Shown: positions 1 to 64,000, numbered from the stretch's first letter. The stretch: 64,000 nt of DNA from an uncultured Gemmatimonadaceae bacterium (GCA_963781585.1 CAWAGQ010000017.1:18469-82468), one strand, 5' to 3'. Notes: generated by a model from the letters alone, not told the origin. Numbers and translations: made by a program.

Positions 1-1907
1 ACCGTTACGGCGATGCGCTGGAGTTCGCCAAGGATTTCTTCTACGCGATCTCGCAGATGGCGATGACGCCATCGGCCGAGACGTATCTGGCGGCGTTGTC
101 GCAACGGACGGTGACGCCGGTGAGCGGCATCGGGAGCGTAGAGACGCCGGCGCGCGGTGTGGGAATGATCGAGGGGACGCCGGTGCACGGCATGACGGGG
201 CTGACCGGAACCGGCACCCAGACTCCGGTTGGATCCACCCCCGCGTTAGGCATTCCGATACCGGCGGCCGCACGCGCCGACACGTCTGCCGCCCGGGCCG
301 CCTCCGAGGAGGTGACGGTTCCGATACCGGTCGCGGCGCTGGCCGGGCGCGCGGGCCAGGGCGCGGCGATCGCGGCCGACGCGCAAACGGCCAGCGAGGC
401 ACCCACGCTCGAAGTGGAGCCCGGCGGGATGACCGGGCCGGACGAAATGGGCGAGCCGGTCCCTCCGCGGCCGCGCGGGCGTCGGAGGCTCACCGTGGGA
501 GTCGCGGTACTCGGGGTGCTGTTGCTGACCACGATCGCGGTATGGGGCCGGAACCGTGGCACGACTCAGGCGGTGATGGGGCCGCCGTTGTCGGTCTTTG
601 ACAGTACGGCGTCTGCCACGGCGACGAGCGCCGCCGACTCGGTGAGGAAGGACACGTCCGCCACCGCCATGCCGAACACGGGGTCGCTCGATGACGCGGT
701 CCGGCAGAGCACGGCGAGCGTCTTCGGCATCGGGACCGACGGGCGCGGTGCCGGATTCCTCGCCGACAGCAGCGGCATCGTGCTCACCTCGGCATCGCTG
801 GTCGAATCACAGGATACGGTTCCGGTACTGGTCGATGGCGCGCACCTGCTGCTGGCGCCGGTGCTGGTGCGGGACAAGACGCGCGACGTTGCGGCGCTGC
901 TGATCTCGATGAAGGCGTGCGGCCCGTGCACTCCCCTCGTCCTGGCTGACGACAGCGCCAACGTCGCCGTGAAGGACTCGGTGGTCGCGATCGGCGCGCC
1001 GAGCATGGTGAGCACCCGGCGGGACGGTCGCGGAACGGTTTCGCGCGTGACCGACAGCAGGCTGACCGCCGCGCTGCGCGCCACCGACGGATCGGCGGGC
1101 GGTCCACTGGTTCTTCCCAACGGCCTGGTGGCCGGACTCACGCGCTCGGCCACCAGGAGCACGGCCACCGGGATTCCGGCCGCGACCATCCGGGCGGTCC
1201 TTGCCCGGGCGCAGGATGCCGGCCGGCGGGTGTCGCCGGTGGAGCGCGAGGTGGCGTCGTGGTCGCCGACGCCGGTGCCTAACGCGCTTCTGGCCGATGG
1301 CCGGAAGCGTTCGCGGAAGACGATCGAGGACGGATTCCTGACCCTCAAGGATGACTTCGCCGTCCTGGTGATGACGCCGCAGGTGATGGCCTGGCGTCAG
1401 GAAACCGCGGACTCGTTGAAGAAGAATTACAATCCGATGTCGTTGTCCAGCGAGTGGAACTGCTACGAGCGCGACAAGGGACGCTGCGACCCGATCGCCG
1501 ACTGGCCGGCGTGGAGTGAATACGTCGCCGAGCGGCGCGGGGTGGTGATCATCCAGGTGGCGCCGAAGGACGCCGCGCCACCGGAATACGGGCACCCGAC
1601 CCAGTTGCTGAACCTGCGCAGGGGGAGCGCCGGATCGTTCGTCATCACGCGCGACCAGACGCTCCTGCATCCGATCGACAGCGCGCGGGTCCACACGGTG
1701 GTGAACTGGGAGGCCTATCCCCGCGACCAGCAGGATGTGTACTCGAGAATATTCGTCTTTCCGTTGAGCGATTTCGCGTCGGGCGGCAAGGTCAACATCA
1801 CGGTGACCGACATGAAGAATGGCGACCGCCGAACCGACATTGAATTGCCGGGGAAGCTGCTGGACGCGGTGAAGGCGGACATCCGCGCGATCGACAGCAA
1901 GCGCTGA
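1..1907 (+). CDS. 5'-truncated membrane protein, probably a Ser/Thr kinase C-terminus plus TM helix plus degenerate trypsin-like (HtrA-type) domain
   Basis: The frame is open from the window edge (RYGDALEFAKDFF resembles a kinase C-terminal RYxsAxEF motif). It continues into a Pro/Thr/Ala linker, a TM segment (LTVGVAVLGVLLLTTIAVW) and trypsin-like motifs GAGFLAD..IVLTSASLV, DVAALLI and GSAGGPLV. Confidence 0.65.
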   Translation, partial: RYGDALEFAKDFFYAISQMAMTPSAETYLAALSQRTVTPVSGIGSVETPARGVGMIEGTPVHGMTGLTGTGTQTPVGSTPALGIPIPAAARADTSAARAASEEVTVPIPVAALAGRAGQGAAIAADAQTASEAPTLEVEPGGMTGPDEMGEPVPPRPRGRRRLTVGVAVLGVLLLTTIAVWGRNRGTTQAVMGPPLSVFDSTASATATSAADSVRKDTSATAMPNTGSLDDAVRQSTASVFGIGTDGRGAGFLADSSGIVLTSASLVESQDTVPVLVDGAHLLLAPVLVRDKTRDVAALLISMKACGPCTPLVLADDSANVAVKDSVVAIGAPSMVSTRRDGRGTVSRVTDSRLTAALRATDGSAGGPLVLPNGLVAGLTRSATRSTATGIPAATIRAVLARAQDAGRRVSPVEREVASWSPTPVPNALLADGRKRSRKTIEDGFLTLKDDFAVLVMTPQVMAWRQETADSLKKNYNPMSLSSEWNCYERDKGRCDPIADWPAWSEYVAERRGVVIIQVAPKDAAPPEYGHPTQLLNLRRGSAGSFVITRDQTLLHPIDSARVHTVVNWEAYPRDQQDVYSRIFVFPLSDFASGGKVNITVTDMKNGDRRTDIELPGKLLDAVKADIRAIDSKR

Positions 1908-2004
1908 GTCAGACGCCGCGTTGCGTTCGCGGTGAGGGCTGGTATCCGGCCTGCCCCTCGGCCTCGTCGGGCGCCCCGGCCCCGTGCCCCCGCTGCTCTG
2001 CCGG

Positions 2005-2307
2005 TCAGGCTTTGCCGCGGATCTTCGCCATCCACCACCGAACGCCCACGAACAGGAAGCGCCAATCGTGGAGGAATTCGGGGGGCTTCCCCTCGAAGGC
2101 GTGCCCGACGAACTGAAACAGCCAGCCGAGCACGAACAGGCTGCCCGCGATCCACCAGAGTCCAGCCACGAAGAATGCGACGATGGCGACGGCCACCGAC
2201 AGCACGATCAGCGGGATCCCGACCGTGTGACAGAATCGGTTGATCGGGTGCTGATGGCTCTGCGCGTATTGCACGATCAGCTCGCTGGACGATCGGCTGC
2301 CGGGCAT
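2005..2307 (-). CDS. DUF962/Mpo1-like membrane protein
   Basis: YAQSHQHPINRFCHTVGIP and FQFVGHAFEGKPPEF motifs; ATG at 2307. Confidence 0.85.
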   Translation of the reverse strand: MPGSRSSSELIVQYAQSHQHPINRFCHTVGIPLIVLSVAVAIVAFFVAGLWWIAGSLFVLGWLFQFVGHAFEGKPPEFLHDWRFLFVGVRWWMAKIRGKA

Positions 2308-2322
2308 GTGGACCTCACAGTC

Positions 2323-2371
2323 TATCAGTTGTCGGTTATCAGCTCTCAGCCACCAGTTGTCAACCGTCAGC
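2323..2371. repeat. Degenerate 7-bp tandem repeat, 7 units
   Basis: tatcagt tgtcggt tatcagc tctcagc caccagt tgtcaac cgtcagc. Confidence 0.7.
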
Positions 2372-3652
2372 CATGAGCTCGTGTCCCGCCACCCGCGCGC
2401 ACTCGGCCAGCACGGCGGCCCCGACGAAGATGCTCTCTTCCGCGGCGACGAAACGCGATGAATGTGCCGGTGTGACCATGCCACCTTCCTCCCGTGCGCC
2501 GATGCGGAGAAAACACCCCGGCATCCGCTCGAGGTACACCGCGAAGTCCTCGCCTCCCATATTGGTCAGGCCGAACGGTACCACCGAACCCGGGCCCAGC
2601 ACGTGCTCGGCGGCCCGGCGCGCCCAGGCGCTCTCGCGCGGGGTGTTCACGACCGGCGGTGTGCCGTCGCCGAACGCGATTTCCGCGGCCAGGCCGTAGG
2701 CGGCGGCGACGGTGGTGGCGAGATGGCCGACGTGCTCGCGCAGTGCCGCGCGCACTTCCGGAACCATCGCCCGCAGCGTTCCACTGAGCGCCACCTGCTG
2801 CGGTATCACGTTAGGCGCCGATCCGCCATGCATCATCCCCACGGTGACGACGGCCGTGACCCCCGGGTCGAGCCGCCGGGCGACGATCGTCTGCAGCGCA
2901 GTGACGATCGCGGCCGCGCCGACGATCGGATCGGCACCCTCGTGCGGGCGGGCTCCGTGCGCGCCGCGCCCGGTGAGCGTGACAGTGAAGGTGTCGGACG
3001 ACGCGGCCACCGCGCCGGGGTCGGCCACCACCTGACCGAGCGGAAACCTCCGGTCCACGTGCCCACCGAAAATCGCGACCGCGCCGTCGAGCGCGCCCGA
3101 GGCGAGGACAGCTCGCGCCCCGGCGCCCACCTCCTCAGCCGGCTGGAGAACGACGATGACATCACCCGCCGCCGGGTCTCGCTTCAACAGCAGCGCGGCA
3201 CCGACCGCCCAGGTGGCGTGAACGTCGTGGCCGCAGGCGTGCATCACCCCCGGACAATCGGACGAGAATGGGAGACCTGTCTCCTCCTGAATGGGGAGCG
3301 CATCGATGTCGCCGCGAATGGCGACGGTGGGTGCGGCACCGGCTCCGGGAAGGCGTGCCACCACGCCGGTGGCCGCCACCCGGCGCACATCGTTCACACC
3401 CGCGTTGCGCAGAAAGGTCTCGAGGCGCCCGGCCGTCCCCTCTTCCTTCCACGAGAGCTCCGGGTGGCGGTGGAGTTCGCGGCGCAGGCCGATCAGCGAC
3501 CCGATCTCGTCTGGCGCGAACTGCGCCTGCGGCCCCTCGCCGCGGCCGCCGCCCGGCCGCCCCGTACTTCGGGCGGGCGCAGTCGCGGCCGCGGGTGGCC
3601 GGGGAGAAGCGCCACCACGCTGGGCGTTGACTGCCGGATCGTCACTCGTCAC
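2360..3652 (-). CDS. M20 family amidohydrolase (possible N-succinylamino acid hydrolase)
   Basis: RRELHRHPELS, RGDIDALP, MHACGHD, QPAEE and GGEDF motifs; the GTG start overlaps the upstream stop (GTGA). Confidence 0.9.
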   Translation of the reverse strand: MTSDDPAVNAQRGGASPRPPAAATAPARSTGRPGGGRGEGPQAQFAPDEIGSLIGLRRELHRHPELSWKEEGTAGRLETFLRNAGVNDVRRVAATGVVARLPGAGAAPTVAIRGDIDALPIQEETGLPFSSDCPGVMHACGHDVHATWAVGAALLLKRDPAAGDVIVVLQPAEEVGAGARAVLASGALDGAVAIFGGHVDRRFPLGQVVADPGAVAASSDTFTVTLTGRGAHGARPHEGADPIVGAAAIVTALQTIVARRLDPGVTAVVTVGMMHGGSAPNVIPQQVALSGTLRAMVPEVRAALREHVGHLATTVAAAYGLAAEIAFGDGTPPVVNTPRESAWARRAAEHVLGPGSVVPFGLTNMGGEDFAVYLERMPGCFLRIGAREEGGMVTPAHSSRFVAAEESIFVGAAVLAECARVAGHELMADG

Positions 3653-4785
3653 GAAAGCCAGGGTTCGCCCACCGTCTCTTCGCGAACGGTGAGGTCCTCG
3701 ATGCGGTCGCGGTCGATGCCCACGCCAAGTCCCGGACGATCGAGGGGAACGTGGATGGTGCCGTGATCGGTCATCGTCCACTCGGGGGTCACGATGTCGC
3801 AGTCCCAGTAGCGTGCGCTGGGGGAGATGTCTCCCGGTTTGACGAAATTGGAGAGCGAGGCGAGGGCGACGTTGTAGGCGCGTCCGATGCCGGTCTCCAG
3901 CATCCCGCCACACCAGACCGGAATGCCGTTCGATTCGCAATAGTCGTGGATGGCGACCGACGCGGTGAAGCCGCCCACCCGTCCCGGCTTGATGTTGATG
4001 ATCCGGCCGCTGCCAAGGCGGACCATGTCCTGGGCGCGGTCGAGCGAGGTGATGGACTCGTCGAGGCAGATGGGCGTCTGGAGACGCGTCTGGAGTTCGG
4101 CATGCCGGGCGAGATCGTCGAAGGCGAGCGGCTGCTCGATCATCATCAGGCCCAGCCGGTCGAGCTCCAGGAGCGGCTCGATGTTGTCGAGGGTGTAGGC
4201 GTTGTTGGCGTCGACCATCAGCGGGGCATCAGGTCCGAGGGCGTCGCGGGCGGCCCCCGCGTACTCGACATCGGCCCCCGGTCTGATCTTGATCTTGACC
4301 TTGCGGTAGCCCTGGTCGAGAGCGCGGCGCGCCGTCTCCACCAGGGCATCGGGGGTGGGCTGGATGCCTAACGAGATTCCGACCTCGACCTCGTCGCGGG
4401 CGCCGCCGATCAGTCGCGCCAGCGGGATGCCGAGGCGTTCGGCTTCGAGCCCCCAGATGCCCATCTCCACGGCCGCCCTCGCCATGTAGTTCCCGCGGCA
4501 GTCCTGCGCCAGAAGGGCATGCACTTCGCCCGGGGCGTCGAGCGATCGGAAGAGGATGCGCGGGGCCACGTGGCGGATGATGGTCACCCACGCGCTGTCG
4601 ATGGTCTCGGCCGAGTAGTTGGGATATTCCCCGGCGACGCACTCGCTCCAGGCGGCGGTGCCGCTGCCGTCGCGCAACTCGAGCAGCGCGATGCGTCGCT
4701 CCGAGACCACGCCCGAGGATATCCGGAATGGCTCCCTGAGGGGCAGCCGGATTTCGCGCAGCGTGATGGCGACGACTTCGATCAT
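3649..4785 (-). CDS. menC: o-succinylbenzoate synthase / N-succinylamino acid racemase (enolase superfamily, NSAR/OSBS subfamily)
   Basis: KVKIKI, VDANNAY, IEQPL, CLDES, NIKPGRVGG, WCGGMLETG and GDIS motifs. Confidence 0.88.
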   Translation of the reverse strand: MIEVVAITLREIRLPLREPFRISSGVVSERRIALLELRDGSGTAAWSECVAGEYPNYSAETIDSAWVTIIRHVAPRILFRSLDAPGEVHALLAQDCRGNYMARAAVEMGIWGLEAERLGIPLARLIGGARDEVEVGISLGIQPTPDALVETARRALDQGYRKVKIKIRPGADVEYAGAARDALGPDAPLMVDANNAYTLDNIEPLLELDRLGLMMIEQPLAFDDLARHAELQTRLQTPICLDESITSLDRAQDMVRLGSGRIINIKPGRVGGFTASVAIHDYCESNGIPVWCGGMLETGIGRAYNVALASLSNFVKPGDISPSARYWDCDIVTPEWTMTDHGTIHVPLDRPGLGVGIDRDRIEDLTVREETVGEPWLS

Positions 4786-5624
4786 GGAATGAACTGCTCG
4801 TCAGGCACGGTCAACACGTAATATGGAAGAGCGGGCGGGGCGCCGCGCACGAAGTGTGTGACCCGGAGCCCGCGCCGCAGTGCGGGAACGATGGCCGCGC
4901 GGACGGCGAGTCGCCAGCGCAAGGCGCGATCGCCGCCGGCCGCCTGCTCTGCCTGGAGATCCCGCGGGATCTGGACGCGTACCCCGGGCGTGTCCGAGGG
5001 TGCGTCGGCCGGCGGCTGCGGCAAGCCGGAAGCGTCGACCGGATTCAGCAATGGCAGTCCGGCACCGGCGGGTGCGGGATCGGCGGCGGGTGCGCGAATG
5101 CCGGGTTCACCGGTCAGATCCCACGAGATGACGAATCTGTCGGTGGGGAGCGCGCCATGAAGCGCGCTCCCGGTGTCGGCGCCGTACATGTCGACCACGT
5201 ATTCAACGGGGAAGGCGCCCAGCCGGTCGATGTTGAGGTGCGCGTTCCGGGCGACGAGGGGGTCGTAGGTCCACAGCATCTCTTCGACGCCGAGTTGGCG
5301 GACCTTGTCACGCTGGTAGTGTTTGAGGCGTTCGCCGAGGTGCCGGCCACGGTACGATTCGCGGACAGCGAGCATGTCGGACCAGTGCACCAGTCGTCCG
5401 TCGCGCACTCCGGTCACCCCGAAAACGAATCCCACCATGCGCCCGGCTGGCTCGAAGGCGCCCGCGCTGACGCCGCCGATGCGCTGGCCCACCTTGAGGA
5501 TCGCTGCCGGGACGCGTTCGGAGAATCCGCGGCCCCAGGTCTCCTCCTGCAGTGCCACGCAGGCGTGGAAGTCGTCGAGCGTGACCAGGTCGCGGATGAC
5601 GATATCCGGTGCCGAATGGCTCAT
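4782..5624 (-). CDS. GNAT family N-acyltransferase (possible D-amino acid N-succinyltransferase)
   Basis: HWSDMLAVRESYRGRHLG, WTYDPLVARNAHLN and PTDRF motifs; ATGA overlap with menC. Confidence 0.85.
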   Translation of the reverse strand: MSHSAPDIVIRDLVTLDDFHACVALQEETWGRGFSERVPAAILKVGQRIGGVSAGAFEPAGRMVGFVFGVTGVRDGRLVHWSDMLAVRESYRGRHLGERLKHYQRDKVRQLGVEEMLWTYDPLVARNAHLNIDRLGAFPVEYVVDMYGADTGSALHGALPTDRFVISWDLTGEPGIRAPAADPAPAGAGLPLLNPVDASGLPQPPADAPSDTPGVRVQIPRDLQAEQAAGGDRALRWRLAVRAAIVPALRRGLRVTHFVRGAPPALPYYVLTVPDEQFIP

Positions 5625-5698
5625 ATTCGCCCCGAAATGGGATTCCTCAATGGATGAAAACATGTGTCCGGATCACCGGCGCGCTATCTTCCTCCGGG

Positions 5699-8674
5699 AT
5701 GAGCGCGGATTTCGAGGCGCTGCGTGACGCCCTGTCGGGTGTGTACGCGATCGACGACGAACTCGGTCGCGGTGGAATGGCAACGGTCTATCGCGCCCGC
5801 GATCTCCGGCACGACCGCCCGGTCGCCCTCAAGGTATTGCATCGCGACACCGGCGTTGGTTCCGAGCGGTTTCTCCGGGAGATCAGGACCGCGGCGGCGC
5901 TCTCGCACCCGAATATCCTGCCGGTCTTCGATTCCGGGTCGGCATCGGGTTTCCTCTACTACACGATGCCGCTGGTGGAGGGCGAATCGCTCCGCGGCCG
6001 CCTCCAGCGCGAGACGCAGCTTCCGCTGGCAGACGCACTGCGGATCGCCCGCGAGGTGGCCGACGCGCTGGGCTACGCGCACGCCCATAACGTCATCCAT
6101 CGCGACATCAAGCCGGAGAACATCCTCCTCCACGACGGGCACGCGAGCGTCGCCGATTTCGGCATTGCCGGGGCGATCGTACCGGCGGAGGACGAGCGGC
6201 TGACCTCCACGGGTATCGTGGTGGGGACACCGAACTACATGAGTCCGGAGCAGGCCAGCGGCGATCGGCGCCTGGACGGACGGACGGATGTCTACTCGCT
6301 CGCGTGTGTCGTGTACGAGATGCTGAGCGGCGAGCCTCCACATAGCGGACCCACTCCGCAGGCAGTCCTGGCGCGACAGCTCAAGGGCGAGGTCCGGTCA
6401 CTGACGCCGCTCCGTTCGAGTGTCAGCGGCGATCTGGACGCAGTGGTGCGGCGCGGTCTGGCGCCGGCGCCGGCGGATCGCTACCGCTCCGCGCCCGAAT
6501 TTGTCGCCGCGCTGGACGCTGCAACGCACGGTGACGCGGTGCCGTCAGCCGGGGCGCGCCTCGGCCGACATCGAGTCGTGCGCCTAACGGTACTGGGAGC
6601 GGCCGTTGCCCTGCTCGCTCTGGCCGGACGGCGCATGCTGCGCGGCGGCGGCCACGGTCGGAGCGCTGCGGTCGCGATCTTTCCATTCCGCACCAGCGGA
6701 GCCGGCGTGGACGAATGGACGGAATACCTTCCCGACCTGCTGGCCACGTCTCTCGACGGCACGCCGGGCCTCCCGGTGGCGGACCCGTGGTCGCTGTGGC
6801 ACGCGCTGCGGCCGGATCGTGCCGAACGCGCCCGCAGTCCCGACCCGGATGAAGCGGCGCAACTGGCGAAGCGCGCCGGGGCCGCGACCTTCCTGCTCGG
6901 CGCCGTTGTCCAGACCGGCGAGCGGGTTGTCGTCACTGCCCGGCTCTACGCCAGCGAGCGGGCCAATCTGGTGCACACGTTCTCCGAGGCGACGGTCACC
7001 GACAGCCTGCCTGCCCTGGTCGAGCGCCTGGCCGTCGGCATCGTCGGGCAGCTCACCGGGGAGCCCGGACCTCACGTCGATGCGCATGCCACGGATTCGC
7101 TCGAGGCACTGAAGGCCTACCTGGCGGCGCGCGAAGCGATGCGGCGCGGCCTGGTCGACTCGGCGGACATCGCGATCGACCGCGCCGTTGCGCTGGACTC
7201 GAATTTCGCGCTCGCCCTGGTGACGGCGGTCAGCATCAAGTCCTGGCGGCAGTCGACTGCCGGGCAGGCCTACACCGGATTGCTTCCGCTGGCCGAGCGC
7301 GCCGTGCAGGCCAGCGATTCGTTAGGCGAGCGCGAGCGCCTGCGGGCCCGTGCCGTCCTGGCTTCCATTCGCACCGACGGTGCTGGCGTGGCCGACGCCA
7401 CGAGGCGCATTCTCGAGCGAGACAGCACCGACATCCAGGCGCTCGACCTGCTCGGCTACAGTCACCTGTCCTACGGGTGGCAATACGGAATGGGGGAACA
7501 GGAGGCCCGGGCGGTGTCGGAACGGGTGCTGCGTGTCGACTCGCTCGACGTTCCGGCGCTGGTGCGCCGGTCCTTTCTTGCTGCGGCCGCCGACGATTCC
7601 GCCGACGTGCAGCACCAGATCCGGCGGCTGGTGAGCGCGGACACCACGAACGCGCTGATCCGCTCCGCCTTGCTGAGCCTCCGCGCCCTGCAGGCCGACT
7701 CGGAGCAGTTCCGCAAGCTCGTCGACGCGGTCAGCACCGGCCCCGTGGCCGAGTGGCTGGCCGTGTTTCGCACCCTGCGTTCGTTCTCGCCCGATCGGGC
7801 GGAACAGCTTGCGACACGACTGGAGACGGTCGCCGGCCCGGGCGTACCGCAGCGCACGGCGCTCGGCGCGAGCATACAGCTGGCGATGGCCGAGGGGCGT
7901 CAGCAGGAAGTCGACTCGATCGCCCGGTCGGGCGCGTACAGACCATTTCCGGGCCTCGCGACACAGGTGAATCTCCTGTTCGTCGCCTCGGCCATCGCCG
8001 GAGTGGGAGACAGCTCAATCACGCAGCGGGGCCTTCGCGAACTGGTGGGGCTGGTTCCGATCGACTCGGCCAGCGCGTACTTCGAGACCAGACCGGTCTG
8101 GTGGGCCGGCTGGTCGATTGCGGCGTATAACGCGATGTTCGGGGATTCCACTGTGACAAGGCGGTGGCGCGCCGTCATCGGGTCCCTTCCAGCGGGCGGC
8201 ACCTCGGATGACTATCGGGGCGCATTGCAAAATGACCTGGACTCACGCCTCGCAGCGAGACGCGGCGACCTCCAGACCGCGCTCAGTCTGAGCGAGCGCG
8301 CGTTCGATCTGTGGACGATTCACGCCAATAACACGCTGGAATCCCAACCCGAGCCGGCGATGCGGTTTCACCTGGCCACGCTCCTCCGGGCAACCGGGCG
8401 AACCGACAGCGCAGCGGCGTTGTTGCGCTCGCTCGTTCCTCCCACGACCTGGATGGGATTCTACACGACGCGCGCGTCGCTCGAGTTGGGAGAGATCGCT
8501 GAGGCTGCGGGCGATCGTGCAGCGGCGGCCCGCTACTATGGAATGGCGGCTTCCCTGTGGCGAAGAGGTGGACCCGAGGTCGCGACATGGCGCGATCGCG
8601 CGGTGCAGGGCCTGCGACGCGCAACCAGTGAACCGTCGAGTCGGGCTCCCAGCACGCAGCCACGGCAGCCCTGA
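5699..8674 (+). CDS. Ser/Thr protein kinase with TM segment, TolB_N-like region and TPR-like C-terminus
   Basis: LGRGGMATV, VALK, HRDIKPEN, DFG, GTPNYMSPEQ and DVYSL motifs; helical C-terminal region. Confidence 0.93.
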   Translation: MSADFEALRDALSGVYAIDDELGRGGMATVYRARDLRHDRPVALKVLHRDTGVGSERFLREIRTAAALSHPNILPVFDSGSASGFLYYTMPLVEGESLRGRLQRETQLPLADALRIAREVADALGYAHAHNVIHRDIKPENILLHDGHASVADFGIAGAIVPAEDERLTSTGIVVGTPNYMSPEQASGDRRLDGRTDVYSLACVVYEMLSGEPPHSGPTPQAVLARQLKGEVRSLTPLRSSVSGDLDAVVRRGLAPAPADRYRSAPEFVAALDAATHGDAVPSAGARLGRHRVVRLTVLGAAVALLALAGRRMLRGGGHGRSAAVAIFPFRTSGAGVDEWTEYLPDLLATSLDGTPGLPVADPWSLWHALRPDRAERARSPDPDEAAQLAKRAGAATFLLGAVVQTGERVVVTARLYASERANLVHTFSEATVTDSLPALVERLAVGIVGQLTGEPGPHVDAHATDSLEALKAYLAAREAMRRGLVDSADIAIDRAVALDSNFALALVTAVSIKSWRQSTAGQAYTGLLPLAERAVQASDSLGERERLRARAVLASIRTDGAGVADATRRILERDSTDIQALDLLGYSHLSYGWQYGMGEQEARAVSERVLRVDSLDVPALVRRSFLAAAADDSADVQHQIRRLVSADTTNALIRSALLSLRALQADSEQFRKLVDAVSTGPVAEWLAVFRTLRSFSPDRAEQLATRLETVAGPGVPQRTALGASIQLAMAEGRQQEVDSIARSGAYRPFPGLATQVNLLFVASAIAGVGDSSITQRGLRELVGLVPIDSASAYFETRPVWWAGWSIAAYNAMFGDSTVTRRWRAVIGSLPAGGTSDDYRGALQNDLDSRLAARRGDLQTALSLSERAFDLWTIHANNTLESQPEPAMRFHLATLLRATGRTDSAAALLRSLVPPTTWMGFYTTRASLELGEIAEAAGDRAAAARYYGMAASLWRRGGPEVATWRDRAVQGLRRATSEPSSRAPSTQPRQP

Positions 8675-8758
8675 TACGGGAACTGGCGAGCTCCGGGTTC
8701 ATGCGACCGGGGGCGGCCGACGCGCCACCCGTATCGCTCTACCACGACGGCGGCCGGC

Positions 8759-11227
8759 CTACGCCTCCCGCAGTGCGCTCCCCGGGTGGACGCGTGTGGC
8801 CCGTCGCGCGGGTACGCAGGTCGCGACCACGGCGGTCACGAGGATGATGAGCGACACCAGCAGGTACGTCGGCGGGTCCGTCGGCGTGACCCCGAACAGG
8901 AGGTCGCGCATGATGCGCGTCAGGGCGAGTGCGCCGAGCAGGCCCGCCACGACACCCACGCCGACGATGGCAACGACCTCCCGGCCGAGCAGCCGCAGGA
9001 TGCGGGCGTCGTCGGCGCCGAGCGCCATGCGGATGCCGATCTCCCGGCGGCGCTGATTCACCCAGTATGCGATGACACCGTACACACCGACTGCCGAAAG
9101 AATCAGGGCGAAAGCGGCAAACGTCGCCAGCACGATCATCGAGAGTCTGCGGCGCGCCAGGGAGTCCTGCAGCCGTTGCTCCATCGTACTCACGTCGTAC
9201 GCCGGGAGATCGGGATCGAGCTGCGCCACCTGGCGCAGCACCGCGCTCAGCGCGGCGCGATGGTCGAGGCCAGGGCGTGTGCGAACCACAACGAACCGGC
9301 TGGCGATTCGATATTGCTCCACGGGGAAGTAGACCGTAATAGGCGGCTGGGCGCTGAGTTCATACTCGCGCGCATTGTCAACCACGCCGACCACCGTGCG
9401 CCACGGCCCGTCGCTCCCCTGACGCAGCCGCTTGCCGAGCGGACTGTCATGCGGCCAGAAGCGGGCCGCGAGATTGTCGTCCACGATCGCGACCGGTGGT
9501 GCGCTCCGGTTGTCCGTGTCGATGAATGCCCGACCCTGCAACAGCGGGATGCCCATCGTGCGCAGGTAGTCGGCACTGATGTACGCACTGCTGGTGATGA
9601 TCCGCTCGTCGCTGGGCGCGCGGGGCACGTACCCCTCGATGGAGATCGGCTCCCACGCCAGCGCGACGGAACTGAGCGGAAGCTGATAATTGGTGCCGAT
9701 GCTCACTACGCCGGGCAAGCCGCGCACTTCGTGCTCGAGGCGGTCGAAGAAGAGCGAGACCGACTCCGGAGTGTTGTATCGCGCGGCCGGCAGCGTGAGG
9801 CGAAACGACAGGACGTTCCCGGGATCGAATCCGGGGTTCGCCCGCGTGATACGCTGGTAGCTGCGAATCAACAGGCCGGCGCCGAGCAGCACGATCACGG
9901 ATAGTGCGACTTCGGCGACGATCAGGAGGCGTCGGCCATTGGTGTGACGGCCCGCCAGGTCCGACGAGCCCCGCCCGCCGCCACGGAGGACGGTGTTGGG
10001 GTCGGCACGCGCGGCGCGGAGGGCGGGTCCGAGGCCAAAAAGAAGTGGGGTGACCAGCGAGACGACACCCGTGAACGCGAGCAGGGGGCCGTCGAGGCGA
10101 ATGTCGGCGGCGCGCGGGACGTTCGCCGGCTCGAAGAACCGAAGTGTCGTGATGCCCAGCAGACCAATCGCGAGTCCGACCAGGGCGCCCGCCAGCGAGA
10201 GCACCAGCGACTCGGTAACCAGCTGCCGCACGAGCTGTCCGCGTCGCGCGCCGACCGCCGCGCGAATTGCCAGCTCCCGCTCTCGCACGGTCGCGCGGGC
10301 CAGGAGAAGGTTCGCCACGTTGCCGCACGCGATGAGCAGGACGAGCGCGACGGCGCCAAGGAGCACGTACAACGTCATCCGCAGATCGCCAACCACCTGA
10401 TCCAGCAGCGGCACGATGGAAATCGTGAGACCGCCGGTTTCAGGGTACATCGCCGGATACTGCAGCCGCATGCGTGCCGCGATGGCGTCCATTTCGGATT
10501 GCGCGTGCGCGACCGTTACGCCGGGCTTGAGCCTGGCGAACACGTTGAAGTCTTCGCCGTTGCGATTGGCGCGAGCCGATGCCGGGAGCGGCAAGGGGAG
10601 GATCAGATCGGTGCGCTGAATGCCGTTGACCGCCGGCATGACCTCCCTGCCGAAGACGAACGCGCGGGACGTAACGCCGACGATGGTAAAGGGAAGGTCG
10701 TTGAGGACGATCCGCCTGCCGATGATAGCGGGGTCGCTTCCGAAGCGACGCACCCAGAACCCGTGGGTGAGGACCACGGCGCGCTCACCGCCCGGGGTGT
10801 CGTCGTCAGCCGAGAAAACGCGTCCGAGCCCAGGCTGCGCGCCGAAGAGTGGAAAGAACGACGATGAGACGCGGATGCCATCGACGCGTTCCGGTGGGCC
10901 GTCGCCGGTCATGTTGAAGCTGGCGCCGATCGCCGCGGCCGTGCGCTCGAAGACTGTGTTCTCGAGGGCGATGTCGAGATACTGCCCCGTGGAAAGCCAG
11001 TCCTGCTGCACGTTCAGGCGGGGAGACCGCTGCCAGAGAATGCCGAGACGATCGGGCTCGGGGTACGGCAGCGGCCGAAGGAGGAGTGCGTTGGCCACGC
11101 TGAAGACGGCCGTGTTCGCGCCGAACGCGATGGCCAGCGACAGCACCGCCGCGGCGGTGAAAGTCGGCGAACCTCCGATCTGCCGGATGGCCTGCTTCAG
11201 ATCCTGGCGCCAGGCATCCACGGTCAT
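8759..11227 (-). CDS. ADOP-type duplicated ABC permease (MacB/FtsX family)
   Basis: QDLKQAIR, GANTAVFSV, LLIACGNVANLLLAR, RRREIGIRMALGA and PARRATRV motifs. Confidence 0.92.
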   Translation of the reverse strand: MTVDAWRQDLKQAIRQIGGSPTFTAAAVLSLAIAFGANTAVFSVANALLLRPLPYPEPDRLGILWQRSPRLNVQQDWLSTGQYLDIALENTVFERTAAAIGASFNMTGDGPPERVDGIRVSSSFFPLFGAQPGLGRVFSADDDTPGGERAVVLTHGFWVRRFGSDPAIIGRRIVLNDLPFTIVGVTSRAFVFGREVMPAVNGIQRTDLILPLPLPASARANRNGEDFNVFARLKPGVTVAHAQSEMDAIAARMRLQYPAMYPETGGLTISIVPLLDQVVGDLRMTLYVLLGAVALVLLIACGNVANLLLARATVRERELAIRAAVGARRGQLVRQLVTESLVLSLAGALVGLAIGLLGITTLRFFEPANVPRAADIRLDGPLLAFTGVVSLVTPLLFGLGPALRAARADPNTVLRGGGRGSSDLAGRHTNGRRLLIVAEVALSVIVLLGAGLLIRSYQRITRANPGFDPGNVLSFRLTLPAARYNTPESVSLFFDRLEHEVRGLPGVVSIGTNYQLPLSSVALAWEPISIEGYVPRAPSDERIITSSAYISADYLRTMGIPLLQGRAFIDTDNRSAPPVAIVDDNLAARFWPHDSPLGKRLRQGSDGPWRTVVGVVDNAREYELSAQPPITVYFPVEQYRIASRFVVVRTRPGLDHRAALSAVLRQVAQLDPDLPAYDVSTMEQRLQDSLARRRLSMIVLATFAAFALILSAVGVYGVIAYWVNQRRREIGIRMALGADDARILRLLGREVVAIVGVGVVAGLLGALALTRIMRDLLFGVTPTDPPTYLLVSLIILVTAVVATCVPARRATRVHPGSALREA

Positions 11228-11306
11228 CTGTGCCCAGCGCCGAGGCGGCTTCTCACGCGGCTCCACTGCTCGGGGTGGGCGGCGGCGAGGCGTCCGAACG
11301 GCGCGG

Positions 11307-13883
11307 TCAACGCATGCCCCGGACGTCGAAAATGTGCGACACGTACTCGGCCCGGAGGTAGGCGTACGCACGCGGGTCGTCAGCCATCGTGATGTCGAGA
11401 ATCGTGATCAGCGCCGACCGCGCGGTAGGCAGAATCGACAGTACCTCCGTCCGTTGACCGGTTGCCAGGTCCAGCCGGTCCACGCGCGGAGGATTCTCGT
11501 TCGCGCCCGTGATCCAGAGCCCCCGCCCGTCCGGCGTCCAACGGATGATCACGTCCGCAGAGCTGAGTTTCGGCACCGGCCGGGCTGGCGAACCGCTCAG
11601 GGCGTAGATGCTGTATGCGTCGGCCGAGGCCGTAAGCACCGATGTGCCGTCCGGGGCGATGAAGCCCTGGTTGGTGCCTTCCGGCGTCAGCGCGCGGAGC
11701 GGCCCGTCGCCCAGCGGCCGGACGTAGCAGCGGGTAGCGTGTCCCTGTTCGTTGCCGCAGACGAGCAGCGAATTCCCATCAGGGAAGAACTGCGCATCGG
11801 TATATGATTCGAGTTCGCCGTGATCAAGACGGCGCGGCTGGCCCGGTCCGGTCGGATAGAGCATCAACTGCTGGGGCGTCGTTGGCACGCTGGCGAGGAC
11901 CCAACGCTTGTCCGCCGACAGCGCTCGCACGGCTCCCTCTCCCAGACGCACCGCAGGCGATCCGTCCGTTTTTCGGACCATCACGGCATAGTTGGCGCCG
12001 GCATCGGCTGACTCGTCTCCGAACGCAAGCAATTCGCCGTCCAGCGAGAGATGTGGGCCCTGTGAATTGTCGAGCCAGGACAGATCGCGCTCAGAGCTTG
12101 CGCCGGGGCCCTTCACCATCAGCCGGAAGAACAAGTCGTCTCGCGTGAGCAGCCAGCGACCGGAGGCCGATACATCCTGCACTGTCACCGTGCCCGCGCT
12201 TGGGAGCACGAGGTGGGCCCGCCCGTCGAGTGTCACCGCATGAACCTGATAGAACCCGCCCTCGAGCGCGGCGCCGAAAATGATGCGCTGGCCGTCGGGC
12301 ATCCAGGCCAGGCCTTCCAGGCCCCAGTAGCCCTGGGTGAGCATCCGGTGGGCGCCTTTCAGATCGACCACCGCGACGCCGCCGCGGTCGTCATACCGCA
12401 AGGGGTGTTCGAGAAACGCGATTTGGTCTCCCGACGGTGAGAACCGCAGGTCGGAGAGATACCCGGTCGATTCGTAGATCACCGTTCCGATCGGGTACTC
12501 GAGCCGATCCTTCCCGTTCACGTCGTGGATGATCGCCAGGTCGGATCCGTCGGGCGCCCAGTCCGCTTCGCGAACAGCCGCGAGAATCTCGCGCGGCGCG
12601 CCGCCGCCCATCGGCATGCGGGCCAGCGTTCCAGTGAAGAGGCGGTGCCCCAGGTAGGCAGCGTGCACGAGCACGGCCATCTCGTCGTGAGAGGACACGG
12701 ACAGGAGATGCATTGCCGGTTGGCCGACCGGGCGAGGCTCCGGATAGTCCGGCCGGATGACGAAGAGGCTGGGAACGCTGCCCTGGGCAGCGGCGCTATA
12801 GACGATCGTCTCCCCATCGCGGGAGAACCGGGCCGTGAACACCGCCTCGGTGGTAAATGTCCGCTGCGTGAACGACACCTGATCCAGGGCGGCACCGGCG
12901 CTGGAGCCGCCGACGAGAAATCCGAGCAGGCCGACGCGCACACCGGCTGCCGCGACGGCGACGCCCGATATCAGTCCTCCAATGAGCGCCCACCTCCAGC
13001 CCGACCCGCGGCGCAGGGGGGTCGGCCCCGTCAGTGCGGCGGTGGCGAACGACGGGTTCTTCAACGCCTCGGCGAAATCCCTGGCGCTGTCGAACCGGTC
13101 GGCGGGGAGCTTCTCCAGCGCCTTGGTGATGGCGGCCGTCACGTTCGCCGGCACGGATTTGCGCAGGGTGGTGACCGCGGGCACCGGCTCGGTGAGGATC
13201 TTCATGATGATCTGCTGTGCCGAGCCGCCGCTGTGTGGCGGTTCCCCCGCGAGCATCTCGTAGAGCACGCTCGCAAGTGAATAGATGTCGGAGCGCGCGG
13301 TGATCTCCTTCTCGGCGGTGGCCTGCTCCGGGCTCATGTAGTGGGGCGTGCCTAACGAGAGGCCGGTTTCGGTCATCCGGCCACCGGCCGCCGCGCTGAC
13401 CGCGAGGGCGATTCCAAAATCGGCGACCATCGGCCGCCCGTCGTGCAGGAGGATGTTCTCCGGCTTGATGTCGCGGTGGATCACACCGTGGCGGTGGGCG
13501 TAATCCAGCGCGTCGGCCACCTCGGTGGTGATGCTCACCGCCTGGTCGATGCCGAGTTGCGTTTCGCGGGTGAGCTTGCTCCGCAGTGTCTCGCCTTCGA
13601 TGTACGGCATCACGTAGAACAGGAAGCCGTCGGCGGTGCCGGAATCGAACAGCGGCAGGATGTGCGGGTGCTGCAGCGATGCGGTCGTCTTGATCTCCAC
13701 CACGAACCGCTCGGCGCCCAGCACGGCGGCGAGTTCCGGCTTCAGAACCTTGAGGGCGACCTTGCGGTCGTGCTTGAGGTCATGGGCGAGGTAGACCGTG
13801 GCCATGCCGCCGGTACCCAACTCCCGCTCGATGCGGTATCGGTCCGCGAGGGCGGCGGCGAGGCGTTCTGTCTGGGAGGTCAC
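11307..13883 (-). CDS. Ser/Thr protein kinase with PD40/TolB-like beta-propeller
   Basis: Complete kinase motifs, a TM helix, and repeated FSPSG/WAPDG/WMPDG blades; GTG start. Confidence 0.93.
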   Translation of the reverse strand: MTSQTERLAAALADRYRIERELGTGGMATVYLAHDLKHDRKVALKVLKPELAAVLGAERFVVEIKTTASLQHPHILPLFDSGTADGFLFYVMPYIEGETLRSKLTRETQLGIDQAVSITTEVADALDYAHRHGVIHRDIKPENILLHDGRPMVADFGIALAVSAAAGGRMTETGLSLGTPHYMSPEQATAEKEITARSDIYSLASVLYEMLAGEPPHSGGSAQQIIMKILTEPVPAVTTLRKSVPANVTAAITKALEKLPADRFDSARDFAEALKNPSFATAALTGPTPLRRGSGWRWALIGGLISGVAVAAAGVRVGLLGFLVGGSSAGAALDQVSFTQRTFTTEAVFTARFSRDGETIVYSAAAQGSVPSLFVIRPDYPEPRPVGQPAMHLLSVSSHDEMAVLVHAAYLGHRLFTGTLARMPMGGGAPREILAAVREADWAPDGSDLAIIHDVNGKDRLEYPIGTVIYESTGYLSDLRFSPSGDQIAFLEHPLRYDDRGGVAVVDLKGAHRMLTQGYWGLEGLAWMPDGQRIIFGAALEGGFYQVHAVTLDGRAHLVLPSAGTVTVQDVSASGRWLLTRDDLFFRLMVKGPGASSERDLSWLDNSQGPHLSLDGELLAFGDESADAGANYAVMVRKTDGSPAVRLGEGAVRALSADKRWVLASVPTTPQQLMLYPTGPGQPRRLDHGELESYTDAQFFPDGNSLLVCGNEQGHATRCYVRPLGDGPLRALTPEGTNQGFIAPDGTSVLTASADAYSIYALSGSPARPVPKLSSADVIIRWTPDGRGLWITGANENPPRVDRLDLATGQRTEVLSILPTARSALITILDITMADDPRAYAYLRAEYVSHIFDVRGMR

Positions 13884-14393
13884 GGCCTCGAAGATGTCGT
13901 CTGACGGGCTCGGCCGCGAGTCTGCCGACTCGCTGGCGCCCGGCAGGCGATCGGTTGGTCCGGTCTGCCGTTCGATACCGGGGCTCGCGTGCAAATATGG
14001 GACGGCCGGCCGGTTCGCGGCAGCAGGCGCTCCTGAGCGGAAGACGTCAGCAGTCGTCAGTGTTTCTGCCGATGGAGGCCGGGAGCGCCGAACCTCCGGG
14101 ATCGTTAGGTGACAGGCGCGTGCAGGAGGTGCGACTGAAACGCACCGTGGCGGCCCACGCTACGCGTGCTACCTTGCGACGGGTGCATTCGGCACGCAGG
14201 TATCCGACACCGAGACGGCCGTCGGCGCCGGCACCACGCGGATCAGGCCGCTGTCCGACTCGAGTTCAGACCGCGCCCTCAATGCACTCCGGTCGGCTCT
14301 CCACGGGAGTTCGGTTCTGCGACCGGCCTTTCGCTCATGCGTTACGTGAGGGGCCCGGACATCAACCAGCGAATTACAGGCGAGGAATTCATC

Positions 14394-16622
14394 ATGGCGA
14401 TACGGAAGCAGCTCACGACCAGCATCAGCGCCAACGAGGTGGTCTTTCCGGATACGAGGATCGTGATCAAATCACGCGCGTCGCTGGATCCGCAGTCCGC
14501 GCAGGGTGGCATTGTGGTCCACGGTGTGAGGGGAGGGGTCAAGATCTCCGGTGCGGGGAGAGTCGCGAGATGGTCGCCCGAAAAACCGCTCCCGCCCGGC
14601 CATCACGTCCTGCTGATCGGCGGGCTCCTGACGGCGAAGGGCCGCGGGGTCCCCGACGAGATTGTGATTCCGTTCTACGTCACCGACTCGGTAGCGCAGG
14701 TGCCGCGCAGTGTGCGCGTCGAGAGCATCACGCGCCTGCGCGTGAAGGAGCTGCAGACCGAGCGTGTCCACTCCGACCGCCGCCCGCCAGGGAAGTACAT
14801 CGAACTCATGAAGGCCTCGAACAGGAAGACGGGCGCTCCCGTTGAGCTCGCGTTCGATCAATCGGGACGTCCGATCGATGCGAACAGGATCTTCCGGCGG
14901 ATGCAGCGCGCTCACCTGCGCAAGTTCGGCAAGCTGCACGAAGCACTGCATGCGCGACTGCGAAAGGCCGGGCCGAGAACACGCATCCCGGTGGCGCTGT
15001 GGCTCCGTTCCGAAGAGGCACTGGCGCTGAGCGCCAAGAAGGAGACCGGAGCAACGAAGCGCCCCAGCCCGGAGATACGCGCGCGAGGCAAAGCGATTGC
15101 CGGTGTGGTGCGCGCTTTCGCGTCGCGACACGAGGAGCGTTATCCCAGGCGCAGGTTTCAGGCCGATCCGCACGCGCCTGCGGTGTACGCCGAGCTCACG
15201 CCATCGGAGATCGGGGCGATCGTGAAGCGGCGCGACGTGGTGGGAGCGTTTCTGCACGAGCGCGAGGGCATCGAGGACCTCGTCAACTCCATCGGCATTG
15301 CGAACTCCGACGACGCGCACGCGCTTGGCTTCGACGGGACGGGGGTGAAGGTTGCCGTCTGGGAGGATGGTCCCGACAACACCTCGAATCTCTCGATTAC
15401 GGCGTCGTACAAGAGCTCGGGGTTCGCCACGTCGCAGCATGCGAGGCACACCCACGGCATCGTGAAGAACATCGAGAGCGGGAAGCCGCACGGCCACGCG
15501 CCGGCGTGCGCGCTGCATTCAGCCAACAGCAAGGATCTCGACGCGCTGCGTTGGGCCGCGCGGGACAAGGGGTGCACCGTCATCAGCCAGAGCTTTCACC
15601 GGTCGAGCGAGCCTGGCTCGGCCACCATGTCCTACGACGACATCTACAAGGACTGGCTGGCGCTGCAGTGGCCCTTCCCGACGATCTGCCAGGCGGCGGG
15701 GAACTACTGGCAAGGCGACCCGGACAATATCCAGCCGCCGAGCGCCGAGTACGTGAACCACAAGGGCTACAACGGGCTCACTGTCGGCAACCACGACGAT
15801 ACCGCCGCGGCGATGTCGGGCGATTCGGTGTTCAGAAATCCCTCCAGCGCGCACGGCGATCGTGAGCTGCCGGAGATTGCGGCGAACGGGACGTCGGTCA
15901 CGACTGTCGGGCTGACGATGAGCGGAACGAGCATGGCATCGCCAGCAGCCGCCGGATGCGCGGCAGAGATTCAGAACGCCGCCCCGACCCTGAAATCGTG
16001 GCCTGAAGGGTGTCGCGCGATCCTGCTCGCCGGGGCGAAGCGCAACATTGCGGGGAGTACGTGGTGGCAGGATGTGACTGCTGGCGTCGATGCATCCGAC
16101 GGGACCGGGGCGGTGGACGCCCTGGAGGGGGTCGAGATCGCGAGGCAGCGCCGGTGGCGCAACGCCGCCGGGACCGCCAGAGGGTGGGACGTCGGTACGC
16201 TTCGCTCGGCGAACATCGGCAGCAACCAACGAACGACCTTCTCGTACTTCGTGACGCTGGGGCGCAGCGTCTTCGCGCCACGCCACGTGAAAGTGGCGCT
16301 CGCGTGGGACAGCCGGATTACGACGCTGTCGTTCTTCGGGATCGAGCTGCCGCTGTCGTCGCGGCTCACGGTCGACCTCGACCTGCAGATCTTCGACAGT
16401 CGCGGTGTGCAGGTCGGATACAGCGGGTCGTGGGACAACAGCTACGAGATCGCGGAGTTCACCGGCACACCGGGCGAGACCTACACGATCAAGATCCGGC
16501 GCTGGTCAGGCACCGACGACGTGTGGTATGGCGTAGCGTGGACTGTCACCGGAGGGTTGTTCTGGGTCGACGTCACGCGGGCAACCGCCATCCAGCAGCT
16601 GCTCGCGAGTCGATCCCGCTAG
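14394..16622 (+). CDS. S8 (subtilisin-like) serine peptidase with N-terminal extension and C-terminal beta-sandwich (PPC-like) domain
   Basis: GVKVAVWEDG, HARHTHG, AAGN and SGTSMASP motifs; GAGG upstream of the ATG. Confidence 0.85.
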   Translation: MAIRKQLTTSISANEVVFPDTRIVIKSRASLDPQSAQGGIVVHGVRGGVKISGAGRVARWSPEKPLPPGHHVLLIGGLLTAKGRGVPDEIVIPFYVTDSVAQVPRSVRVESITRLRVKELQTERVHSDRRPPGKYIELMKASNRKTGAPVELAFDQSGRPIDANRIFRRMQRAHLRKFGKLHEALHARLRKAGPRTRIPVALWLRSEEALALSAKKETGATKRPSPEIRARGKAIAGVVRAFASRHEERYPRRRFQADPHAPAVYAELTPSEIGAIVKRRDVVGAFLHEREGIEDLVNSIGIANSDDAHALGFDGTGVKVAVWEDGPDNTSNLSITASYKSSGFATSQHARHTHGIVKNIESGKPHGHAPACALHSANSKDLDALRWAARDKGCTVISQSFHRSSEPGSATMSYDDIYKDWLALQWPFPTICQAAGNYWQGDPDNIQPPSAEYVNHKGYNGLTVGNHDDTAAAMSGDSVFRNPSSAHGDRELPEIAANGTSVTTVGLTMSGTSMASPAAAGCAAEIQNAAPTLKSWPEGCRAILLAGAKRNIAGSTWWQDVTAGVDASDGTGAVDALEGVEIARQRRWRNAAGTARGWDVGTLRSANIGSNQRTTFSYFVTLGRSVFAPRHVKVALAWDSRITTLSFFGIELPLSSRLTVDLDLQIFDSRGVQVGYSGSWDNSYEIAEFTGTPGETYTIKIRRWSGTDDVWYGVAWTVTGGLFWVDVTRATAIQQLLASRSR

Positions 16623-16653
16623 GGCCTCCCGTCAGATCTTTGTTCTGCTCGCC

Positions 16654-17754
16654 GTGAACGTCCGCGACCAACTCTCCTGGCGTCTCGCCCTCCTCGCCTG
16701 CGCATTGACGCTGGCCGCGGGCGCCAGCGCGGTTGCGCAACCCGCACGCTCGGGGAATCCGATCCTCCCCGGCTGGTACGCCGACCCGGAAGCCCACGTC
16801 TTCGACGGTCAGTACTGGATCTATTCCACCTACTCGGCGCCGTACGAGCAGCAGACCTTCATGGATGCGTTCTCGTCCCGGGACCTCATCATGTGGGCGA
16901 AGCACGCACACGTGCTCGACGTGAAGAACGTCTCGTGGGCCCGCCGCGCGGTCTGGGCGCCGTCGATCGTGGAGAAGGACGGCTGGTACTACCTGTTCTT
17001 CGGCGCGAACGACATCCAGAACGATCAGCAGGTGGGCGGGATCGGCGTCGCGCGCGCGCGCGGACCCGAGGGACCATTCGTCGATTACCTCGGCAAACCG
17101 CTGATCGACAAGTTCCACAACGGCGCGCAGCCGATCGATCAGATGGTGTTCAGGGACCGTGACGGCACGTACTACATCGTCTATGGCGGGTGGCGGCACT
17201 GCAACATCGCGAAACTCAACAGCGACTTCACGGGATTCGTTCCGTTCCCCGACGGCAGCACGTTCCGGGAGATCACTCCGAGCGGATACGTGGAAGGCGC
17301 GTTCATGCTGCTCAGGGACGGCAAGTACTATTTCATGTGGTCGGAGGGAGGCTGGACGGGGCCGAACTACGCGGTCGCGTACGCAATCGGGTCGTCACCG
17401 TTGGGTCCATTCGAACGGATCGGCAAGATACTCCAGCAGGATTCCAGCGTGGCCACGGGGGCGGGGCATCATTCGGTGCTGCACTCGCCGGCCACGGACA
17501 AGTGGTACATCGTCTACCACCGCCGGCCGCTGGGCGAAACGGATCGCAATCACCGGGTGGTGAGCATCGACGAGCTGCACTTCGACGACCGCGGGTTCAT
17601 CCTTCCCGTGAAGATCACCAACGCGGGCGTGGAGGCGGATCCACTCTCCACGGGGGTGCGGCCCAGGCTATCGCCTGGGCGCACGACCGCGATCCGCGAT
17701 TCCGCTTCCAGTCCGGTCATGGGAAGGGCAGGTCCGAGCCCATTGTGGCGGTGA
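16654..17754 (+). CDS. Glycoside hydrolase family 43, secreted
   Basis: Signal peptide; NPILPGWYADP, WAPS, IDQMVF, YVEG and GHHS motifs. Confidence 0.92.
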   Translation: MNVRDQLSWRLALLACALTLAAGASAVAQPARSGNPILPGWYADPEAHVFDGQYWIYSTYSAPYEQQTFMDAFSSRDLIMWAKHAHVLDVKNVSWARRAVWAPSIVEKDGWYYLFFGANDIQNDQQVGGIGVARARGPEGPFVDYLGKPLIDKFHNGAQPIDQMVFRDRDGTYYIVYGGWRHCNIAKLNSDFTGFVPFPDGSTFREITPSGYVEGAFMLLRDGKYYFMWSEGGWTGPNYAVAYAIGSSPLGPFERIGKILQQDSSVATGAGHHSVLHSPATDKWYIVYHRRPLGETDRNHRVVSIDELHFDDRGFILPVKITNAGVEADPLSTGVRPRLSPGRTTAIRDSASSPVMGRAGPSPLWR

Positions 17755-17812
17755 CGCATTGCATCGCGCCGGCGGCGCGCATTTCTTTGGGACCCCAACC
17801 CATCGGCAGACC

Positions 17813-19345
17813 ATGGACTCGACGATTCTCGACGCAGCGCGGGCCGCGTTTCCCACCTCGGATGCGACCATCACGTTAGGTGCGGTCGTCCACGAGGGTG
17901 AATGCCACGCCGAGCCGGTGGTCCGGATCCCGCTGGCGATGATGAATCGCCATGGCGTGATTGCCGGCGCCACCGGGACCGGCAAGACCAAGTCGCTGCA
18001 GCTCATCGCGGAGCAGCTGTCCGCTGCGGGCGTGCCGGTCTTTCTCGCGGACCTCAAGGGCGATCTGTCCGGAATCGGCGTGCCCGGCGACGCCAACGAC
18101 AAGATCGCCGCCCGAGCCCGCGACACCGGCTACGACTGGCGTCCGAATGCCTTTCCCGTGGAATTCCTCAGTCTCACCGGAGCCAAAGGCGCGCAACTGC
18201 GGGCCACCGTGTCATCGTTCGGGCCCCTGCTTCTGGCCAGAGTGCTCGACCTGAACGAGACCCAGGCCAGTGTGCTGAGCCTCGTCTTCAAGTACTGCGA
18301 CGATCAGGGGCTCCTGCTGCTCGACCTGAGCGATCTGCGTTCCGTGCTGCAGTATCTCTCGGGCGATGGCGCCGCCGAGCTCAAGGACTATGGCGGGATG
18401 TCCAAGGCGACCGTTGGCGTGCTGCTCCGCGAGATGGTCGAGCTGGAGCAACAGGGCGCCGGCGCATTCTTCGGCGAGCCCGCGTTCGACCTCAACGATC
18501 TCATTCAATGCGAGCGTGACGGACGCGGGGTCGTGAGCGTGCTCGAGCTCGTCGACGTCCAGGATCGCCCCGCGCTGTTCAGCACTTTCATGTTGTGGAT
18601 GCTGGCGTCGTTGTACAACGAACTCCCGGAGGTGGGCGACCTTCCCAGGCCCAAGCTGGTCTTCTTCTTCGACGAGGCGCATCTGCTGTTCGAGCACGCC
18701 GGGAAGGCGCTGCTCGACGAGATCGAGCACGTCGTCCGGCTCATCCGGTCGAAGGGTGTCGGCGTCTTCTTCGTCACGCAGAGCCCCAGGGACGTCCCCG
18801 AGACGGTGCTCGGTCAGCTCGGGAATCGCGTGCAGCACGCACTCCGCGCCTTCACGCCCGACGACGAGAAGAACCTGAACGCGGCGGCGCGTACCTTTCC
18901 GCGCACCGGGTTCTACGACGTTCCGACGACGTTGACGTCGTTAGGCATCGGCGAAGCGCTGGTGGTCACCCTCACGGAACGCGGTACCCCGACGCCCCCG
19001 TTCGCCACCCGGATGATCCCGCCCCAGTCGCGGATGGGCCCGCTCACCGACGCCGAGCTCGCGCAGCGCCTGCAGACGCCGCAGGTGCGCAAGTACGCTC
19101 AGGCGGTGGATCGCGAGAGTGCCCGCGAGATGCTGGTGGCCCGGCATGCCGCGGTCGCCGACCCCCCGCCGCCCGGGTCGGCGCCGAGGACGGCGCGGGG
19201 CCAGGTCCCGGTGGGTGCGCTCGACCAGATCCTGGGTTCCTCCATTACCCGGAGCGTCGTGCGCACCGCAGCCGTGGCGGTCACGGGTACGCTCGTTCGC
19301 GGCGTGCTGGGCGCGTTGCTGGGTGGGAGCCGGCGCCGGCGATAG
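17813..19345 (+). CDS. HerA-like ATPase (DUF853/YjgR family)
   Basis: NRHGVIAGATGTGKT, DLKGDLSG, FFFDEAH, IRSKGVG and QLGNRVQHALRAFTP motifs. Confidence 0.92.
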   Translation: MDSTILDAARAAFPTSDATITLGAVVHEGECHAEPVVRIPLAMMNRHGVIAGATGTGKTKSLQLIAEQLSAAGVPVFLADLKGDLSGIGVPGDANDKIAARARDTGYDWRPNAFPVEFLSLTGAKGAQLRATVSSFGPLLLARVLDLNETQASVLSLVFKYCDDQGLLLLDLSDLRSVLQYLSGDGAAELKDYGGMSKATVGVLLREMVELEQQGAGAFFGEPAFDLNDLIQCERDGRGVVSVLELVDVQDRPALFSTFMLWMLASLYNELPEVGDLPRPKLVFFFDEAHLLFEHAGKALLDEIEHVVRLIRSKGVGVFFVTQSPRDVPETVLGQLGNRVQHALRAFTPDDEKNLNAAARTFPRTGFYDVPTTLTSLGIGEALVVTLTERGTPTPPFATRMIPPQSRMGPLTDAELAQRLQTPQVRKYAQAVDRESAREMLVARHAAVADPPPPGSAPRTARGQVPVGALDQILGSSITRSVVRTAAVAVTGTLVRGVLGALLGGSRRRR

Positions 19346-19362
19346 GAGATCGGACCACTCGC

Positions 19363-19449
19363 ATGCCGCACCGCGAATCACACCGCACCGAACACGTGGC
19401 CTCGCTGAGGGCGGCGGTGGTCGGGCGGCTTTTCGGAGCAGCCGCCTGG
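19363..19449 (+). pseudogene. Internally deleted remnant of a VIT1/CCC1 iron/manganese transporter
   Basis: Translates MPHRESHRTEHVASLRAAV|VGRLFGAAA, which resembles the VIT1 N-terminus (H.E.HR....WLRAAV) joined directly to a VIT1-like C-terminus (VG.LFG). Confidence 0.6.
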
Positions 19450-19558
19450 TGCGGCGCGCGATCGGTGTCGCCAGACCGCCTGGCGTGGCGCGCAGCGGTG
19501 TCGCCGGACCACAGGGCGCAGGAGGGGCTCAAATTGCAACGCCGGCGCGGTGCCGTTG

Positions 19559-20128
19559 TCAGAGGCGCACGACGGCGGCCTTCGCGATGGCCTTCTCGAT
19601 GTCCTCCTCCTGCGCGATGGTGAGCTTGCCGCCGTTCACGCGGATCTGCATCGCGTGCCTTCCCTCGCGCACGTTGAGCCCGCTGTCGAAGCCGGGCGTC
19701 ACCACGAAATACGCCTCGTCGCCGATCCCGCTCACCGGCGTCTTGGTGATGCCCTGCACCGGCGTCTTGCCGATGTCGAACGATTGCGTGGTGATGAGAC
19801 TGATGACCGCCTTCTTGTCACCGATGCTGGCGTTAGGCACGTTGCTGAACGCGCAGATCGTGGTAATCGGGTGTCCATTCACAGGCGGGGGCGTCTTGCC
19901 CGGGAGCACCGTGATGCCCAGCGCTGCGCTGACCTCCGCGGGGGTCACAAGGGCGCAGGCATCGCCGGTTGCCAGCTGGCGGGCTGCCAGCGAGCTGGTG
20001 CCACGTCGAACTCCGGCAGTGACACCGGTGTCGCGGCGAGGTGTCGTTCGGTTGGCGCCGGGGAGCGCGGGCGACCACCCCAGGAGGAGGGATGTGGCGG
20101 CCACGGCCGCCATCTGCGTCGAATGCAT
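19559..20128 (-). CDS. Secreted hypothetical protein (DUF3558-like)
   Basis: Signal-like N-terminus; DACALVTPAEVSAALG and VSGIGDEAY motifs. Confidence 0.7.
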   Translation of the reverse strand: MHSTQMAAVAATSLLLGWSPALPGANRTTPRRDTGVTAGVRRGTSSLAARQLATGDACALVTPAEVSAALGITVLPGKTPPPVNGHPITTICAFSNVPNASIGDKKAVISLITTQSFDIGKTPVQGITKTPVSGIGDEAYFVVTPGFDSGLNVREGRHAMQIRVNGGKLTIAQEEDIEKAIAKAAVVRL

Positions 20129-20403
20129 GGTGAGCCCGGAAGAAAGTCCGCGAACTGCGATCCACCACCGCTCGACGATGCACGCGGCCGGGTGCAGCGT
20201 CAAGGCGTCGACTGAAGGAGCCGATGTGGATCGGGATGTCATGAACGACTGCCAGGAGCGCCATGACCATGCGTCAGGTCGCGATCGCACCCCGGCGGCC
20301 GGCGCCGAGCCGCTGGAACACACTGCGCGCGCTCCGTGTGCTGAGTTGGTGGGGGAGGAGGCCATAGGTCGAGGGCCAGGGATCGAAGGCCAGCTGTCTG
20401 AAC

Positions 20404-22311
20404 TTAGTGCGGCCGGCGCATCTGCGGATTGAGGCGCTCGTAACACGTCCGCTCGCGCGACTGGTCCTCGTTCACGCATCGCACGTAGTCCCCGTAGCTG
20501 CTGTGTTGCACCGGAAAGTCGAGCTGATCAAAAGTCGCGAGCCCGACGAAGCCGTCGGCGAGGTTGCCCGGCTGACGCAACTGCAGCGACGGTGAAGGGT
20601 GCGGTGTGCACAGCAGGATCCTGCGCCAGCACGCCTGCTGGGCGACAGGAACCTGAAGCACCAGTCCGCTGCGGGTCTCGAAGGATTGTGTCTCCGGGTC
20701 CGGCAGCGGGTGGAGGCCATGGTCGGGTCCCGGGTCCACGAGCAGTGTGCGTTGCAGTCCCTGGAAAATCGCGCCAAGGCTGTTGGTGCGCCTCGGCGGG
20801 TCGCTCCAGACCGCATGCAGGAGTACCGGAACGACGGCGCTGAGGCCTACCAGGAACATCAGCAGCGTGCGCGACATCGCGGGCCTCCACATCCACACCA
20901 TCCGCACGAGTACAGCGCCGAGGACTGCGGCCAGCGACCACTCGAGCGCGAATCCGAAGCGGTAGGATGGGGCCGTGAAGAACCAGAAGAGGAGCCCGAT
21001 GGCGAGCGGCGCAGCGAGCCACATCCACAGAGCGCCCCGGGCACCGCGCCGTACGCCAACAAGGATGATGAGGACCGCGAGCAACAGGGACAGGACAAGC
21101 GGTTCCAGCGTGAGACCCCACAGGTAGTAGCGCTGAACCAGCTTGTCCCAGAGATACGGCAGCCACGACCAGTCCACTCCGTACGCCGTGTCGTCGGCAT
21201 ATCGCGACCCCTGTGTGATCCAGCCGGCCTCGGCGACGGCCAGCAGGCGCGGCGCGCGCCAAGGCAGCGGCAGACCGGTCGCCGCGACCGGGTAGACGAG
21301 ATAGCCGCTCAACACCACGCCATGGAGCATCCATACCGCAAGGAAGGCCGTCGGGAAAATCAGCGCGCCTGTCCACGAGCGCCATTCGGAGCGGGCTTTC
21401 ACCCAGGCAAAGGCCAGCAGCAGCACTCCGGCGCCGGCGACGAAACCGGCCGCGCTCGGTTTGCTCAGCAGCGTCAGAGCCAGGAGCAACGCCGTCAGCC
21501 GGAACTGCGTCGATCTCGACCCGCTCCATTGCTGGCCGTCGTCGCGCAGAAAGTTGAGCAGTGCGAAGATGGCCGCCATGAGGAAGATGGCGGTGGCGAC
21601 GTCGGGTGTGGGACTGGCGTTGTTCCTGTCGATCAGAAGCTCCACGAAAGCCGGAAGCAGGAAGACGGCGTAGAGCGACGATGCGCGTGGCAGCGTGCGT
21701 TCCCGGAGCACTCGACCGAGCGAACTGAACGCGGTGAGTGCCATGGCGACGATCAGGACACTGTTGCAGAAATGACTTGCCCGTCCCTCCAACCATCCCG
21801 AATCGAACAGCGCGCCCCACAGCGACGCCACCGAATTGAATGCCATGCGCCCATGCAGGTTGGCGAGGCCCGGAACGGCTGGATACTGCACGTACCAGGC
21901 AATGACGGGAATGTGGTACACGGCGGAGTCGTACTGCGTGACCGGAGCCGTCGACCGGTGGGCCGCCCAGAGACAGAAGAGGACGAACAGCGCGCCAACA
22001 ACTGGTCCGAGCGAGCGCGCTTTCCGCCCGACAAGTTGCCCCACGTCGGCGCGATGCCTGACGAGACCCACCAGGCCAATGCCGATCACCACTGCCTGTA
22101 TCGCGGGACCAATGCGGATCACGAGGTGCGCGCCAAGCAACAGGAACAGGAGCACGGCCAGCCCGGTCCAGAACAGGCGGGTGAGGTCGCTGGGTCGCAT
22201 GGTTCGGCTGATCACCAGCGGCCAGGCGAACGCGCCCCATCCGATGACCGCGCTGGCCGACACCAGCCAGACCACAACGACGAAGCAGATCCCGGTGAGG
22301 TACTGGATCAT
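20404..22311 (-). CDS. Polytopic membrane protein (LIC_10190-like, possible GT-C fold)
   Basis: Many TM helices; YDSAVYH, PGLANLHGRMAFNS, SPTPD, LSGYLVYP and APSYRFG motifs; ATGA overlap with the upstream sulfatase-like gene. Confidence 0.75.
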   Translation of the reverse strand: MIQYLTGICFVVVVWLVSASAVIGWGAFAWPLVISRTMRPSDLTRLFWTGLAVLLFLLLGAHLVIRIGPAIQAVVIGIGLVGLVRHRADVGQLVGRKARSLGPVVGALFVLFCLWAAHRSTAPVTQYDSAVYHIPVIAWYVQYPAVPGLANLHGRMAFNSVASLWGALFDSGWLEGRASHFCNSVLIVAMALTAFSSLGRVLRERTLPRASSLYAVFLLPAFVELLIDRNNASPTPDVATAIFLMAAIFALLNFLRDDGQQWSGSRSTQFRLTALLLALTLLSKPSAAGFVAGAGVLLLAFAWVKARSEWRSWTGALIFPTAFLAVWMLHGVVLSGYLVYPVAATGLPLPWRAPRLLAVAEAGWITQGSRYADDTAYGVDWSWLPYLWDKLVQRYYLWGLTLEPLVLSLLLAVLIILVGVRRGARGALWMWLAAPLAIGLLFWFFTAPSYRFGFALEWSLAAVLGAVLVRMVWMWRPAMSRTLLMFLVGLSAVVPVLLHAVWSDPPRRTNSLGAIFQGLQRTLLVDPGPDHGLHPLPDPETQSFETRSGLVLQVPVAQQACWRRILLCTPHPSPSLQLRQPGNLADGFVGLATFDQLDFPVQHSSYGDYVRCVNEDQSRERTCYERLNPQMRRPH

Positions 22312-24194
22312 GGTGGGGCAGGCCACGGCCACGCGCGCGCATCCCGGCGGCCAACGGATCGCCACTGCAGTCCCTCCGCGCGCACGGTGGACTCCAGCTC
22401 GTTCGCCCACGACGCGGTGTCGGCCCGGGGCACCACGAGGTTCTGTTCCTCGAACACGTCGCTGCGGTACCGGAACACCGAGAGCCGCCCGTCACCGTCC
22501 CGAATGATGTGGAGCGAGTCGTTCACGACACTCTTCATCGGGCCGTGGCTCTGCAGCAATACCGTCGTCACCCCGATCTCCTGGTCGAGTTCAGCCAGTA
22601 CCGGGTTGCCAGCCGGTTCCGGCTGATTGCGCCAGAGGGGCACCAGCGACGTGCCCGGGAAGGAGTCGGCGCCGGCAACGTCGGCCAGGGTGAGCAGGGT
22701 GCGCGGCAGGTTCCGGAGTGACACCTGTTGGCTGACTCGAGCCGGCGGTTCGCCAGGGGCGAAGAATATCAGGGGGACGTGCAGCACCTGCTCATACAGA
22801 CTGTTTCCGTGGAACTTGCGTCCATGTTCGCCGAACTGTTCGCCGTGATCCGATGTGATGACAACAATTGTGTGCGCCAGGGCGCCGGAACGCTCCAGCA
22901 CCTGGAGCAGGCGTTCGAGTTCGAGGTCGAGGCGCCGAATCGCGTTCTCGTACTCGGACCGGGTATTCGGACGAGCGTCGCTCAGTGCGCCCCTGCTTCC
23001 GGGGCCGAGATACGGGGTGTGGGCATCGAACAGATTGAGGAACGCGAACCAGGGTCGCCCGGACTCGAGGCGGCCCTGCCAGCGCAGGAACTCGTCGATC
23101 GTGGTGCGCGAGGTGATCCGCTGGTGCGTGATCTCGTTGGCGACCGGCCGAAAGTCGTTTGCCGAGAGGTGGCGCGCGATCTGGCGAGGAGACCGTCGGC
23201 GGGCCACGTCCTGCGCGATCTGGAGGACGAGGTCGGCCTGGGTAATGGTCGTGTGCCGCACGATCTCGGCGAGCGACCGGCGCATGGCGCGATAGGTGAT
23301 GAATCCCTGTTCGAGGCCGCTGCCGTCGCCGGTAACGATCACGTTGCCGGTGAAGCCGCCCGTGGCCCATCCGTGGGCCCGAAAGACTTCAGCGAGGGTC
23401 ACCGCGCCGGGCGAGAGCGGTGTGAGGTAGTTCACGCCGGTTTCGGTGGCGTGCCGTCCGGTGAAGACCGACGCGTGCGACGGCATCGTCCACGGCGCCG
23501 TGGCGTAGGCCTGCTCGAAGACCACCGCACCGGTGGCGCGCCGGGCGATCGCCGGCATCGTGAGCGGAGCGCCGCCCCCAAGGCCGGTGCTCGACTCGCG
23601 GACCGTGTCGAGAATGATGAGCAACACATTGGACGCGCCTGGCGGAGCGGGGGGGAGCGCCTGGAGCGCCGCCGCCTCGCGTCGGAGTGGCACGACGATC
23701 TGCCAGACACCCGCAGCGACCGCAACGGCGCCGAGCCCGACGGCGGTGCCCGTTGCCAAACGCCGCAGCAGGTCTTCACGGCGCGCCAGTCGCGGGGCGA
23801 TGAACGTCCCAAGCCCGGCAGCCAGGACCATCGACGCATAGCCGTGCATCTGCGTGAAGAGGAGCAGAATCGACAATGTGCCGAACGCGATCCAGACCCC
23901 GGTTGCCGTGTGCCAGGGGATGCCGTCGCGACGGACTGCGGCGATCAGTGCCATCAGTGCCGCGAGCGGAAGGAACACCAGCACATACCCGGCGGGAAGC
24001 ATCCACAACTCGTCAGGCGACGCCCATGGATAGCGGAAGACGCTATACCCGATCGGACGCAGGTGGATGAGCGCGAGATGGATCGCTGCTGTCAGGAGCG
24101 CGGACGCGAATCCGAGTTGCAACTGAGCTGCCGCGCGACCGAGGACCGATGACCTTCGCCTGCCGAGGACGTCGGGCTCCGAAGCCAGCCTCAT
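22308..24194 (-). CDS. Membrane-anchored sulfatase-like / alkaline-phosphatase superfamily protein
   Basis: N-terminal TMs; NVLLIILDTVR, APWTMPSHASVFTG, FDAHTPY, TSDHGE and HG motifs. Confidence 0.85.
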   Translation of the reverse strand: MRLASEPDVLGRRRSSVLGRAAAQLQLGFASALLTAAIHLALIHLRPIGYSVFRYPWASPDELWMLPAGYVLVFLPLAALMALIAAVRRDGIPWHTATGVWIAFGTLSILLLFTQMHGYASMVLAAGLGTFIAPRLARREDLLRRLATGTAVGLGAVAVAAGVWQIVVPLRREAAALQALPPAPPGASNVLLIILDTVRESSTGLGGGAPLTMPAIARRATGAVVFEQAYATAPWTMPSHASVFTGRHATETGVNYLTPLSPGAVTLAEVFRAHGWATGGFTGNVIVTGDGSGLEQGFITYRAMRRSLAEIVRHTTITQADLVLQIAQDVARRRSPRQIARHLSANDFRPVANEITHQRITSRTTIDEFLRWQGRLESGRPWFAFLNLFDAHTPYLGPGSRGALSDARPNTRSEYENAIRRLDLELERLLQVLERSGALAHTIVVITSDHGEQFGEHGRKFHGNSLYEQVLHVPLIFFAPGEPPARVSQQVSLRNLPRTLLTLADVAGADSFPGTSLVPLWRNQPEPAGNPVLAELDQEIGVTTVLLQSHGPMKSVVNDSLHIIRDGDGRLSVFRYRSDVFEEQNLVVPRADTASWANELESTVRAEGLQWRSVGRRDARAWPWPAPP

Positions 24195-24547
24195 GTGCCG
24201 GGTTCCGTTGGGTGAGGGACTCGGCCCGAACCGGCGAACACCTGGCCGTCTGCGCGTTACGCATCGCGGATGCACCGTTGCCTGACGAACAGACGAGCAC
24301 CGGCGTGCTCCATCGTTATGCATTGCGAAAATGCGTCGGGGTCGTCGGTGGATGATAGGATGCAGGTCACATTGGTTGTGCTCGCCAGGCGGTGCATGCG
24401 GCCACCGCCTCTGGCTGAGTCCGTCACCCGCCTGTAGCATAACGCGGCAGTTGACCGCGCCACCGCGAGCGATGGAATTGTGGCCAATCGCTTCCATCAG
24501 TCCACCCTCCGACGAATCGTCGGCACCTGCTTCTGGAGATATGGCAC

Positions 24548-25894
24548 ATGCACAGCTCGTCGTCCTTGATCCCCGGGCGGTTCCAGACCGGGTTTGTCAT
24601 TCCGGGGTTGGCCGCCCTGCTGGCGGCCTGCGCAGGCGACATCACGCAGCCGGCCTCCCGTGACGCGACCTTGCCCGCGGCCGCCAGCATCAGCCCGGCG
24701 GTCGCCAGCTCCTTTACCGGCTGCCGGACCGGCCCCCAGCCCGGTGGTGCGCTCTGGGAGATCTGCGTGCCACCAGTATGGAACGGCGACGTGGTGACGT
24801 GGGCGCACGGCTACCAGCAACCCGACGGTGGTCCGGAGCTGCCTAACGATGCGGTGAGCGGCGTGCCGGTGAAAGACATCGTGCAGGGGCTCCATTACGC
24901 GTACGCCGCCTCGAGCTACCGGCACAAGGGCCTGGTGGCCGATGTCGCGTCCCAGGATCTCGACGAACTCCCCGGCATCGTGCGCACCCAGACCGGCGCC
25001 GACCCGGGCCACTTCTACCTGGTGGGGGCGTCCGAAGGGAGCCTCTCCGCCATCCTGTCGCTCCAGCGCGCGGGGACCCCGTTCGATGGCGCGCTCGCCG
25101 TCTGCGGGCCGCTCGGCAGTTTCCGCGGACAGGTCAACTGGTTCGGCGATTTTCGGGCCGCCTTCGACTACTTCTTCCCCGGCGTGCTGCCGGGGGACGT
25201 GCTGGGAGTGAATGACGCCGCCCGCGCTCACTGGGATCCGGACTACATCAACGCCATCGCCGCGGCGATGGCTGCGTCGCCGGGGAAGACCGTCCAGTTG
25301 CTGCACGTAACAGGAGCGCCGGTGGACGCGGCCGATCCCACGTCCGCCGTGCAGACGGCAGTCGCCATCCTCTGGTACAACTTCTTCGCCGCCGCCGATG
25401 CCGTGTATTGGCTGCACGGCAACCCGTTCGACAACAGCCACAAGTGGTACACGGGATCAGCGAACGATCTGTTGCTCAACCTGCGTATCAGGCGCTATCA
25501 CGCCAGCGCCACCGCGCTCGCCGGGCTGTCGTCGTTCGAAACCAGTGGCGTCCTGCGCCGCGTAGCGGTGGCAGCGCATACCACCGGCGACCCGGTCGTC
25601 CCCTATTGGCAGCAGCCCCTCTACCAGGTCAAGACCGTGCTGGCCGGATCGGCTCTCCAGCTGGTGGCGTTTCCGGTTGGCCGCTACGGGCACTGCACCT
25701 TCACCGAGAGCGAGGTGCTTGGCAGCTTCGCGCTGCTGGTCCTCCGTGTCTCCTTCCGGGATCTGATTGCCTCCGCAAGCGTCTTTCACGGCGAGAGCGA
25801 GGCGCAGGAGTTCATGATGCGGGCAAGGCAGCAGGGCGCAGCCCCGCGCGTCATGCCGGAGCGCGACCTGGTGTCGGCGATGCTCCGGCGTTGA
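24548..25894 (+). CDS. Alpha/beta hydrolase fold lipoprotein
   Basis: Lipobox LLAAC; AHGY, GASEG, GDPVVP and GHC motifs. Confidence 0.75.
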   Translation: MHSSSSLIPGRFQTGFVIPGLAALLAACAGDITQPASRDATLPAAASISPAVASSFTGCRTGPQPGGALWEICVPPVWNGDVVTWAHGYQQPDGGPELPNDAVSGVPVKDIVQGLHYAYAASSYRHKGLVADVASQDLDELPGIVRTQTGADPGHFYLVGASEGSLSAILSLQRAGTPFDGALAVCGPLGSFRGQVNWFGDFRAAFDYFFPGVLPGDVLGVNDAARAHWDPDYINAIAAAMAASPGKTVQLLHVTGAPVDAADPTSAVQTAVAILWYNFFAAADAVYWLHGNPFDNSHKWYTGSANDLLLNLRIRRYHASATALAGLSSFETSGVLRRVAVAAHTTGDPVVPYWQQPLYQVKTVLAGSALQLVAFPVGRYGHCTFTESEVLGSFALLVLRVSFRDLIASASVFHGESEAQEFMMRARQQGAAPRVMPERDLVSAMLRR

Positions 25895-25973
25895 GGCGAT
25901 ACCGCTCGAGGCCCCGTGGGCACCGGCTTCCATCCGGCAGGCGGATGCGGGCGCTCCGTCCGATGAGGCGCGC

Positions 25974-26432
25974 GTGACCGGCGCGTGGCTCCTGGTCGCC
26001 GCCGTCGCCGTCGTGGCCCTCGCCTACGTCGTGTATCGCCTTGTCGACACGCGCGCACGACTCAGGTTCGAGGAATGGAAGTCGGCCCACAGCCAGGCGA
26101 TCAGTCGCGGCGCGATCAGGGGGAGTCAGGCCGCGGTCGCCGGAAGGGTGTTCGAGCGCGTCGCGCCGTATCTGCCGGACTTCGGCTACAACCCCAGGGA
26201 CGTACGCTTCATCGGCGACCCCGTGGATTTCGTGGTATTCGACGGACTGAGCGAAGGCAACGTGCGGAATGTCGTGTTCATCGAGGTGAAGACCGGTGCG
26301 GGCGATCTGAACGGAAACGAGCGCAAGGTGAAGCGCGCGATCGTCGAGCACCGGGTCGAGTGGTCGCTGTTCCGCATTCCGGATGGGCAACCAGGCGAAG
26401 CGGGTGGTGAACGCTCACACGGAAAGACATGA
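25974..26432 (+). CDS. Holliday junction resolvase-like endonuclease (Endonuc_Holl family) with N-terminal TM
   Basis: ERVAPYLPDF, RFIGDPVDFVVFDGL and FIEVKTG (PD-(D/E)xK) motifs. Confidence 0.85.
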   Translation: MTGAWLLVAAVAVVALAYVVYRLVDTRARLRFEEWKSAHSQAISRGAIRGSQAAVAGRVFERVAPYLPDFGYNPRDVRFIGDPVDFVVFDGLSEGNVRNVVFIEVKTGAGDLNGNERKVKRAIVEHRVEWSLFRIPDGQPGEAGGERSHGKT

Positions 26433-26968
26433 TCACGGTACGTTTCGCGGTTCAGACTTTCGTCCTCGCCGTCCTCGTTTCACGCGAGGCGACGGCGCAG
26501 GCGTCACCGCTGACGCTGCTGGGCTATCACACCTCCGCGCCCGCCGACTGGGTCGCGCGTCCGCCAGCGTCCTCCTCGCGTCTCGCGCAATTCGTGGTCC
26601 CGGGACCCACCCTGGCCGACAGTTCCGAAGTCGTCGTTTTCTTTTTCGGAACCGCGCAGGGCGGAAACGTCGATGCGAATCTGGAGCGCTGGAGGAGTCA
26701 GTTCTCGACCCCGGATCGCTCCCCGGTGCCGGAGCAGGTGACGCGCGACTCGACCGGCACGTTCCCGATAACGATCGCCGAGTTCAGTGGATCGTATCGA
26801 CGGGGCATCGGCGCGGGGTCGGCCGACTCGGTGCGCACGGGGCAGACGCTGGTGGCAACGATCGTGGAGACACCACGCGGAACGCTGTTCATTCAGCTCT
26901 TCGGGCCGACGGGACCCGTGGCGCGTGAACGCGAGGCGTTCCTGCGATTCGTGAAGGAGTTGAAGTAG
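26429..26968 (+). CDS. Exported hypothetical protein
   Basis: Signal peptide (ATAQA); GGNVDANLERW motif; ATGA overlap with the upstream gene. Confidence 0.75.
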   Translation: MITVRFAVQTFVLAVLVSREATAQASPLTLLGYHTSAPADWVARPPASSSRLAQFVVPGPTLADSSEVVVFFFGTAQGGNVDANLERWRSQFSTPDRSPVPEQVTRDSTGTFPITIAEFSGSYRRGIGAGSADSVRTGQTLVATIVETPRGTLFIQLFGPTGPVAREREAFLRFVKELK

Positions 26969-27032
26969 CGGCTTGAGAGCCCATCGGAACTCTTCATGCC
27001 GCAGGGCCAGCACGGGATCGAGCCGCGCGGGC

Positions 27033-27087
27033 TCATGCCATGGGAGAGTCCCGATGCGACTTCATGCCATGGGAGAGTCCCGATGCG
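27033..27087. repeat. Direct tandem duplication, 26-bp unit twice with 29-bp period
   Basis: tcatgccatgggagagtcccgatgcg at 27033-27058 and 27062-27087. Confidence 0.9.
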
Positions 27088-27090
27088 GGT

Positions 27091-27426
27091 TCAGGCGTAT
27101 CGCAGGAGACGGCCAACCCCCTGCGTGAGGCGGGCCCAGCTCTCCTGTTCGGCGAGGAGTTGCTTGCGGCCGGCGGCGGTCAGCGAGTAGAAGCGTGCCT
27201 GGCGGTTCTTCTCGGTGGTTCCCCAGGCGCCCTTGATCCAGCCCTCCTGCTCCATCCGGTGCAGTGCGGGGTAGAGAGATCCCTCCTCGACGCGCAGAAG
27301 ATTGTCCGACCCGGCCTGAATGTGCTGCGTAATGGCGTACCCGTGCAGGCCGCCGCGGACCGAGAGGGTTCTGAGGATGAGGAGGGAGAGCGTTCCCTGG
27401 AGGATGTCGTTCCTGGGTCGTGACAT
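27091..27426 (-). CDS. PadR family transcriptional regulator (acidobacterial type)
   Basis: LQGTLSLLIL, HGYAI, VEEGSLYPALHRME and NRQARFY motifs; alternative start at 27438. Confidence 0.93.
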   Translation of the reverse strand: MSRPRNDILQGTLSLLILRTLSVRGGLHGYAITQHIQAGSDNLLRVEEGSLYPALHRMEQEGWIKGAWGTTEKNRQARFYSLTAAGRKQLLAEQESWARLTQGVGRLLRYA

Positions 27427-27622
27427 TGGGCGCCCCATTCAGCTATGCATAACTAGCTATGTAATCATGACGTCGTGCTTCCCCATTGTCAAATGAACGT
27501 CCTGCCCGGGCGACCGGCTCCGTCCGCATGACGAAGGACCGCGCCGGCAATTCTGCCCATGGGCGCCCGGCCCCGGCTGCGGGGAGACGTGGCCGGCACG
27601 CCGGACGTACCCTTCGACAGCC

Positions 27623-28204
27623 ATGATATCTCCTGCCGCTGTCCTGTCCCTTCTCTGGATCGCCTGGCTCCTCGTCTGGGCGGTTGCCGCCATGACGACG
27701 GGGAAAACCGTGGTCCGGCAGTCGATGGGCTCCCGGCTCGCCCATTCCATCTTCATCTGGGGTGGCGCCATCCTCCTGTTCACGGACTCGCCCGGTCTCG
27801 GCGCATTGGGCCGCCGAATGCTTCCCGACCGGATGTGGCCCGGCTGGGCAGGCGTCGTGGTGGCGGTCATCGGTCTGGGATTCACGAGTTGGGCGCGGGT
27901 GCATCTCGGCCGGCTCTGGAGTGGGACAGTCACGCTGAAGCAAGAACACGCCATCATCCGGACCGGGCCGTACGCGGTCACCCGCCATCCGATCTACAGC
28001 GGACTTCTGCTCGCGCTCGCGGGCAGCGTCGTGGTGCGCGGCACACCGGCGTCGCTCATCGGATGCGCGCTGATCGCGGTCGGAGTGATGATCAAGGTGC
28101 GGCAGGAGGAAACTCTGCTGCTGCGGCACTTCGGCGACGGATATCGCGGCTATCAGGCTGCGGTGCCGGCGCTCGTTCCCCGCCTGCTCCGGCGACACGC
28201 CTGA
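27623..28204 (+). CDS. Isoprenylcysteine carboxyl methyltransferase (ICMT/Ste14) family membrane protein
   Basis: LGRLWS, TGPYAVTRHPIYSG and EETLL..FG..Y..Y motifs. Confidence 0.9.
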   Translation: MISPAAVLSLLWIAWLLVWAVAAMTTGKTVVRQSMGSRLAHSIFIWGGAILLFTDSPGLGALGRRMLPDRMWPGWAGVVVAVIGLGFTSWARVHLGRLWSGTVTLKQEHAIIRTGPYAVTRHPIYSGLLLALAGSVVVRGTPASLIGCALIAVGVMIKVRQEETLLLRHFGDGYRGYQAAVPALVPRLLRRHA

Positions 28205-28380
28205 CGAGATCCGACCGGGCGCGCCGGCGACCGCGGTCGGCACGGCTCACCGCGGGAGCGCTCGTTCCCACGCAGCGCCTGCGCGGCGCCACTCGGCGGA
28301 GCGATATTCCCTGGGCAACGTTGCCGCTTCGGCTCGTCTCGCCTGCCGGTTGCGGCGCCTTCAGCCGGGAGGATGGTTCC

Positions 28381-28992
28381 ATGCACCGCGCGAATGATCC
28401 ACGCTCACGCCGCGATTTCGTGGCCGGCGTCGGACAACTGGCGACGGCGGTCGCCCTGGGCGGGTATGCGATGCCCGGATCCACTGCGGCGGGCACTCCA
28501 GGTGTGGCGCGACCGTCGCCGGTGCCTGACGAGTGGGACCTGTCGTGGATCGACCGCCTTGCCACCGCGACCGACCGCGCCGTCTTCGACTGGCCCAGCC
28601 TCGGCAACCCGTCGGACCCCATCGTGCTGGAGATCGCCGCGCGCTACCTCGACAACTGCGCCGCCGCGTACGGGTCGCAGCGATATGAAGCGCGCGCGGT
28701 CCTGAACATACGAACGACCGCCGTGCCGGCAGCGCTCAATGACGAGGCCTGGCAACGTCATGCGCTGGGCGTCGAGTACAAGATTTCCGATCCGTTCACG
28801 CAGCAGCCCGCAGTCCGGAATCCCTTCTGGCATCGCGCGCCGGCTCCGTTGCCCGGGGTGACGTTGCCCAGCCTCACGGAGGCTGACGCGCTACGATCCG
28901 CCGTCGGATCGGCAGGCAGGCGATTACCTTGGGGGAAACAGCCCTTCCTGCCATGCCTGCTCCCCTCTCGCGAAGCCTCCTCGATCGGATGA
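28381..28992 (+). pseudogene. Tat-signal protein, apparently C-terminally truncated
   Basis: SRRDFV Tat motif; WDLSW, RAVFD and RNPF motifs. Protein-like character is lost after about 28875 and the tail runs into the xfp start. Confidence 0.5.
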
Positions 28993-31373
28993 ACGCCTAC
29001 TGGCGCGCCGCGAACTATCTGTCGGTCGGCCAGATCTACCTGTTCGACAACCCGCTGCTGAAACAGCCCCTGAGACCGGCCCACATCAAGCCGCGGCTGC
29101 TGGGCCATTGGGGCACCACCCCCGGCCTGAACTTCATCTACGTCCATCTCAACCGCGTCATCACTCGTTATGACCTGGATATGCTGCTGGTGGTCGGGCC
29201 GGGTCATGGCGGTCCGGGCATCGTGGCGAACACCTACCTCGAAGGGACCTACAGCGAACTCTATCCGAACGTCTCGCCCGACGAGCCGGGGATGAAGCGT
29301 CTCTTCACGCAGTTCTCGTTTCCCGGCGGCATTCCCAGCCATTGCGCGCCCGAGACGCCGGGGTCGATCAACGAGGGCGGTGAACTCGGCTACAGCCTGG
29401 CGCACGCGTTCGGTGCGGCGTTCGACAATCCGAACCTCCTGGTCGCGTGCATCATCGGCGACGGTGAAGCGGAGACCGGCGCCCTCGCCACCTCGTGGCA
29501 CTCGAACAAGTTCCTCAACCCCGAGCGCGACGGCGCGGTACTGCCGATCCTGCACCTCAACGGCTACAAGATCGCGAATCCGACGGTGCTGGCGCGCATC
29601 GATCGGGAAGAGCTGGGACGGATGCTGCGCGGCTGCGGGTACGAGCCGATCTTCATTGGAGGGCACGAGCCGGCGAAGATGCACCAGTTGATGGCGGCGG
29701 CGCTGGACCGGGCCGTGAAGCGGATCAGGACGATCCAGTCGGACGCGCGGGCCACGGGATTCCGGCACCGTCCCGTCTGGCCGGTGATCGTCCTCGCCAC
29801 ACCCAAGGGATGGACCGGTCCAAAGATCGTCGACGGGGTGCGGGTGGAAGGAACGTTTCGCGCGCATCAGGTGCCGCTGGCCGAAGTCCGTACCAGACCG
29901 CGGCACCTCCGCATGCTCGAGCGCTGGATGAAGAGCTACCGGCCGCGCGAACTGTTCGACGCGAACGGCACGTTCCGCTCCGAGCTGGCTGCGCTCGCGC
30001 CAAAGGGTGACCGACGTTTGGGTGCGAACCCGCACGCCAACGGCGGCCTGCTGCTGCGCGATCTGCGGATGCCCGACTTTCGCGACTACGCCGTCGCCGT
30101 CTCCAGGCCCGGCCTGGTCCGCGCCGAGGCGACGCGCATCACCGGCGCGTTCCTGCGCGACGTGATGAAGGCAAACTGGGACGACCGCAACTTCCGGGTC
30201 TTTGGCGCCGACGAGACCGCGTCCAATCGCCTCACGCATCTGTTCGACATTACCGACCGCGAATCGACCGCCGAGATTCTCAGGAGCGACGACCACGTGT
30301 CGCCGGATGGGCGCGTGATGGAGGTGCTGAGCGAGCACCTGTGCCAGGGATGGCTCGAGGGATACCTCCTGACCGGGCGCCACGGCTTCTTCTCGTGCTA
30401 CGAGGCCTTCATCCACATCGTCGATTCGATGTTCAACCAGCACGCGAAGTGGCTCAAGGTCACGCGCACGATCCCCTGGCGGCGGCCGATCGCGTCGCTG
30501 AACTACCTGCTCACGTCGCACGTCTGGCGACAGGATCACAACGGCTTCAGCCATCAGGATCCCGGTTTCATCGATCACGTGGTCAACAAGAAGGCGGATG
30601 TGATCCGGATCTACCTGCCGCCCGACGCGAACTCGCTGCTCTCGGTGGTGGACCACTGCCTGCGGAGTCGCCACTACGTGAACGTGATCGTTGCCGGGAA
30701 ACAACCCGAGCTGCAGTGGCTCGACATGGACGAGGCAATCCGGCACTGCACCGCCGGGATCGGCATCTTCGAGTGGGCGAGCACCGATCGAGGCGGCGAA
30801 CCCGATGTGGTGATGGCGTGCGCCGGCGATGTCCCCACGCTCGAGACCCTGGCGGCCGTGCAACTGCTGCGGCTCGAGTTCCCCGCACTCAAGGTGCGGG
30901 TGGTCAACGTGGTGGATCTGATGACGCTCCAGCCGCAGAGCGAGCATCCGCACGGCCTGAGCGACCGGGACTTCGACACGCTGTTCACCGCGAGCAAGCC
31001 GATCATCTTCGCGTTTCACGGCTACCCGTGGCTCATCCACCGACTGACGTATCGCCGGACGAATCACGACAATCTCCACGTCCGCGGCTACAAGGAGGAA
31101 GGAACGACCACCACCCCGTTCGACATGGTGGTGATGAACGATCTGGACCGGTTTCACCTGGTGAGCGACGTGATCGACCGGGTCCCTCAACTGGGGCCGC
31201 GTGCCGCATACGTGAAGCAGTTCATCCGCGACAAGCTGCTGGACCACAAGCGCTACGTGCAGACGTACGGCCAGGACATGCCGGAGATCCGCGACTGGCA
31301 CTGGGGCGCCGGCGTCCGTGCCCCGTTGGCACCAGGAGGGCGTCGCCGGACGACCGCGAGCCGGGCGCGTTGA
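28953..31373 (+). CDS. xfp: Xylulose-5-phosphate/fructose-6-phosphate phosphoketolase
   Basis: [32 protein letters not shown] and [12 protein letters not shown] motifs. Confidence 0.96.
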
Positions 31374-31375
31374 CG

Positions 31376-32044
31376 ATGGAAGGCGATCTGGTCTTTCTCC
31401 TCGACGTGGATAACACGCTGCTCGACAACGACGTCATCGAGCAGGACCTGCGGCGTCATCTCGATGCGGCGTTCGGCGCGACATGCGAAGCACAGTACTG
31501 GCGGATCTTCGAGCAGCTTCGCTCGGAGCTCGGATACGCCGACTACCTGGGCGCGCTGCAGCGATACCGGCTGGAGCACACCCACGACCCCCGGATCCTG
31601 ACGATCTCGCTGTTCCTGCTGGATTACCCGTTTGCCGAGCGGCTGTACGCCGGAGCGATCGAGGTGATCGACCGCCTTCGCCACCACGGCACGGTGGTCA
31701 TCGTGTCGGACGGCGACGTCGTCTTTCAGCCGCGGAAGATCGAGCGGTCGGGCCTGTGGAACGCCGTGACCGGCAACGTCCTGATCTACATCCATAAGGA
31801 GCAGATGCTCGACGACATCGCGCAGCGATACCCGGCCCGCCATTACGTGATGGTCGACGACAAGCTGCGCATCCACTCGGCGATCAAACAGAGCTGGGGC
31901 GAGCGGGTGACGACCGTGTTCGTACGCCAGGGCCACTACGCACTCGATCGGTCGGTGGTCGCGCGTTACCCGGCGGCCGACCGGACGGTGGAGCGGATTG
32001 CCGACCTGGACTGGGACGCTACGTCGATTCGCGATCGCCGCTGA
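31376..32044 (+). CDS. HAD family hydrolase
   Basis: LLDVDNTL, SDGD and MVDDK motifs. Confidence 0.9.
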   Translation: MEGDLVFLLDVDNTLLDNDVIEQDLRRHLDAAFGATCEAQYWRIFEQLRSELGYADYLGALQRYRLEHTHDPRILTISLFLLDYPFAERLYAGAIEVIDRLRHHGTVVIVSDGDVVFQPRKIERSGLWNAVTGNVLIYIHKEQMLDDIAQRYPARHYVMVDDKLRIHSAIKQSWGERVTTVFVRQGHYALDRSVVARYPAADRTVERIADLDWDATSIRDRR

Positions 32045-33206
32045 ACAGGAGACGCCGCGCGTGCCTGGCGAGGACGAGATCCTCGTTGGTCTGCATCACC
32101 CGCACGGCGACCTGGCTCGTGTCGGACGAGATGACCGCGCCATGGGTCGCGTTTCGACCGGCGTCAATGTCTATCCCGAATGCACCCAGGCCCGCCGCGA
32201 TCCGGTCGCGAATGATGGGGCTGTGTTCGCCGATCCCTCCGGTGAACACCAGCGTATCCAGACCGCCGAGTACGGCCAGGAGTGAGCCAACCGCTTTCTT
32301 CGCGAGATAGCAGAACAGGGCGACGGCCGCGGCCGCGCGCGGATCAGTCGCTTCGCGCTCGAGCAGATCATGCATGTCGCTGGTGGTGCCCGAGACGCCC
32401 AGCAGTCCCGCTTCGGCGTTCACCAGGCGGTTCAGTGCCGGCGCTTTCAGTCGCTCGCGGCGGAGCGCGTAGAGCAGAACCCCCGGATCGAGATCGCCGG
32501 TACGCGTTCCCATCATCAGCCCGCCGGCGGGGGAGAATCCCATCGTCGTATCGATGCTCCGGCCGCGATACACGGCCGTCATGCTGGCGCCGTTGCCGAG
32601 ATGGGCGATGATCAGGCGGCTGTCAGCTGCGCGCGGGTCGTTCGTGCGCAGCGCCGACACGATGTACTCGCACGACAGACCGTGAAATCCATAGCGGCGC
32701 ACGCCGGCCTCCTCGAAGCGCGACGGCAGGGGGTACATCCGCGCGACCGACGGCAGCGTGCGATGGAACGCCGTGTCGAAGCACGCGACCTGCGGAACCC
32801 GCCGATAGCTGCGGCCGATGGAGCGGATGGCGAGGAGGGTCTGCGGCAGGTGGTCGGGATCGACCGCGACGAGCCGGCGCAGCTCGCGCACGACATCGGG
32901 CGTGATGCGTTGCGGTTCGGTGTAGTCGCCACCGTGCACCACGCGATGGGCGACCGCGTGCACGGGGTGCAGATCGGACTCCTGACGCAGCCAGTGGAGC
33001 ACGGCATCGAGCGCGGCGGCGTGATCGATGCTGCCGAGTCGATGATCACGGGCGGGCTGCCCGGATGGACCGGTGGTGTGGAGGCGGCCGTCCGGCGTGC
33101 CGATGCGATCGACCTGCGCGACCGCGAGCGGTTCGTCCGAGTCGCTCGCGGTGTAGACTGCCGCCTTCAGGCTCGATGACCCGGCGTTGAGCGTGAGGAT
33201 GCGCAT
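32019..33206 (-). CDS. ackA: Acetate/propionate kinase
   Basis: LNAGSSSLK, HRVVHGG, FDTAFH, RYGFHG, HLGNGAS, MGTRTGD and FTGGIGE motifs. Confidence 0.95.
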   Translation of the reverse strand: MRILTLNAGSSSLKAAVYTASDSDEPLAVAQVDRIGTPDGRLHTTGPSGQPARDHRLGSIDHAAALDAVLHWLRQESDLHPVHAVAHRVVHGGDYTEPQRITPDVVRELRRLVAVDPDHLPQTLLAIRSIGRSYRRVPQVACFDTAFHRTLPSVARMYPLPSRFEEAGVRRYGFHGLSCEYIVSALRTNDPRAADSRLIIAHLGNGASMTAVYRGRSIDTTMGFSPAGGLMMGTRTGDLDPGVLLYALRRERLKAPALNRLVNAEAGLLGVSGTTSDMHDLLEREATDPRAAAAVALFCYLAKKAVGSLLAVLGGLDTLVFTGGIGEHSPIIRDRIAAGLGAFGIDIDAGRNATHGAVISSDTSQVAVRVMQTNEDLVLARHARRLLFSGDREST

Positions 33207-33332
33207 CAGGGAAGATAGATGCGCGCCAGCGCCAGTGCCTCCCGTTCTCCGAACTGACCCAATGCGTTGGATGCCATCGCAAACACGAGTTGCTCGCGCG
33301 GGAGATCCGGCCCACCGGCGCCGACGACCGCG

Positions 33333-35744
33333 TCAGTCGCTGCGAATCGCCTGCACCGGATCGACCCGCGCCGCACGCCGCGCCGGCAGCCAGCTGGACA
33401 GCAGCGCCGTGACCAGGAGGGCGAGCGACACCGCAGCATAGGTCCGGAGGTCGGTGGGGCTCACGCCGTAGACCAGGGTTCGCACCCCACGCGACACCGC
33501 GCCCGCCGCCATCACGCCTAACGCCACGCCCGCCAGCGCATAGATGACACCCTGGCGGAGCACCATCGCCGTCACACTGCTGCGGCCGGCGCCCAACGCA
33601 ATGCGAATGCCGATCTCGCGCACCCGGCTGCTCACGGCATAGTTGACCACCCCGTACACACCCACGGCCCCCAGCGCGAGGCCGACCGCCGCGAACAGCG
33701 ACAGCAGCAGCATGACCACCCGTCGCTGCGCCACCGACGTCCAGACCAGACGCGAAAGTGGCTGAACATCCGAGATCGGTACTTGCGGCGAGATCGCGGC
33801 CACGCGCGCGTACACCGCACGGGCCAGCGCCACCGGGTCGCCGGCGGTGCGGGCGACGATCGCCATCGCCCACTGCGGCATCTGCCGCTCGGAGACGTAG
33901 AACTCAGGGCGCGGCTCGTCGCTCAGCGCGGCGTAACGGACATCGCCGACCACCCCGACGATGGTGGCGGGGCGCGCCGTGGCCGGCGTACCGATGCGAA
34001 TCCGCTTTCCCACGGCCGATTCACCCGGGAACTCCTGCCGCGCGAACGTCGCGTTCACAAGCGCGACCAGCGGCGCCGTGGCGTCGTCGCGTACGTCGAA
34101 GTCGCGCCCCTCGAGCAGCCGGATCCCCATGGTGCGGAGGTAGTCGCCGGCAATGGTGCGCCACCCAGGACTGAACGGCGTCGCGCCGGGCACGGGCGGA
34201 CGCCCGTCGATCTCCACCGTGTAGTGCCAGTCGAATCCGGTGAGCGGAAGGTGTTGGGTGGCACCGGCCGCAGTCACGCCCGGCACGGCGCGCACGCTGT
34301 CGATCACCGCGAGAAAATACCGCACGCGCTCTTCGGCACTCGCGAACCCCGCGCCGCTCGGCTGCACGCGCAGACTGAGGACATGATCGGCCCGGAACCC
34401 GGGATCGACGCGCGACAACCGCCACATGGTCTGGAGCATCAGGCCCGCGCCGATCACCAGCACCACCGCCAGGGCTACCTCCGCCACCACCAGACCGCTC
34501 CGCACGCCGCGGCCGAGCACGCCGCGCTCCCGCGCGCGCCCTCCCCGCAACGCCGGCTGCAGATCCTGCCGGCTGCCGAGCACCGCCGGCGCCAACCCGA
34601 ACAGCAGGCCGATGCCTAACGTGACGGCGGCGCAGACGCCGAGCACGGGCCAGTCCACGGCAATCCCTGCCAGACGCGGCACGTCGGGCGGGAGCAGGCC
34701 CTTGAGCACCTTCACCCCGGCCACGCCCAGGGCGAGTCCCAGCAGGCCTCCGCCCAGCGCCAGCACCACCGACTCGATCAGCATCTGCGCAACGATCCGC
34801 CGCCGGCTGGCGCCGATCGCGCTCCGGACGGCCATCTCCAGATGACGGCCGCCGGCGCGCGCCAGCAGCAGATTGCCCACGTTGGCGCCGGCGATGAGGA
34901 CGATGAATCCCACCGCGCCGAGGAGCACGAGCAGCATCGGCCGCATCGATCCGACCAGCGAGTCCCGCAGCGAGACAATGGTGAAATCGGCGCCGTACCG
35001 ATCCGGGAAGTTGAACGTGCGCCGCAGATCAGGAACAAGGGACTGGAATTCGTCGGCCGCGGTGCGCGCCGTCGCGCCGCTCACCAGCCGGCCGACCAGC
35101 AGCGCCACGCTCGCCGTGTAGAACCGGGCTGCGGGATCGATCTCGAGCGGCAGCCAGATCTGCGCATCCTGCTGGAAGATCGAGAACCCCGCCGGCATCA
35201 CGCCGATGACCGTGCGCGTCTCCCCGTCGAGCACGATCGACCGGCCGACGACGGTCGAGTCACCGCCGAACTGCGAGACCCACAACTCGTGACTGAGTAC
35301 CGCCACACCGGGCGTGCCGGGAGCGGACTCGCCGCTGGCAAACGTGCGGCCGAGCAGCGGCTTCGCGCCCAGGACCGCAAAGAAGTTGGTGGACGTTCGC
35401 GCCCCGGAGAGCTGCACCGCCCGGTCCGGAAACGACAGGGCGATCCCCCACCCCGGACTGAACGACGCGATCTTCCCGTCGTAGCTGCGCGCATGCTGCT
35501 GGAGATAGTCCAGCTCGGCGGCCGACGTGAAGTGGCCCGGCCACACCGCCACGAGTCTGGACGGCGCGGGGTACGGCAGCGGCGAAAGGAGGATGCCGTT
35601 CACCGCGCTGAACACCGCGGTGTTCACCCCGATGCCGAGGGCAAGGGTCGCGAGCGCCACGGTGGTGAAGGCCGGTGCGCGACGCAGGGTGCGCAGGGCG
35701 AAGCGGACGTCCTGTCGGAGGTGGTCGAGGCTGACGGAGCGCAT
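33333..35744 (-). CDS. ADOP-type duplicated ABC permease
   Basis: QDVRFALR, GVNTAVFS, NVGNLLLAR, REIGIRIALGA and PARRAARVDP motifs. Confidence 0.92.
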   Translation of the reverse strand: MRSVSLDHLRQDVRFALRTLRRAPAFTTVALATLALGIGVNTAVFSAVNGILLSPLPYPAPSRLVAVWPGHFTSAAELDYLQQHARSYDGKIASFSPGWGIALSFPDRAVQLSGARTSTNFFAVLGAKPLLGRTFASGESAPGTPGVAVLSHELWVSQFGGDSTVVGRSIVLDGETRTVIGVMPAGFSIFQQDAQIWLPLEIDPAARFYTASVALLVGRLVSGATARTAADEFQSLVPDLRRTFNFPDRYGADFTIVSLRDSLVGSMRPMLLVLLGAVGFIVLIAGANVGNLLLARAGGRHLEMAVRSAIGASRRRIVAQMLIESVVLALGGGLLGLALGVAGVKVLKGLLPPDVPRLAGIAVDWPVLGVCAAVTLGIGLLFGLAPAVLGSRQDLQPALRGGRARERGVLGRGVRSGLVVAEVALAVVLVIGAGLMLQTMWRLSRVDPGFRADHVLSLRVQPSGAGFASAEERVRYFLAVIDSVRAVPGVTAAGATQHLPLTGFDWHYTVEIDGRPPVPGATPFSPGWRTIAGDYLRTMGIRLLEGRDFDVRDDATAPLVALVNATFARQEFPGESAVGKRIRIGTPATARPATIVGVVGDVRYAALSDEPRPEFYVSERQMPQWAMAIVARTAGDPVALARAVYARVAAISPQVPISDVQPLSRLVWTSVAQRRVVMLLLSLFAAVGLALGAVGVYGVVNYAVSSRVREIGIRIALGAGRSSVTAMVLRQGVIYALAGVALGVMAAGAVSRGVRTLVYGVSPTDLRTYAAVSLALLVTALLSSWLPARRAARVDPVQAIRSD

Positions 35745-35859
35745 GGATCGCCCTCGGGGGGGAGGAGGTCTTCCCGATCTCGGGTCTCAGGCAATGTCCC
35801 CATGCGACAGCGGGTGTCGCCGGATGGTTGGCCCGTCGCCGCGACCGCCCGGGCGACCC

Positions 35860-36160
35860 CTACGTCCCCTGCAACAGTGCCTGTTGCTCGCGGAGGTGTT
35901 CCGCTGCCCGTTCGATCCGGGCCGCTCGATAGCGGACGAGAATGAAGTAGGTGAGAACGACCAGAAAGGCGATGTCGTTGGCCCTCAGTCCGGTGACGTA
36001 GCGGGGGTCGACGGTGCTGGGTGATGACTGCGTCTGGTGCAGGGTACGCCACCACCGTACCGACATGTAGACGATGGGAACATCGAGGGCACCGATCAGT
36101 CCGACTGCGGCGCTCCACTGCGCCCGCCGGTCGTAGTCGTCGACGAAGGAGCGCAGCGTT
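35860..36160 (-). pseudogene. ccmC: 3' fragment of cytochrome c biogenesis heme-delivery protein CcmC
   Basis: LRSFVDD..RRAQWSAAVGLIGALDVPIVYMSVRWWRTLHQ resembles the CcmC C-terminus; the N-terminal part with the WWxWD motif is absent. Confidence 0.7.
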
Positions 36161-36234
36161 CCCGGGGGCAGCGTGGCGGCGAGTTCCGGTTGAGCCATGA
36201 GACCATCCTGCATCGTCCGCGGCGCCCGGTCAAC

Positions 36235-36834
36235 TCAGACGAACGAGGTCCCGGCCTCGAAGCTCGTGCGCACCGAGGCCAACCCGACACCGGTGGCCAG
36301 TTGATAGTGCGGCAGGTCGACGAACGACGTCCAGTCACCGCCCCACTCGATGCCCGGTGCCTTCCCGACGGCCGCTGCCTGTCGGTACAACGGAGAGTTG
36401 CCCAGGTATTTCCCGTGGTCGAAGATGCCGATGTCCCAGGCGATGCCGAAGTTGTGGTTGCTGAATCCGCCGCGTGCGTTGGTCACGATCGAGGCGGCGT
36501 CTCCGAATCGCCCCTTCCGGTACAGGACATCCTGCTCGGCGTAGGTGCGGGTTCCGGAGAGAATGCGGGCGGGGATTCCCGCCGCCAGCACGCGCCTCAT
36601 GAAGGCGCGGGCCTGGCGCTGGGCCGAAGGCTGCAGGGTGCGGAGATGTCGCTCGGTCGTGCTGTCGAATTCCCCGAGCTGCGCGGCGATGGCGGCCGAC
36701 ACGGCCTCGAACTGGTTGACGGCGTCATCGGTCGTGGCTTCCCAGATGCCGTCGATGCGCCCGCCGTAGAAGCCCGAGCACTTCAGGAAGCGCTGCAGGA
36801 AGGTCACGTCCTCCGCGAACAGCTGGAGACTCAT
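36235..36834 (-). CDS. M15 family Zn peptidase (L-Ala-D-Glu endopeptidase-like) with N-terminal peptidoglycan-binding domain
   Basis: LQRFLK..GFY.G.IDG.W PG-binding motif; RTYAEQ, SNHNFGIAWD, WGGDW and DLPHYQ motifs. Confidence 0.88.
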   Translation of the reverse strand: MSLQLFAEDVTFLQRFLKCSGFYGGRIDGIWEATTDDAVNQFEAVSAAIAAQLGEFDSTTERHLRTLQPSAQRQARAFMRRVLAAGIPARILSGTRTYAEQDVLYRKGRFGDAASIVTNARGGFSNHNFGIAWDIGIFDHGKYLGNSPLYRQAAAVGKAPGIEWGGDWTSFVDLPHYQLATGVGLASVRTSFEAGTSFV

Positions 36835-37940
36835 GAGCCGCCCCTGCTGCCTAACGGTTTATCGAGCAGCTTGCCCACGATCGCCCGGGTCTGCCGGGCG
36901 GCGCCCGCCACCTGATCGGCTTTCAATACCCGCAGCAGGTCCACGGTGAGCAGGAGCGATTTCCGGCGCACGCCGGTGGCGTCGCGCCGCCAGAGCAGGC
37001 CGGCGGTCCCGAGCGTGGTGACCCGCACCAGCGGCCCGCGGCCGATGCGGCCGTCGGCGTCATAGGCCAGCACCCACGACGCACCGAGGTGGTGCTTCCA
37101 GCCGCCGAACCACACCGTGACGCCGCCCGTCTCGACCGACAGCGACTGCTTCTCGGCGATCCGGTTGTCCCGGCGAGCCAGCTCGACGCCGGCAAACGGA
37201 TGGAACACCACCAGATCGACGCGCGACGGATGGAATCGGGCGTCGCCGTTCCGCCCGATCCAGCCGCGGAGGAGCCGGTTCAGCGCCAGCTCATGCACCA
37301 GCTGACCCGGGCCGTTTGCCCGGTAGCGTTCCCATTCCCGGGCCAGCTCGCTGATCTGCGCCAGCGCTCCCGGTACGGTCTCGTAATTGACGCCGCCTAA
37401 CAAGCGACTCACCGACCGGCTGGCCCAGCAGACGCCTTCGGCCTCGTCCGGCCTGAGCGAATCCGACACCACCAGGCCCAGTGGTCGGGTCGCCTGGTCG
37501 ACCTGGAGAATGCGCCAGCCGCCGTTCATGTCCTGAAACGGCTCGAACTGCAGGTACGCGTGCTCGTGCAGCGCGGTGGCGCGGGCTGCAAGACCCAGCT
37601 GCAGCACGCCGGGCAACCGATCGAGCACCTGGCCGAGTGCATCCTGGAACGTCTGGTCGAGCGCGGTGAACTGCGGCGTCGGCTGACGGCGTTCCAGACT
37701 GTCGAAGGTCGTCGCGATATCCGTCTGCAACGCGCGCAGCACCTCCATCCACTGCCTCGCCGCGATAGTCTCACCATAACGTGACTCGACCCGTGCGGGA
37801 TGCAGCAGAACCGCGGGCGCATCGGCGCGCGGCGGCCCGGCGTTGCACGCGATGTCCACCTGAGCCGACGCGCCACGCGATGCGCCGAGAAAAAGCAGGG
37901 CGGCCGCGCCGGCGCGTCGACCCGTCGCCCGCGCGGTCAT
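36831..37940 (-). CDS. Exported hypothetical protein with helical N-half and beta-rich C-half
   Basis: Signal peptide ending ASA-Q; ATGA overlaps on both sides. Confidence 0.7.
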   Translation of the reverse strand: MTARATGRRAGAAALLFLGASRGASAQVDIACNAGPPRADAPAVLLHPARVESRYGETIAARQWMEVLRALQTDIATTFDSLERRQPTPQFTALDQTFQDALGQVLDRLPGVLQLGLAARATALHEHAYLQFEPFQDMNGGWRILQVDQATRPLGLVVSDSLRPDEAEGVCWASRSVSRLLGGVNYETVPGALAQISELAREWERYRANGPGQLVHELALNRLLRGWIGRNGDARFHPSRVDLVVFHPFAGVELARRDNRIAEKQSLSVETGGVTVWFGGWKHHLGASWVLAYDADGRIGRGPLVRVTTLGTAGLLWRRDATGVRRKSLLLTVDLLRVLKADQVAGAARQTRAIVGKLLDKPLGSRGGS

Positions 37941-39049
37941 CGGCCGAAGCACGCGGTGCGTGCCTTGCCGATTGCCTTGAAGACGTCAACCATCGCCACC
38001 GCGAACTCCACCGGGCCGATGGCGTCGCCGCGGTCGTCCCACGCCTTGCTCACCCTGGTGGCGTCCTGCCGCAACGCGGTGAGGGCCTCGGCGCACGGGT
38101 CGCCTCTCGCCTTCGCGAAATCCCGCAGCGCTCTCTTCTCGGTGGCCGCGTCGATGGTGATGCCACACGCGGCGCGCAGGATGGGAATGTGAACCTGCGG
38201 GTGCTTCAGATAGGGTACCAGGCCGTGCACGTCGACGAACTTGAGTTGCTCGAGCTCGACGTCGCGATAGAACGCCACCGCCGGGTCCCACGATGGGCGA
38301 AACATGCCGATGTGCGCCACCGGGTCGGCCGTGTGGTGGGCGTTCAGAAACTGCCGGACAAACGCGGGAATGCGCGCATCGCCGGGCGCTCCGATGGGAC
38401 GCACCGCCGAACTATGCGGATTCGCGATACTCTGGAGGACCTTGCTGACGTTCGAGATCGACGCGTACAGCTGGATGTCCATGTTCGCGAAGCCACCGAA
38501 CTGCTCCGGAGCCGACAGCAGCTCGGCCAGCGTGTCGTGCAGGACGGCGGTGCCCAGCGAGTGGCAGATGAAGCTGCATGGCGGCAACGATCCCGCACCG
38601 TCCGACACCAGCGCCTGCGCAATCTGCTCGCGCAGGTGAGCGCGGATGTCGCGGTCGAAGAACAGGCGGTAGAAGAGGACATCGACCGGACCATTCCAGA
38701 AGAACGGCGCGTCGGTCTTGGAAATTCCGGCGAGCTGGCCGACTCTCCCCGGACCAAGCTGCGGGAACCGCCGGTCAAAGGCCGCGGCAACGTCCTTCGA
38801 TCCGAATTCATCCCATGCGATGAGCTCACGGATGATGATCTCGCAGTAGGACAGGGGCACGATCCGAACGCCATCGGGACCGGGTCTGAGCGAGACATCC
38901 GCCTGCGGGTCGTATTGCCGGGCCAGCGTGCTCAGCAGGTCGACCGTTGCCTTGGACCATGCTGCCGCGGCCGCGGCGGGCTTGTCCGTCGCGTCGTCCG
39001 GGGCCCGCTGTCCCACTCCGTGGAGCAGAAAGAGAATTCGTCGCGCCAT
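37937..39049 (-). CDS. Alpha/beta hydrolase (lipase-like)
   Basis: LFLLHGVG, FICHSLG nucleophile elbow, ADPV and VHGLVPYL motifs; no signal peptide. Confidence 0.75.
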   Translation of the reverse strand: MARRILFLLHGVGQRAPDDATDKPAAAAAAWSKATVDLLSTLARQYDPQADVSLRPGPDGVRIVPLSYCEIIIRELIAWDEFGSKDVAAAFDRRFPQLGPGRVGQLAGISKTDAPFFWNGPVDVLFYRLFFDRDIRAHLREQIAQALVSDGAGSLPPCSFICHSLGTAVLHDTLAELLSAPEQFGGFANMDIQLYASISNVSKVLQSIANPHSSAVRPIGAPGDARIPAFVRQFLNAHHTADPVAHIGMFRPSWDPAVAFYRDVELEQLKFVDVHGLVPYLKHPQVHIPILRAACGITIDAATEKRALRDFAKARGDPCAEALTALRQDATRVSKAWDDRGDAIGPVEFAVAMVDVFKAIGKARTACFGR

Positions 39050-39231
39050 GAATACCGTCGTCGCGGTGGGGCGCATACGGTAGTGCCGCCGCGTCTGCGG
39101 CGCCAACATCGTATGAGAAGTTCCGATACATGCGGTAACCCGGCGGCTCACGAAGGCCCCCGCTCGTGAGCCGGTGAAACCACGCTGACGACGTGGTCGT
39201 ACAGCGGTCAGGCACAACCCCGGGGCGCTCA

Positions 39232-41724
39232 ATGCAGGTGCTTCAGCCGCTTCGCCACGCCTGGAGATCGCTCCGGCGCACGCCGGCATTCACGCTCACG
39301 GCCACGACCACGCTCCTGATCGGCATCGGGGCGGCCGTCGCGACGTTTGCCGTGGTGAACGGAGTGCTGCTTCGGCCCCTTCCGTTCGGCCATCCGGATC
39401 GCCTGGTGGGCGCGTGGCACGATCTCCCGCCCCTTGGGCTGAAGCACACCCAGCAGACGTCCGCCACCTACTTCACCTACCAGAAGCTCGCCCACACCAT
39501 CGAGGGCATCGGGGTCTACCAGGAGGGCGCGGTGAACGTGGCGCCTCCTGGCGACGCGTCACAGCCTCAGCGGCTCAGCTGCTCCTGGATTTCGGCGACG
39601 CTGATTCCGGTTCTCGAGGTCCGGCCCGCCATGGGACGCGTGTTCACCGCGGCGGAAGATCTCCCGAACGGGCCCCACGTCGTGATCATCAGCGACGCGC
39701 TGTGGCACAACGCGTTCGGCGGCGATCCGCAAATAGTGGGTCGCACCATGGACGTGAACGGGCTCACGCGGCAAATCGTGGGGGTGATGCCGCCGACGTT
39801 CCGTTTTCCGGCCACCGAGACGCAGCTGTGGCTTCCGCTGGGTCTTGATCCGGCCAGTCCGTTCCCCGGCGGGTTCAACTACAACGGCATCGCGCGGCTG
39901 AAGCCCGGAGTGACGGTGGCCGCGGCGCAGCGGGATTTCACCGCCGTGTTGCCCCGGATCGTCGAGCTGTCGCCGAACCTGGCGCCCGGTGTATCGACCC
40001 GGATGCTGCTCGATCAGGCCAAGCCGACTCCGCTGCTGGTGCCGTTTCGACAGGACATCGTGGGCGAGTTTTCGGGCACGCTCTGGACGGTGGCCGCGGC
40101 GGCCGGGCTGGTTCTCCTGGTTGCCTGCTTCAATGTCGCGAACCTGATTCTGGTTCGTGCCGACAGTCGCCAGCGCGAGCTCGCGGTTCGGGAGGCGTTA
40201 GGCGCCGGGCGGCTGCGCGTGCTGGCGCACTTCCTGGCCGAAGCGGTCGTGCTGGCGTCGGTGGCCGGTGCCGGGGGCCTGGCGGTGGCCTGGGTGGCGG
40301 TGCGGCTGCTGGTGGCGCGCGGCGCGAACGCAGGGCAGGGGGTGTCGATCCCCCGACTCGCGGAGCTGGGGATCGACGCCAGGGCGGTGCTGTTCACGCT
40401 GGCGCTGGTGGTCCTGGTGGCCGTGATATGCAGCGTGATCCCGGCGCTCCGGATCGGCCGGGGGCAGCTGGCAACCGCGTTGCGCGAGGGGGGACGCACC
40501 GGCACCGCGAGCCGGCTGCAGCACCGCATCCGGGGCGGGCTGGTGGCCGGACAGATCGCGCTGGCCCTGGTGGTGCTGTCGGGGTCGGGTCTTCTCCTGC
40601 GGACGTTCCAGCGCCTCCACGCCGTGCAGCTCGGCTTCGATCCGGGCCAGGTCGCGACGTTCTGGCTGTCGCTGCCGCGGGCGCGCTACGCGAACGACAC
40701 GGCGATCGTCCATTTCTTCTCGGAGCTCCGAGCGCGCGTCACGTCATTGCCGGGAGTCCGCGCAGCGGGACTGTCGTCGCGGCTTCCCCTGCAGGGGAAC
40801 GGGATGAACCAGAATCCCTTCTATGCCGAGGGCGACGTCTCGGCGGCGTCGAAGATCCCACCGCTCCAGATCTACACCACGGTGGATGACGCGTACTTTC
40901 ACGCGATGGGGATTCCCCTGCTCGCGGGACGCGGGTTCGACCGCGCCGATCTCCAGCGTCCGGACGAAGCGATCGTCAGCCAGCGGACCGCCGAGCAGTT
41001 CTGGAAGGACCCGACCGGCCGGGCCGCGTTAGGCAGGCGGTTCCGCGAGCTGCCGGGCGGGCACTGGCATACGGTGATCGGCGTGGTCGCCAATGCGCGC
41101 GACACGGCCATCGCCGCGCTCCCGTCCCAGGTCGTGTACTTTCCGGAAGTCATCGATCCGGACACCACGTTCAGCCAGACCTACCGGGCGATGGCCCTGG
41201 TGGTGCGCACCACGGGCGATCCGATGGCGGTCACCGGGCCGGTCCAGGCGCTGGTGCGGGAGCTCGATCCTACTCTGCCCATGTTCGACATCCGGCCCAT
41301 GACCGCGGTGGTGAGTGCCTCGGTAGCCCGCCTTTCGTTCATCATGCTCATTCTGGGGGCCGCCGCGGGGGTCACCCTCCTGCTCGGCGCGGTGGGGCTG
41401 TATGGGGTGATGGCGTACCTGGTCACGCTTCGCACGCGCGAACTGGGTGTGAGGATCGCGCTGGGCGCGCAGCCGGGTGCAGTGGCGACGATGCTCACGC
41501 GACAGGGGATGTGGCTGACGGCGATCGGCATCGGCGGCGGGCTGGCGCTGTTCCTGGGCGTCTCGCGTTTCCTGGGGTCGTTCCTCTACGGGGTGACGCC
41601 GACCGATCCGGTCACGCTCGGCGCGGCGTCGCTGATGCTGGTGGTGATCGCGGCGCTGGCGAGCTGGATTCCGGCGCGGCGCGCATCGCGGGTGGATCCG
41701 GCGCACACGCTCCGGGCGGAGTAG
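39232..41724 (+). CDS. ADOP-type duplicated ABC permease
   Basis: LRHAWRSLRRTP, VACFNVANL, RELGVRIALGA and PARRASRVDP motifs. Confidence 0.92.
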   Translation: MQVLQPLRHAWRSLRRTPAFTLTATTTLLIGIGAAVATFAVVNGVLLRPLPFGHPDRLVGAWHDLPPLGLKHTQQTSATYFTYQKLAHTIEGIGVYQEGAVNVAPPGDASQPQRLSCSWISATLIPVLEVRPAMGRVFTAAEDLPNGPHVVIISDALWHNAFGGDPQIVGRTMDVNGLTRQIVGVMPPTFRFPATETQLWLPLGLDPASPFPGGFNYNGIARLKPGVTVAAAQRDFTAVLPRIVELSPNLAPGVSTRMLLDQAKPTPLLVPFRQDIVGEFSGTLWTVAAAAGLVLLVACFNVANLILVRADSRQRELAVREALGAGRLRVLAHFLAEAVVLASVAGAGGLAVAWVAVRLLVARGANAGQGVSIPRLAELGIDARAVLFTLALVVLVAVICSVIPALRIGRGQLATALREGGRTGTASRLQHRIRGGLVAGQIALALVVLSGSGLLLRTFQRLHAVQLGFDPGQVATFWLSLPRARYANDTAIVHFFSELRARVTSLPGVRAAGLSSRLPLQGNGMNQNPFYAEGDVSAASKIPPLQIYTTVDDAYFHAMGIPLLAGRGFDRADLQRPDEAIVSQRTAEQFWKDPTGRAALGRRFRELPGGHWHTVIGVVANARDTAIAALPSQVVYFPEVIDPDTTFSQTYRAMALVVRTTGDPMAVTGPVQALVRELDPTLPMFDIRPMTAVVSASVARLSFIMLILGAAAGVTLLLGAVGLYGVMAYLVTLRTRELGVRIALGAQPGAVATMLTRQGMWLTAIGIGGGLALFLGVSRFLGSFLYGVTPTDPVTLGAASLMLVVIAALASWIPARRASRVDPAHTLRAE

Positions 41725-41741
41725 ACCGCGTGATTGCGCCC

Positions 41742-42695
41742 ATGGCTTCCTCAGCCGCCGGGCGCCCGGTGATCGAGGTCAACGGCTGCCGCAAGACGTA
41801 CGGCTCCCTGGTCGCGGTCGACGACGTGTCGTTCACCGTGAACGACGGCGAGATCTTCGGGCTGATCGGGCCTAACGGGGCCGGCAAGACGACGACCATG
41901 GAATGCGTCGAAGGCCTGCGCGCCCCCGACCGCGGCGCCATCATGGTGCTGGGACTCGATCCATTCCGCGACGTCTATCAGCTGCAGGAGCGCATCGGCG
42001 TGCAGCTGCAGCAGGCGCAGCTGCAGAAGCGGATCACGGTGCTGGAGGCGGTTCACCTGTGGGCCGCGCTGTACCGCCACGCGCCGACCGATGGAGAACG
42101 CCTGCTCGAACAGCTCGGCCTGTGGGAGAAGCGGCACTCCTGGTTCATGACACTCTCCGGCGGTCAGAAGCAGCGGCTGTTCATCGCGCTCGCGCTGGTC
42201 AACGATCCGGAAGTGGTGTTCCTCGACGAGCTGACCACCGGGCTCGATCCGCAGGCACGGCGTGCCATCTGGGAACTGGTGCGGGCAATCCGCGATCGCG
42301 GCAAGACGGTGTTTCTGACCACGCATCTGATGGAAGAGGCGGAGCGGTTGTGCGATCGGGTGGCGATCATCGAGCGTGGACGCATCATCGATATCGACAC
42401 GCCGGCCGGCATGGTGCGGCGCCACTGCCCGGAGCGCAGCGTCGTCCTCGCGACTGCGGCGCCCGGCGCCGAGGGCTGCTTCCGTACCATCCCGAACACC
42501 GATATGGTGGAAAGAGAAGAGAGCAGCGACGGAGAGCCGGCGCGCTACACCATCCGCGGTCATGGCGACGATCTGGTGACCGACGTGATCCAGTGTCTCT
42601 CCGACAATCGGATTCGCGTGACCGAGTTCCGCACCATAATCCCGACGCTGGAGGATGTCTTCCTCCGGCTCACCGGGCACTCCATCCGCGATTAG
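41742..42695 (+). CDS. ABC-2 type exporter ATP-binding protein
   Basis: GPNGAGKTT, LSGGQKQR, LDELTTGLDP and TTHLMEEAE motifs. Confidence 0.93.
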   Translation: MASSAAGRPVIEVNGCRKTYGSLVAVDDVSFTVNDGEIFGLIGPNGAGKTTTMECVEGLRAPDRGAIMVLGLDPFRDVYQLQERIGVQLQQAQLQKRITVLEAVHLWAALYRHAPTDGERLLEQLGLWEKRHSWFMTLSGGQKQRLFIALALVNDPEVVFLDELTTGLDPQARRAIWELVRAIRDRGKTVFLTTHLMEEAERLCDRVAIIERGRIIDIDTPAGMVRRHCPERSVVLATAAPGAEGCFRTIPNTDMVEREESSDGEPARYTIRGHGDDLVTDVIQCLSDNRIRVTEFRTIIPTLEDVFLRLTGHSIRD

Positions 42696-42703
42696 CCACT
42701 GCC

Positions 42704-43453
42704 ATGCTGCGCGGACTCTGGCGCCTCACCTGGCTCGAAATCAGGATCTTCGCCCGGGAACCGATGGGCGTGATCGGTACGGTGGGGATCCCGGTCGTCG
42801 CGTTCCTGCTGCTGGGCCGGTTCTTTGCGCGCGACCTGGTGAGAGCCGGCGCCGGGGGACGCGCGTTCGCGCAGGTGGGAATCCCGGTCCTGGCCGCGGT
42901 GCTGATCACCGTCAGCACTGTGCTGTCGCTGGTGACGATCATCTCGATCTACCGCGAGGGCGGCATTCTGAAGCGGCTCCGTGCCACGCCGCTCCGCCCG
43001 CAAACCATTCTCACGGCCCACGTGCTCGTGAAGCTCACCTTCACGGCGATCACGGTGCTGATCATGGTGCTGGCCGGGAAGCGCTACTACCCACTGGGAG
43101 TGCACGCTCCGGTGTTGGCCTTCACGGTGGCGCTGCTGCTCAGCACGTTGAGCATCATGTCGGTCGGTTTTCTCATTGCGAGCGTGGTGCCGACCGCGAG
43201 ATTCGCGCAGCCGATCGGTGCAGTGATTCTCTATCCGATGGTCGGCCTCTCGGGGCTGTTCGTTCGGGTTGATGCGCTCCCCGGGGCGTTGCAGGGCGTG
43301 GCGCGCGCCCTTCCGCTCACGTACGCCGTCTCCTTGCTCGAGGGGATCTGGGTGGGAGAGCCATGGTCCGCGCACCTGGGTGACGTGGTCGCCCTGGTGG
43401 TGACATTCGTGGTATTCACCGCGATTTCGGCCCGGGTGTTTCGCTGGGAATAA
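42704..43453 (+). CDS. ABC-2 type permease
   Basis: YREGGILKRLRATP, LSGLF and PLTYAV motifs; about 6 TMs. Confidence 0.9.
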   Translation: MLRGLWRLTWLEIRIFAREPMGVIGTVGIPVVAFLLLGRFFARDLVRAGAGGRAFAQVGIPVLAAVLITVSTVLSLVTIISIYREGGILKRLRATPLRPQTILTAHVLVKLTFTAITVLIMVLAGKRYYPLGVHAPVLAFTVALLLSTLSIMSVGFLIASVVPTARFAQPIGAVILYPMVGLSGLFVRVDALPGALQGVARALPLTYAVSLLEGIWVGEPWSAHLGDVVALVVTFVVFTAISARVFRWE

Positions 43454-43595
43454 GCACTGCGCAGGAGCCGTCCGAGGCCCGTCCCCACGACCGGGTTGCC
43501 GATCGTACGTGGGCGGGTCCACCCGCAGCCGATCGTACGCGAGCGGGGCCCCACGGTGCCGCTTCCCACCGGTTCATACGCCGGTAGAATTGGGG

Positions 43596-44042
43596 GTGCT
43601 CAAACACGCGCTCCTTTACGGACTCCTCGGCGGCGTCCTGATCGCCGTGCTCCAGCTCATCGAATACCGGTGGCTGGTGGTGCAGTACTCCGTGGAGATC
43701 TACGGCGGGCTCGTGGCCGCGGTGTTTGCGAGCGTGGGCATCTGGCTTGGCCTCCGGCTCACGCGGCACACCGAAACCGTGGTGGTGCGTGAGGTGCTGG
43801 TCGCGGCGCCGGCCGACTTCGTGCGCGATGAGAACAAGCGCGAGTCCCTTGGCGTCACCCCCCGTGAACTGGAAATTCTGCAGTTGATCGCCGAGGGGCT
43901 GAGCAACAAGGAGATCGCTGATCGGGTGCACGTGACCGAAAACACGGTCAAGACGCATTCGAGCCGTGTGTTCAACAAGCTCGGCGCCCGGCGGCGGACC
44001 CAGGCGGTGCAGTTGGGAAAGGAGCTTCGGTTGATCCCGTAG
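43596..44042 (+). CDS. Membrane-anchored LuxR-type HTH regulator
   Basis: Two N-terminal TMs; TPRELEILQLIAEGLSNKEIA..TVKTH motif; no receiver domain. Confidence 0.9.
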   Translation: MLKHALLYGLLGGVLIAVLQLIEYRWLVVQYSVEIYGGLVAAVFASVGIWLGLRLTRHTETVVVREVLVAAPADFVRDENKRESLGVTPRELEILQLIAEGLSNKEIADRVHVTENTVKTHSSRVFNKLGARRRTQAVQLGKELRLIP

Positions 44043-44149
44043 TCGGGTTGTTCAGCGGCCGCGCGAGGCCGGGCTCATCGAGGTCGGTCAGCATGCAACC
44101 CATTCCCGACCGCCAACTTTCGCATGATTTCGCGCCGAATCGTCGAAAA

Positions 44150-44194
44150 TCATCCGTTCGGGTGACGCGCGCCGCGGCCGCCGGCTGATAGAAT
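44150..44194 (+). promoter_or_regulatory. Putative LuxR-type operator plus extended -10 upstream of the DUF4199 gene
   Basis: Imperfect palindrome tcatccg-tt-cgggtga at 44150-44165; TGaTAGAAT at 44186-44194. Confidence 0.55.
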
Positions 44195-44221
44195 CGGCCG
44201 TCCTCACCCCCTGGAGCTGCC

Positions 44222-44758
44222 ATGCGAAAGATCGTGCTGACGTTCGGGCTCATTGCAGGCGCCATCCTGTCCGCGATGATGCTCCTGACCCTGCCGTTCC
44301 AGGACCAGATCGGCTTCGACAGGGGCGCGATCATTGGCTACACCACCATGGTGCTCGCCTTCCTGATGGTGTTCTTCGGGGTCAGGTCATACCGGGATAA
44401 CGTCGCCGGTGGAAGCGTGACGTTTGGCCGTGCGTTCGCGGTGGGCCTGCTGATCACGGCGGTCGCCAGCGCCTGCTACGTGGCCACGTGGGAAGTGATC
44501 TACTACCGGCTCGCTCCCGACTTCGGCGACAAGTACGCGGCGTACTCGGTCGAGAAGGCGAGAAGGTCAGGTGCCACCGACGCGCAGATCGCCGCGCGGA
44601 TGAAGGAGATGGCGGACTACACCGAGATGTACAGGAAGCCGCTGGTGAATGTCGCGCTGACGTTCCTGGAGCCGTTGCCGGTGGGACTCCTGTTCACGCT
44701 CGTTGCGGCCGGGGTGCTGAGCCGGAAGCGGCGGGCACCGGGCGCGGCGACCGCGTAG
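44222..44758 (+). CDS. DUF4199 family membrane protein
   Basis: GYTTMVLAF..VFFGVRSYRD...G.VTFGRAF motif; 4 TMs; GGAG RBS. Confidence 0.85.
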   Translation: MRKIVLTFGLIAGAILSAMMLLTLPFQDQIGFDRGAIIGYTTMVLAFLMVFFGVRSYRDNVAGGSVTFGRAFAVGLLITAVASACYVATWEVIYYRLAPDFGDKYAAYSVEKARRSGATDAQIAARMKEMADYTEMYRKPLVNVALTFLEPLPVGLLFTLVAAGVLSRKRRAPGAATA

Positions 44759-44761
44759 CCG

Positions 44762-45457
44762 TCAATCTTCCTTCCATGGATTGGTGGCGAACACGGCGAG
44801 TTCCGGCCAGAGTGCCCGCCGGGGCATCTCGAGGGCCGCCATGATCGTCGCGGCGATATCGTCCGCGAACAGCTTGTTCGGATTGTTCCGGCCGGTGCGG
44901 CCGCCGAACTCGGTCTGGACCTCGGATGGACAGACGCACACGACGCGAATGCTGTGCGGGCGCAGCTCCGCCTGCCAGCACTGACTGATCCCGCGCACCG
45001 CCCACTTGCTGCCACCGTACGCGGTCGCGCCGGGACCGCCCTTCATGCCGGACGTGGACGCGATGTTGATGATGTCGCCCTCCCCCTGCGCCTTCATCAT
45101 CGGCACGACGCGGTTGGTGATGTCGGTGAGGCCGAAGACATTGACGGCGAACATCGCGCGCATCGCGTCGAGGTCGAGCGCACCGATCTCCCCGCGGTAC
45201 GCGTACGCGGCGTTGTTCACGAGGACGTCGACGCCGCCCATGCGTTCGCGGCAGGTGTCCACCGTTCGCGCGTTGTCCTCGCCGCTCGCGACGTCGGCCG
45301 TGAGGCCGTCTGCACCGGTCGCGGCCGCGACGCGCCCGATGCGCTGCGCGTCGCGTCCGGTGAACACCACCTGGTGTCCGGCCGCGCGGGCGCGTTGAAC
45401 CACGGCCGCGCCGATGCCCTGGCTGCCGCCGGTGACGAGAAATCGACGGGTCTGCAT
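44762..45457 (-). CDS. SDR family oxidoreductase
   Basis: TGGSQGIG, LVNNA and YGGSK motifs. Confidence 0.92.
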   Translation of the reverse strand: MQTRRFLVTGGSQGIGAAVVQRARAAGHQVVFTGRDAQRIGRVAAATGADGLTADVASGEDNARTVDTCRERMGGVDVLVNNAAYAYRGEIGALDLDAMRAMFAVNVFGLTDITNRVVPMMKAQGEGDIINIASTSGMKGGPGATAYGGSKWAVRGISQCWQAELRPHSIRVVCVCPSEVQTEFGGRTGRNNPNKLFADDIAATIMAALEMPRRALWPELAVFATNPWKED

Positions 45458-45591
45458 GATCGAAGGGGTTGTGGTGTCGATCGCCAGGTGGCGACCGTGC
45501 AGACGTACCTTACTCCCCACGCGGCGCGGACGCGAGCGCGCGCACCCTGGCGGCCTCTGGACGCACGACTGACGGCGATTCACTCTCTTTC

Positions 45592-47313
45592 ATGCCCACG
45601 CGCCGCGAATTCGTCGCACAGGCCGCGCTGTCGGCCGTCGGCCTGACGCTTCCCGTGCCGCGCGCGCCCGAGCGGGGCGACCACGGAGGCACCCGCGCCC
45701 CCGGTCCTGGTCATCTGCCGGAAAACCGCCCGCCCGCGGGGTTTCTCGACCTTGCGCGCTCCCCCGACGCGGTGACGGTACAGACCGCGACCGACTACCT
45801 GCCGCTGGCACGCGAACGCGATGGCCAGTGGTCGAAGAGCGGGATCGGCGTGACGACGACCGGGCAAAGTGGCGGGCTCCAGGTCGTGCTGCGCGCGCCT
45901 CACGAGTCGATCAAGCGACTGCATCTGCGGTGGCGCGGGGCGCTGGACGGCGTGCGTCTTCTGCTCGGCGACGCCTGGGAGCGAGGCTACGGTGATCTCG
46001 AATGGCGGGGCTGGGTGCCCGACCGTGTGATGCCGTGGTACGTGGCGACGTACGATGGATCGCTCACGCATGGGTACGGGGTTCGCACCGGCGCGCGGGC
46101 GTTGTGTTACTGGCAGATCGACCAGCAGGGGATCAGCCTCTGGACGGACGTGCGGAGCGGCGGCGTCGGCATCGATCTCGGCGAGCGCGGGCTCGCGGTC
46201 TGCGACGTGGTCTGCCGTGCGGGGCGCGAAGGAGAATCCGCGTTCGCCGCCGTTCACGCATTCTGCGCTCAGATGTGCGCCAGTCCCCGGCTGCCGGCGC
46301 ACCCTGTCTATGGAAGCAATGACTGGTACTGGGCCTACGGGAAGAACAGCGCCGAGTCGGTGATGACCGATGCGCGGCATATCGTGGAGCTGTCGCCGGC
46401 GGGCGAGAACCGGCCGTTCGTCGTGATCGACGATGGCTGGCAACCGGTACGCGGCGCGGACAAGGCGGATCAGGGACGGTGGGATCGCGGCAACGAGAAG
46501 TTCCCGGACATGCCCGGGCTGGCTGCCGCGATTCGTCGTGCCGGCGCGCGCCCCGGCATCTGGATCCGTCCGCTTCAGGCGGCCCATGACGCGCCCGATT
46601 CGTGGCGTCTGCCGCGCGACCGTGGGGTCCTCGATCCCACCGTGGCCGGGGTGCGGCAGAAGGTCGCCGCTGACATCGCACGGCTCGGGGAGTGGGGGTT
46701 CGAGCTGATCAAGCACGACTACACGACGTTCGACATCTTCGGCCGGTGGGGTTTTCAGATGGGCGCGGCGCTCACGCGCGACGGGTGGGGGTTCGCGTCA
46801 GGCAGCGATCGCACCACCGCCGAGGTGATCGACGAGCTGTACGGCTCCATTCGCCGGGCGGCGGGGGAGAGTCTGGTCATCGGCTGCAACACGGTGAGTC
46901 ATCTCTCGGCGGGGCATTTCGAGATCTGCCGCGTGGGCGACGACACCAGCGGCACCGATTGGGCGCGGACGCGCAAGATGGGGGTCAACTCGCTCGCGTT
47001 CCGCGGACCGCAGCACGGCGCCTTCTACGTGGCCGATGCCGACTGTGTGGGCGTCACCAGCGCGGTGCCATGGTCTCTGAACCGGCAGTGGCTCGACCTG
47101 CTGGCGCGGAGCGGGACGATGCTGTTCGTGTCGCTTGCTCCCGATGCGTCAGGCACGGAGCAGCGGCGCGACCTGAAGGACGCGCTGGCGCTGGCGGCGA
47201 CGCCGCACCCGCTCGGCGAGCCGCTCGACTGGCAGGGGGCGGTGTATCCCTCGCACTGGCGGGTGGTGGGCGGCGAGCGGAGGTACGACTGGGTGGGGGT
47301 GGATGGGGCGTAG
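45592..47313 (+). CDS. Tat-exported GH36/GH27-clan glycosidase (alpha-galactosidase-like)
   Basis: TRREFV Tat motif; SNDWY, IDDGWQ, IKHDY and CRVGDD motifs. Confidence 0.8.
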   Translation: MPTRREFVAQAALSAVGLTLPVPRAPERGDHGGTRAPGPGHLPENRPPAGFLDLARSPDAVTVQTATDYLPLARERDGQWSKSGIGVTTTGQSGGLQVVLRAPHESIKRLHLRWRGALDGVRLLLGDAWERGYGDLEWRGWVPDRVMPWYVATYDGSLTHGYGVRTGARALCYWQIDQQGISLWTDVRSGGVGIDLGERGLAVCDVVCRAGREGESAFAAVHAFCAQMCASPRLPAHPVYGSNDWYWAYGKNSAESVMTDARHIVELSPAGENRPFVVIDDGWQPVRGADKADQGRWDRGNEKFPDMPGLAAAIRRAGARPGIWIRPLQAAHDAPDSWRLPRDRGVLDPTVAGVRQKVAADIARLGEWGFELIKHDYTTFDIFGRWGFQMGAALTRDGWGFASGSDRTTAEVIDELYGSIRRAAGESLVIGCNTVSHLSAGHFEICRVGDDTSGTDWARTRKMGVNSLAFRGPQHGAFYVADADCVGVTSAVPWSLNRQWLDLLARSGTMLFVSLAPDASGTEQRRDLKDALALAATPHPLGEPLDWQGAVYPSHWRVVGGERRYDWVGVDGA

Positions 47314-47342
47314 CCGCCGTGGAGGTCAGGAACAAGCGGCTC

Positions 47343-47372
47343 TTGATATTCTATATTCTCAAATCTAGAATA
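47343..47372 (+). promoter_or_regulatory. Sigma70 promoter with overlapping inverted repeat; probably leaderless transcript
   Basis: TTGATA (47343-47348), 17-bp spacer, TAGAAT (47366-47371), ATG 6 nt later; inverted pair tattct (47354-47359) / agaata (47367-47372). Confidence 0.75.
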
Positions 47373-47377
47373 CAACC

Positions 47378-47899
47378 ATGAAGAACGCCCTCCACCCATT
47401 CGACGTGGTTGTTGCTCTGAAGCTCTCCTATGGAGGTGCTTCGTATCAGTCTATCGCGTCGGAGCTGGATTCCAGCCCAAGCCAGGTGCACGCCGCCGTC
47501 AGGCGGCTCAGAAACGCCGGGCTACTACGCCCCGACGCCGAGAAGTTGTCGATCAATCGATCCGCCCTGCGCGAATTCATAATTCACGGACTCAGGTATG
47601 CATTCCCCGCTCGACCTGGGACCGTCGTGCGCGGAGTGCCGACGGCACATGCGGGGCCCGTACTTGCCGGCGAGATCGACGCCATGGACCCGTTGGTGTG
47701 GCCGTCGCCCGACGGCGACCTGGTTGGCCAGGCCATCGAGCCACTCTATCCACGTGCCACGTCACTGCCCAGGCGGTCCCCGAAGGTATATGCCCTGCTC
47801 ACCCTCGTTGATGCCCTCCGTGTTGGGACCGCTCGGGAGCGCAACCTCGCCCGCGAAAAGCTCACCATGGCCCTCGCACCGATCGGCGCCAGTGGCTGA
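47378..47899 (+). CDS. HTH protein, putative type IV TA antitoxin
   Basis: N-terminal HTH (YQSIASELDSSPSQVHAAVRRL); EFIIHGLRYAFP, RGVPTA and LVDALRVG..RER motifs. Confidence 0.75.
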   Translation: MKNALHPFDVVVALKLSYGGASYQSIASELDSSPSQVHAAVRRLRNAGLLRPDAEKLSINRSALREFIIHGLRYAFPARPGTVVRGVPTAHAGPVLAGEIDAMDPLVWPSPDGDLVGQAIEPLYPRATSLPRRSPKVYALLTLVDALRVGTARERNLAREKLTMALAPIGASG

Positions 47900-48605
47900 G
47901 TCGGTGCTCCAGCATCCAAGTATCGTCCGCATTCGCGAGATCGCTCAATCCCTGGGTGATCTGCGGGTCCGCGCCGTATTCATCGGCGGAGCGGTCGCTC
48001 CTCTGCTCCGCACCGAACGCGTGGTGCGCGGCCCACGCCCCACCAGGGACGTCGATGCGCTCACCGCCACGTCGTCGTACCCAGATCTCGCTCGCATCGC
48101 CGATGAGTTGCGCCTCCTCGGCTTCAGGCAGGAGCCCGATCCGCAACACGTACATCGATGGATCAGTCCCGCCGGGTCACTCTTCGATTTCCTTCCGGCG
48201 GGAGCGCACTTTGGCGCCACGGGTCAGGAGTTGGACACCCTCGCAATCGAGACGTCGGTCGAATTCACGTTCCCGGGCGGAGAACGCATTCGGCACGCAA
48301 GCGCTCCGGGATTTCTCGGGCTCAAATTCGCCGCCTTTCGTGACCGCGGCATGGATGACCCGTTCAACAGTCATGATCTGGAGGACATCTTCGCGCTTCT
48401 GGTCAGCCGGCCGACTCTGGTCAATGAGGTCGGCGCGACCTCCCCGATACTGGGTGCCCGGATTCAAGGGTGGACCGCGCGTCTCCTGGAGTTGCCCGAG
48501 CTCGAAGACCTGGTCGCCGGACATCTCAACAATGCGTTCGACCGAGCCAGCGCGAGTGCCCTCGCACTGAGTCGTTTGCGCCATTTGGCCGCCGTGGAGC
48601 GCTAG
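47892..48605 (+). CDS. AbiEii/AbiGii-like nucleotidyltransferase, putative toxin
   Basis: VFIGGA, RPTRDVD, LKFAAF..R and SHDLEDI motifs; the GTG start overlaps the upstream gene end. Confidence 0.75.
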   Translation: MAESVLQHPSIVRIREIAQSLGDLRVRAVFIGGAVAPLLRTERVVRGPRPTRDVDALTATSSYPDLARIADELRLLGFRQEPDPQHVHRWISPAGSLFDFLPAGAHFGATGQELDTLAIETSVEFTFPGGERIRHASAPGFLGLKFAAFRDRGMDDPFNSHDLEDIFALLVSRPTLVNEVGATSPILGARIQGWTARLLELPELEDLVAGHLNNAFDRASASALALSRLRHLAAVER

Positions 48606-48702
48606 TAGCTGCCTGCAACCATCACGGCGCATGCCGGTGACCAAACCCGAGTTCGTGCGCGCCGAAGCGCGCAACCAGGAATCGCAGTCGCATCGAGGTC
48701 GA

Positions 48703-49911
48703 ATGAACCATCTGTGCATCGTTGCCGCGGCGCTGGCCCTCGCGGCGCCGGCCGCCCGCGCCCAGCGATCCATCGACCTCACGGGCACACCCGACGCCGC
48801 GATCGGCGAGCCGTTCACCATGGTCACCGGCGTGCGCGAGCTGCCGGGCAACCTGGCGATCGTCACCGATCAGTTCGAGCACCGGGTGTTTCTCGCGAAC
48901 TTCGCCGCGCGCACCGTGCGGCAAATCGGCCGGCAGGGCGATGGTCCCGGCGAGTACCGCTTCCCGATGGCGCCCCTCCCCGCGCCGGGGAACGCAACGT
49001 GGATCTACGACGCAACGCTCCGACGCATCAACGTCATCGCACCCGACGGCGAGTTCACCTCCGCCCTCAATCCGCCAACCACCGGTATTCCCGGCGGCAT
49101 TCTGGCCGTCCGTGGCACCGATCGCTCAGGACAGCTCTTCTTCGAGGGGAACGGCTTCGATTCCGAGACAGGGCGTTTCATCGACTCGATCACGGTCGTT
49201 CGCTGGAAGCCGGGGGACACGAAGTTCGACGTGATGGGCAAAGTATGGAGCGGCGGTCGCGTCATCGTGAACGGACCCGCCGGAAGAATGAGCATCGCTC
49301 GTGAGGCGACGCCGTTTCCGGCCGTGGATGCCTGGACCGTGCTGCCGGACGGGCGGGTGGCGGTCATCGAGCACACGCCGTTCCGGATCGGATTGCTCGA
49401 ACCAGGCGGCGCGATCCGGCTCGGCCCGGCGATATCGTATGTCACGCTTCGCGTCACCAGGGCCGAGCGCGACGCATATCGAGCACGGCATGCGGCCGTT
49501 CGCACGTCGGCGGCGATGAAGAACGGAGGCGGCGGCGCGGCAATGCGAGCGCCGCCAGTGAGCGACGCCGAGTTTCCCGATCTGATGCCGCCGTTCATCG
49601 CCAGCGCTGTCCTGACGACGCCCGAAGGCGAGATCTGGATCGGCCGCAGTCACGCAGCGGCGGACCGGACGTGGCACTACGATATCTTCGACGCCGGCAG
49701 CCGGCTGATCGGCTCGGCCACCCTCGGCGCGAATTCTGCGGTGGTCGGATTCGGCGCCGGAACCGTCTACGTGGCCCGCACCGACCCCGCCGATGATCTG
49801 GTCTACCTGGAGCGCTACCGGCCCCAGTTGCGGCACCACCTGACGCCCGTGAGGGCGGACCGGACCGTGCCCGGGGGCGCCGCGGGGGTGGCTGACGTGG
49901 ATTGGCGGTGA
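48703..49911 (+). CDS. Secreted 6-bladed beta-propeller protein
   Basis: Signal peptide; IGRQGDGPGEY motif; C-terminal GFGAGTVY...D.DDL.YLERY. Confidence 0.75.
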   Translation: MNHLCIVAAALALAAPAARAQRSIDLTGTPDAAIGEPFTMVTGVRELPGNLAIVTDQFEHRVFLANFAARTVRQIGRQGDGPGEYRFPMAPLPAPGNATWIYDATLRRINVIAPDGEFTSALNPPTTGIPGGILAVRGTDRSGQLFFEGNGFDSETGRFIDSITVVRWKPGDTKFDVMGKVWSGGRVIVNGPAGRMSIAREATPFPAVDAWTVLPDGRVAVIEHTPFRIGLLEPGGAIRLGPAISYVTLRVTRAERDAYRARHAAVRTSAAMKNGGGGAAMRAPPVSDAEFPDLMPPFIASAVLTTPEGEIWIGRSHAAADRTWHYDIFDAGSRLIGSATLGANSAVVGFGAGTVYVARTDPADDLVYLERYRPQLRHHLTPVRADRTVPGGAAGVADVDWR

Positions 49912-49945
49912 GCCGGGCGAACGGTGCACATCGGCGCGCTCATGC

Positions 49946-51790
49946 CTAACGTCGACCGGGGGCGGGGGGAACCAGTCCCTGCAGCGTAGCGCGGAGGCGA
50001 TTCATTGCCGGTGCCTCCTCCGGCCGGCCGGCCAGGTCGACTGCTTCGAACGGGTCGTGCACGATGTCATACAGCTCCTCCTCGCCGTCGCCCCGCCTGA
50101 TCAGATGCAGGCCGTCCTGGACCAGCGACTGCATGTCCCCCCGGGCAACCGGGTGGTCCGCCGGGTGGTTCCTGGCGTATCGCAATTCGCTCAGGATCGG
50201 TGAGGAGACAGGAGTTGCCGTGGCCGAATCGGTCCAGCGAGCTGCCAGCGAGACCCCCGGCAGGCGCCGGCTCGTGGGCGTGCGCGCGAGATCGAGAATC
50301 GTGGCCGCCAGGTCGCGCAAGCTGACCGGTGTATCGACGGTCACGTTCGCCGGAACCTCGGCCGGATACCGGATGATCAACGGGACGAACAGCGACGGGA
50401 AGTAGAGCCCGTCCCCGTGACTGAGCAGCCCGTGCTCGAACTCCTCGCCGTGATCGGCGGTCACGATGACGATCGTGTTGTCCAGCACACCCCGCTGCCG
50501 CAGCTGGTCGAACAGCCGGCCGATCTCCGCGTCGAGCCAGGTGATCGTCGCCTCGTACGCGTCGCGCAAGTCGGACACGTCGGCGTCCGTGTACTGGTGG
50601 CCGATCGCCTCGGGATCCCGCATGCGAGGCTGGCGGCCGAGGTACAGTGTGTCGTAGGGAGCCGGCGGTGCGTAGGGCCCGTGGGCGTCGAACACGTTGA
50701 GGAAGGCGAAGAACGGGCGGCCCCGCGACGCGACGCGCGTCTGCCAGTCGAGAAACTCATCGATCACATCGCGCGCTTCGGGACGCCCGGCCAGGTATCC
50801 CGAGCCCGTCATCGGCGCGAGAATGTCCTCGGCGACTGTCCGCGTGAGATTGCTGGAACGGATGACCTCACCCGGCGACGTGAGATAGTCACGCCAGGTC
50901 TGGAACCCACGGGTGAGTCCGTGGGCGTTCGTGCAGAACGTGAGGTTCGCCGCGAACCCGCCGGTCAGGTACCCGAGACTGTCGAACACCTCGGACAGCA
51001 CCGGTTGCGCGTCGTCGAGTGGCTGCAGGTAGTTCGCCGTCAGGTCGTGTGGATAGTGGCCGGTGAAGATCGAGGCATGGCTCGGCAGCGTCCATGGCGC
51101 GGCGGACACCGCACGGGAGAACCGCACTCCATCGCGCGCCAGGGCCTCGAGCCGCGGGGTGGTGCGCCGGGCGTATCCGTTGACGCTGAGCGACATTCCC
51201 CGGACGGTGTCGAGCACCAGCAGGAGCACGTTAGGCGCGCCGGCCGCAGCGGCCGCCAGCGCATCCATCCTCGACGCCTCCGCCCGTCGGCGTGATACGT
51301 GAAGCAGTACGCTTCCGCAGACCGAGATCAGCAGCATGATCGTCGTGGTCACCCGGGTGAGCGACCACGCCAGGCGAGGACGGGCGCGGGCCATCCGCGT
51401 CACCACGCTCCCGGCGCCCGCGCACAGGACCACCAGGGCCGCCGGGTGAATGCGCCACCGGTTATGGAGGGCGCTGGGGAGCAGCGCGATGGCGACCACT
51501 GCACCGAGCGCGACCGGAAAGGCGATCGCCGGACGCCACCGGCGCAGTCCCACCGCCATCGCTCCGATGACCGGCAGCGAGACGAACAGGTTGGCCAGCG
51601 GTGCGAACCCGATCATCCGGGGGTTGTACAGCATTGGTCGCCGAACGAGATGCTGTCCGGCAATGAACCCGCCGAGTTCGAGAAGTCCCCCGGCCAGCGC
51701 CGCGGCAGCCGCCAGCGCGACGACCATCTTCCAGGTGAGCGGAAGCGGGAGGCCGCGTTCGGACTGCGGCAACGCCCGATTGGCGGTCAT
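49946..51790 (-). CDS. Membrane-anchored sulfatase-like / alkaline-phosphatase superfamily protein
   Basis: N-terminal TMs; PNVLLLVLDTVR, APWTLPSHASIFTG, FDAHGPY and TADHGE motifs. Confidence 0.87.
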   Translation of the reverse strand: MTANRALPQSERGLPLPLTWKMVVALAAAAALAGGLLELGGFIAGQHLVRRPMLYNPRMIGFAPLANLFVSLPVIGAMAVGLRRWRPAIAFPVALGAVVAIALLPSALHNRWRIHPAALVVLCAGAGSVVTRMARARPRLAWSLTRVTTTIMLLISVCGSVLLHVSRRRAEASRMDALAAAAAGAPNVLLLVLDTVRGMSLSVNGYARRTTPRLEALARDGVRFSRAVSAAPWTLPSHASIFTGHYPHDLTANYLQPLDDAQPVLSEVFDSLGYLTGGFAANLTFCTNAHGLTRGFQTWRDYLTSPGEVIRSSNLTRTVAEDILAPMTGSGYLAGRPEARDVIDEFLDWQTRVASRGRPFFAFLNVFDAHGPYAPPAPYDTLYLGRQPRMRDPEAIGHQYTDADVSDLRDAYEATITWLDAEIGRLFDQLRQRGVLDNTIVIVTADHGEEFEHGLLSHGDGLYFPSLFVPLIIRYPAEVPANVTVDTPVSLRDLAATILDLARTPTSRRLPGVSLAARWTDSATATPVSSPILSELRYARNHPADHPVARGDMQSLVQDGLHLIRRGDGEEELYDIVHDPFEAVDLAGRPEEAPAMNRLRATLQGLVPPAPGRR

Positions 51791-52617
51791 GCCGACGTGG
51801 TCCCGTAGACGTGGACGAAATCACGGCAGGCCGCGGCGACGACCGCCAGTGGATCGGCACTCTCGGGGTGACGCATCTCAACCGACACCCAACCATCGTA
51901 CCCGCTCGCGTTCAGTGCCGCGGCCAGGCCCGCGTGGTCGGTACCGCCCCGGCCGAACGGAACGAGAAAGGGCTCGCTGGCATGGACGTGCCCGAGCCAC
52001 TCCGCGCATGTCCGTACCGCGGCAGCCGGAGCTTCGCCGGTGAGCGCCAGCGCGCCGCCATCGATCTGGACGCCGAGGCCGCGGCGACCGACCGCCGACA
52101 CGAGCTGCACGGCGTCGTCGGTGGTCAGCACGAAGTCGCAGCCGTACTCCGCGGGATTGGGTTCCAGGCACAGGGTCACGCCGAATGATTCAGCGAGCGC
52201 CGCTGCGCGCGCGAAGAAATCTCTCGCCTCCTCCTGCGCTCGTGCCACGGACAGGGTTCCACGGACCCGGTTCTTCGGGGATCCGAATACCAGCGCCGAC
52301 GCGCCCAGGCGCGCACCCAGGGCACACATGCCCTCGAGATGCGCGAGCATGGCCGACTGCACCGGCGCGGGACCGAATACGATTAGCTCGGGATGTCCGT
52401 AGAGGAGCGCCTGCATCGCCACCACCTGCATCCCGTCGTCGCTCCACTGCCGGCGATATGCATCGACCTCCGACGACGGGACGGCGAGTGGTTCCTTCCA
52501 GACCGCCGTCGGGGCGATCTCGACCCCCGCGATACCCGCCGCGCGCAGAACCCGCGCTGCCTCACGGTCCCGGGCGGCCCCGCCCCACGCGATGTTGGAG
52601 AAAGCGAGCCGCTTCAT
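51787..52617 (-). CDS. Sugar phosphate isomerase/epimerase (xylose isomerase-like TIM barrel)
   Basis: AFSNIAW, LVFGSPKNR, LEPNP..YGCDF, HVHASEP and VSVEM motifs. Confidence 0.85.
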   Translation of the reverse strand: MKRLAFSNIAWGGAARDREAARVLRAAGIAGVEIAPTAVWKEPLAVPSSEVDAYRRQWSDDGMQVVAMQALLYGHPELIVFGPAPVQSAMLAHLEGMCALGARLGASALVFGSPKNRVRGTLSVARAQEEARDFFARAAALAESFGVTLCLEPNPAEYGCDFVLTTDDAVQLVSAVGRRGLGVQIDGGALALTGEAPAAAVRTCAEWLGHVHASEPFLVPFGRGGTDHAGLAAALNASGYDGWVSVEMRHPESADPLAVVAAACRDFVHVYGTTSA

Positions 52618-53420
52618 TCCGCGTTCCGCTTCATCGCTTCCTCTGCATCATGCCGGTCCCCCCCCCGCTGCACCGCTACGAATTTCCGCAGCGCATCGAG
52701 CACCTCGCTCCGCGAAAGGAGATAGTGCCCGCTTGCACCGAACCGCGACGCGTAGCGGGTGCGCAGGTCGTACTCCACCGCGTGCAGCTGCGGCCGGTCG
52801 GGAAGCTCGCGGCCGAATGCCTCACGAGCCACGTCGCCCACCGACGTCCCCTCGACGGTCAGGTGCACCAGCGGAAGCCCGGCGCCTGACGCGATCTCCA
52901 GGTCGCGCCACAGCCGATCGAGCGGATAGAACTGAAAGACGCTTCGCGGGCAGATCGCGTCGACCATGTTGTCGTGCAGCAGGTCGTACACGACGTTCTT
53001 GCGCAGGCCCTCGCCGAACAGCGCCGGCAACCGCACGATGGCGGCGTCGAATGCGCCGCGCACCCGCTCTTCCAGCTCGAACCGGTGGCGACCGTAGGGC
53101 GTCGCCCGTGAGACGTCGACCGGGGTGGATTCATCCACCGCGCGCGGGTCGCCGAACACGTCGACCGTCGAGATCACGATCACACGCCGCGCGCGCGCCT
53201 CGCGCAGCGCGTCCCACAGCCGTTCGAGGCGGGCGGCGTCCTGCTCCGGCTCGCGATTGGCGCGCCACTTCTCGGCCGGCATTGCGGCGCAGACGATCAG
53301 GTCGTACTGGCGCCCGCGGATGTCGTCGATGTCGGTGGACCGGAACCGATCGTCAAAATGCCGCTGCCGCTGAAGCGTGCCGCCCACGAAGCCCGACCAG
53401 CCGATCAGCGCGTCAGGCAT
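52614..53420 (-). CDS. NAD-dependent epimerase/dehydratase family protein
   Basis: ALIGWSGFVG, ISTVDVF, YGRHR and RLPALFG motifs. Confidence 0.85.
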   Translation of the reverse strand: MPDALIGWSGFVGGTLQRQRHFDDRFRSTDIDDIRGRQYDLIVCAAMPAEKWRANREPEQDAARLERLWDALREARARRVIVISTVDVFGDPRAVDESTPVDVSRATPYGRHRFELEERVRGAFDAAIVRLPALFGEGLRKNVVYDLLHDNMVDAICPRSVFQFYPLDRLWRDLEIASGAGLPLVHLTVEGTSVGDVAREAFGRELPDRPQLHAVEYDLRTRYASRFGASGHYLLSRSEVLDALRKFVAVQRGGDRHDAEEAMKRNAE

Positions 53421-54222
53421 CGGGTGACGAGACCGGAGCTGGCGGCGGCGGATCGAACCGGTGCAGGCTCGCGGCAACGAGCGTCCGCAGCACCAGCAGG
53501 TTTCCTTTGAGGGGGCTGATCCTGGTGGGCGTCTTGCCCGTCGCCGGATACGCCCGCGTCACGGGAAGCTCCTCGTGCCGGAATCCCAACCGCGCCGCGC
53601 GCACCGCGAGGTAGTAGTGCAGCTCGTAATACTGGAACACGGCACGGAACGGGGCGACGCGCTCGTCGAGCAGGAAGCGGCGGGAGTAGGCCCGGAAGCC
53701 GTTGGTCGTGTCGGTGAAGCGGGTTCCCGCGGCGAGCGAGAGCAGCGGCGCGTGGAGCATCCTGATCCCGATGAGCCGCGCCAGCGGCGTCCGCACCGCG
53801 CGTCCGCCCGGTACGAATCTCGATCCCTGCACGTGATCCACCCCGCGCTCGAGCGCGTCGACGAAACGCGGAATCGCGGATGGATCGTCCTTGTCGTTCC
53901 CGTCCATCGTGATGATGCCCTGGTAGCCGTGATCCAGCGCCCATGTGAAGGCCATGCGCATCTGCGCGCTCAGGCCTCCCCGGTCGCGCTTCACCAGCAG
54001 CGCGCGCACGCCGGCTGCGCGAAGAAGCTCCGGATCGGTGGAGCCGTCGGTGCTGCCGCCATCGGCCACCACGAAGTCCACGGACCCGGCGAACGGACGC
54101 ATCTTCGCCAGCTGGGCGTGCAGCCGTCCGTTCTCGTTGAGAACGAAAATGGCGCAGCAGATGGAGGACCGCCCTGGTGCGAGCTCCGTCGCGTCGAAGG
54201 CCGGAATCTCGCGTGCCGCCAT
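53413..54222 (-). CDS. GT2 glycosyltransferase (polyprenol-phosphate sugar synthase-like)
   Basis: ADGGSTDG, TMDGNDKD, GSRF and DTTNGFRAYS motifs. Confidence 0.9.
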   Translation of the reverse strand: MAAREIPAFDATELAPGRSSICCAIFVLNENGRLHAQLAKMRPFAGSVDFVVADGGSTDGSTDPELLRAAGVRALLVKRDRGGLSAQMRMAFTWALDHGYQGIITMDGNDKDDPSAIPRFVDALERGVDHVQGSRFVPGGRAVRTPLARLIGIRMLHAPLLSLAAGTRFTDTTNGFRAYSRRFLLDERVAPFRAVFQYYELHYYLAVRAARLGFRHEELPVTRAYPATGKTPTRISPLKGNLLVLRTLVAASLHRFDPPPPAPVSSPDA

Positions 54223-55211
54223 CAGGGGGCGATGGACTCGGAGACCACGTTGCGCTCCTGGTCCTCCCCGAGCGATGGCGTCCCCCCCAGCTCCTCGCGC
54301 ACGAAGTAGAGCGGGCGCCCGCGTGTCTCGTTCAGCAGACGACCCAGATAGGCGCACAGAATGCCGAGGACGAGCGCGATCACGCCGCTGAGAGCGGCGA
54401 ACACGAGTTGGGCGAACGAAACGGAACCGGGGGTCGCCAGCGCACGGAGAACGAGCACCCCGAGCCACGCGAAGCACACGAGCATCGCGATCCCGGCCAG
54501 CGCGGCAGCGAGAATGAGTGGCGCGAGGGAATTGGAGATGATGATGCCGAGCGCGAGTCGCACGGCGGCGATCACCCCCATTTGTCGCGGCGGCGTCCGT
54601 CGTGCGATGGGCGTGTAGACCACCACGTCGTCTTCATAACCGACATAGGCGCCGAGCGTCCGCAGATACCGCAGCTGGTCGCGGATCTGGAGGACCGCGT
54701 TCACCACTGGCCGGCTCATGGCGCGGAAGTGGGTGGAATGCGGCGGAATGTGCAGCCGCAGGACGTCGTTGCAGAGCCAGTAGAAGAGCCGCGCGCCGGT
54801 TCGCTGGACCCACGACTGGCCCTGACGCGTGGCGCGCACCCCGAATACCAGGCCGGCGCCGCTTCGTCCGCGTGCCACGAGGTCGGGAATACGCGCCGGA
54901 GGATCGGTCTCGGGGAGGGCGACCACCACCACGTCGCCGATCGTGGTCTCCAGCCCGGCGGAGATGGCGATCTCGGTCCCGAAGCCGCGCGAAAGGCGCA
55001 TCAGCCGCACTCCCTCGGAGCGCGGGAGCCAGGCGGCCACCTTGCGCACGGTGTCGTCGGCGGAGCCATCGTCCACCAGGACCAGCTCGAAGCGCGAGTA
55101 GCTGGCGCCCAGCACCTCGAGTGTCTCCGCGATGAAGCCGTCGACGATGTCGGCGTCGTTGCGCAACGGCGCCACCACCGAGACCAGCAGGTCGCGGTCG
55201 GGCGCGGTCAT
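54222..55211 (-). CDS. GtrB/ArnC-like GT2 with two C-terminal TMs (degenerate DxD)
   Basis: VDDGSAD, LSRGFG, FRAMSR and RPLYFV motifs; ALPETDPP where MDADLQDPP is expected. Confidence 0.82.
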   Translation of the reverse strand: MTAPDRDLLVSVVAPLRNDADIVDGFIAETLEVLGASYSRFELVLVDDGSADDTVRKVAAWLPRSEGVRLMRLSRGFGTEIAISAGLETTIGDVVVVALPETDPPARIPDLVARGRSGAGLVFGVRATRQGQSWVQRTGARLFYWLCNDVLRLHIPPHSTHFRAMSRPVVNAVLQIRDQLRYLRTLGAYVGYEDDVVVYTPIARRTPPRQMGVIAAVRLALGIIISNSLAPLILAAALAGIAMLVCFAWLGVLVLRALATPGSVSFAQLVFAALSGVIALVLGILCAYLGRLLNETRGRPLYFVREELGGTPSLGEDQERNVVSESIAP

Positions 55212-56341
55212 GGCGTCGCCGGCTCGTGATGCTGCAGCACGATGTCGAGCATGTCGTAGACGTTGTCGATCTTGGAGCCCATCACGCAGTGCAGGCCCGG
55301 AAGCTCGGCGACCTCGTGCACGAGAATGGGACGACTGTCGTCCCCCTCGCTCCGCGGCAGCACCGTCTTCACTTCCCAGAGCGACTCAACGTAGCTCGCG
55401 CGGGCCAGCAGTGGAACATAACGAGCGGCGTCCCGCCGCATCTCGTCGAACCGGGTTCGCCGCGTCGCGGACTCACGGATCTGCTCGGAGTCCAGGTAGG
55501 GACTCCGATCGCCGTCGCGCCACTCCCGGTGCGGCGTGTAGCGCACGTGGCTCAGCGAGTGGAGCCCGCGCGGCGGGAAGGGCATGCACGAGAAGAACGG
55601 TCCGCACATGACGGTGATGCCGATGGCCGCGAGTTCCTCCGGCGGTCGCACCAGCGCCAGCTCGGTCAGCTCGTGGGTCAGCGGGAGCGGCGCCGCGCCC
55701 GACCGGATCAGCAGGCGGTTGAGACGGGAGTACGTGCAGTTGTAGACGACGTCCGCGTTCAGCGCACCGCCATGCTCGCCTTCGAGCGAAAGCTGCAGGC
55801 CGCCACCGGCAACCGGCGAGACGCGCTCGGCCGTCGTGTTGCGGAGAACACTGACGCCCGCACTCGCCAGGCGCTCCTCCATGCGCGCGCGGAGCCGGCC
55901 GGCGTCGAACGCCGGCTCCTCCACCTCAAACACCGCCTCGATCGCCGTTTGATCGACCAGCGCACAGGCTTCGGGCGTCGCGGGCCGGATCGGGGCGCCG
56001 ATGGCGTCGGCGAACCGGCGGAACTGCGCCGCGCTCACGCTCGAGCGCCGGCGCGCGATGGCGTAGAGCTTCGTGAAGCCGGCGTCGATGCAGTCCGCAA
56101 AGTCGCGGATGAATCGTGGAGCATTGGCACGCGAACGACGCGCGGTGAGTACGCTGCGCGGGTAATGGTAGCCGCCGTGCACGCGCGCCTGGTTGTTGTA
56201 CGACGCGTGTGAGAGCAGTTCCGGCGAGGCTTCGACCAGCACCACCTCGCCGCGCACGCGGGCGCTGAGTTCCGCCGCCAGCATCGCACCGTAGAATCCA
56301 CCGCCGATCACCAGTACGTCCGCGTCCTTCGCCTTCGGCAT
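55208..56341 (-). CDS. FAD-dependent oxidoreductase (DAO-like)
   Basis: VIGGGFYG, NQARVHGGYHYPRS, MCGPFFS and GSKIDNVYD motifs. Confidence 0.88.
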   Translation of the reverse strand: MPKAKDADVLVIGGGFYGAMLAAELSARVRGEVVLVEASPELLSHASYNNQARVHGGYHYPRSVLTARRSRANAPRFIRDFADCIDAGFTKLYAIARRRSSVSAAQFRRFADAIGAPIRPATPEACALVDQTAIEAVFEVEEPAFDAGRLRARMEERLASAGVSVLRNTTAERVSPVAGGGLQLSLEGEHGGALNADVVYNCTYSRLNRLLIRSGAAPLPLTHELTELALVRPPEELAAIGITVMCGPFFSCMPFPPRGLHSLSHVRYTPHREWRDGDRSPYLDSEQIRESATRRTRFDEMRRDAARYVPLLARASYVESLWEVKTVLPRSEGDDSRPILVHEVAELPGLHCVMGSKIDNVYDMLDIVLQHHEPATP

Positions 56342-56410
56342 TGCGCTCGAGGTTGGGTCGTGGAGGAAAAGTACAGGCCCCGAACTCGCGGGAGGTAGGG
56401 AGCGGCGCCG

Positions 56411-58537
56411 ATGACGGCGCGGAGCCCACCGCAGATCCTTAGATTCCCGGGCGGAGCGAGACGCCTATCGCAGAGACTTTCGAGCCGGGCCGCGTGTCAC
56501 GGGATCCGGCAATGGAGCAGAGCAGCCGCCGTGGCTATTCCGGATTCGCGGACCGCGTTGCCTTCCGAAGACCGGTTCCGGGTCGCCGAATGGATGCTGG
56601 TGTCGGTGGCCCTCTTTTCGCTCGGTGTGACGCTCCCGGTCGTTCCCCGACATTTCTCCACCGATCCGTCGGTGCTGAGCGTGGCCACAGTCGAGGGATT
56701 CAGCACGCCGGTCGCGTATCGGCTCGCGCTGGCGTGGTGCCTGGCGCTGGCTGCCGCCGCCTGGCTGCTGGTTCGCCGCCGTCAGACGTCGGAGCGACCA
56801 CATGGGATGTCGGCCGGGTCGTCACCGGGCGTGACGACATCGGACCCTCGCCGGCGTCGCGGGCGAGCGGAGTGGGTCGAGATCGCGGTCGTCGCCCTGT
56901 TGACGCTGGTGGCGTTCTGGCCGCCGTTTCTCGCCATCTCGGCGCCGTACGTGGAAGACAACAACTTCCTGGTCGCGCTGCAGCGCATGCACGCGGGCAT
57001 GGTGCCGTACCGCGACTTCGAGTACTTGTACGGCCCGCTGATGCTCGTTCCCGCGTCCTGGTGGATGCATCTGACGAGCTTCGCGGGCCGCCACTATTAC
57101 GAGTGGCTGGCCGCGCTCGAGGTGGTGGTCGCGGTGACGGTCGTCCTGCTGGCGCAGCGCTACATCCGGGACCGGGGCGCGCGCCTGGTCGCCATCGCCA
57201 TCCTGCTGGCGTTGCTCGCCAATCCGCTGCTCGGACTCAACTACAACGGCATCCGCCGGCTGCTTCCCATCGTCGCCCTGCTGCTGCTGAGCCATGGCTT
57301 CGATGACGTGGGGCGTCGCGTGGGAGCGGCCGCGCTGATCGGTCTCTCCATCGCATGGTCGCATGAGCAGGGGCTGGCCGCGCTCGTGGCCGCGGGGGCC
57401 ATCTTCGCCCTTGCGTTGCGCGATCGTCCCGGGTCGGATCGTGGCCGGGTGATCACGCACGGCCTCGTCTTCCTCGTGGTCGCGATCGGCGTGTGGGTGG
57501 TGGGCGCCCTGGCCACCCTTGGGCCCGCGTTCGGGGCGTACCTGGGCGAGATGCGCACGCTGATGGGGCGCTTCTCGGCGGGCGAAGCCGGTTTTGGCTT
57601 TCGATGGACGCTCAACGCCGCGGCGGTGTTCGCCCTGGTTGCGCTGGGCGCGGCGTGTGTGGGACGCGGCCTCGCGACGCGCGCCGAACCCGCGGCCGGC
57701 GACCGGTTCGCGTTAGGCGCCCTGGTGGTGGCGATCGTCTCGCTCAAGAGCGGGCTCACGCGCGCCGACATGTTCCATCTCGACGCGGGGGTGCTCGGAC
57801 TCGCGATGGTGTTCCTGTTCCCGATGCGCGCCCCGCGATTGGGACCCCCGCCGCTCGTGCGCCGGGTGGGGCGGGCGACGGTAGCGGTAGCCGCCGCGAC
57901 CTATGCGTTCGGGATGCTACCCACCGTCAGCCTGGTGGCCACCGGATGGATGGCGGGCGCGCGCGCCACGCTGTCCGGTACTCCCAGGCTGCATCTCGCC
58001 TTCGTGCCGGCCGCGCCCGCCCTGATGCGCGAGCGGGTGGCGCAGGATTCCGCCACCATGGCCGTCGCCAGCTGGCTCGCCGACCCGAGCCGCCGCAACC
58101 GCCCGGTCCTGTTCGCCGGCCGGCTCTGGAGCGTGGGGCTCACGGTGGGTGTGTACAAGCGCGACTTCCTCAACGACAAGTTCATCTACGGCGACGAACG
58201 CGCGGCGCGGGAGCGGAAATTCCTGGAAGCCAACCGCGACGTGCTGGTGGTCATCGAGCGCAGCCTGTACGATCGCATCCGCGCCGCTCGCCCCGACACG
58301 GCGTTCGCGACCTGGGATAACGAACGGTCCAGCACACTGGTGAAACGACTGGGGCAGCGGCTGTCATCGGTGCATTTCGACGACGTGCTCGTCGAGGACC
58401 ACATATTCGACCTGAAATGGCAGCGTGCGCTGGGCGACGACCTGCGCGCGCAATTCGACTCGGTGTGGGGCGTCGATCCGGTGGTCGTGCTGCAGCGCCG
58501 CTCTGTCCCCACCGGTTCGGCTGCTACGGTTCCATGA
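56411..58537 (+). CDS. Large polytopic membrane protein, possible GT-C glycosyltransferase
   Basis: Many TMs; ED...L..G.VPYRDF..LYGP periplasmic-loop motif; start uncertain. Confidence 0.65.
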   Translation: MTARSPPQILRFPGGARRLSQRLSSRAACHGIRQWSRAAAVAIPDSRTALPSEDRFRVAEWMLVSVALFSLGVTLPVVPRHFSTDPSVLSVATVEGFSTPVAYRLALAWCLALAAAAWLLVRRRQTSERPHGMSAGSSPGVTTSDPRRRRGRAEWVEIAVVALLTLVAFWPPFLAISAPYVEDNNFLVALQRMHAGMVPYRDFEYLYGPLMLVPASWWMHLTSFAGRHYYEWLAALEVVVAVTVVLLAQRYIRDRGARLVAIAILLALLANPLLGLNYNGIRRLLPIVALLLLSHGFDDVGRRVGAAALIGLSIAWSHEQGLAALVAAGAIFALALRDRPGSDRGRVITHGLVFLVVAIGVWVVGALATLGPAFGAYLGEMRTLMGRFSAGEAGFGFRWTLNAAAVFALVALGAACVGRGLATRAEPAAGDRFALGALVVAIVSLKSGLTRADMFHLDAGVLGLAMVFLFPMRAPRLGPPPLVRRVGRATVAVAAATYAFGMLPTVSLVATGWMAGARATLSGTPRLHLAFVPAAPALMRERVAQDSATMAVASWLADPSRRNRPVLFAGRLWSVGLTVGVYKRDFLNDKFIYGDERAARERKFLEANRDVLVVIERSLYDRIRAARPDTAFATWDNERSSTLVKRLGQRLSSVHFDDVLVEDHIFDLKWQRALGDDLRAQFDSVWGVDPVVVLQRRSVPTGSAATVP

Positions 58538-58597
58538 ACGCCCGGCGCCCAGGAATGGCCCGAGCGCACACCGCGACAATGCGCGGAGGTGGAACCG

Positions 58598-59578
58598 CTA
58601 GGACATCGTCGCGCCAGAGCGTGTCCGCGCGTCGGCCAGCACGTCGTCGATGATCTGCTGCAGCGACGTGCGTGGCCGGAAGCCGATCAGTTTCTCCAGC
58701 TTGCTCACGTCAGGCTTGCGCCGTGGCATGTCCTCGAACCCCTCGGCATACGCTTCGTCGTAGGGAACGTGCACGATCGGCGAGGTGCTTCCGGCAGTGG
58801 CGCGCACCCGTTCCGCCAGATCGTTGATGCTCACCTCTTCGTCGGCGCCGATGTTGAACACCTGCCCCGCGGCCCTGGGCTCGGCGATGAGTCGGACCAC
58901 CGCCTCCACCGCATCGCGCACGTGGCCGAAGCAGCGGGTCTGTTCACCCGAACCGAATACGGTGATCGGCTCGTTCGCCACCGCCTGCGCCGCGAAGCGC
59001 GGCAGCACCATGCCGTAGCGGCCGGTCTGGCGAGGTCCCACCGTGTTGAAGAAGCGGGCGATCACGACGGGCAGGTGCTTCTCGCGCGCGTACGCCAGCG
59101 CCAGCCACTCGTCGAGTGCCTTCGAGCACGCGTAGGCCCAGCGGGAGTGATGGGTCGGACCCAGCACCAGGTCGGCGGTCTCACGGAACGGCGTGTCGGT
59201 GCTCTTGCCATAGACTTCCGATGTGGACGCGATCAGGACCGTCTTGCCCTTGCGCGCCACCGCATTCAGGACCACCTCGGTCCCATGCACGTTGGTCTCG
59301 ATCGTGCGCACCGGTTGCTCCACGATCAGCCGTACGCCCACCGCGGCCGCCAGGTGCACGGTCACGTCGCAGCGGTCCACCAGCTCGCTCACCAGCGGCC
59401 CGTCCATGACCGAGCCGATGCGATACTCGAACCCCGGATTCCCGATCAGGTGTTCGATGTTGGACATGGCACCGGTCGACAGGTCATCGAGCACCAGCAC
59501 ACGCGCCGAGCCGCTCAGCAACCGCTCGGCCAGATGCGAACCGATGAAACCGGCGCCGCCCGTAATCAGCACCTTCAT
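58598..59578 (-). CDS. NDP-sugar epimerase/dehydratase (extended SDR)
   Basis: TGGAGFIGSH, HLAAAVG, STSEVYG, YACSK and RFFNTVGPRQ motifs. Confidence 0.93.
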   Translation of the reverse strand: MKVLITGGAGFIGSHLAERLLSGSARVLVLDDLSTGAMSNIEHLIGNPGFEYRIGSVMDGPLVSELVDRCDVTVHLAAAVGVRLIVEQPVRTIETNVHGTEVVLNAVARKGKTVLIASTSEVYGKSTDTPFRETADLVLGPTHHSRWAYACSKALDEWLALAYAREKHLPVVIARFFNTVGPRQTGRYGMVLPRFAAQAVANEPITVFGSGEQTRCFGHVRDAVEAVVRLIAEPRAAGQVFNIGADEEVSINDLAERVRATAGSTSPIVHVPYDEAYAEGFEDMPRRKPDVSKLEKLIGFRPRTSLQQIIDDVLADARTRSGATMS

Positions 59579-60852
59579 GCGGCACCTTCCATGGTCAAGG
59601 CCTCCACTACGCGTGTGTGTCCGATGCGTGCCGCCGCGCTGCGCATCACCTCCAGGTAGCGTGGCACCACCGCCTCCTCCGTCCAGTGTTGCTCGAAACC
59701 CTCTCCTGCCTTCCGACCCAGGGTCGAACGCAGCAGCGAGTCACCCTGCAACCGCATCATCGCGGCGAGCAACTCGTCCGGCCCACTGAACAGCAGACCG
59801 GCTCCCGCCGTGTTGACGATCTCCGGAAACGGTCCGATACGTCGAGCGATCACTGGTGTTCCCTGGCGGAAGGCCTCGATCAGGATGATGCCGAACGTCT
59901 CGTACCCGCTGGACGGTACGATCAACGCGACCGCATGCGTGTAGAGCCTTCTGAGCTGCGCCCACGGAACGCGACCGAGAAAATGGATGTTGGATGCGCC
60001 ATCCGCGAGCCGTCGAAGGGCCTCACCATGCTCGCCATCGCCCGCGATCACCAGATCCGCCTCGCCGTACCGACGGAAGATCGGGATCACATCGTCCAGT
60101 CCCTTGATCCGTTCCAGCCTCCCGACGAAGAGGAAGTAGGGACGCTCACGCGTACGCGTGACGCCGCCGTCGAGAGTCGGCCCGACTGCTGCCTCGGCTT
60201 CGCGAGGCAGGAAGTAGGGAACGACTTCCATCTCACGGGTGAAGCCGAACTCGCGATGCTTTTCGCGACTGAACTCGCTCTTGGCGATGAACGCATGCAC
60301 GTGCGCGAGATTGCGCTGGAGCAGTCCGGTGTAACGCCAGAACTGCGGCGGGCGCCGGAAGTGCAGGGCGCAGCGCACGCATTCGCGTCCCGTGCAGGGC
60401 TCGCGGTTGTGTCTCCACAGCACGTGCATCGGGCAGACCAGCCAATGCTCGTGCGCTTCGTACACACACACTCCCCGACCATACGCCAGCAGGGCCGGCC
60501 CGCCCACGAGCGAGATGTTGTGGAAGAACGTGACGTCGAACCGGCCCTGGTCGACGATGCGCCGGATGCGGCCCTGGTTCAGGAGCGGTCGTCCGAGCTG
60601 CTGCGTGGCGAGCGGCGACAGCACGCCGAGTCCGCTGCGCAGTCGGAATACGCGCACGTTGTCGGACTCCGGCATTTCCGCCGGCTGCGGGCCGTGGTGC
60701 AGCGCGTGGTACGCATCCATGTCGTGAACGACGGTGATCTGGTGCCCACGCCGGCCGAGGGCATGCGCCAGTCGCTGGATCGCAATGCCGTCGCCGCCGA
60801 AGTTGTTCGGCGGATAGAACGTGGTGAACATGCAGATACGCAGTGCGCTCAT
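59575..60852 (-). CDS. GT4 family glycosyltransferase
   Basis: TTFYPP..FGG, FVGRLERIKG and ETFGIILIEA motifs. Confidence 0.92.
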   Translation of the reverse strand: MSALRICMFTTFYPPNNFGGDGIAIQRLAHALGRRGHQITVVHDMDAYHALHHGPQPAEMPESDNVRVFRLRSGLGVLSPLATQQLGRPLLNQGRIRRIVDQGRFDVTFFHNISLVGGPALLAYGRGVCVYEAHEHWLVCPMHVLWRHNREPCTGRECVRCALHFRRPPQFWRYTGLLQRNLAHVHAFIAKSEFSREKHREFGFTREMEVVPYFLPREAEAAVGPTLDGGVTRTRERPYFLFVGRLERIKGLDDVIPIFRRYGEADLVIAGDGEHGEALRRLADGASNIHFLGRVPWAQLRRLYTHAVALIVPSSGYETFGIILIEAFRQGTPVIARRIGPFPEIVNTAGAGLLFSGPDELLAAMMRLQGDSLLRSTLGRKAGEGFEQHWTEEAVVPRYLEVMRSAAARIGHTRVVEALTMEGAA

Positions 60853-61218
60853 GAGGCTCGTTGGAGGCCCCGGGGCGGCCGATCCGCGGAACCATAGTAT
60901 TGCGGGTGCAATCATCGGACCGGTGGCGGCATCAGGCAATGCGAATGAACCTGTGCGACCGCGCTCCGGGCAAGGGCTCACGCATGCCTGGCATCTGATG
61001 GTGTCCCAGTGGGTTAGGCTGCCCATCAGCCCGGCGGCGACCGGCCCCGTCCTCCTCAGACGCCGAAATGGCGCGCCCGTTTCGCCCGGAGGGCGCCCGG
61101 GGCCGCAATTCTTGCCAACACCCGGAATGAAGGTCAGACTCGAATTTCCACGGGCCGCGTTTCTCCGCCCGCGAACGATCCTCAGCCGGAAATGACACGA
61201 CTTGCACGGAGTCCTTCA

Positions 61219-62244
61219 ATGCGCCGCATGCTGCTTCTGCTCTCGACCTGCTTTGCCTCGACAGCGTTCGCCCAATCGTCGGCGACCTATCACGTCGCGC
61301 GCACCTTCCCGGTTGGCGGTGACGGCAGCTGGGATTACGTGATTCCCGATGCGCCTAACCAACGTGTGTTCATCGGACGCCAGAATCGCGTGATAGTGGT
61401 GGACGAGAACGATGGCAAGCTCCTGGGCGAGGTCACCGGGATCAACGGCGCGCACGGGGTGGCGATCGCGGCCGGGAGCGGCCACGGATTCGCAACGTCG
61501 GGGAACGACAGCGCGGTGGTGATGTTCGACCTCAGGACCTTCAAGGCGCTCGGCCGCATCCCGGCGGCCGAGGATGCCGACGCCATCATCTTCGATCCCG
61601 TATCGAACCGCGTGTTCACGTTCAACGGTGACGCACACTCGTCTACGGTGATCGATCCTGTCGCTGGCAAGTTGATCACCAACATTCCACTAGGCGGCAA
61701 GCCGGAGTACGGACAACCGGCCGGCGACGGCATGGTGTACGCGAATCTCACCGACACGAGCGAAGTGGTGGAGATCGACGCGAAGAATCTGCGGGTGACG
61801 CGCCGCTGGTCCACGGCGCCCTGCCGCCAGCCGGTGTCGATGGGCATCGATGTGAAGAACCATCGCTTGTTCAGCGGATGCCGGAGTGGCGTGATGGCCA
61901 TCTCCGACTACCAGGCGGGCAAGGTGATCACGACGCTGCCCATCGGCGCCGGCGTCGATGGTGCGGCCTACGATCCGGCGACCGGCGATGCGTTCGCGTC
62001 GAATGCCGACGGCACGCTGACCGTGGTTCACCAGGACTCGCCTGACGCGTATCACGTGGTCGAGACGGTCCAGACGGCGCAGGGATCACGGAACCTGGGG
62101 CTCGATCCGGCCACGCACCGGCTGTACCTGCCTGGCGCGAAGTTCGGCCCAGCTCCGGCTCAGGCCACGGCTGGGAATCCGCGGCGCCGCGCGCCGATGG
62201 TGCCGGGGTCGTTCGTGCTGATGGTGGTGGAGCGGTCGCGCTGA
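61219..62244 (+). CDS. YncE-like secreted beta-propeller protein
   Basis: Signal peptide; GGDGSWDY, GAHGVA and DADAIIFDP repeats. Confidence 0.87.
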   Translation: MRRMLLLLSTCFASTAFAQSSATYHVARTFPVGGDGSWDYVIPDAPNQRVFIGRQNRVIVVDENDGKLLGEVTGINGAHGVAIAAGSGHGFATSGNDSAVVMFDLRTFKALGRIPAAEDADAIIFDPVSNRVFTFNGDAHSSTVIDPVAGKLITNIPLGGKPEYGQPAGDGMVYANLTDTSEVVEIDAKNLRVTRRWSTAPCRQPVSMGIDVKNHRLFSGCRSGVMAISDYQAGKVITTLPIGAGVDGAAYDPATGDAFASNADGTLTVVHQDSPDAYHVVETVQTAQGSRNLGLDPATHRLYLPGAKFGPAPAQATAGNPRRRAPMVPGSFVLMVVERSR

Positions 62245-62439
62245 GCCGGAGGGTGGAATAAGGGGATACCTCTTCTCGGGCCCCCAGCCCTGGTCGTCGT
62301 GTGAACTCTTCGACGGATGTGCTTGCTCGTTGCCTGCGCGGCGGTCAATACTCGCCGGAGCGGAGGCATCACCCATGTCCGCGATCAGCCACGCATCAAC
62401 GGCGCAGGTACTCCACCGTCGCTCCGGGAGCGCATCCCG

Positions 62440-62646
62440 ATGATGGTCATCGCCCGCAGTCCCCTGACCCCTGCGGGGCGGGCGGTGGCTGTGTTCCTCG
62501 GCGTGGTCTGCGTTGCCGCAGGAGGCTTCGGTCTCGGGCTCGGTGTGGCGCGCCACAGCCTGCTGCTCGCGGTGCCCGGTGTCGGCGTACTGGCGATCGG
62601 CGTGCTCTACGCGGGTGCGGCATGGCGCGGGCGTCCCTGGCGCTGA
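62440..62646 (+). CDS. Small two-TM membrane protein
   Basis: Two hydrophobic helices in 68 aa. Confidence 0.5.
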   Translation: MMVIARSPLTPAGRAVAVFLGVVCVAAGGFGLGLGVARHSLLLAVPGVGVLAIGVLYAGAAWRGRPWR

Positions 62647-62745
62647 GGCGGGGCGTGGTGGGGAGACCACGGTGCTCCCGTCTCGACATGAACCCGGGCC
62701 AGGACCGGACTGGCGCGTCCGTCCGTCCGGTGCGAAGCTCACAGG

Positions 62746-63975
62746 ATGCCACACCGGCTCGAGCCCGTGCGCTCGCACCCCGGGCACGTTAGGCAGCTCA
62801 TCACCAAAGCTGGGACCGCCTGCGCGCGCGCCGGATTGATCCTCCTTCTCCTGGCAACCGCCCACCACGCGGATGCCCAGGGACAACCGCGCAACGCGCC
62901 GCCAATGCTTCGCCCCATCGACAGCGTGCGCATCGCCGAGAACGATACCCTGTTGCTGGCGCGCCCCAACCGGATCGTCGTCGGCCCGCAGGGCCACTAC
63001 TTCATCTCCGACGGCGGCGAGGCGCGGGTGCTCGAGATCGCACCGTCGGGCGCCATCGTGCGAACCTTCGGGCGCCGCGGACACGGCCCAGGCGAATTCG
63101 AGGTGCCGGGGTTTCTCGCCCTCGGCGGCGACTCGTTGCTGGCGGTCATGGAAGCGGGCCAGCGACGCGTGATCGAATTCGACCTGCGCACCGGGACATA
63201 CAAGGGGAGCTACTCGCTGATCGGCTGGAGCCCCAGCTTTCGCGTGCGCGGACCCAGGATGCTCGCCGGGGTGCTCGAGCCGGACTCGGGGACAGCGCTG
63301 GTCGTGCTGTCGGCGACCGGCGATCGCGTGGGCGCCGAGGGCGTCATCCCCGCGATCGTGCGGACGCATCCCATGCTGCTGGGGGGCTTCGGCGCCGTCA
63401 CGTTCACCGAGACGGACCAGGACGTGTATGCGGTCTTCGAGGTGTCGCAGTCGCTGTACCACTGGAAGCGCGGTGCACGAGACGGCGAAGAGATCCCGAT
63501 CCCCGCGGTACGACGAAAGGGCGTGCGCCAATCGATCTTCGAAGAGCTGCTGCGCGACCCATCCAGGGCGCCGTCACTGGCCTTCGACCGATCGCTTCCG
63601 GTGCTGCTCTCCGTGATGGCGCCGCACGTGCTCGTCCTGGGCACGATGGACGGCGAGTTCGACGGGAAGACCTTCGTCGGCACCTATTCGGTGACGGTGA
63701 TCGATCTCGAGCACCGGCGGGTGTGTCCCGATCTGGAAGTGCCGGCGCCGCGCGATCCGCTCCCGCGCATCGCCGTCCAGGGCGACACGGTCGCGGTGGT
63801 GCAGCAGGGAGTAGATTCATCGGGCCAGCAGGTTGCAGCCATCCGGCGGTTCCGGATCCGCACCGACGGGTGCGACTGGAAGCCGCTTCCGCCGGCGCAG
63901 CCCGTCAGGGCGGACTTCACCACCGTTGCCGGAGACGAGAGAACGCTTTCGGCCTGGGTTCGGGCTACCCGGTAG
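62746..63975 (+). CDS. Secreted 6-bladed beta-propeller protein
   Basis: Hydrophobic signal region; FGRRGHGPGEF motif; start uncertain. Confidence 0.72.
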   Translation: MPHRLEPVRSHPGHVRQLITKAGTACARAGLILLLLATAHHADAQGQPRNAPPMLRPIDSVRIAENDTLLLARPNRIVVGPQGHYFISDGGEARVLEIAPSGAIVRTFGRRGHGPGEFEVPGFLALGGDSLLAVMEAGQRRVIEFDLRTGTYKGSYSLIGWSPSFRVRGPRMLAGVLEPDSGTALVVLSATGDRVGAEGVIPAIVRTHPMLLGGFGAVTFTETDQDVYAVFEVSQSLYHWKRGARDGEEIPIPAVRRKGVRQSIFEELLRDPSRAPSLAFDRSLPVLLSVMAPHVLVLGTMDGEFDGKTFVGTYSVTVIDLEHRRVCPDLEVPAPRDPLPRIAVQGDTVAVVQQGVDSSGQQVAAIRRFRIRTDGCDWKPLPPAQPVRADFTTVAGDERTLSAWVRATR

Positions 63976-64000
63976 ACACGAGGCAGCGATCGAACCCTCC

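Follow-up and report, generated by a model that had tools for sequence, protein, structure and literature searches.

Why does one non-palindromic octamer, CGTTAGGC/GCCTAACG, recur throughout the genes of an uncultured Gemmatimonadaceae bacterium? In the 64,000-nucleotide stretch analysed here (the window), we counted 20 exact copies over both strands, ten in each orientation, a density of 0.3 per kb. A sequence-only reading had listed these copies together with five one-mismatch copies and had proposed that the word is fixed at the level of DNA, genome-wide, non-polar and similar in behaviour to an uptake sequence or to HIP1. Every coordinate and strand in its list of exact copies was correct, the five one-mismatch copies were all real, and the frames it named held up; corrected gene calls added that the copies at 2809 and 19831 are antisense CCT-AAC. 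The core of the proposal is supported: it was open to refutation by a codon-preserving shuffle, by restriction to one assembly and by a lack of synonymous conservation, and it survived all three.

Exact copies in the window
244..251, +, sense GCG-TTA-GGC (A-L-G) in the trypsin-like peptidase gene 6-1907(+) (Pfam)
1277..1284, -, antisense to the trypsin-like peptidase gene 6-1907(+), G-CCT-AAC-G (P-N)
2809..2816, +, antisense to the M20 peptidase gene 2360-3553(-), class CCT-AAC
4366..4373, -, sense TCG-TTA-GGC (S-L-G) in the enolase-superfamily gene 3649-4785(-) (Pfam)
6582..6589, -, antisense to the Ser/Thr kinase gene 5696-8674(+), CGC-CTA-ACG (R-L-T) (Pfam)
7320..7327, +, sense TCG-TTA-GGC in the Ser/Thr kinase gene 5696-8674(+)
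13350..13357, -, sense TCG-TTA-GGC in the Ser/Thr kinase gene 11307-13901(-)
18939..18946, +, sense TCG-TTA-GGC in the HerA-like ATPase gene 17768-19345(+)
19831..19838, +, antisense to the unnamed gene 19559-20137(-), class CCT-AAC
24841..24848, -, antisense to the unnamed gene 24527-25894(+), CTG-CCT-AAC-GAT (L-P-N-D)
33516..33523, -, sense GCG-TTA-GGC in the MacB/FtsX permease gene 33333-35735(-) (Pfam)
34614..34621, -, sense ACG-TTA-GGC in the MacB/FtsX permease gene 33333-35735(-)
36849..36856, -, sense CCG-TTA-GGC close to the 3' end of gene 36831-37913(-), where this overlaps the beginning of the M15 peptidase gene 36235-36849(-)
40196..40203, +, sense GCG-TTA-GGC in the MacB/FtsX permease gene 39289-41724(+)
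41027..41034, +, sense GCG-TTA-GGC in the MacB/FtsX permease gene 39289-41724(+)
41870..41877, -, antisense to the ABC ATPase gene 41754-42695(+), GGG-CCT-AAC-GGG (G-P-N-G), within the Walker A GPNGAGKT as previously noted
49944..49951, -, its TAG (49946-49948, - strand) being the stop codon of the sulfatase gene 49946-51802(-)
51229..51236, +, antisense to the sulfatase gene 49946-51802(-), GCG-CCT-AAC-GTG (A-P-N-V)
57711..57718, +, sense GCG-TTA-GGC in the unnamed gene 56570-58537(+)
62787..62794, +, sense CAC-GTT-AGG-CAG (H-V-R-Q) in the unnamed gene 62758-63975(+)

One-mismatch copies in the window
14103..14110, +, CGTTAGGT (position 8)
17874..17881, +, CGTTAGGT (position 8)
37395..37402, -, TGTTAGGC (position 1)
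61012..61019, +, GGTTAGGC (position 1)
61353..61360, -, GGTTAGGC (position 1)

The octamer is over-represented and fixed at the DNA level

The excess of CGTTAGGC is not an artefact. One hundred dinucleotide shuffles of the window gave a mean of 0.76 copies (sd 0.91, maximum 4), and Markov models of orders 0, 1, 2 and 3 predicted 2.39, 0.89, 0.40 and 0.58, respectively. At orders 4 to 6 the expectation climbed to 8.8-20.2 because the sub-words occur almost solely inside the motif: the window holds 29 copies of TTAG, 25 of GTTAGG and 20 of the full 8-mer. The word ranked first among all window 8-mers, with a z of 25.5 against order 3. When synonymous codons were shuffled with every protein kept, we obtained 0.78 copies (within genes) or 0.45 (window-wide), with a maximum of 4, and at least 20 copies in none of 500 shuffles, in agreement with the claim that the signal lies in the DNA rather than the peptide. 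We found no earlier description of the word in the literature searched.

Because all frames and both orientations are used, the word is selected or fixed at the DNA level, not at that of peptide or RNA. With corrected gene calls, 11 window copies read xCG-TTA-GGC, six CCT-AAC, and one each CTA-ACG, GTT-AGG and a TAG stop. Among 222 copies pooled from motif-bearing sources, 96 read xCG-TTA-GGC in sense (class S1), 48 antisense CCT-AAC, 22 antisense CTA-ACG and 21 GTT-AGG, with TAG used as a stop codon in 11 and 24 intergenic. Every frame class was observed 11- to 105-fold above its codon-usage expectation, as against 2 observed and 4.65 expected in total in non-bearers. Most sites differ from the commonly used codons by at least two synonymous changes, as with TTA in place of CTC/CTG, and frame use in the window tracks codon cost: CCT-AAC fills 6/9 of its slots and the rare-codon frames 11/66, 1/34 and 1/39; the same relation is described for uptake sequences in PMC2817400. 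Of the compatible peptides in the five densest loci, the fraction occupied was 0.49, 0.44 and 0.53 in three classes and 0.25 in the fourth; the word takes up as much as about half of its synonymous opportunities. The share of TTA codons inside the word, a check that the sequence-only reading had suggested, was 11 of 14 in called window genes and 59 of 80 in the Gemmatirosa sample.

The proteome is enriched in motif-encoded peptides. Per 1000 codons, xPN[VADEG] occurred 1.87 times in the densest loci and 0.42-0.55 times in non-bearers, and PN 3.27 versus 1.15-1.19 times; according to PMC2817400, uptake sequences about double their tripeptides. At column 124 of HerA, A/S/T is replaced by P, giving CCT-AAC.

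The word is clade-restricted and positionally conserved

The word is restricted by clade and common to a subset of Gemmatimonadaceae, soil bacteria in whose genes it exceeds chance expectation by dozens of times. It reached at least one copy per 10 kb in 27 of 80 related loci, drawn from many independent MAG studies, and relatives sharing it carried 0.5-18.6 copies per 10 kb, a 40-fold range that peaks at 18.6. At 14 of 65 independent MAG loci of at least 9 kb it ranked first among 8-mers, and at 4 more it was in the top four. The pooled copies come from 464 kb in 26 motif-bearing sources; 44 non-bearing loci hold 3 copies in 733 kb. Gemmatirosa kalamazoonensis KBS708, which is cultured and PacBio-finished, has 99 copies in 150 kb of megaplasmids, with high density on both. 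The signal is not peculiar to one assembly, in line with the genome-wide signal that had been proposed. On the HerA tree the word appears in a 21-row clade that includes the window, in a 5-row hyper-dense clade, in L061/L066 and in L039, and sister clades of equal GC have zero copies. In L002, which by HerA is the closest relative of the window (80% identity), 21.6 kb hold a single copy, versus ~6.7 predicted from the window density.

Orthologous positions are held about three times oftener by the word than by control 8-mers: of the 90 site observations made in 11 sister pairs, 46 were conserved, compared with 16.05 expected from phase-matched controls. TTA encodes one particular Leu of the HerA-like orthologue in 17 of 28 motif-bearing genomes, as against 2 of 53 others, and this column, that of copy 18939, carries the exact motif in 9 genomes. 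Synonymous-site conservation, whose lack would have refuted the sequence-only reading, is therefore present; in the densest clade, part of this 'conservation' may have arisen because only a few slots are permissive and were filled independently.

The word stands bare, evenly spaced and without polarity

Across the 222 pooled copies, the 15 bases on each side carried no information except at position +9, a weak ninth position that avoids C (21/222). Since the flanks are unrelated, a mobile repeat element is ruled out. One-mismatch variants were enriched in bearers (464 kb versus 733 kb of non-bearers) only at outer positions 1 and 8 and for T4>C: TGTTAGGC was found 15 times versus 1, CGTTAGGT 45 versus 4 and CGTCAGGC 74 versus 40. 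The inner positions 2-7 were strict, and this pattern of variants is expected of a recognition word in mutation-drive balance.

Spacing is evener than random. The coefficient of variation (CV) of the gaps was 0.775, compared with 0.928 +/- 0.06 in simulations, of which 0.2% of 2000 were as low; short gaps made up 3.1% where 9.6% were expected, and spacing CV in the Gemmatirosa pieces was 0.70-0.77. Orientation is symmetric once opportunity is counted, as the class occupancies in the densest loci show. The pooled loci, all oriented on the same gene, gave 117+/105-, and the even split in the window falls within what a near-monotonic rise in cumulative GC skew suggests is one replichore, which accords with the earlier view of a non-polar word. 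In Gemmatirosa the + share was 0.62, 0.54 and 0.42, with coding-strand shares of 0.72, 0.59 and 0.20; by our own arithmetic, it tracks the coding strand about as the ratio of sense to antisense classes predicts.

A candidate DNA uptake tag and its rivals

The explanation that we favour, at a probability of roughly 0.4, is that molecular drive has spread CGTTAGGC as a 'self' tag of the DNA-uptake type. The word would be written into chromosome and megaplasmids by a process able to read double-stranded DNA in both orientations, and would be a DNA uptake sequence analogous to neisserial DUS and pasteurellacean USS. Competent cells would preferentially bind or import fragments that bear it, and each homologous replacement would favour alleles that carry it, so that it would build up wherever the protein code permits, to the point where mutation and the cost in codons or amino acids offset the drive. 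Both the role of uptake as the reading process and the competence of these bacteria are what we infer from these patterns. The even spacing would fit the idea that one tag per fragment is enough, and PMC2397512 describes DUS spacing as agreeing with conversion-fragment size. A 2023 phylum survey finds type IV pilus genes in Gemmatimonadota of all sampled environments except marine, and its available text does not contain the word 'competence' (PMC10581226). The literature searched reports no uptake sequence for Gemmatimonadota and, by title or abstract, no relevant natural transformation for Gemmatimonas; Pfam matches and gene calls in the window include no receptor or competence gene.

Recently acquired genes lack DUS, which often occur as paired terminators. 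Further observations count against uptake: locally unshared genes, which stand in only weakly for foreign DNA, were not depleted of CGTTAGGC (observed/expected 0.85 in 77 orphan genes versus 0.98 and 0.93 in shared genes); the 24 intergenic sites include a single clear inverted, stem-forming pair (L050 12421/12439); and the word is nearly absent from L002. Moreover, near-saturated synonymous slots and shared positions at only 70-75% genome identity could equally reflect selection for a chromosomal function. The word might then be bound by an abundant chromosomal protein that serves in nucleoid association, condensin loading, segregation or the guiding of repair, with the density of the word upheld by selection for a regularly tagged chromosome on which the tag need not be polar. 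Spacing evener than random with few close neighbours, positional conservation above control 8-mers, equal density in shared and unshared genes and high density on both Gemmatirosa megaplasmids all suit such a protein, as does a word of 8-9 bp with strict inner positions, which fits a single protein-DNA interface; HIP1, a comparable word, is argued in PMC5861425 to be selected and periodically spaced. However, selection on a binding site would need the strength to bring about amino-acid changes, and an essential architectural role is difficult to reconcile with the 40-fold density range and the near absence in L002. We also know of no described nucleoid or segregation site at 0.3-1.9 per kb and consider a chromosomal protein unlikely.

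Rather improbable, in our view, is a word driven by repair or modification of the HIP1 or Vsr/Dcm type, in which, for example, a C5-cytosine methyltransferase and a very-short-patch-type repair partner would turn near-cognate sites into cognate ones and CGTTAGGC would accumulate as a by-product. Cytosines are present on both strands of the word, and 5mC there would be invisible to SMRT sequencing, which does not report it. Neighbours of Vsr-type targets are depleted (E. coli CCWGG), whereas bearers have an excess of the transition neighbours TGTTAGGC, CGTTAGGT and CGTCAGGC; two or more changes per site are not easily supplied by a single-mismatch repair bias, and the word lacks palindromic symmetry. 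Its excess is comparable in order of magnitude to the 15- to 300-fold given for HIP1 (PMC5861425), which is tied to orphan methyltransferases in PMC4390886, but the SMRT methylome of motif-bearing G. kalamazoonensis KBS708 contains only RGATCY, ATGCAC and CCAGN7TCA (PMC3974934). An m6A or m4C mark at CGTTAGGC is therefore unlikely, and of the functions offered by the sequence-only reading, the site of a DNA-modifying enzyme is weakened. Chi, KOPS and architecture-imparting octamers (AIMS) resemble the word in being non-palindromic and over-represented, and its density is close to that of E. coli Chi, about 1 per 3-5 kb, although Chi and KOPS are far less enriched. A polar guide read one way by a translocase or RecBCD/AddAB is nonetheless very improbable: such octamers are strand-biased with replication (PMC5861425), and the balanced strands of the window and the pooled loci, together with the tracking of the coding strand in Gemmatirosa, contradict that defining bias. 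Least credible of all are chance, an assembly artefact or a translational or codon-context effect whereby only TTA codons flanked by NCG and GGC are tolerated. Despite the share of TTA codons inside the word, 9 of 20 window copies and 126 of 222 pooled copies lie outside the TTA frame, being intergenic, antisense, in the GTT-AGG frame or at a stop codon. Those that are antisense or intergenic contradict a codon effect, and the word is found again across dozens of separate assemblies as well as in a finished genome.

Comparison with known systems

The putative uptake tag CGTTAGGC resembles the 'self' tags by which some bacteria recognise their own DNA. Like DUS (Neisseriaceae) and USS (Pasteurellaceae), together 'DUES', it is a short non-palindromic word present hundreds to thousands of times in both orientations, mostly in genes, in several frames according to what codons and peptides tolerate, with its encoded peptides enriched in the proteome; it is clade-specific, conserved between related species and accompanied by abundant one-mismatch copies. 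Its density is similar in order of magnitude to theirs: 0.3 per kb in the window and 1.9 per kb at the highest. It differs in its unrelated sequence and different phylum, in the rarity of inverted terminator pairs and in showing no depletion in unshared genes. USS consists of a 9-base core plus phased flanks. DUS has 10-12 informative positions (PMC2397512) and CGTTAGGC 8-9. For such uptake sequences PMC2817400 gives 1,471, 765 and 1,892 copies per genome, and a 2025 preprint still presents them as a trait of these two proteobacterial families (10.1101/2025.10.24.684340).

HIP1 (GCGATCGC) and the HIP1-like octamers of cyanobacteria are described in PMC5861425 as over-represented and found mostly in genes, conserved beyond control octamers, with conserved single-mismatch forms, non-random spacing, variation by lineage and no settled function. 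CGTTAGGC shares with such octamers the over-representation, the location in genes, the conservation above controls, the single-mismatch forms, the non-random spacing and the lineage variation. HIP1 and its variants are, by contrast, palindromes recognised by methyltransferases, whereas CGTTAGGC is a non-palindrome that is absent from the SMRT-detected methylated motifs of a motif-bearing strain. HIP1 has been linked to transformation efficiency and horizontal transfer (10.1101/2024.09.10.611283, PMC13756078). Finally, some intergenic copies of CGTTAGGC lie inside strong hairpins, three copies forming the apical loop, and DUS and USS likewise find occasional use in terminator hairpins.

Copy number of the octamer against null models

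All 20 copies of CGTTAGGC (complement-strand form GCCTAACG) that a manual scan had claimed for the window were confirmed at their positions, 10 on each strand, and the five one-mismatch copies listed with them proved real, each differing at position 1 or 8 only. In 100 dinucleotide-preserving shuffles of the window, which has a GC content of 66-70%, the word was expected 0.76 times (sd 0.91, maximum 4). The expectation was 2.39, 0.89, 0.40 and 0.58 copies under Markov models of orders 0, 1, 2 and 3, and at orders 4 to 6 it climbs to 8.8-20.2 because sub-words of CGTTAGGC are almost absent outside it: the window has 29 TTAG, 25 GTTAGG (5.69 in shuffles) and 20 full octamers. Among all window 8-mers, CGTTAGGC ranks first in over-representation (z 25.5). 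The sequence-only reading had named a codon-preserving shuffle as a check, and the excess survived it: with every window protein left unchanged, synonymous-codon shuffles gave 0.78 copies when done within genes and 0.45 window-wide (maximum 4), and 0 of 500 reached 20. At 0.31 copies per kb and an assumed genome of 5-6 Mb, the whole genome would hold roughly 1,500-2,000 copies.

Window genes were called by us with a simple self-trained codon model and then checked against Pfam, a check that covers the window only; the search for RNA genes in the window found no tRNA and no Rfam family. The Pfam-checked calls include:

2360-3553, minus strand, M20 peptidase
41754-43453, plus strand, ABC ATPase and ABC-2 permease
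53413-54225, minus strand, GT2 glycosyltransferase

Copies of CGTTAGGC in window genes by frame class, with the number expected from the peptides and window codon usage
Sense xCG-TTA-GGC: 11 observed, 0.11 expected
Antisense CCT-AAC: 6 observed, 0.19 expected
Antisense CTA-ACG: 1 observed, 0.03 expected
Sense GTT-AGG: 1 observed, 0.07 expected

One of the six CCT-AAC copies encodes part of the Walker A G-P-N-G at 41870, and a further copy supplies the TAG stop codon of a sulfatase gene (49946-51802). Read in frame, CGT-TAG and GCC-TAA end in a stop codon, and CGTTAGGC therefore occupies every frame able to carry it. The share of TTA codons that falls within the word had been proposed as a measurement; in the window it is 11 out of 14. 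Occupancy of compatible peptides peaks where the required codons are least unusual, with the word in 6 of the 9 x-P-N-[VADEG] peptides, 11 of the 66 [SPTA]-L-G peptides, and 1 of 34 and 1 of 39 in the other two classes. An explanation from codons or peptides is ruled out by the codon-usage expectation, the synonymous shuffle, and the antisense, stop-codon and intergenic copies.

Distribution across relatives

Relatives were sampled as 80 loci (named here by L numbers) from one-genome-per-species contigs, retrieved with the window HerA-like ATPase (17759-19342) as query. Their titles are nearly all Gemmatimonadaceae, Gemmatimonadota or Longimicrobiales MAGs from many projects, and the top match is 80% identical. 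At least one copy of CGTTAGGC is present in 30 of the 80 loci, at densities of 0.5 to 18.6 per 10 kb, and 50 have none. We call a source a bearer when it has 1 copy or more per 10 kb, an arbitrary cut-off that 27 of the 80 loci reach. When all sources of at least 5 kb are taken together, with orthologous sites from several genomes included because the loci are syntenic around one gene, 26 bearers (the window among them) hold 222 copies in 464 kb versus 3 copies in 733 kb of 44 non-bearers. The non-bearers match the codon-usage expectation (2 observed, 4.65 expected), and four loci of the same GC content (L062, L065, L072 and L073, 70-72%) have zero copies. In an unbiased ranking of 8-mers in the loci of at least 9 kb, CGTTAGGC came first in 14 of 65 and within the top four in 4 more.

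Copies of CGTTAGGC in the densest loci
L033: 19 copies in 10.2 kb
L018: 16 copies in 9.8 kb
L016: 23 copies in 16.4 kb
L022: 20 copies in 15.2 kb
L050: 21 copies in 21.5 kb

A quick maximum-likelihood tree built from the HerA-like protein (81 rows, a single gene, SH-aLRT support only) places the bearers in four groups: a 21-row clade with the window, a hyper-dense clade of 5 rows, the pair L061/L066, and L039. The 9-row sister clade of L061/L066 has no copies. The window's closest relative by this protein, L002 (80% identity; sister with 95% SH-aLRT), has 1 copy of CGTTAGGC and 2 TTAG in its whole 21.6-kb locus at 70% GC. This near-absence reflects either rapid loss of the word in that lineage or a misleading single-gene tree.

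An assembly artefact or single-genome oddity is ruled out by the recurrence of the word in many loci and in the megaplasmids of a cultured strain. A pooled 8-mer search in each of seven motif-free clades found no comparable rival word. Single-locus candidates for such a dialect, CTGCGGAC in L048 and GGACTGAA and AGTCCCGA in two samples of the cultured strain Gemmatirosa kalamazoonensis KBS708 (L081 and L083, respectively), were rejected as local tandem arrays rather than dispersed words. The Gemmatirosa arrays have units of 11 bases (GGACTGAAGAA) and 7 bases (AGTCCCG), each as two inverted arrays (L081 36216-36301 and 42262-42964; L083 8710-8779, 25137 and 38155), and the array at L048 15656-15782 has the 11-base unit CTGCGGACTGA. 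All are local and bear no relation to the dispersed CGTTAGGC.

Anatomy of the word and its effect on the proteome

The 222 pooled copies define a word of exactly 8 bases. Flank information is at most 0.12 bit per position except at +9 (0.26 bit), a weak ninth position that disfavours C (21 of 222) and, among the 24 intergenic copies, is A or G in 21; this bias is seen in every frame class and so belongs to the word. The flanks of the 20 window copies are unalike, indicating a bare word and no repeat element; a mobile or dispersed repeat (REP, MITE or IS end) was ruled out since the flanks carry no information. By class, the pooled copies comprise 96 sense xCG-TTA-GGC, 48 CCT-AAC, 22 CTA-ACG, 21 GTT-AGG, 11 stop-codon and 24 intergenic copies. 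The word had been described as non-polar, and the strand splits bear this out: 10/10 in the window, 117 plus and 105 minus in the pool, and 52/47 in KBS708. In the five densest loci, compatible peptides are occupied at 0.49, 0.44, 0.53 and 0.25 in the four classes; there, CGTTAGGC is near saturation of the slots that proteins permit and is orientation-neutral once opportunity is counted.

We compared one-mismatch variants between the 464 kb of bearers and the 733 kb of non-bearers. Enrichment is confined to three positions (1, 8 and the change T4>C), and positions 2, 3, 5, 6 and 7 are strict.

One-mismatch variants enriched in bearers (copies in bearers versus non-bearers)
TGTTAGGC, position 1: 15 versus 1
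GGTTAGGC, position 1: 12 versus 3
CGTTAGGT, position 8: 45 versus 4
CGTCAGGC, T4>C: 74 versus 40

The T4>C form, CGTCAGGC, has 14 sites in the window across 4799-62047 (6.19 +/- 2.46 in shuffles), and in L061/L066 it stands beside the main word 17 times versus 1.7 expected. The recognised word may be CGTYAGGC, or CGTCAGGC may be the main decay product of CGTTAGGC.

Peptides encoded by the word are in excess. The densest loci have 1.87 x-P-N-[VADEG] per 1000 codons, compared with 0.68 for the remaining bearers and 0.42-0.55 for non-bearers; PN reaches 3.27 in the densest loci versus 1.15-1.19, and [SCRG]LT 2.01 versus 1.07-1.21. The window itself has little peptide enrichment (PN 1.26).

Conservation at orthologous sites

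It had been predicted that relatives would keep the word at the DNA level at synonymous sites, and the HerA-like gene agrees. Copies of CGTTAGGC stand at seven recurrent columns of the HerA-like alignment. At column 409, a Leu codon that corresponds to window site 18939, TTA is used in 17 of 28 bearers versus 2 of 53 non-bearers, whose usual choice there is CTC or CTG. Of these 17, nine have the full word and eight differ in one outer letter, the last in seven and the first in one (a TCT-TTA-GGT copy). At column 124, A, S or T is replaced by P in some bearers, yielding CCT-AAC. This tracing covers 1 of the 20 window sites, since the HerA-like gene is the one window gene that could be aligned to the retrieved loci.

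Across 11 phylogenetically separate sister pairs, compared in both directions, 46 of 90 observations were exactly conserved versus 16.05 predicted from control 8-mers at matching codon phase in the aligned DNA, an excess that independent filling of the same slots may mimic in the densest clade, where half are occupied. The count over all pairs at 70-75% identity, which are not independent, pointed in the same direction (25% conserved versus 10%).

Spacing, intergenic copies and unshared genes

In pieces no longer than 64 kb, and normalised to the density of each locus, the pooled gaps between copies are more even than random (CV 0.775 versus 0.928 +/- 0.06), with 0.2% of 2000 simulations as low, and gaps under one-tenth of the mean make up 3.1% versus 9.6% expected. 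Gap CV is 0.70-0.77 in the three Gemmatirosa samples. The window alone, with a CV of 0.79, does not differ significantly from random (22.5% of 5000 simulations as low).

Among the 24 intergenic copies there is a single inverted stem pair, at L050 12421/12439, which forms a strong hairpin (-35.8 kcal/mol, z -7.4). At L019 1143, L019 11624 and L013 3757, the word supplies the apical GUUA loop of GC-rich hairpins (z -4.3 to -5.8). The window contains no CGTTAGGC hairpin of either kind, stem pair or apical loop. At L001 2336, L031 11585, L034 11525 and L035 2638, the TAG of the word is the HerA-like gene's own stop codon, and in at least seven more loci (L005, L006, L018, L019, L022, L033 and L050) a copy lies at most 70 bases downstream of that gene.

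The observed/expected ratio of CGTTAGGC is 0.85 in orphan genes and 0.93-0.98 in shared genes; these do not differ, and the orphan class is uninformative on foreign DNA. The 20-64 kb pieces contain no pilin or competence genes.

The cultured strain Gemmatirosa kalamazoonensis KBS708

A tblastn search of PLSDB with a window permease found the two KBS708 megaplasmids. Three 50-kb samples of them (GC 73.5-74.2%) hold 29, 39 and 31 copies of CGTTAGGC, 99 in 150 kb. TTAG lies within the GTTAGG core in 36 of 40, 48 of 52 and 35 of 38 cases, 59 of 80 TTA codons fall inside the word, and occupancy is 26% for [SPTA]LG and 43% for xPN[VADEG].

SMRT sequencing of the era of the KBS708 methylome is unreliable for 5mC. 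That methylome lists three m6A motifs, RGATCY, ATGCAC and CCAGN7TCA, and does not mention CGTTAGGC (PMC3974934), which is therefore no m6A or m4C target there. The suggestion that the word is the site of a DNA-modifying enzyme is thus weakened, as far as m6A and m4C in KBS708 are concerned.

No mobile genes lie in the three motif-free stretches of the KBS708 samples (4.7-8.4 kb), which contain ordinary genes plus a parAB pair; GC drops by some 3 points in two of them. Like the orphan class, these stretches are uninformative on foreign DNA. The longest, L083 41644-50000 (8.4 kb, GC 70.6% versus 73.6% for the piece), contains the parA/parB pair of plasmid 2.

Interpretation and rival explanations

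To our knowledge, such words are known from very few lineages: the uptake sequence DUS in Neisseriaceae, its counterpart USS in Pasteurellaceae, and the iterated palindrome HIP1 in cyanobacteria. Whether selfish drive or selection gives rise to them is still debated. CGTTAGGC resembles DUS and USS in its large excess (20 in the window versus 0.45-0.78 expected, 1-18.6 per 10 kb in relatives), in occurring in both orientations without replication polarity, in entering coding sequence in several frames, as codons and peptides tolerate it, with the encoded peptides enriched, and in being clade-restricted and kept at orthologous positions. For uptake sequences, PMC2817400 likewise describes frames that follow codon tolerance and encoded peptides doubled or more, and PMC2397512 describes DUS as highly conserved, spaced in keeping with fragment size and sometimes used in terminators. 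We favour, at a probability of about 0.4, the reading that CGTTAGGC would be a self tag of the uptake type that molecular drive has spread, because its sequence-readable features match DUS behaviour and type IV pilus genes are reported to be widespread in Gemmatimonadota (PMC10581226). Three results are unlike DUS: unshared genes show no clear depletion, paired terminators are few, and the word is nearly absent from L002. Neisseria uses inverted DUS pairs as terminators, whereas CGTTAGGC has one stem pair among its 24 intergenic copies; the cognate receptor of DUS in Neisseria is the minor pilin ComP. Among the matches listed in open-access main texts there was no report of competence or natural transformation in Gemmatimonadota.

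Even spacing and conservation of CGTTAGGC would both also be expected of a site for an abundant chromosomal protein, retained by selection, which we regard as an unlikely explanation though one to be taken seriously. Drive of the HIP1 kind, linked to repair or 5mC, appears less probable again: the excess is of the same order as the 15- to 300-fold excess of HIP1 and conservation exceeds that of control octamers, but the KBS708 methylome (PMC3974934) weakens this account, and the transition neighbours of CGTTAGGC are enriched, not depleted. HIP1 is also palindromic, whereas CGTTAGGC differs from its reverse complement; and HIP1 is recognised by cognate (orphan) methyltransferases, whereas CGTTAGGC has no SMRT-detected m6A or m4C in KBS708. 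Periodic chromosomal spacing is a further trait of HIP1; pooled, CGTTAGGC is spaced more evenly than random. Polarity of the Chi or KOPS type is very improbable, since Chi, KOPS and AIMS are biased with replication direction and CGTTAGGC has no such orientation bias. A translational effect of TTA context, or an artefact, is scarcely credible, contradicted as it is by the antisense, stop-codon and intergenic copies.

CGTTAGGC is thus like DUS and USS in its working and like HIP1 in its statistics, and cannot be filed under either: for HIP1 the palindrome and SMRT-visible methylation are missing, and the DUS/USS class rests on a functional uptake test, whereas CGTTAGGC is known from sequence alone. 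No description of the word was found among the matches listed in open-access main texts. A 2025 preprint limits uptake sequences to Neisseriaceae and Pasteurellaceae (10.1101/2025.10.24.684340). We tentatively suggest that CGTTAGGC could be the first uptake-type self-recognition sequence outside Proteobacteria, and that a large branch of Gemmatimonadota could be naturally competent with a preference for its own DNA. If the uptake reading is true, drive fills about half of the synonymous opportunities in some lineages and shifts amino-acid sequences, TTA, the rarest codon, is recruited almost wholly to the word, and the DUS/USS phenomenon arose independently with a new receptor.

The word adds an independent example from a phylum of soil bacteria that is distant, abundant and little studied, and it accounts for the odd TTA and TAG usage of bearers. 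Relatives share the same word over a 40-fold density range, and with word-free close relatives they offer natural experiments for phylogenetic profiling. Cultured KBS708, with its finished genome, carries CGTTAGGC, so that uptake, binding and modification are directly testable. The word can serve as a marker for binning Gemmatimonadaceae contigs and flagging foreign DNA in them, and it may hold the key to genetic transformation of bearers.

Other genes of the window

Large MacB/FtsX permeases, PadR regulators and large Ser/Thr kinases are typical of Gemmatimonadota and Acidobacteriota. The window has three large duplicated MacB_PCD/FtsX permeases (8759-11230, minus; 33333-35735, minus; 39289-41724, plus), a PadR regulator (27091-27411, minus) and two Ser/Thr kinases of about 900 residues each (5696-8674 and 11307-13901). 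A cluster of phosphoketolase (XFP), HAD hydrolase and acetate kinase (28977-33209) falls within an 8.7-kb stretch (24849-33515), the longest in the window to lack the word. A PF10107 gene ('endonuclease related to archaeal Holliday junction resolvase', E 9e-41; 25965-26432, plus) sits 6.6 kb downstream of the HerA-like ATPase gene.
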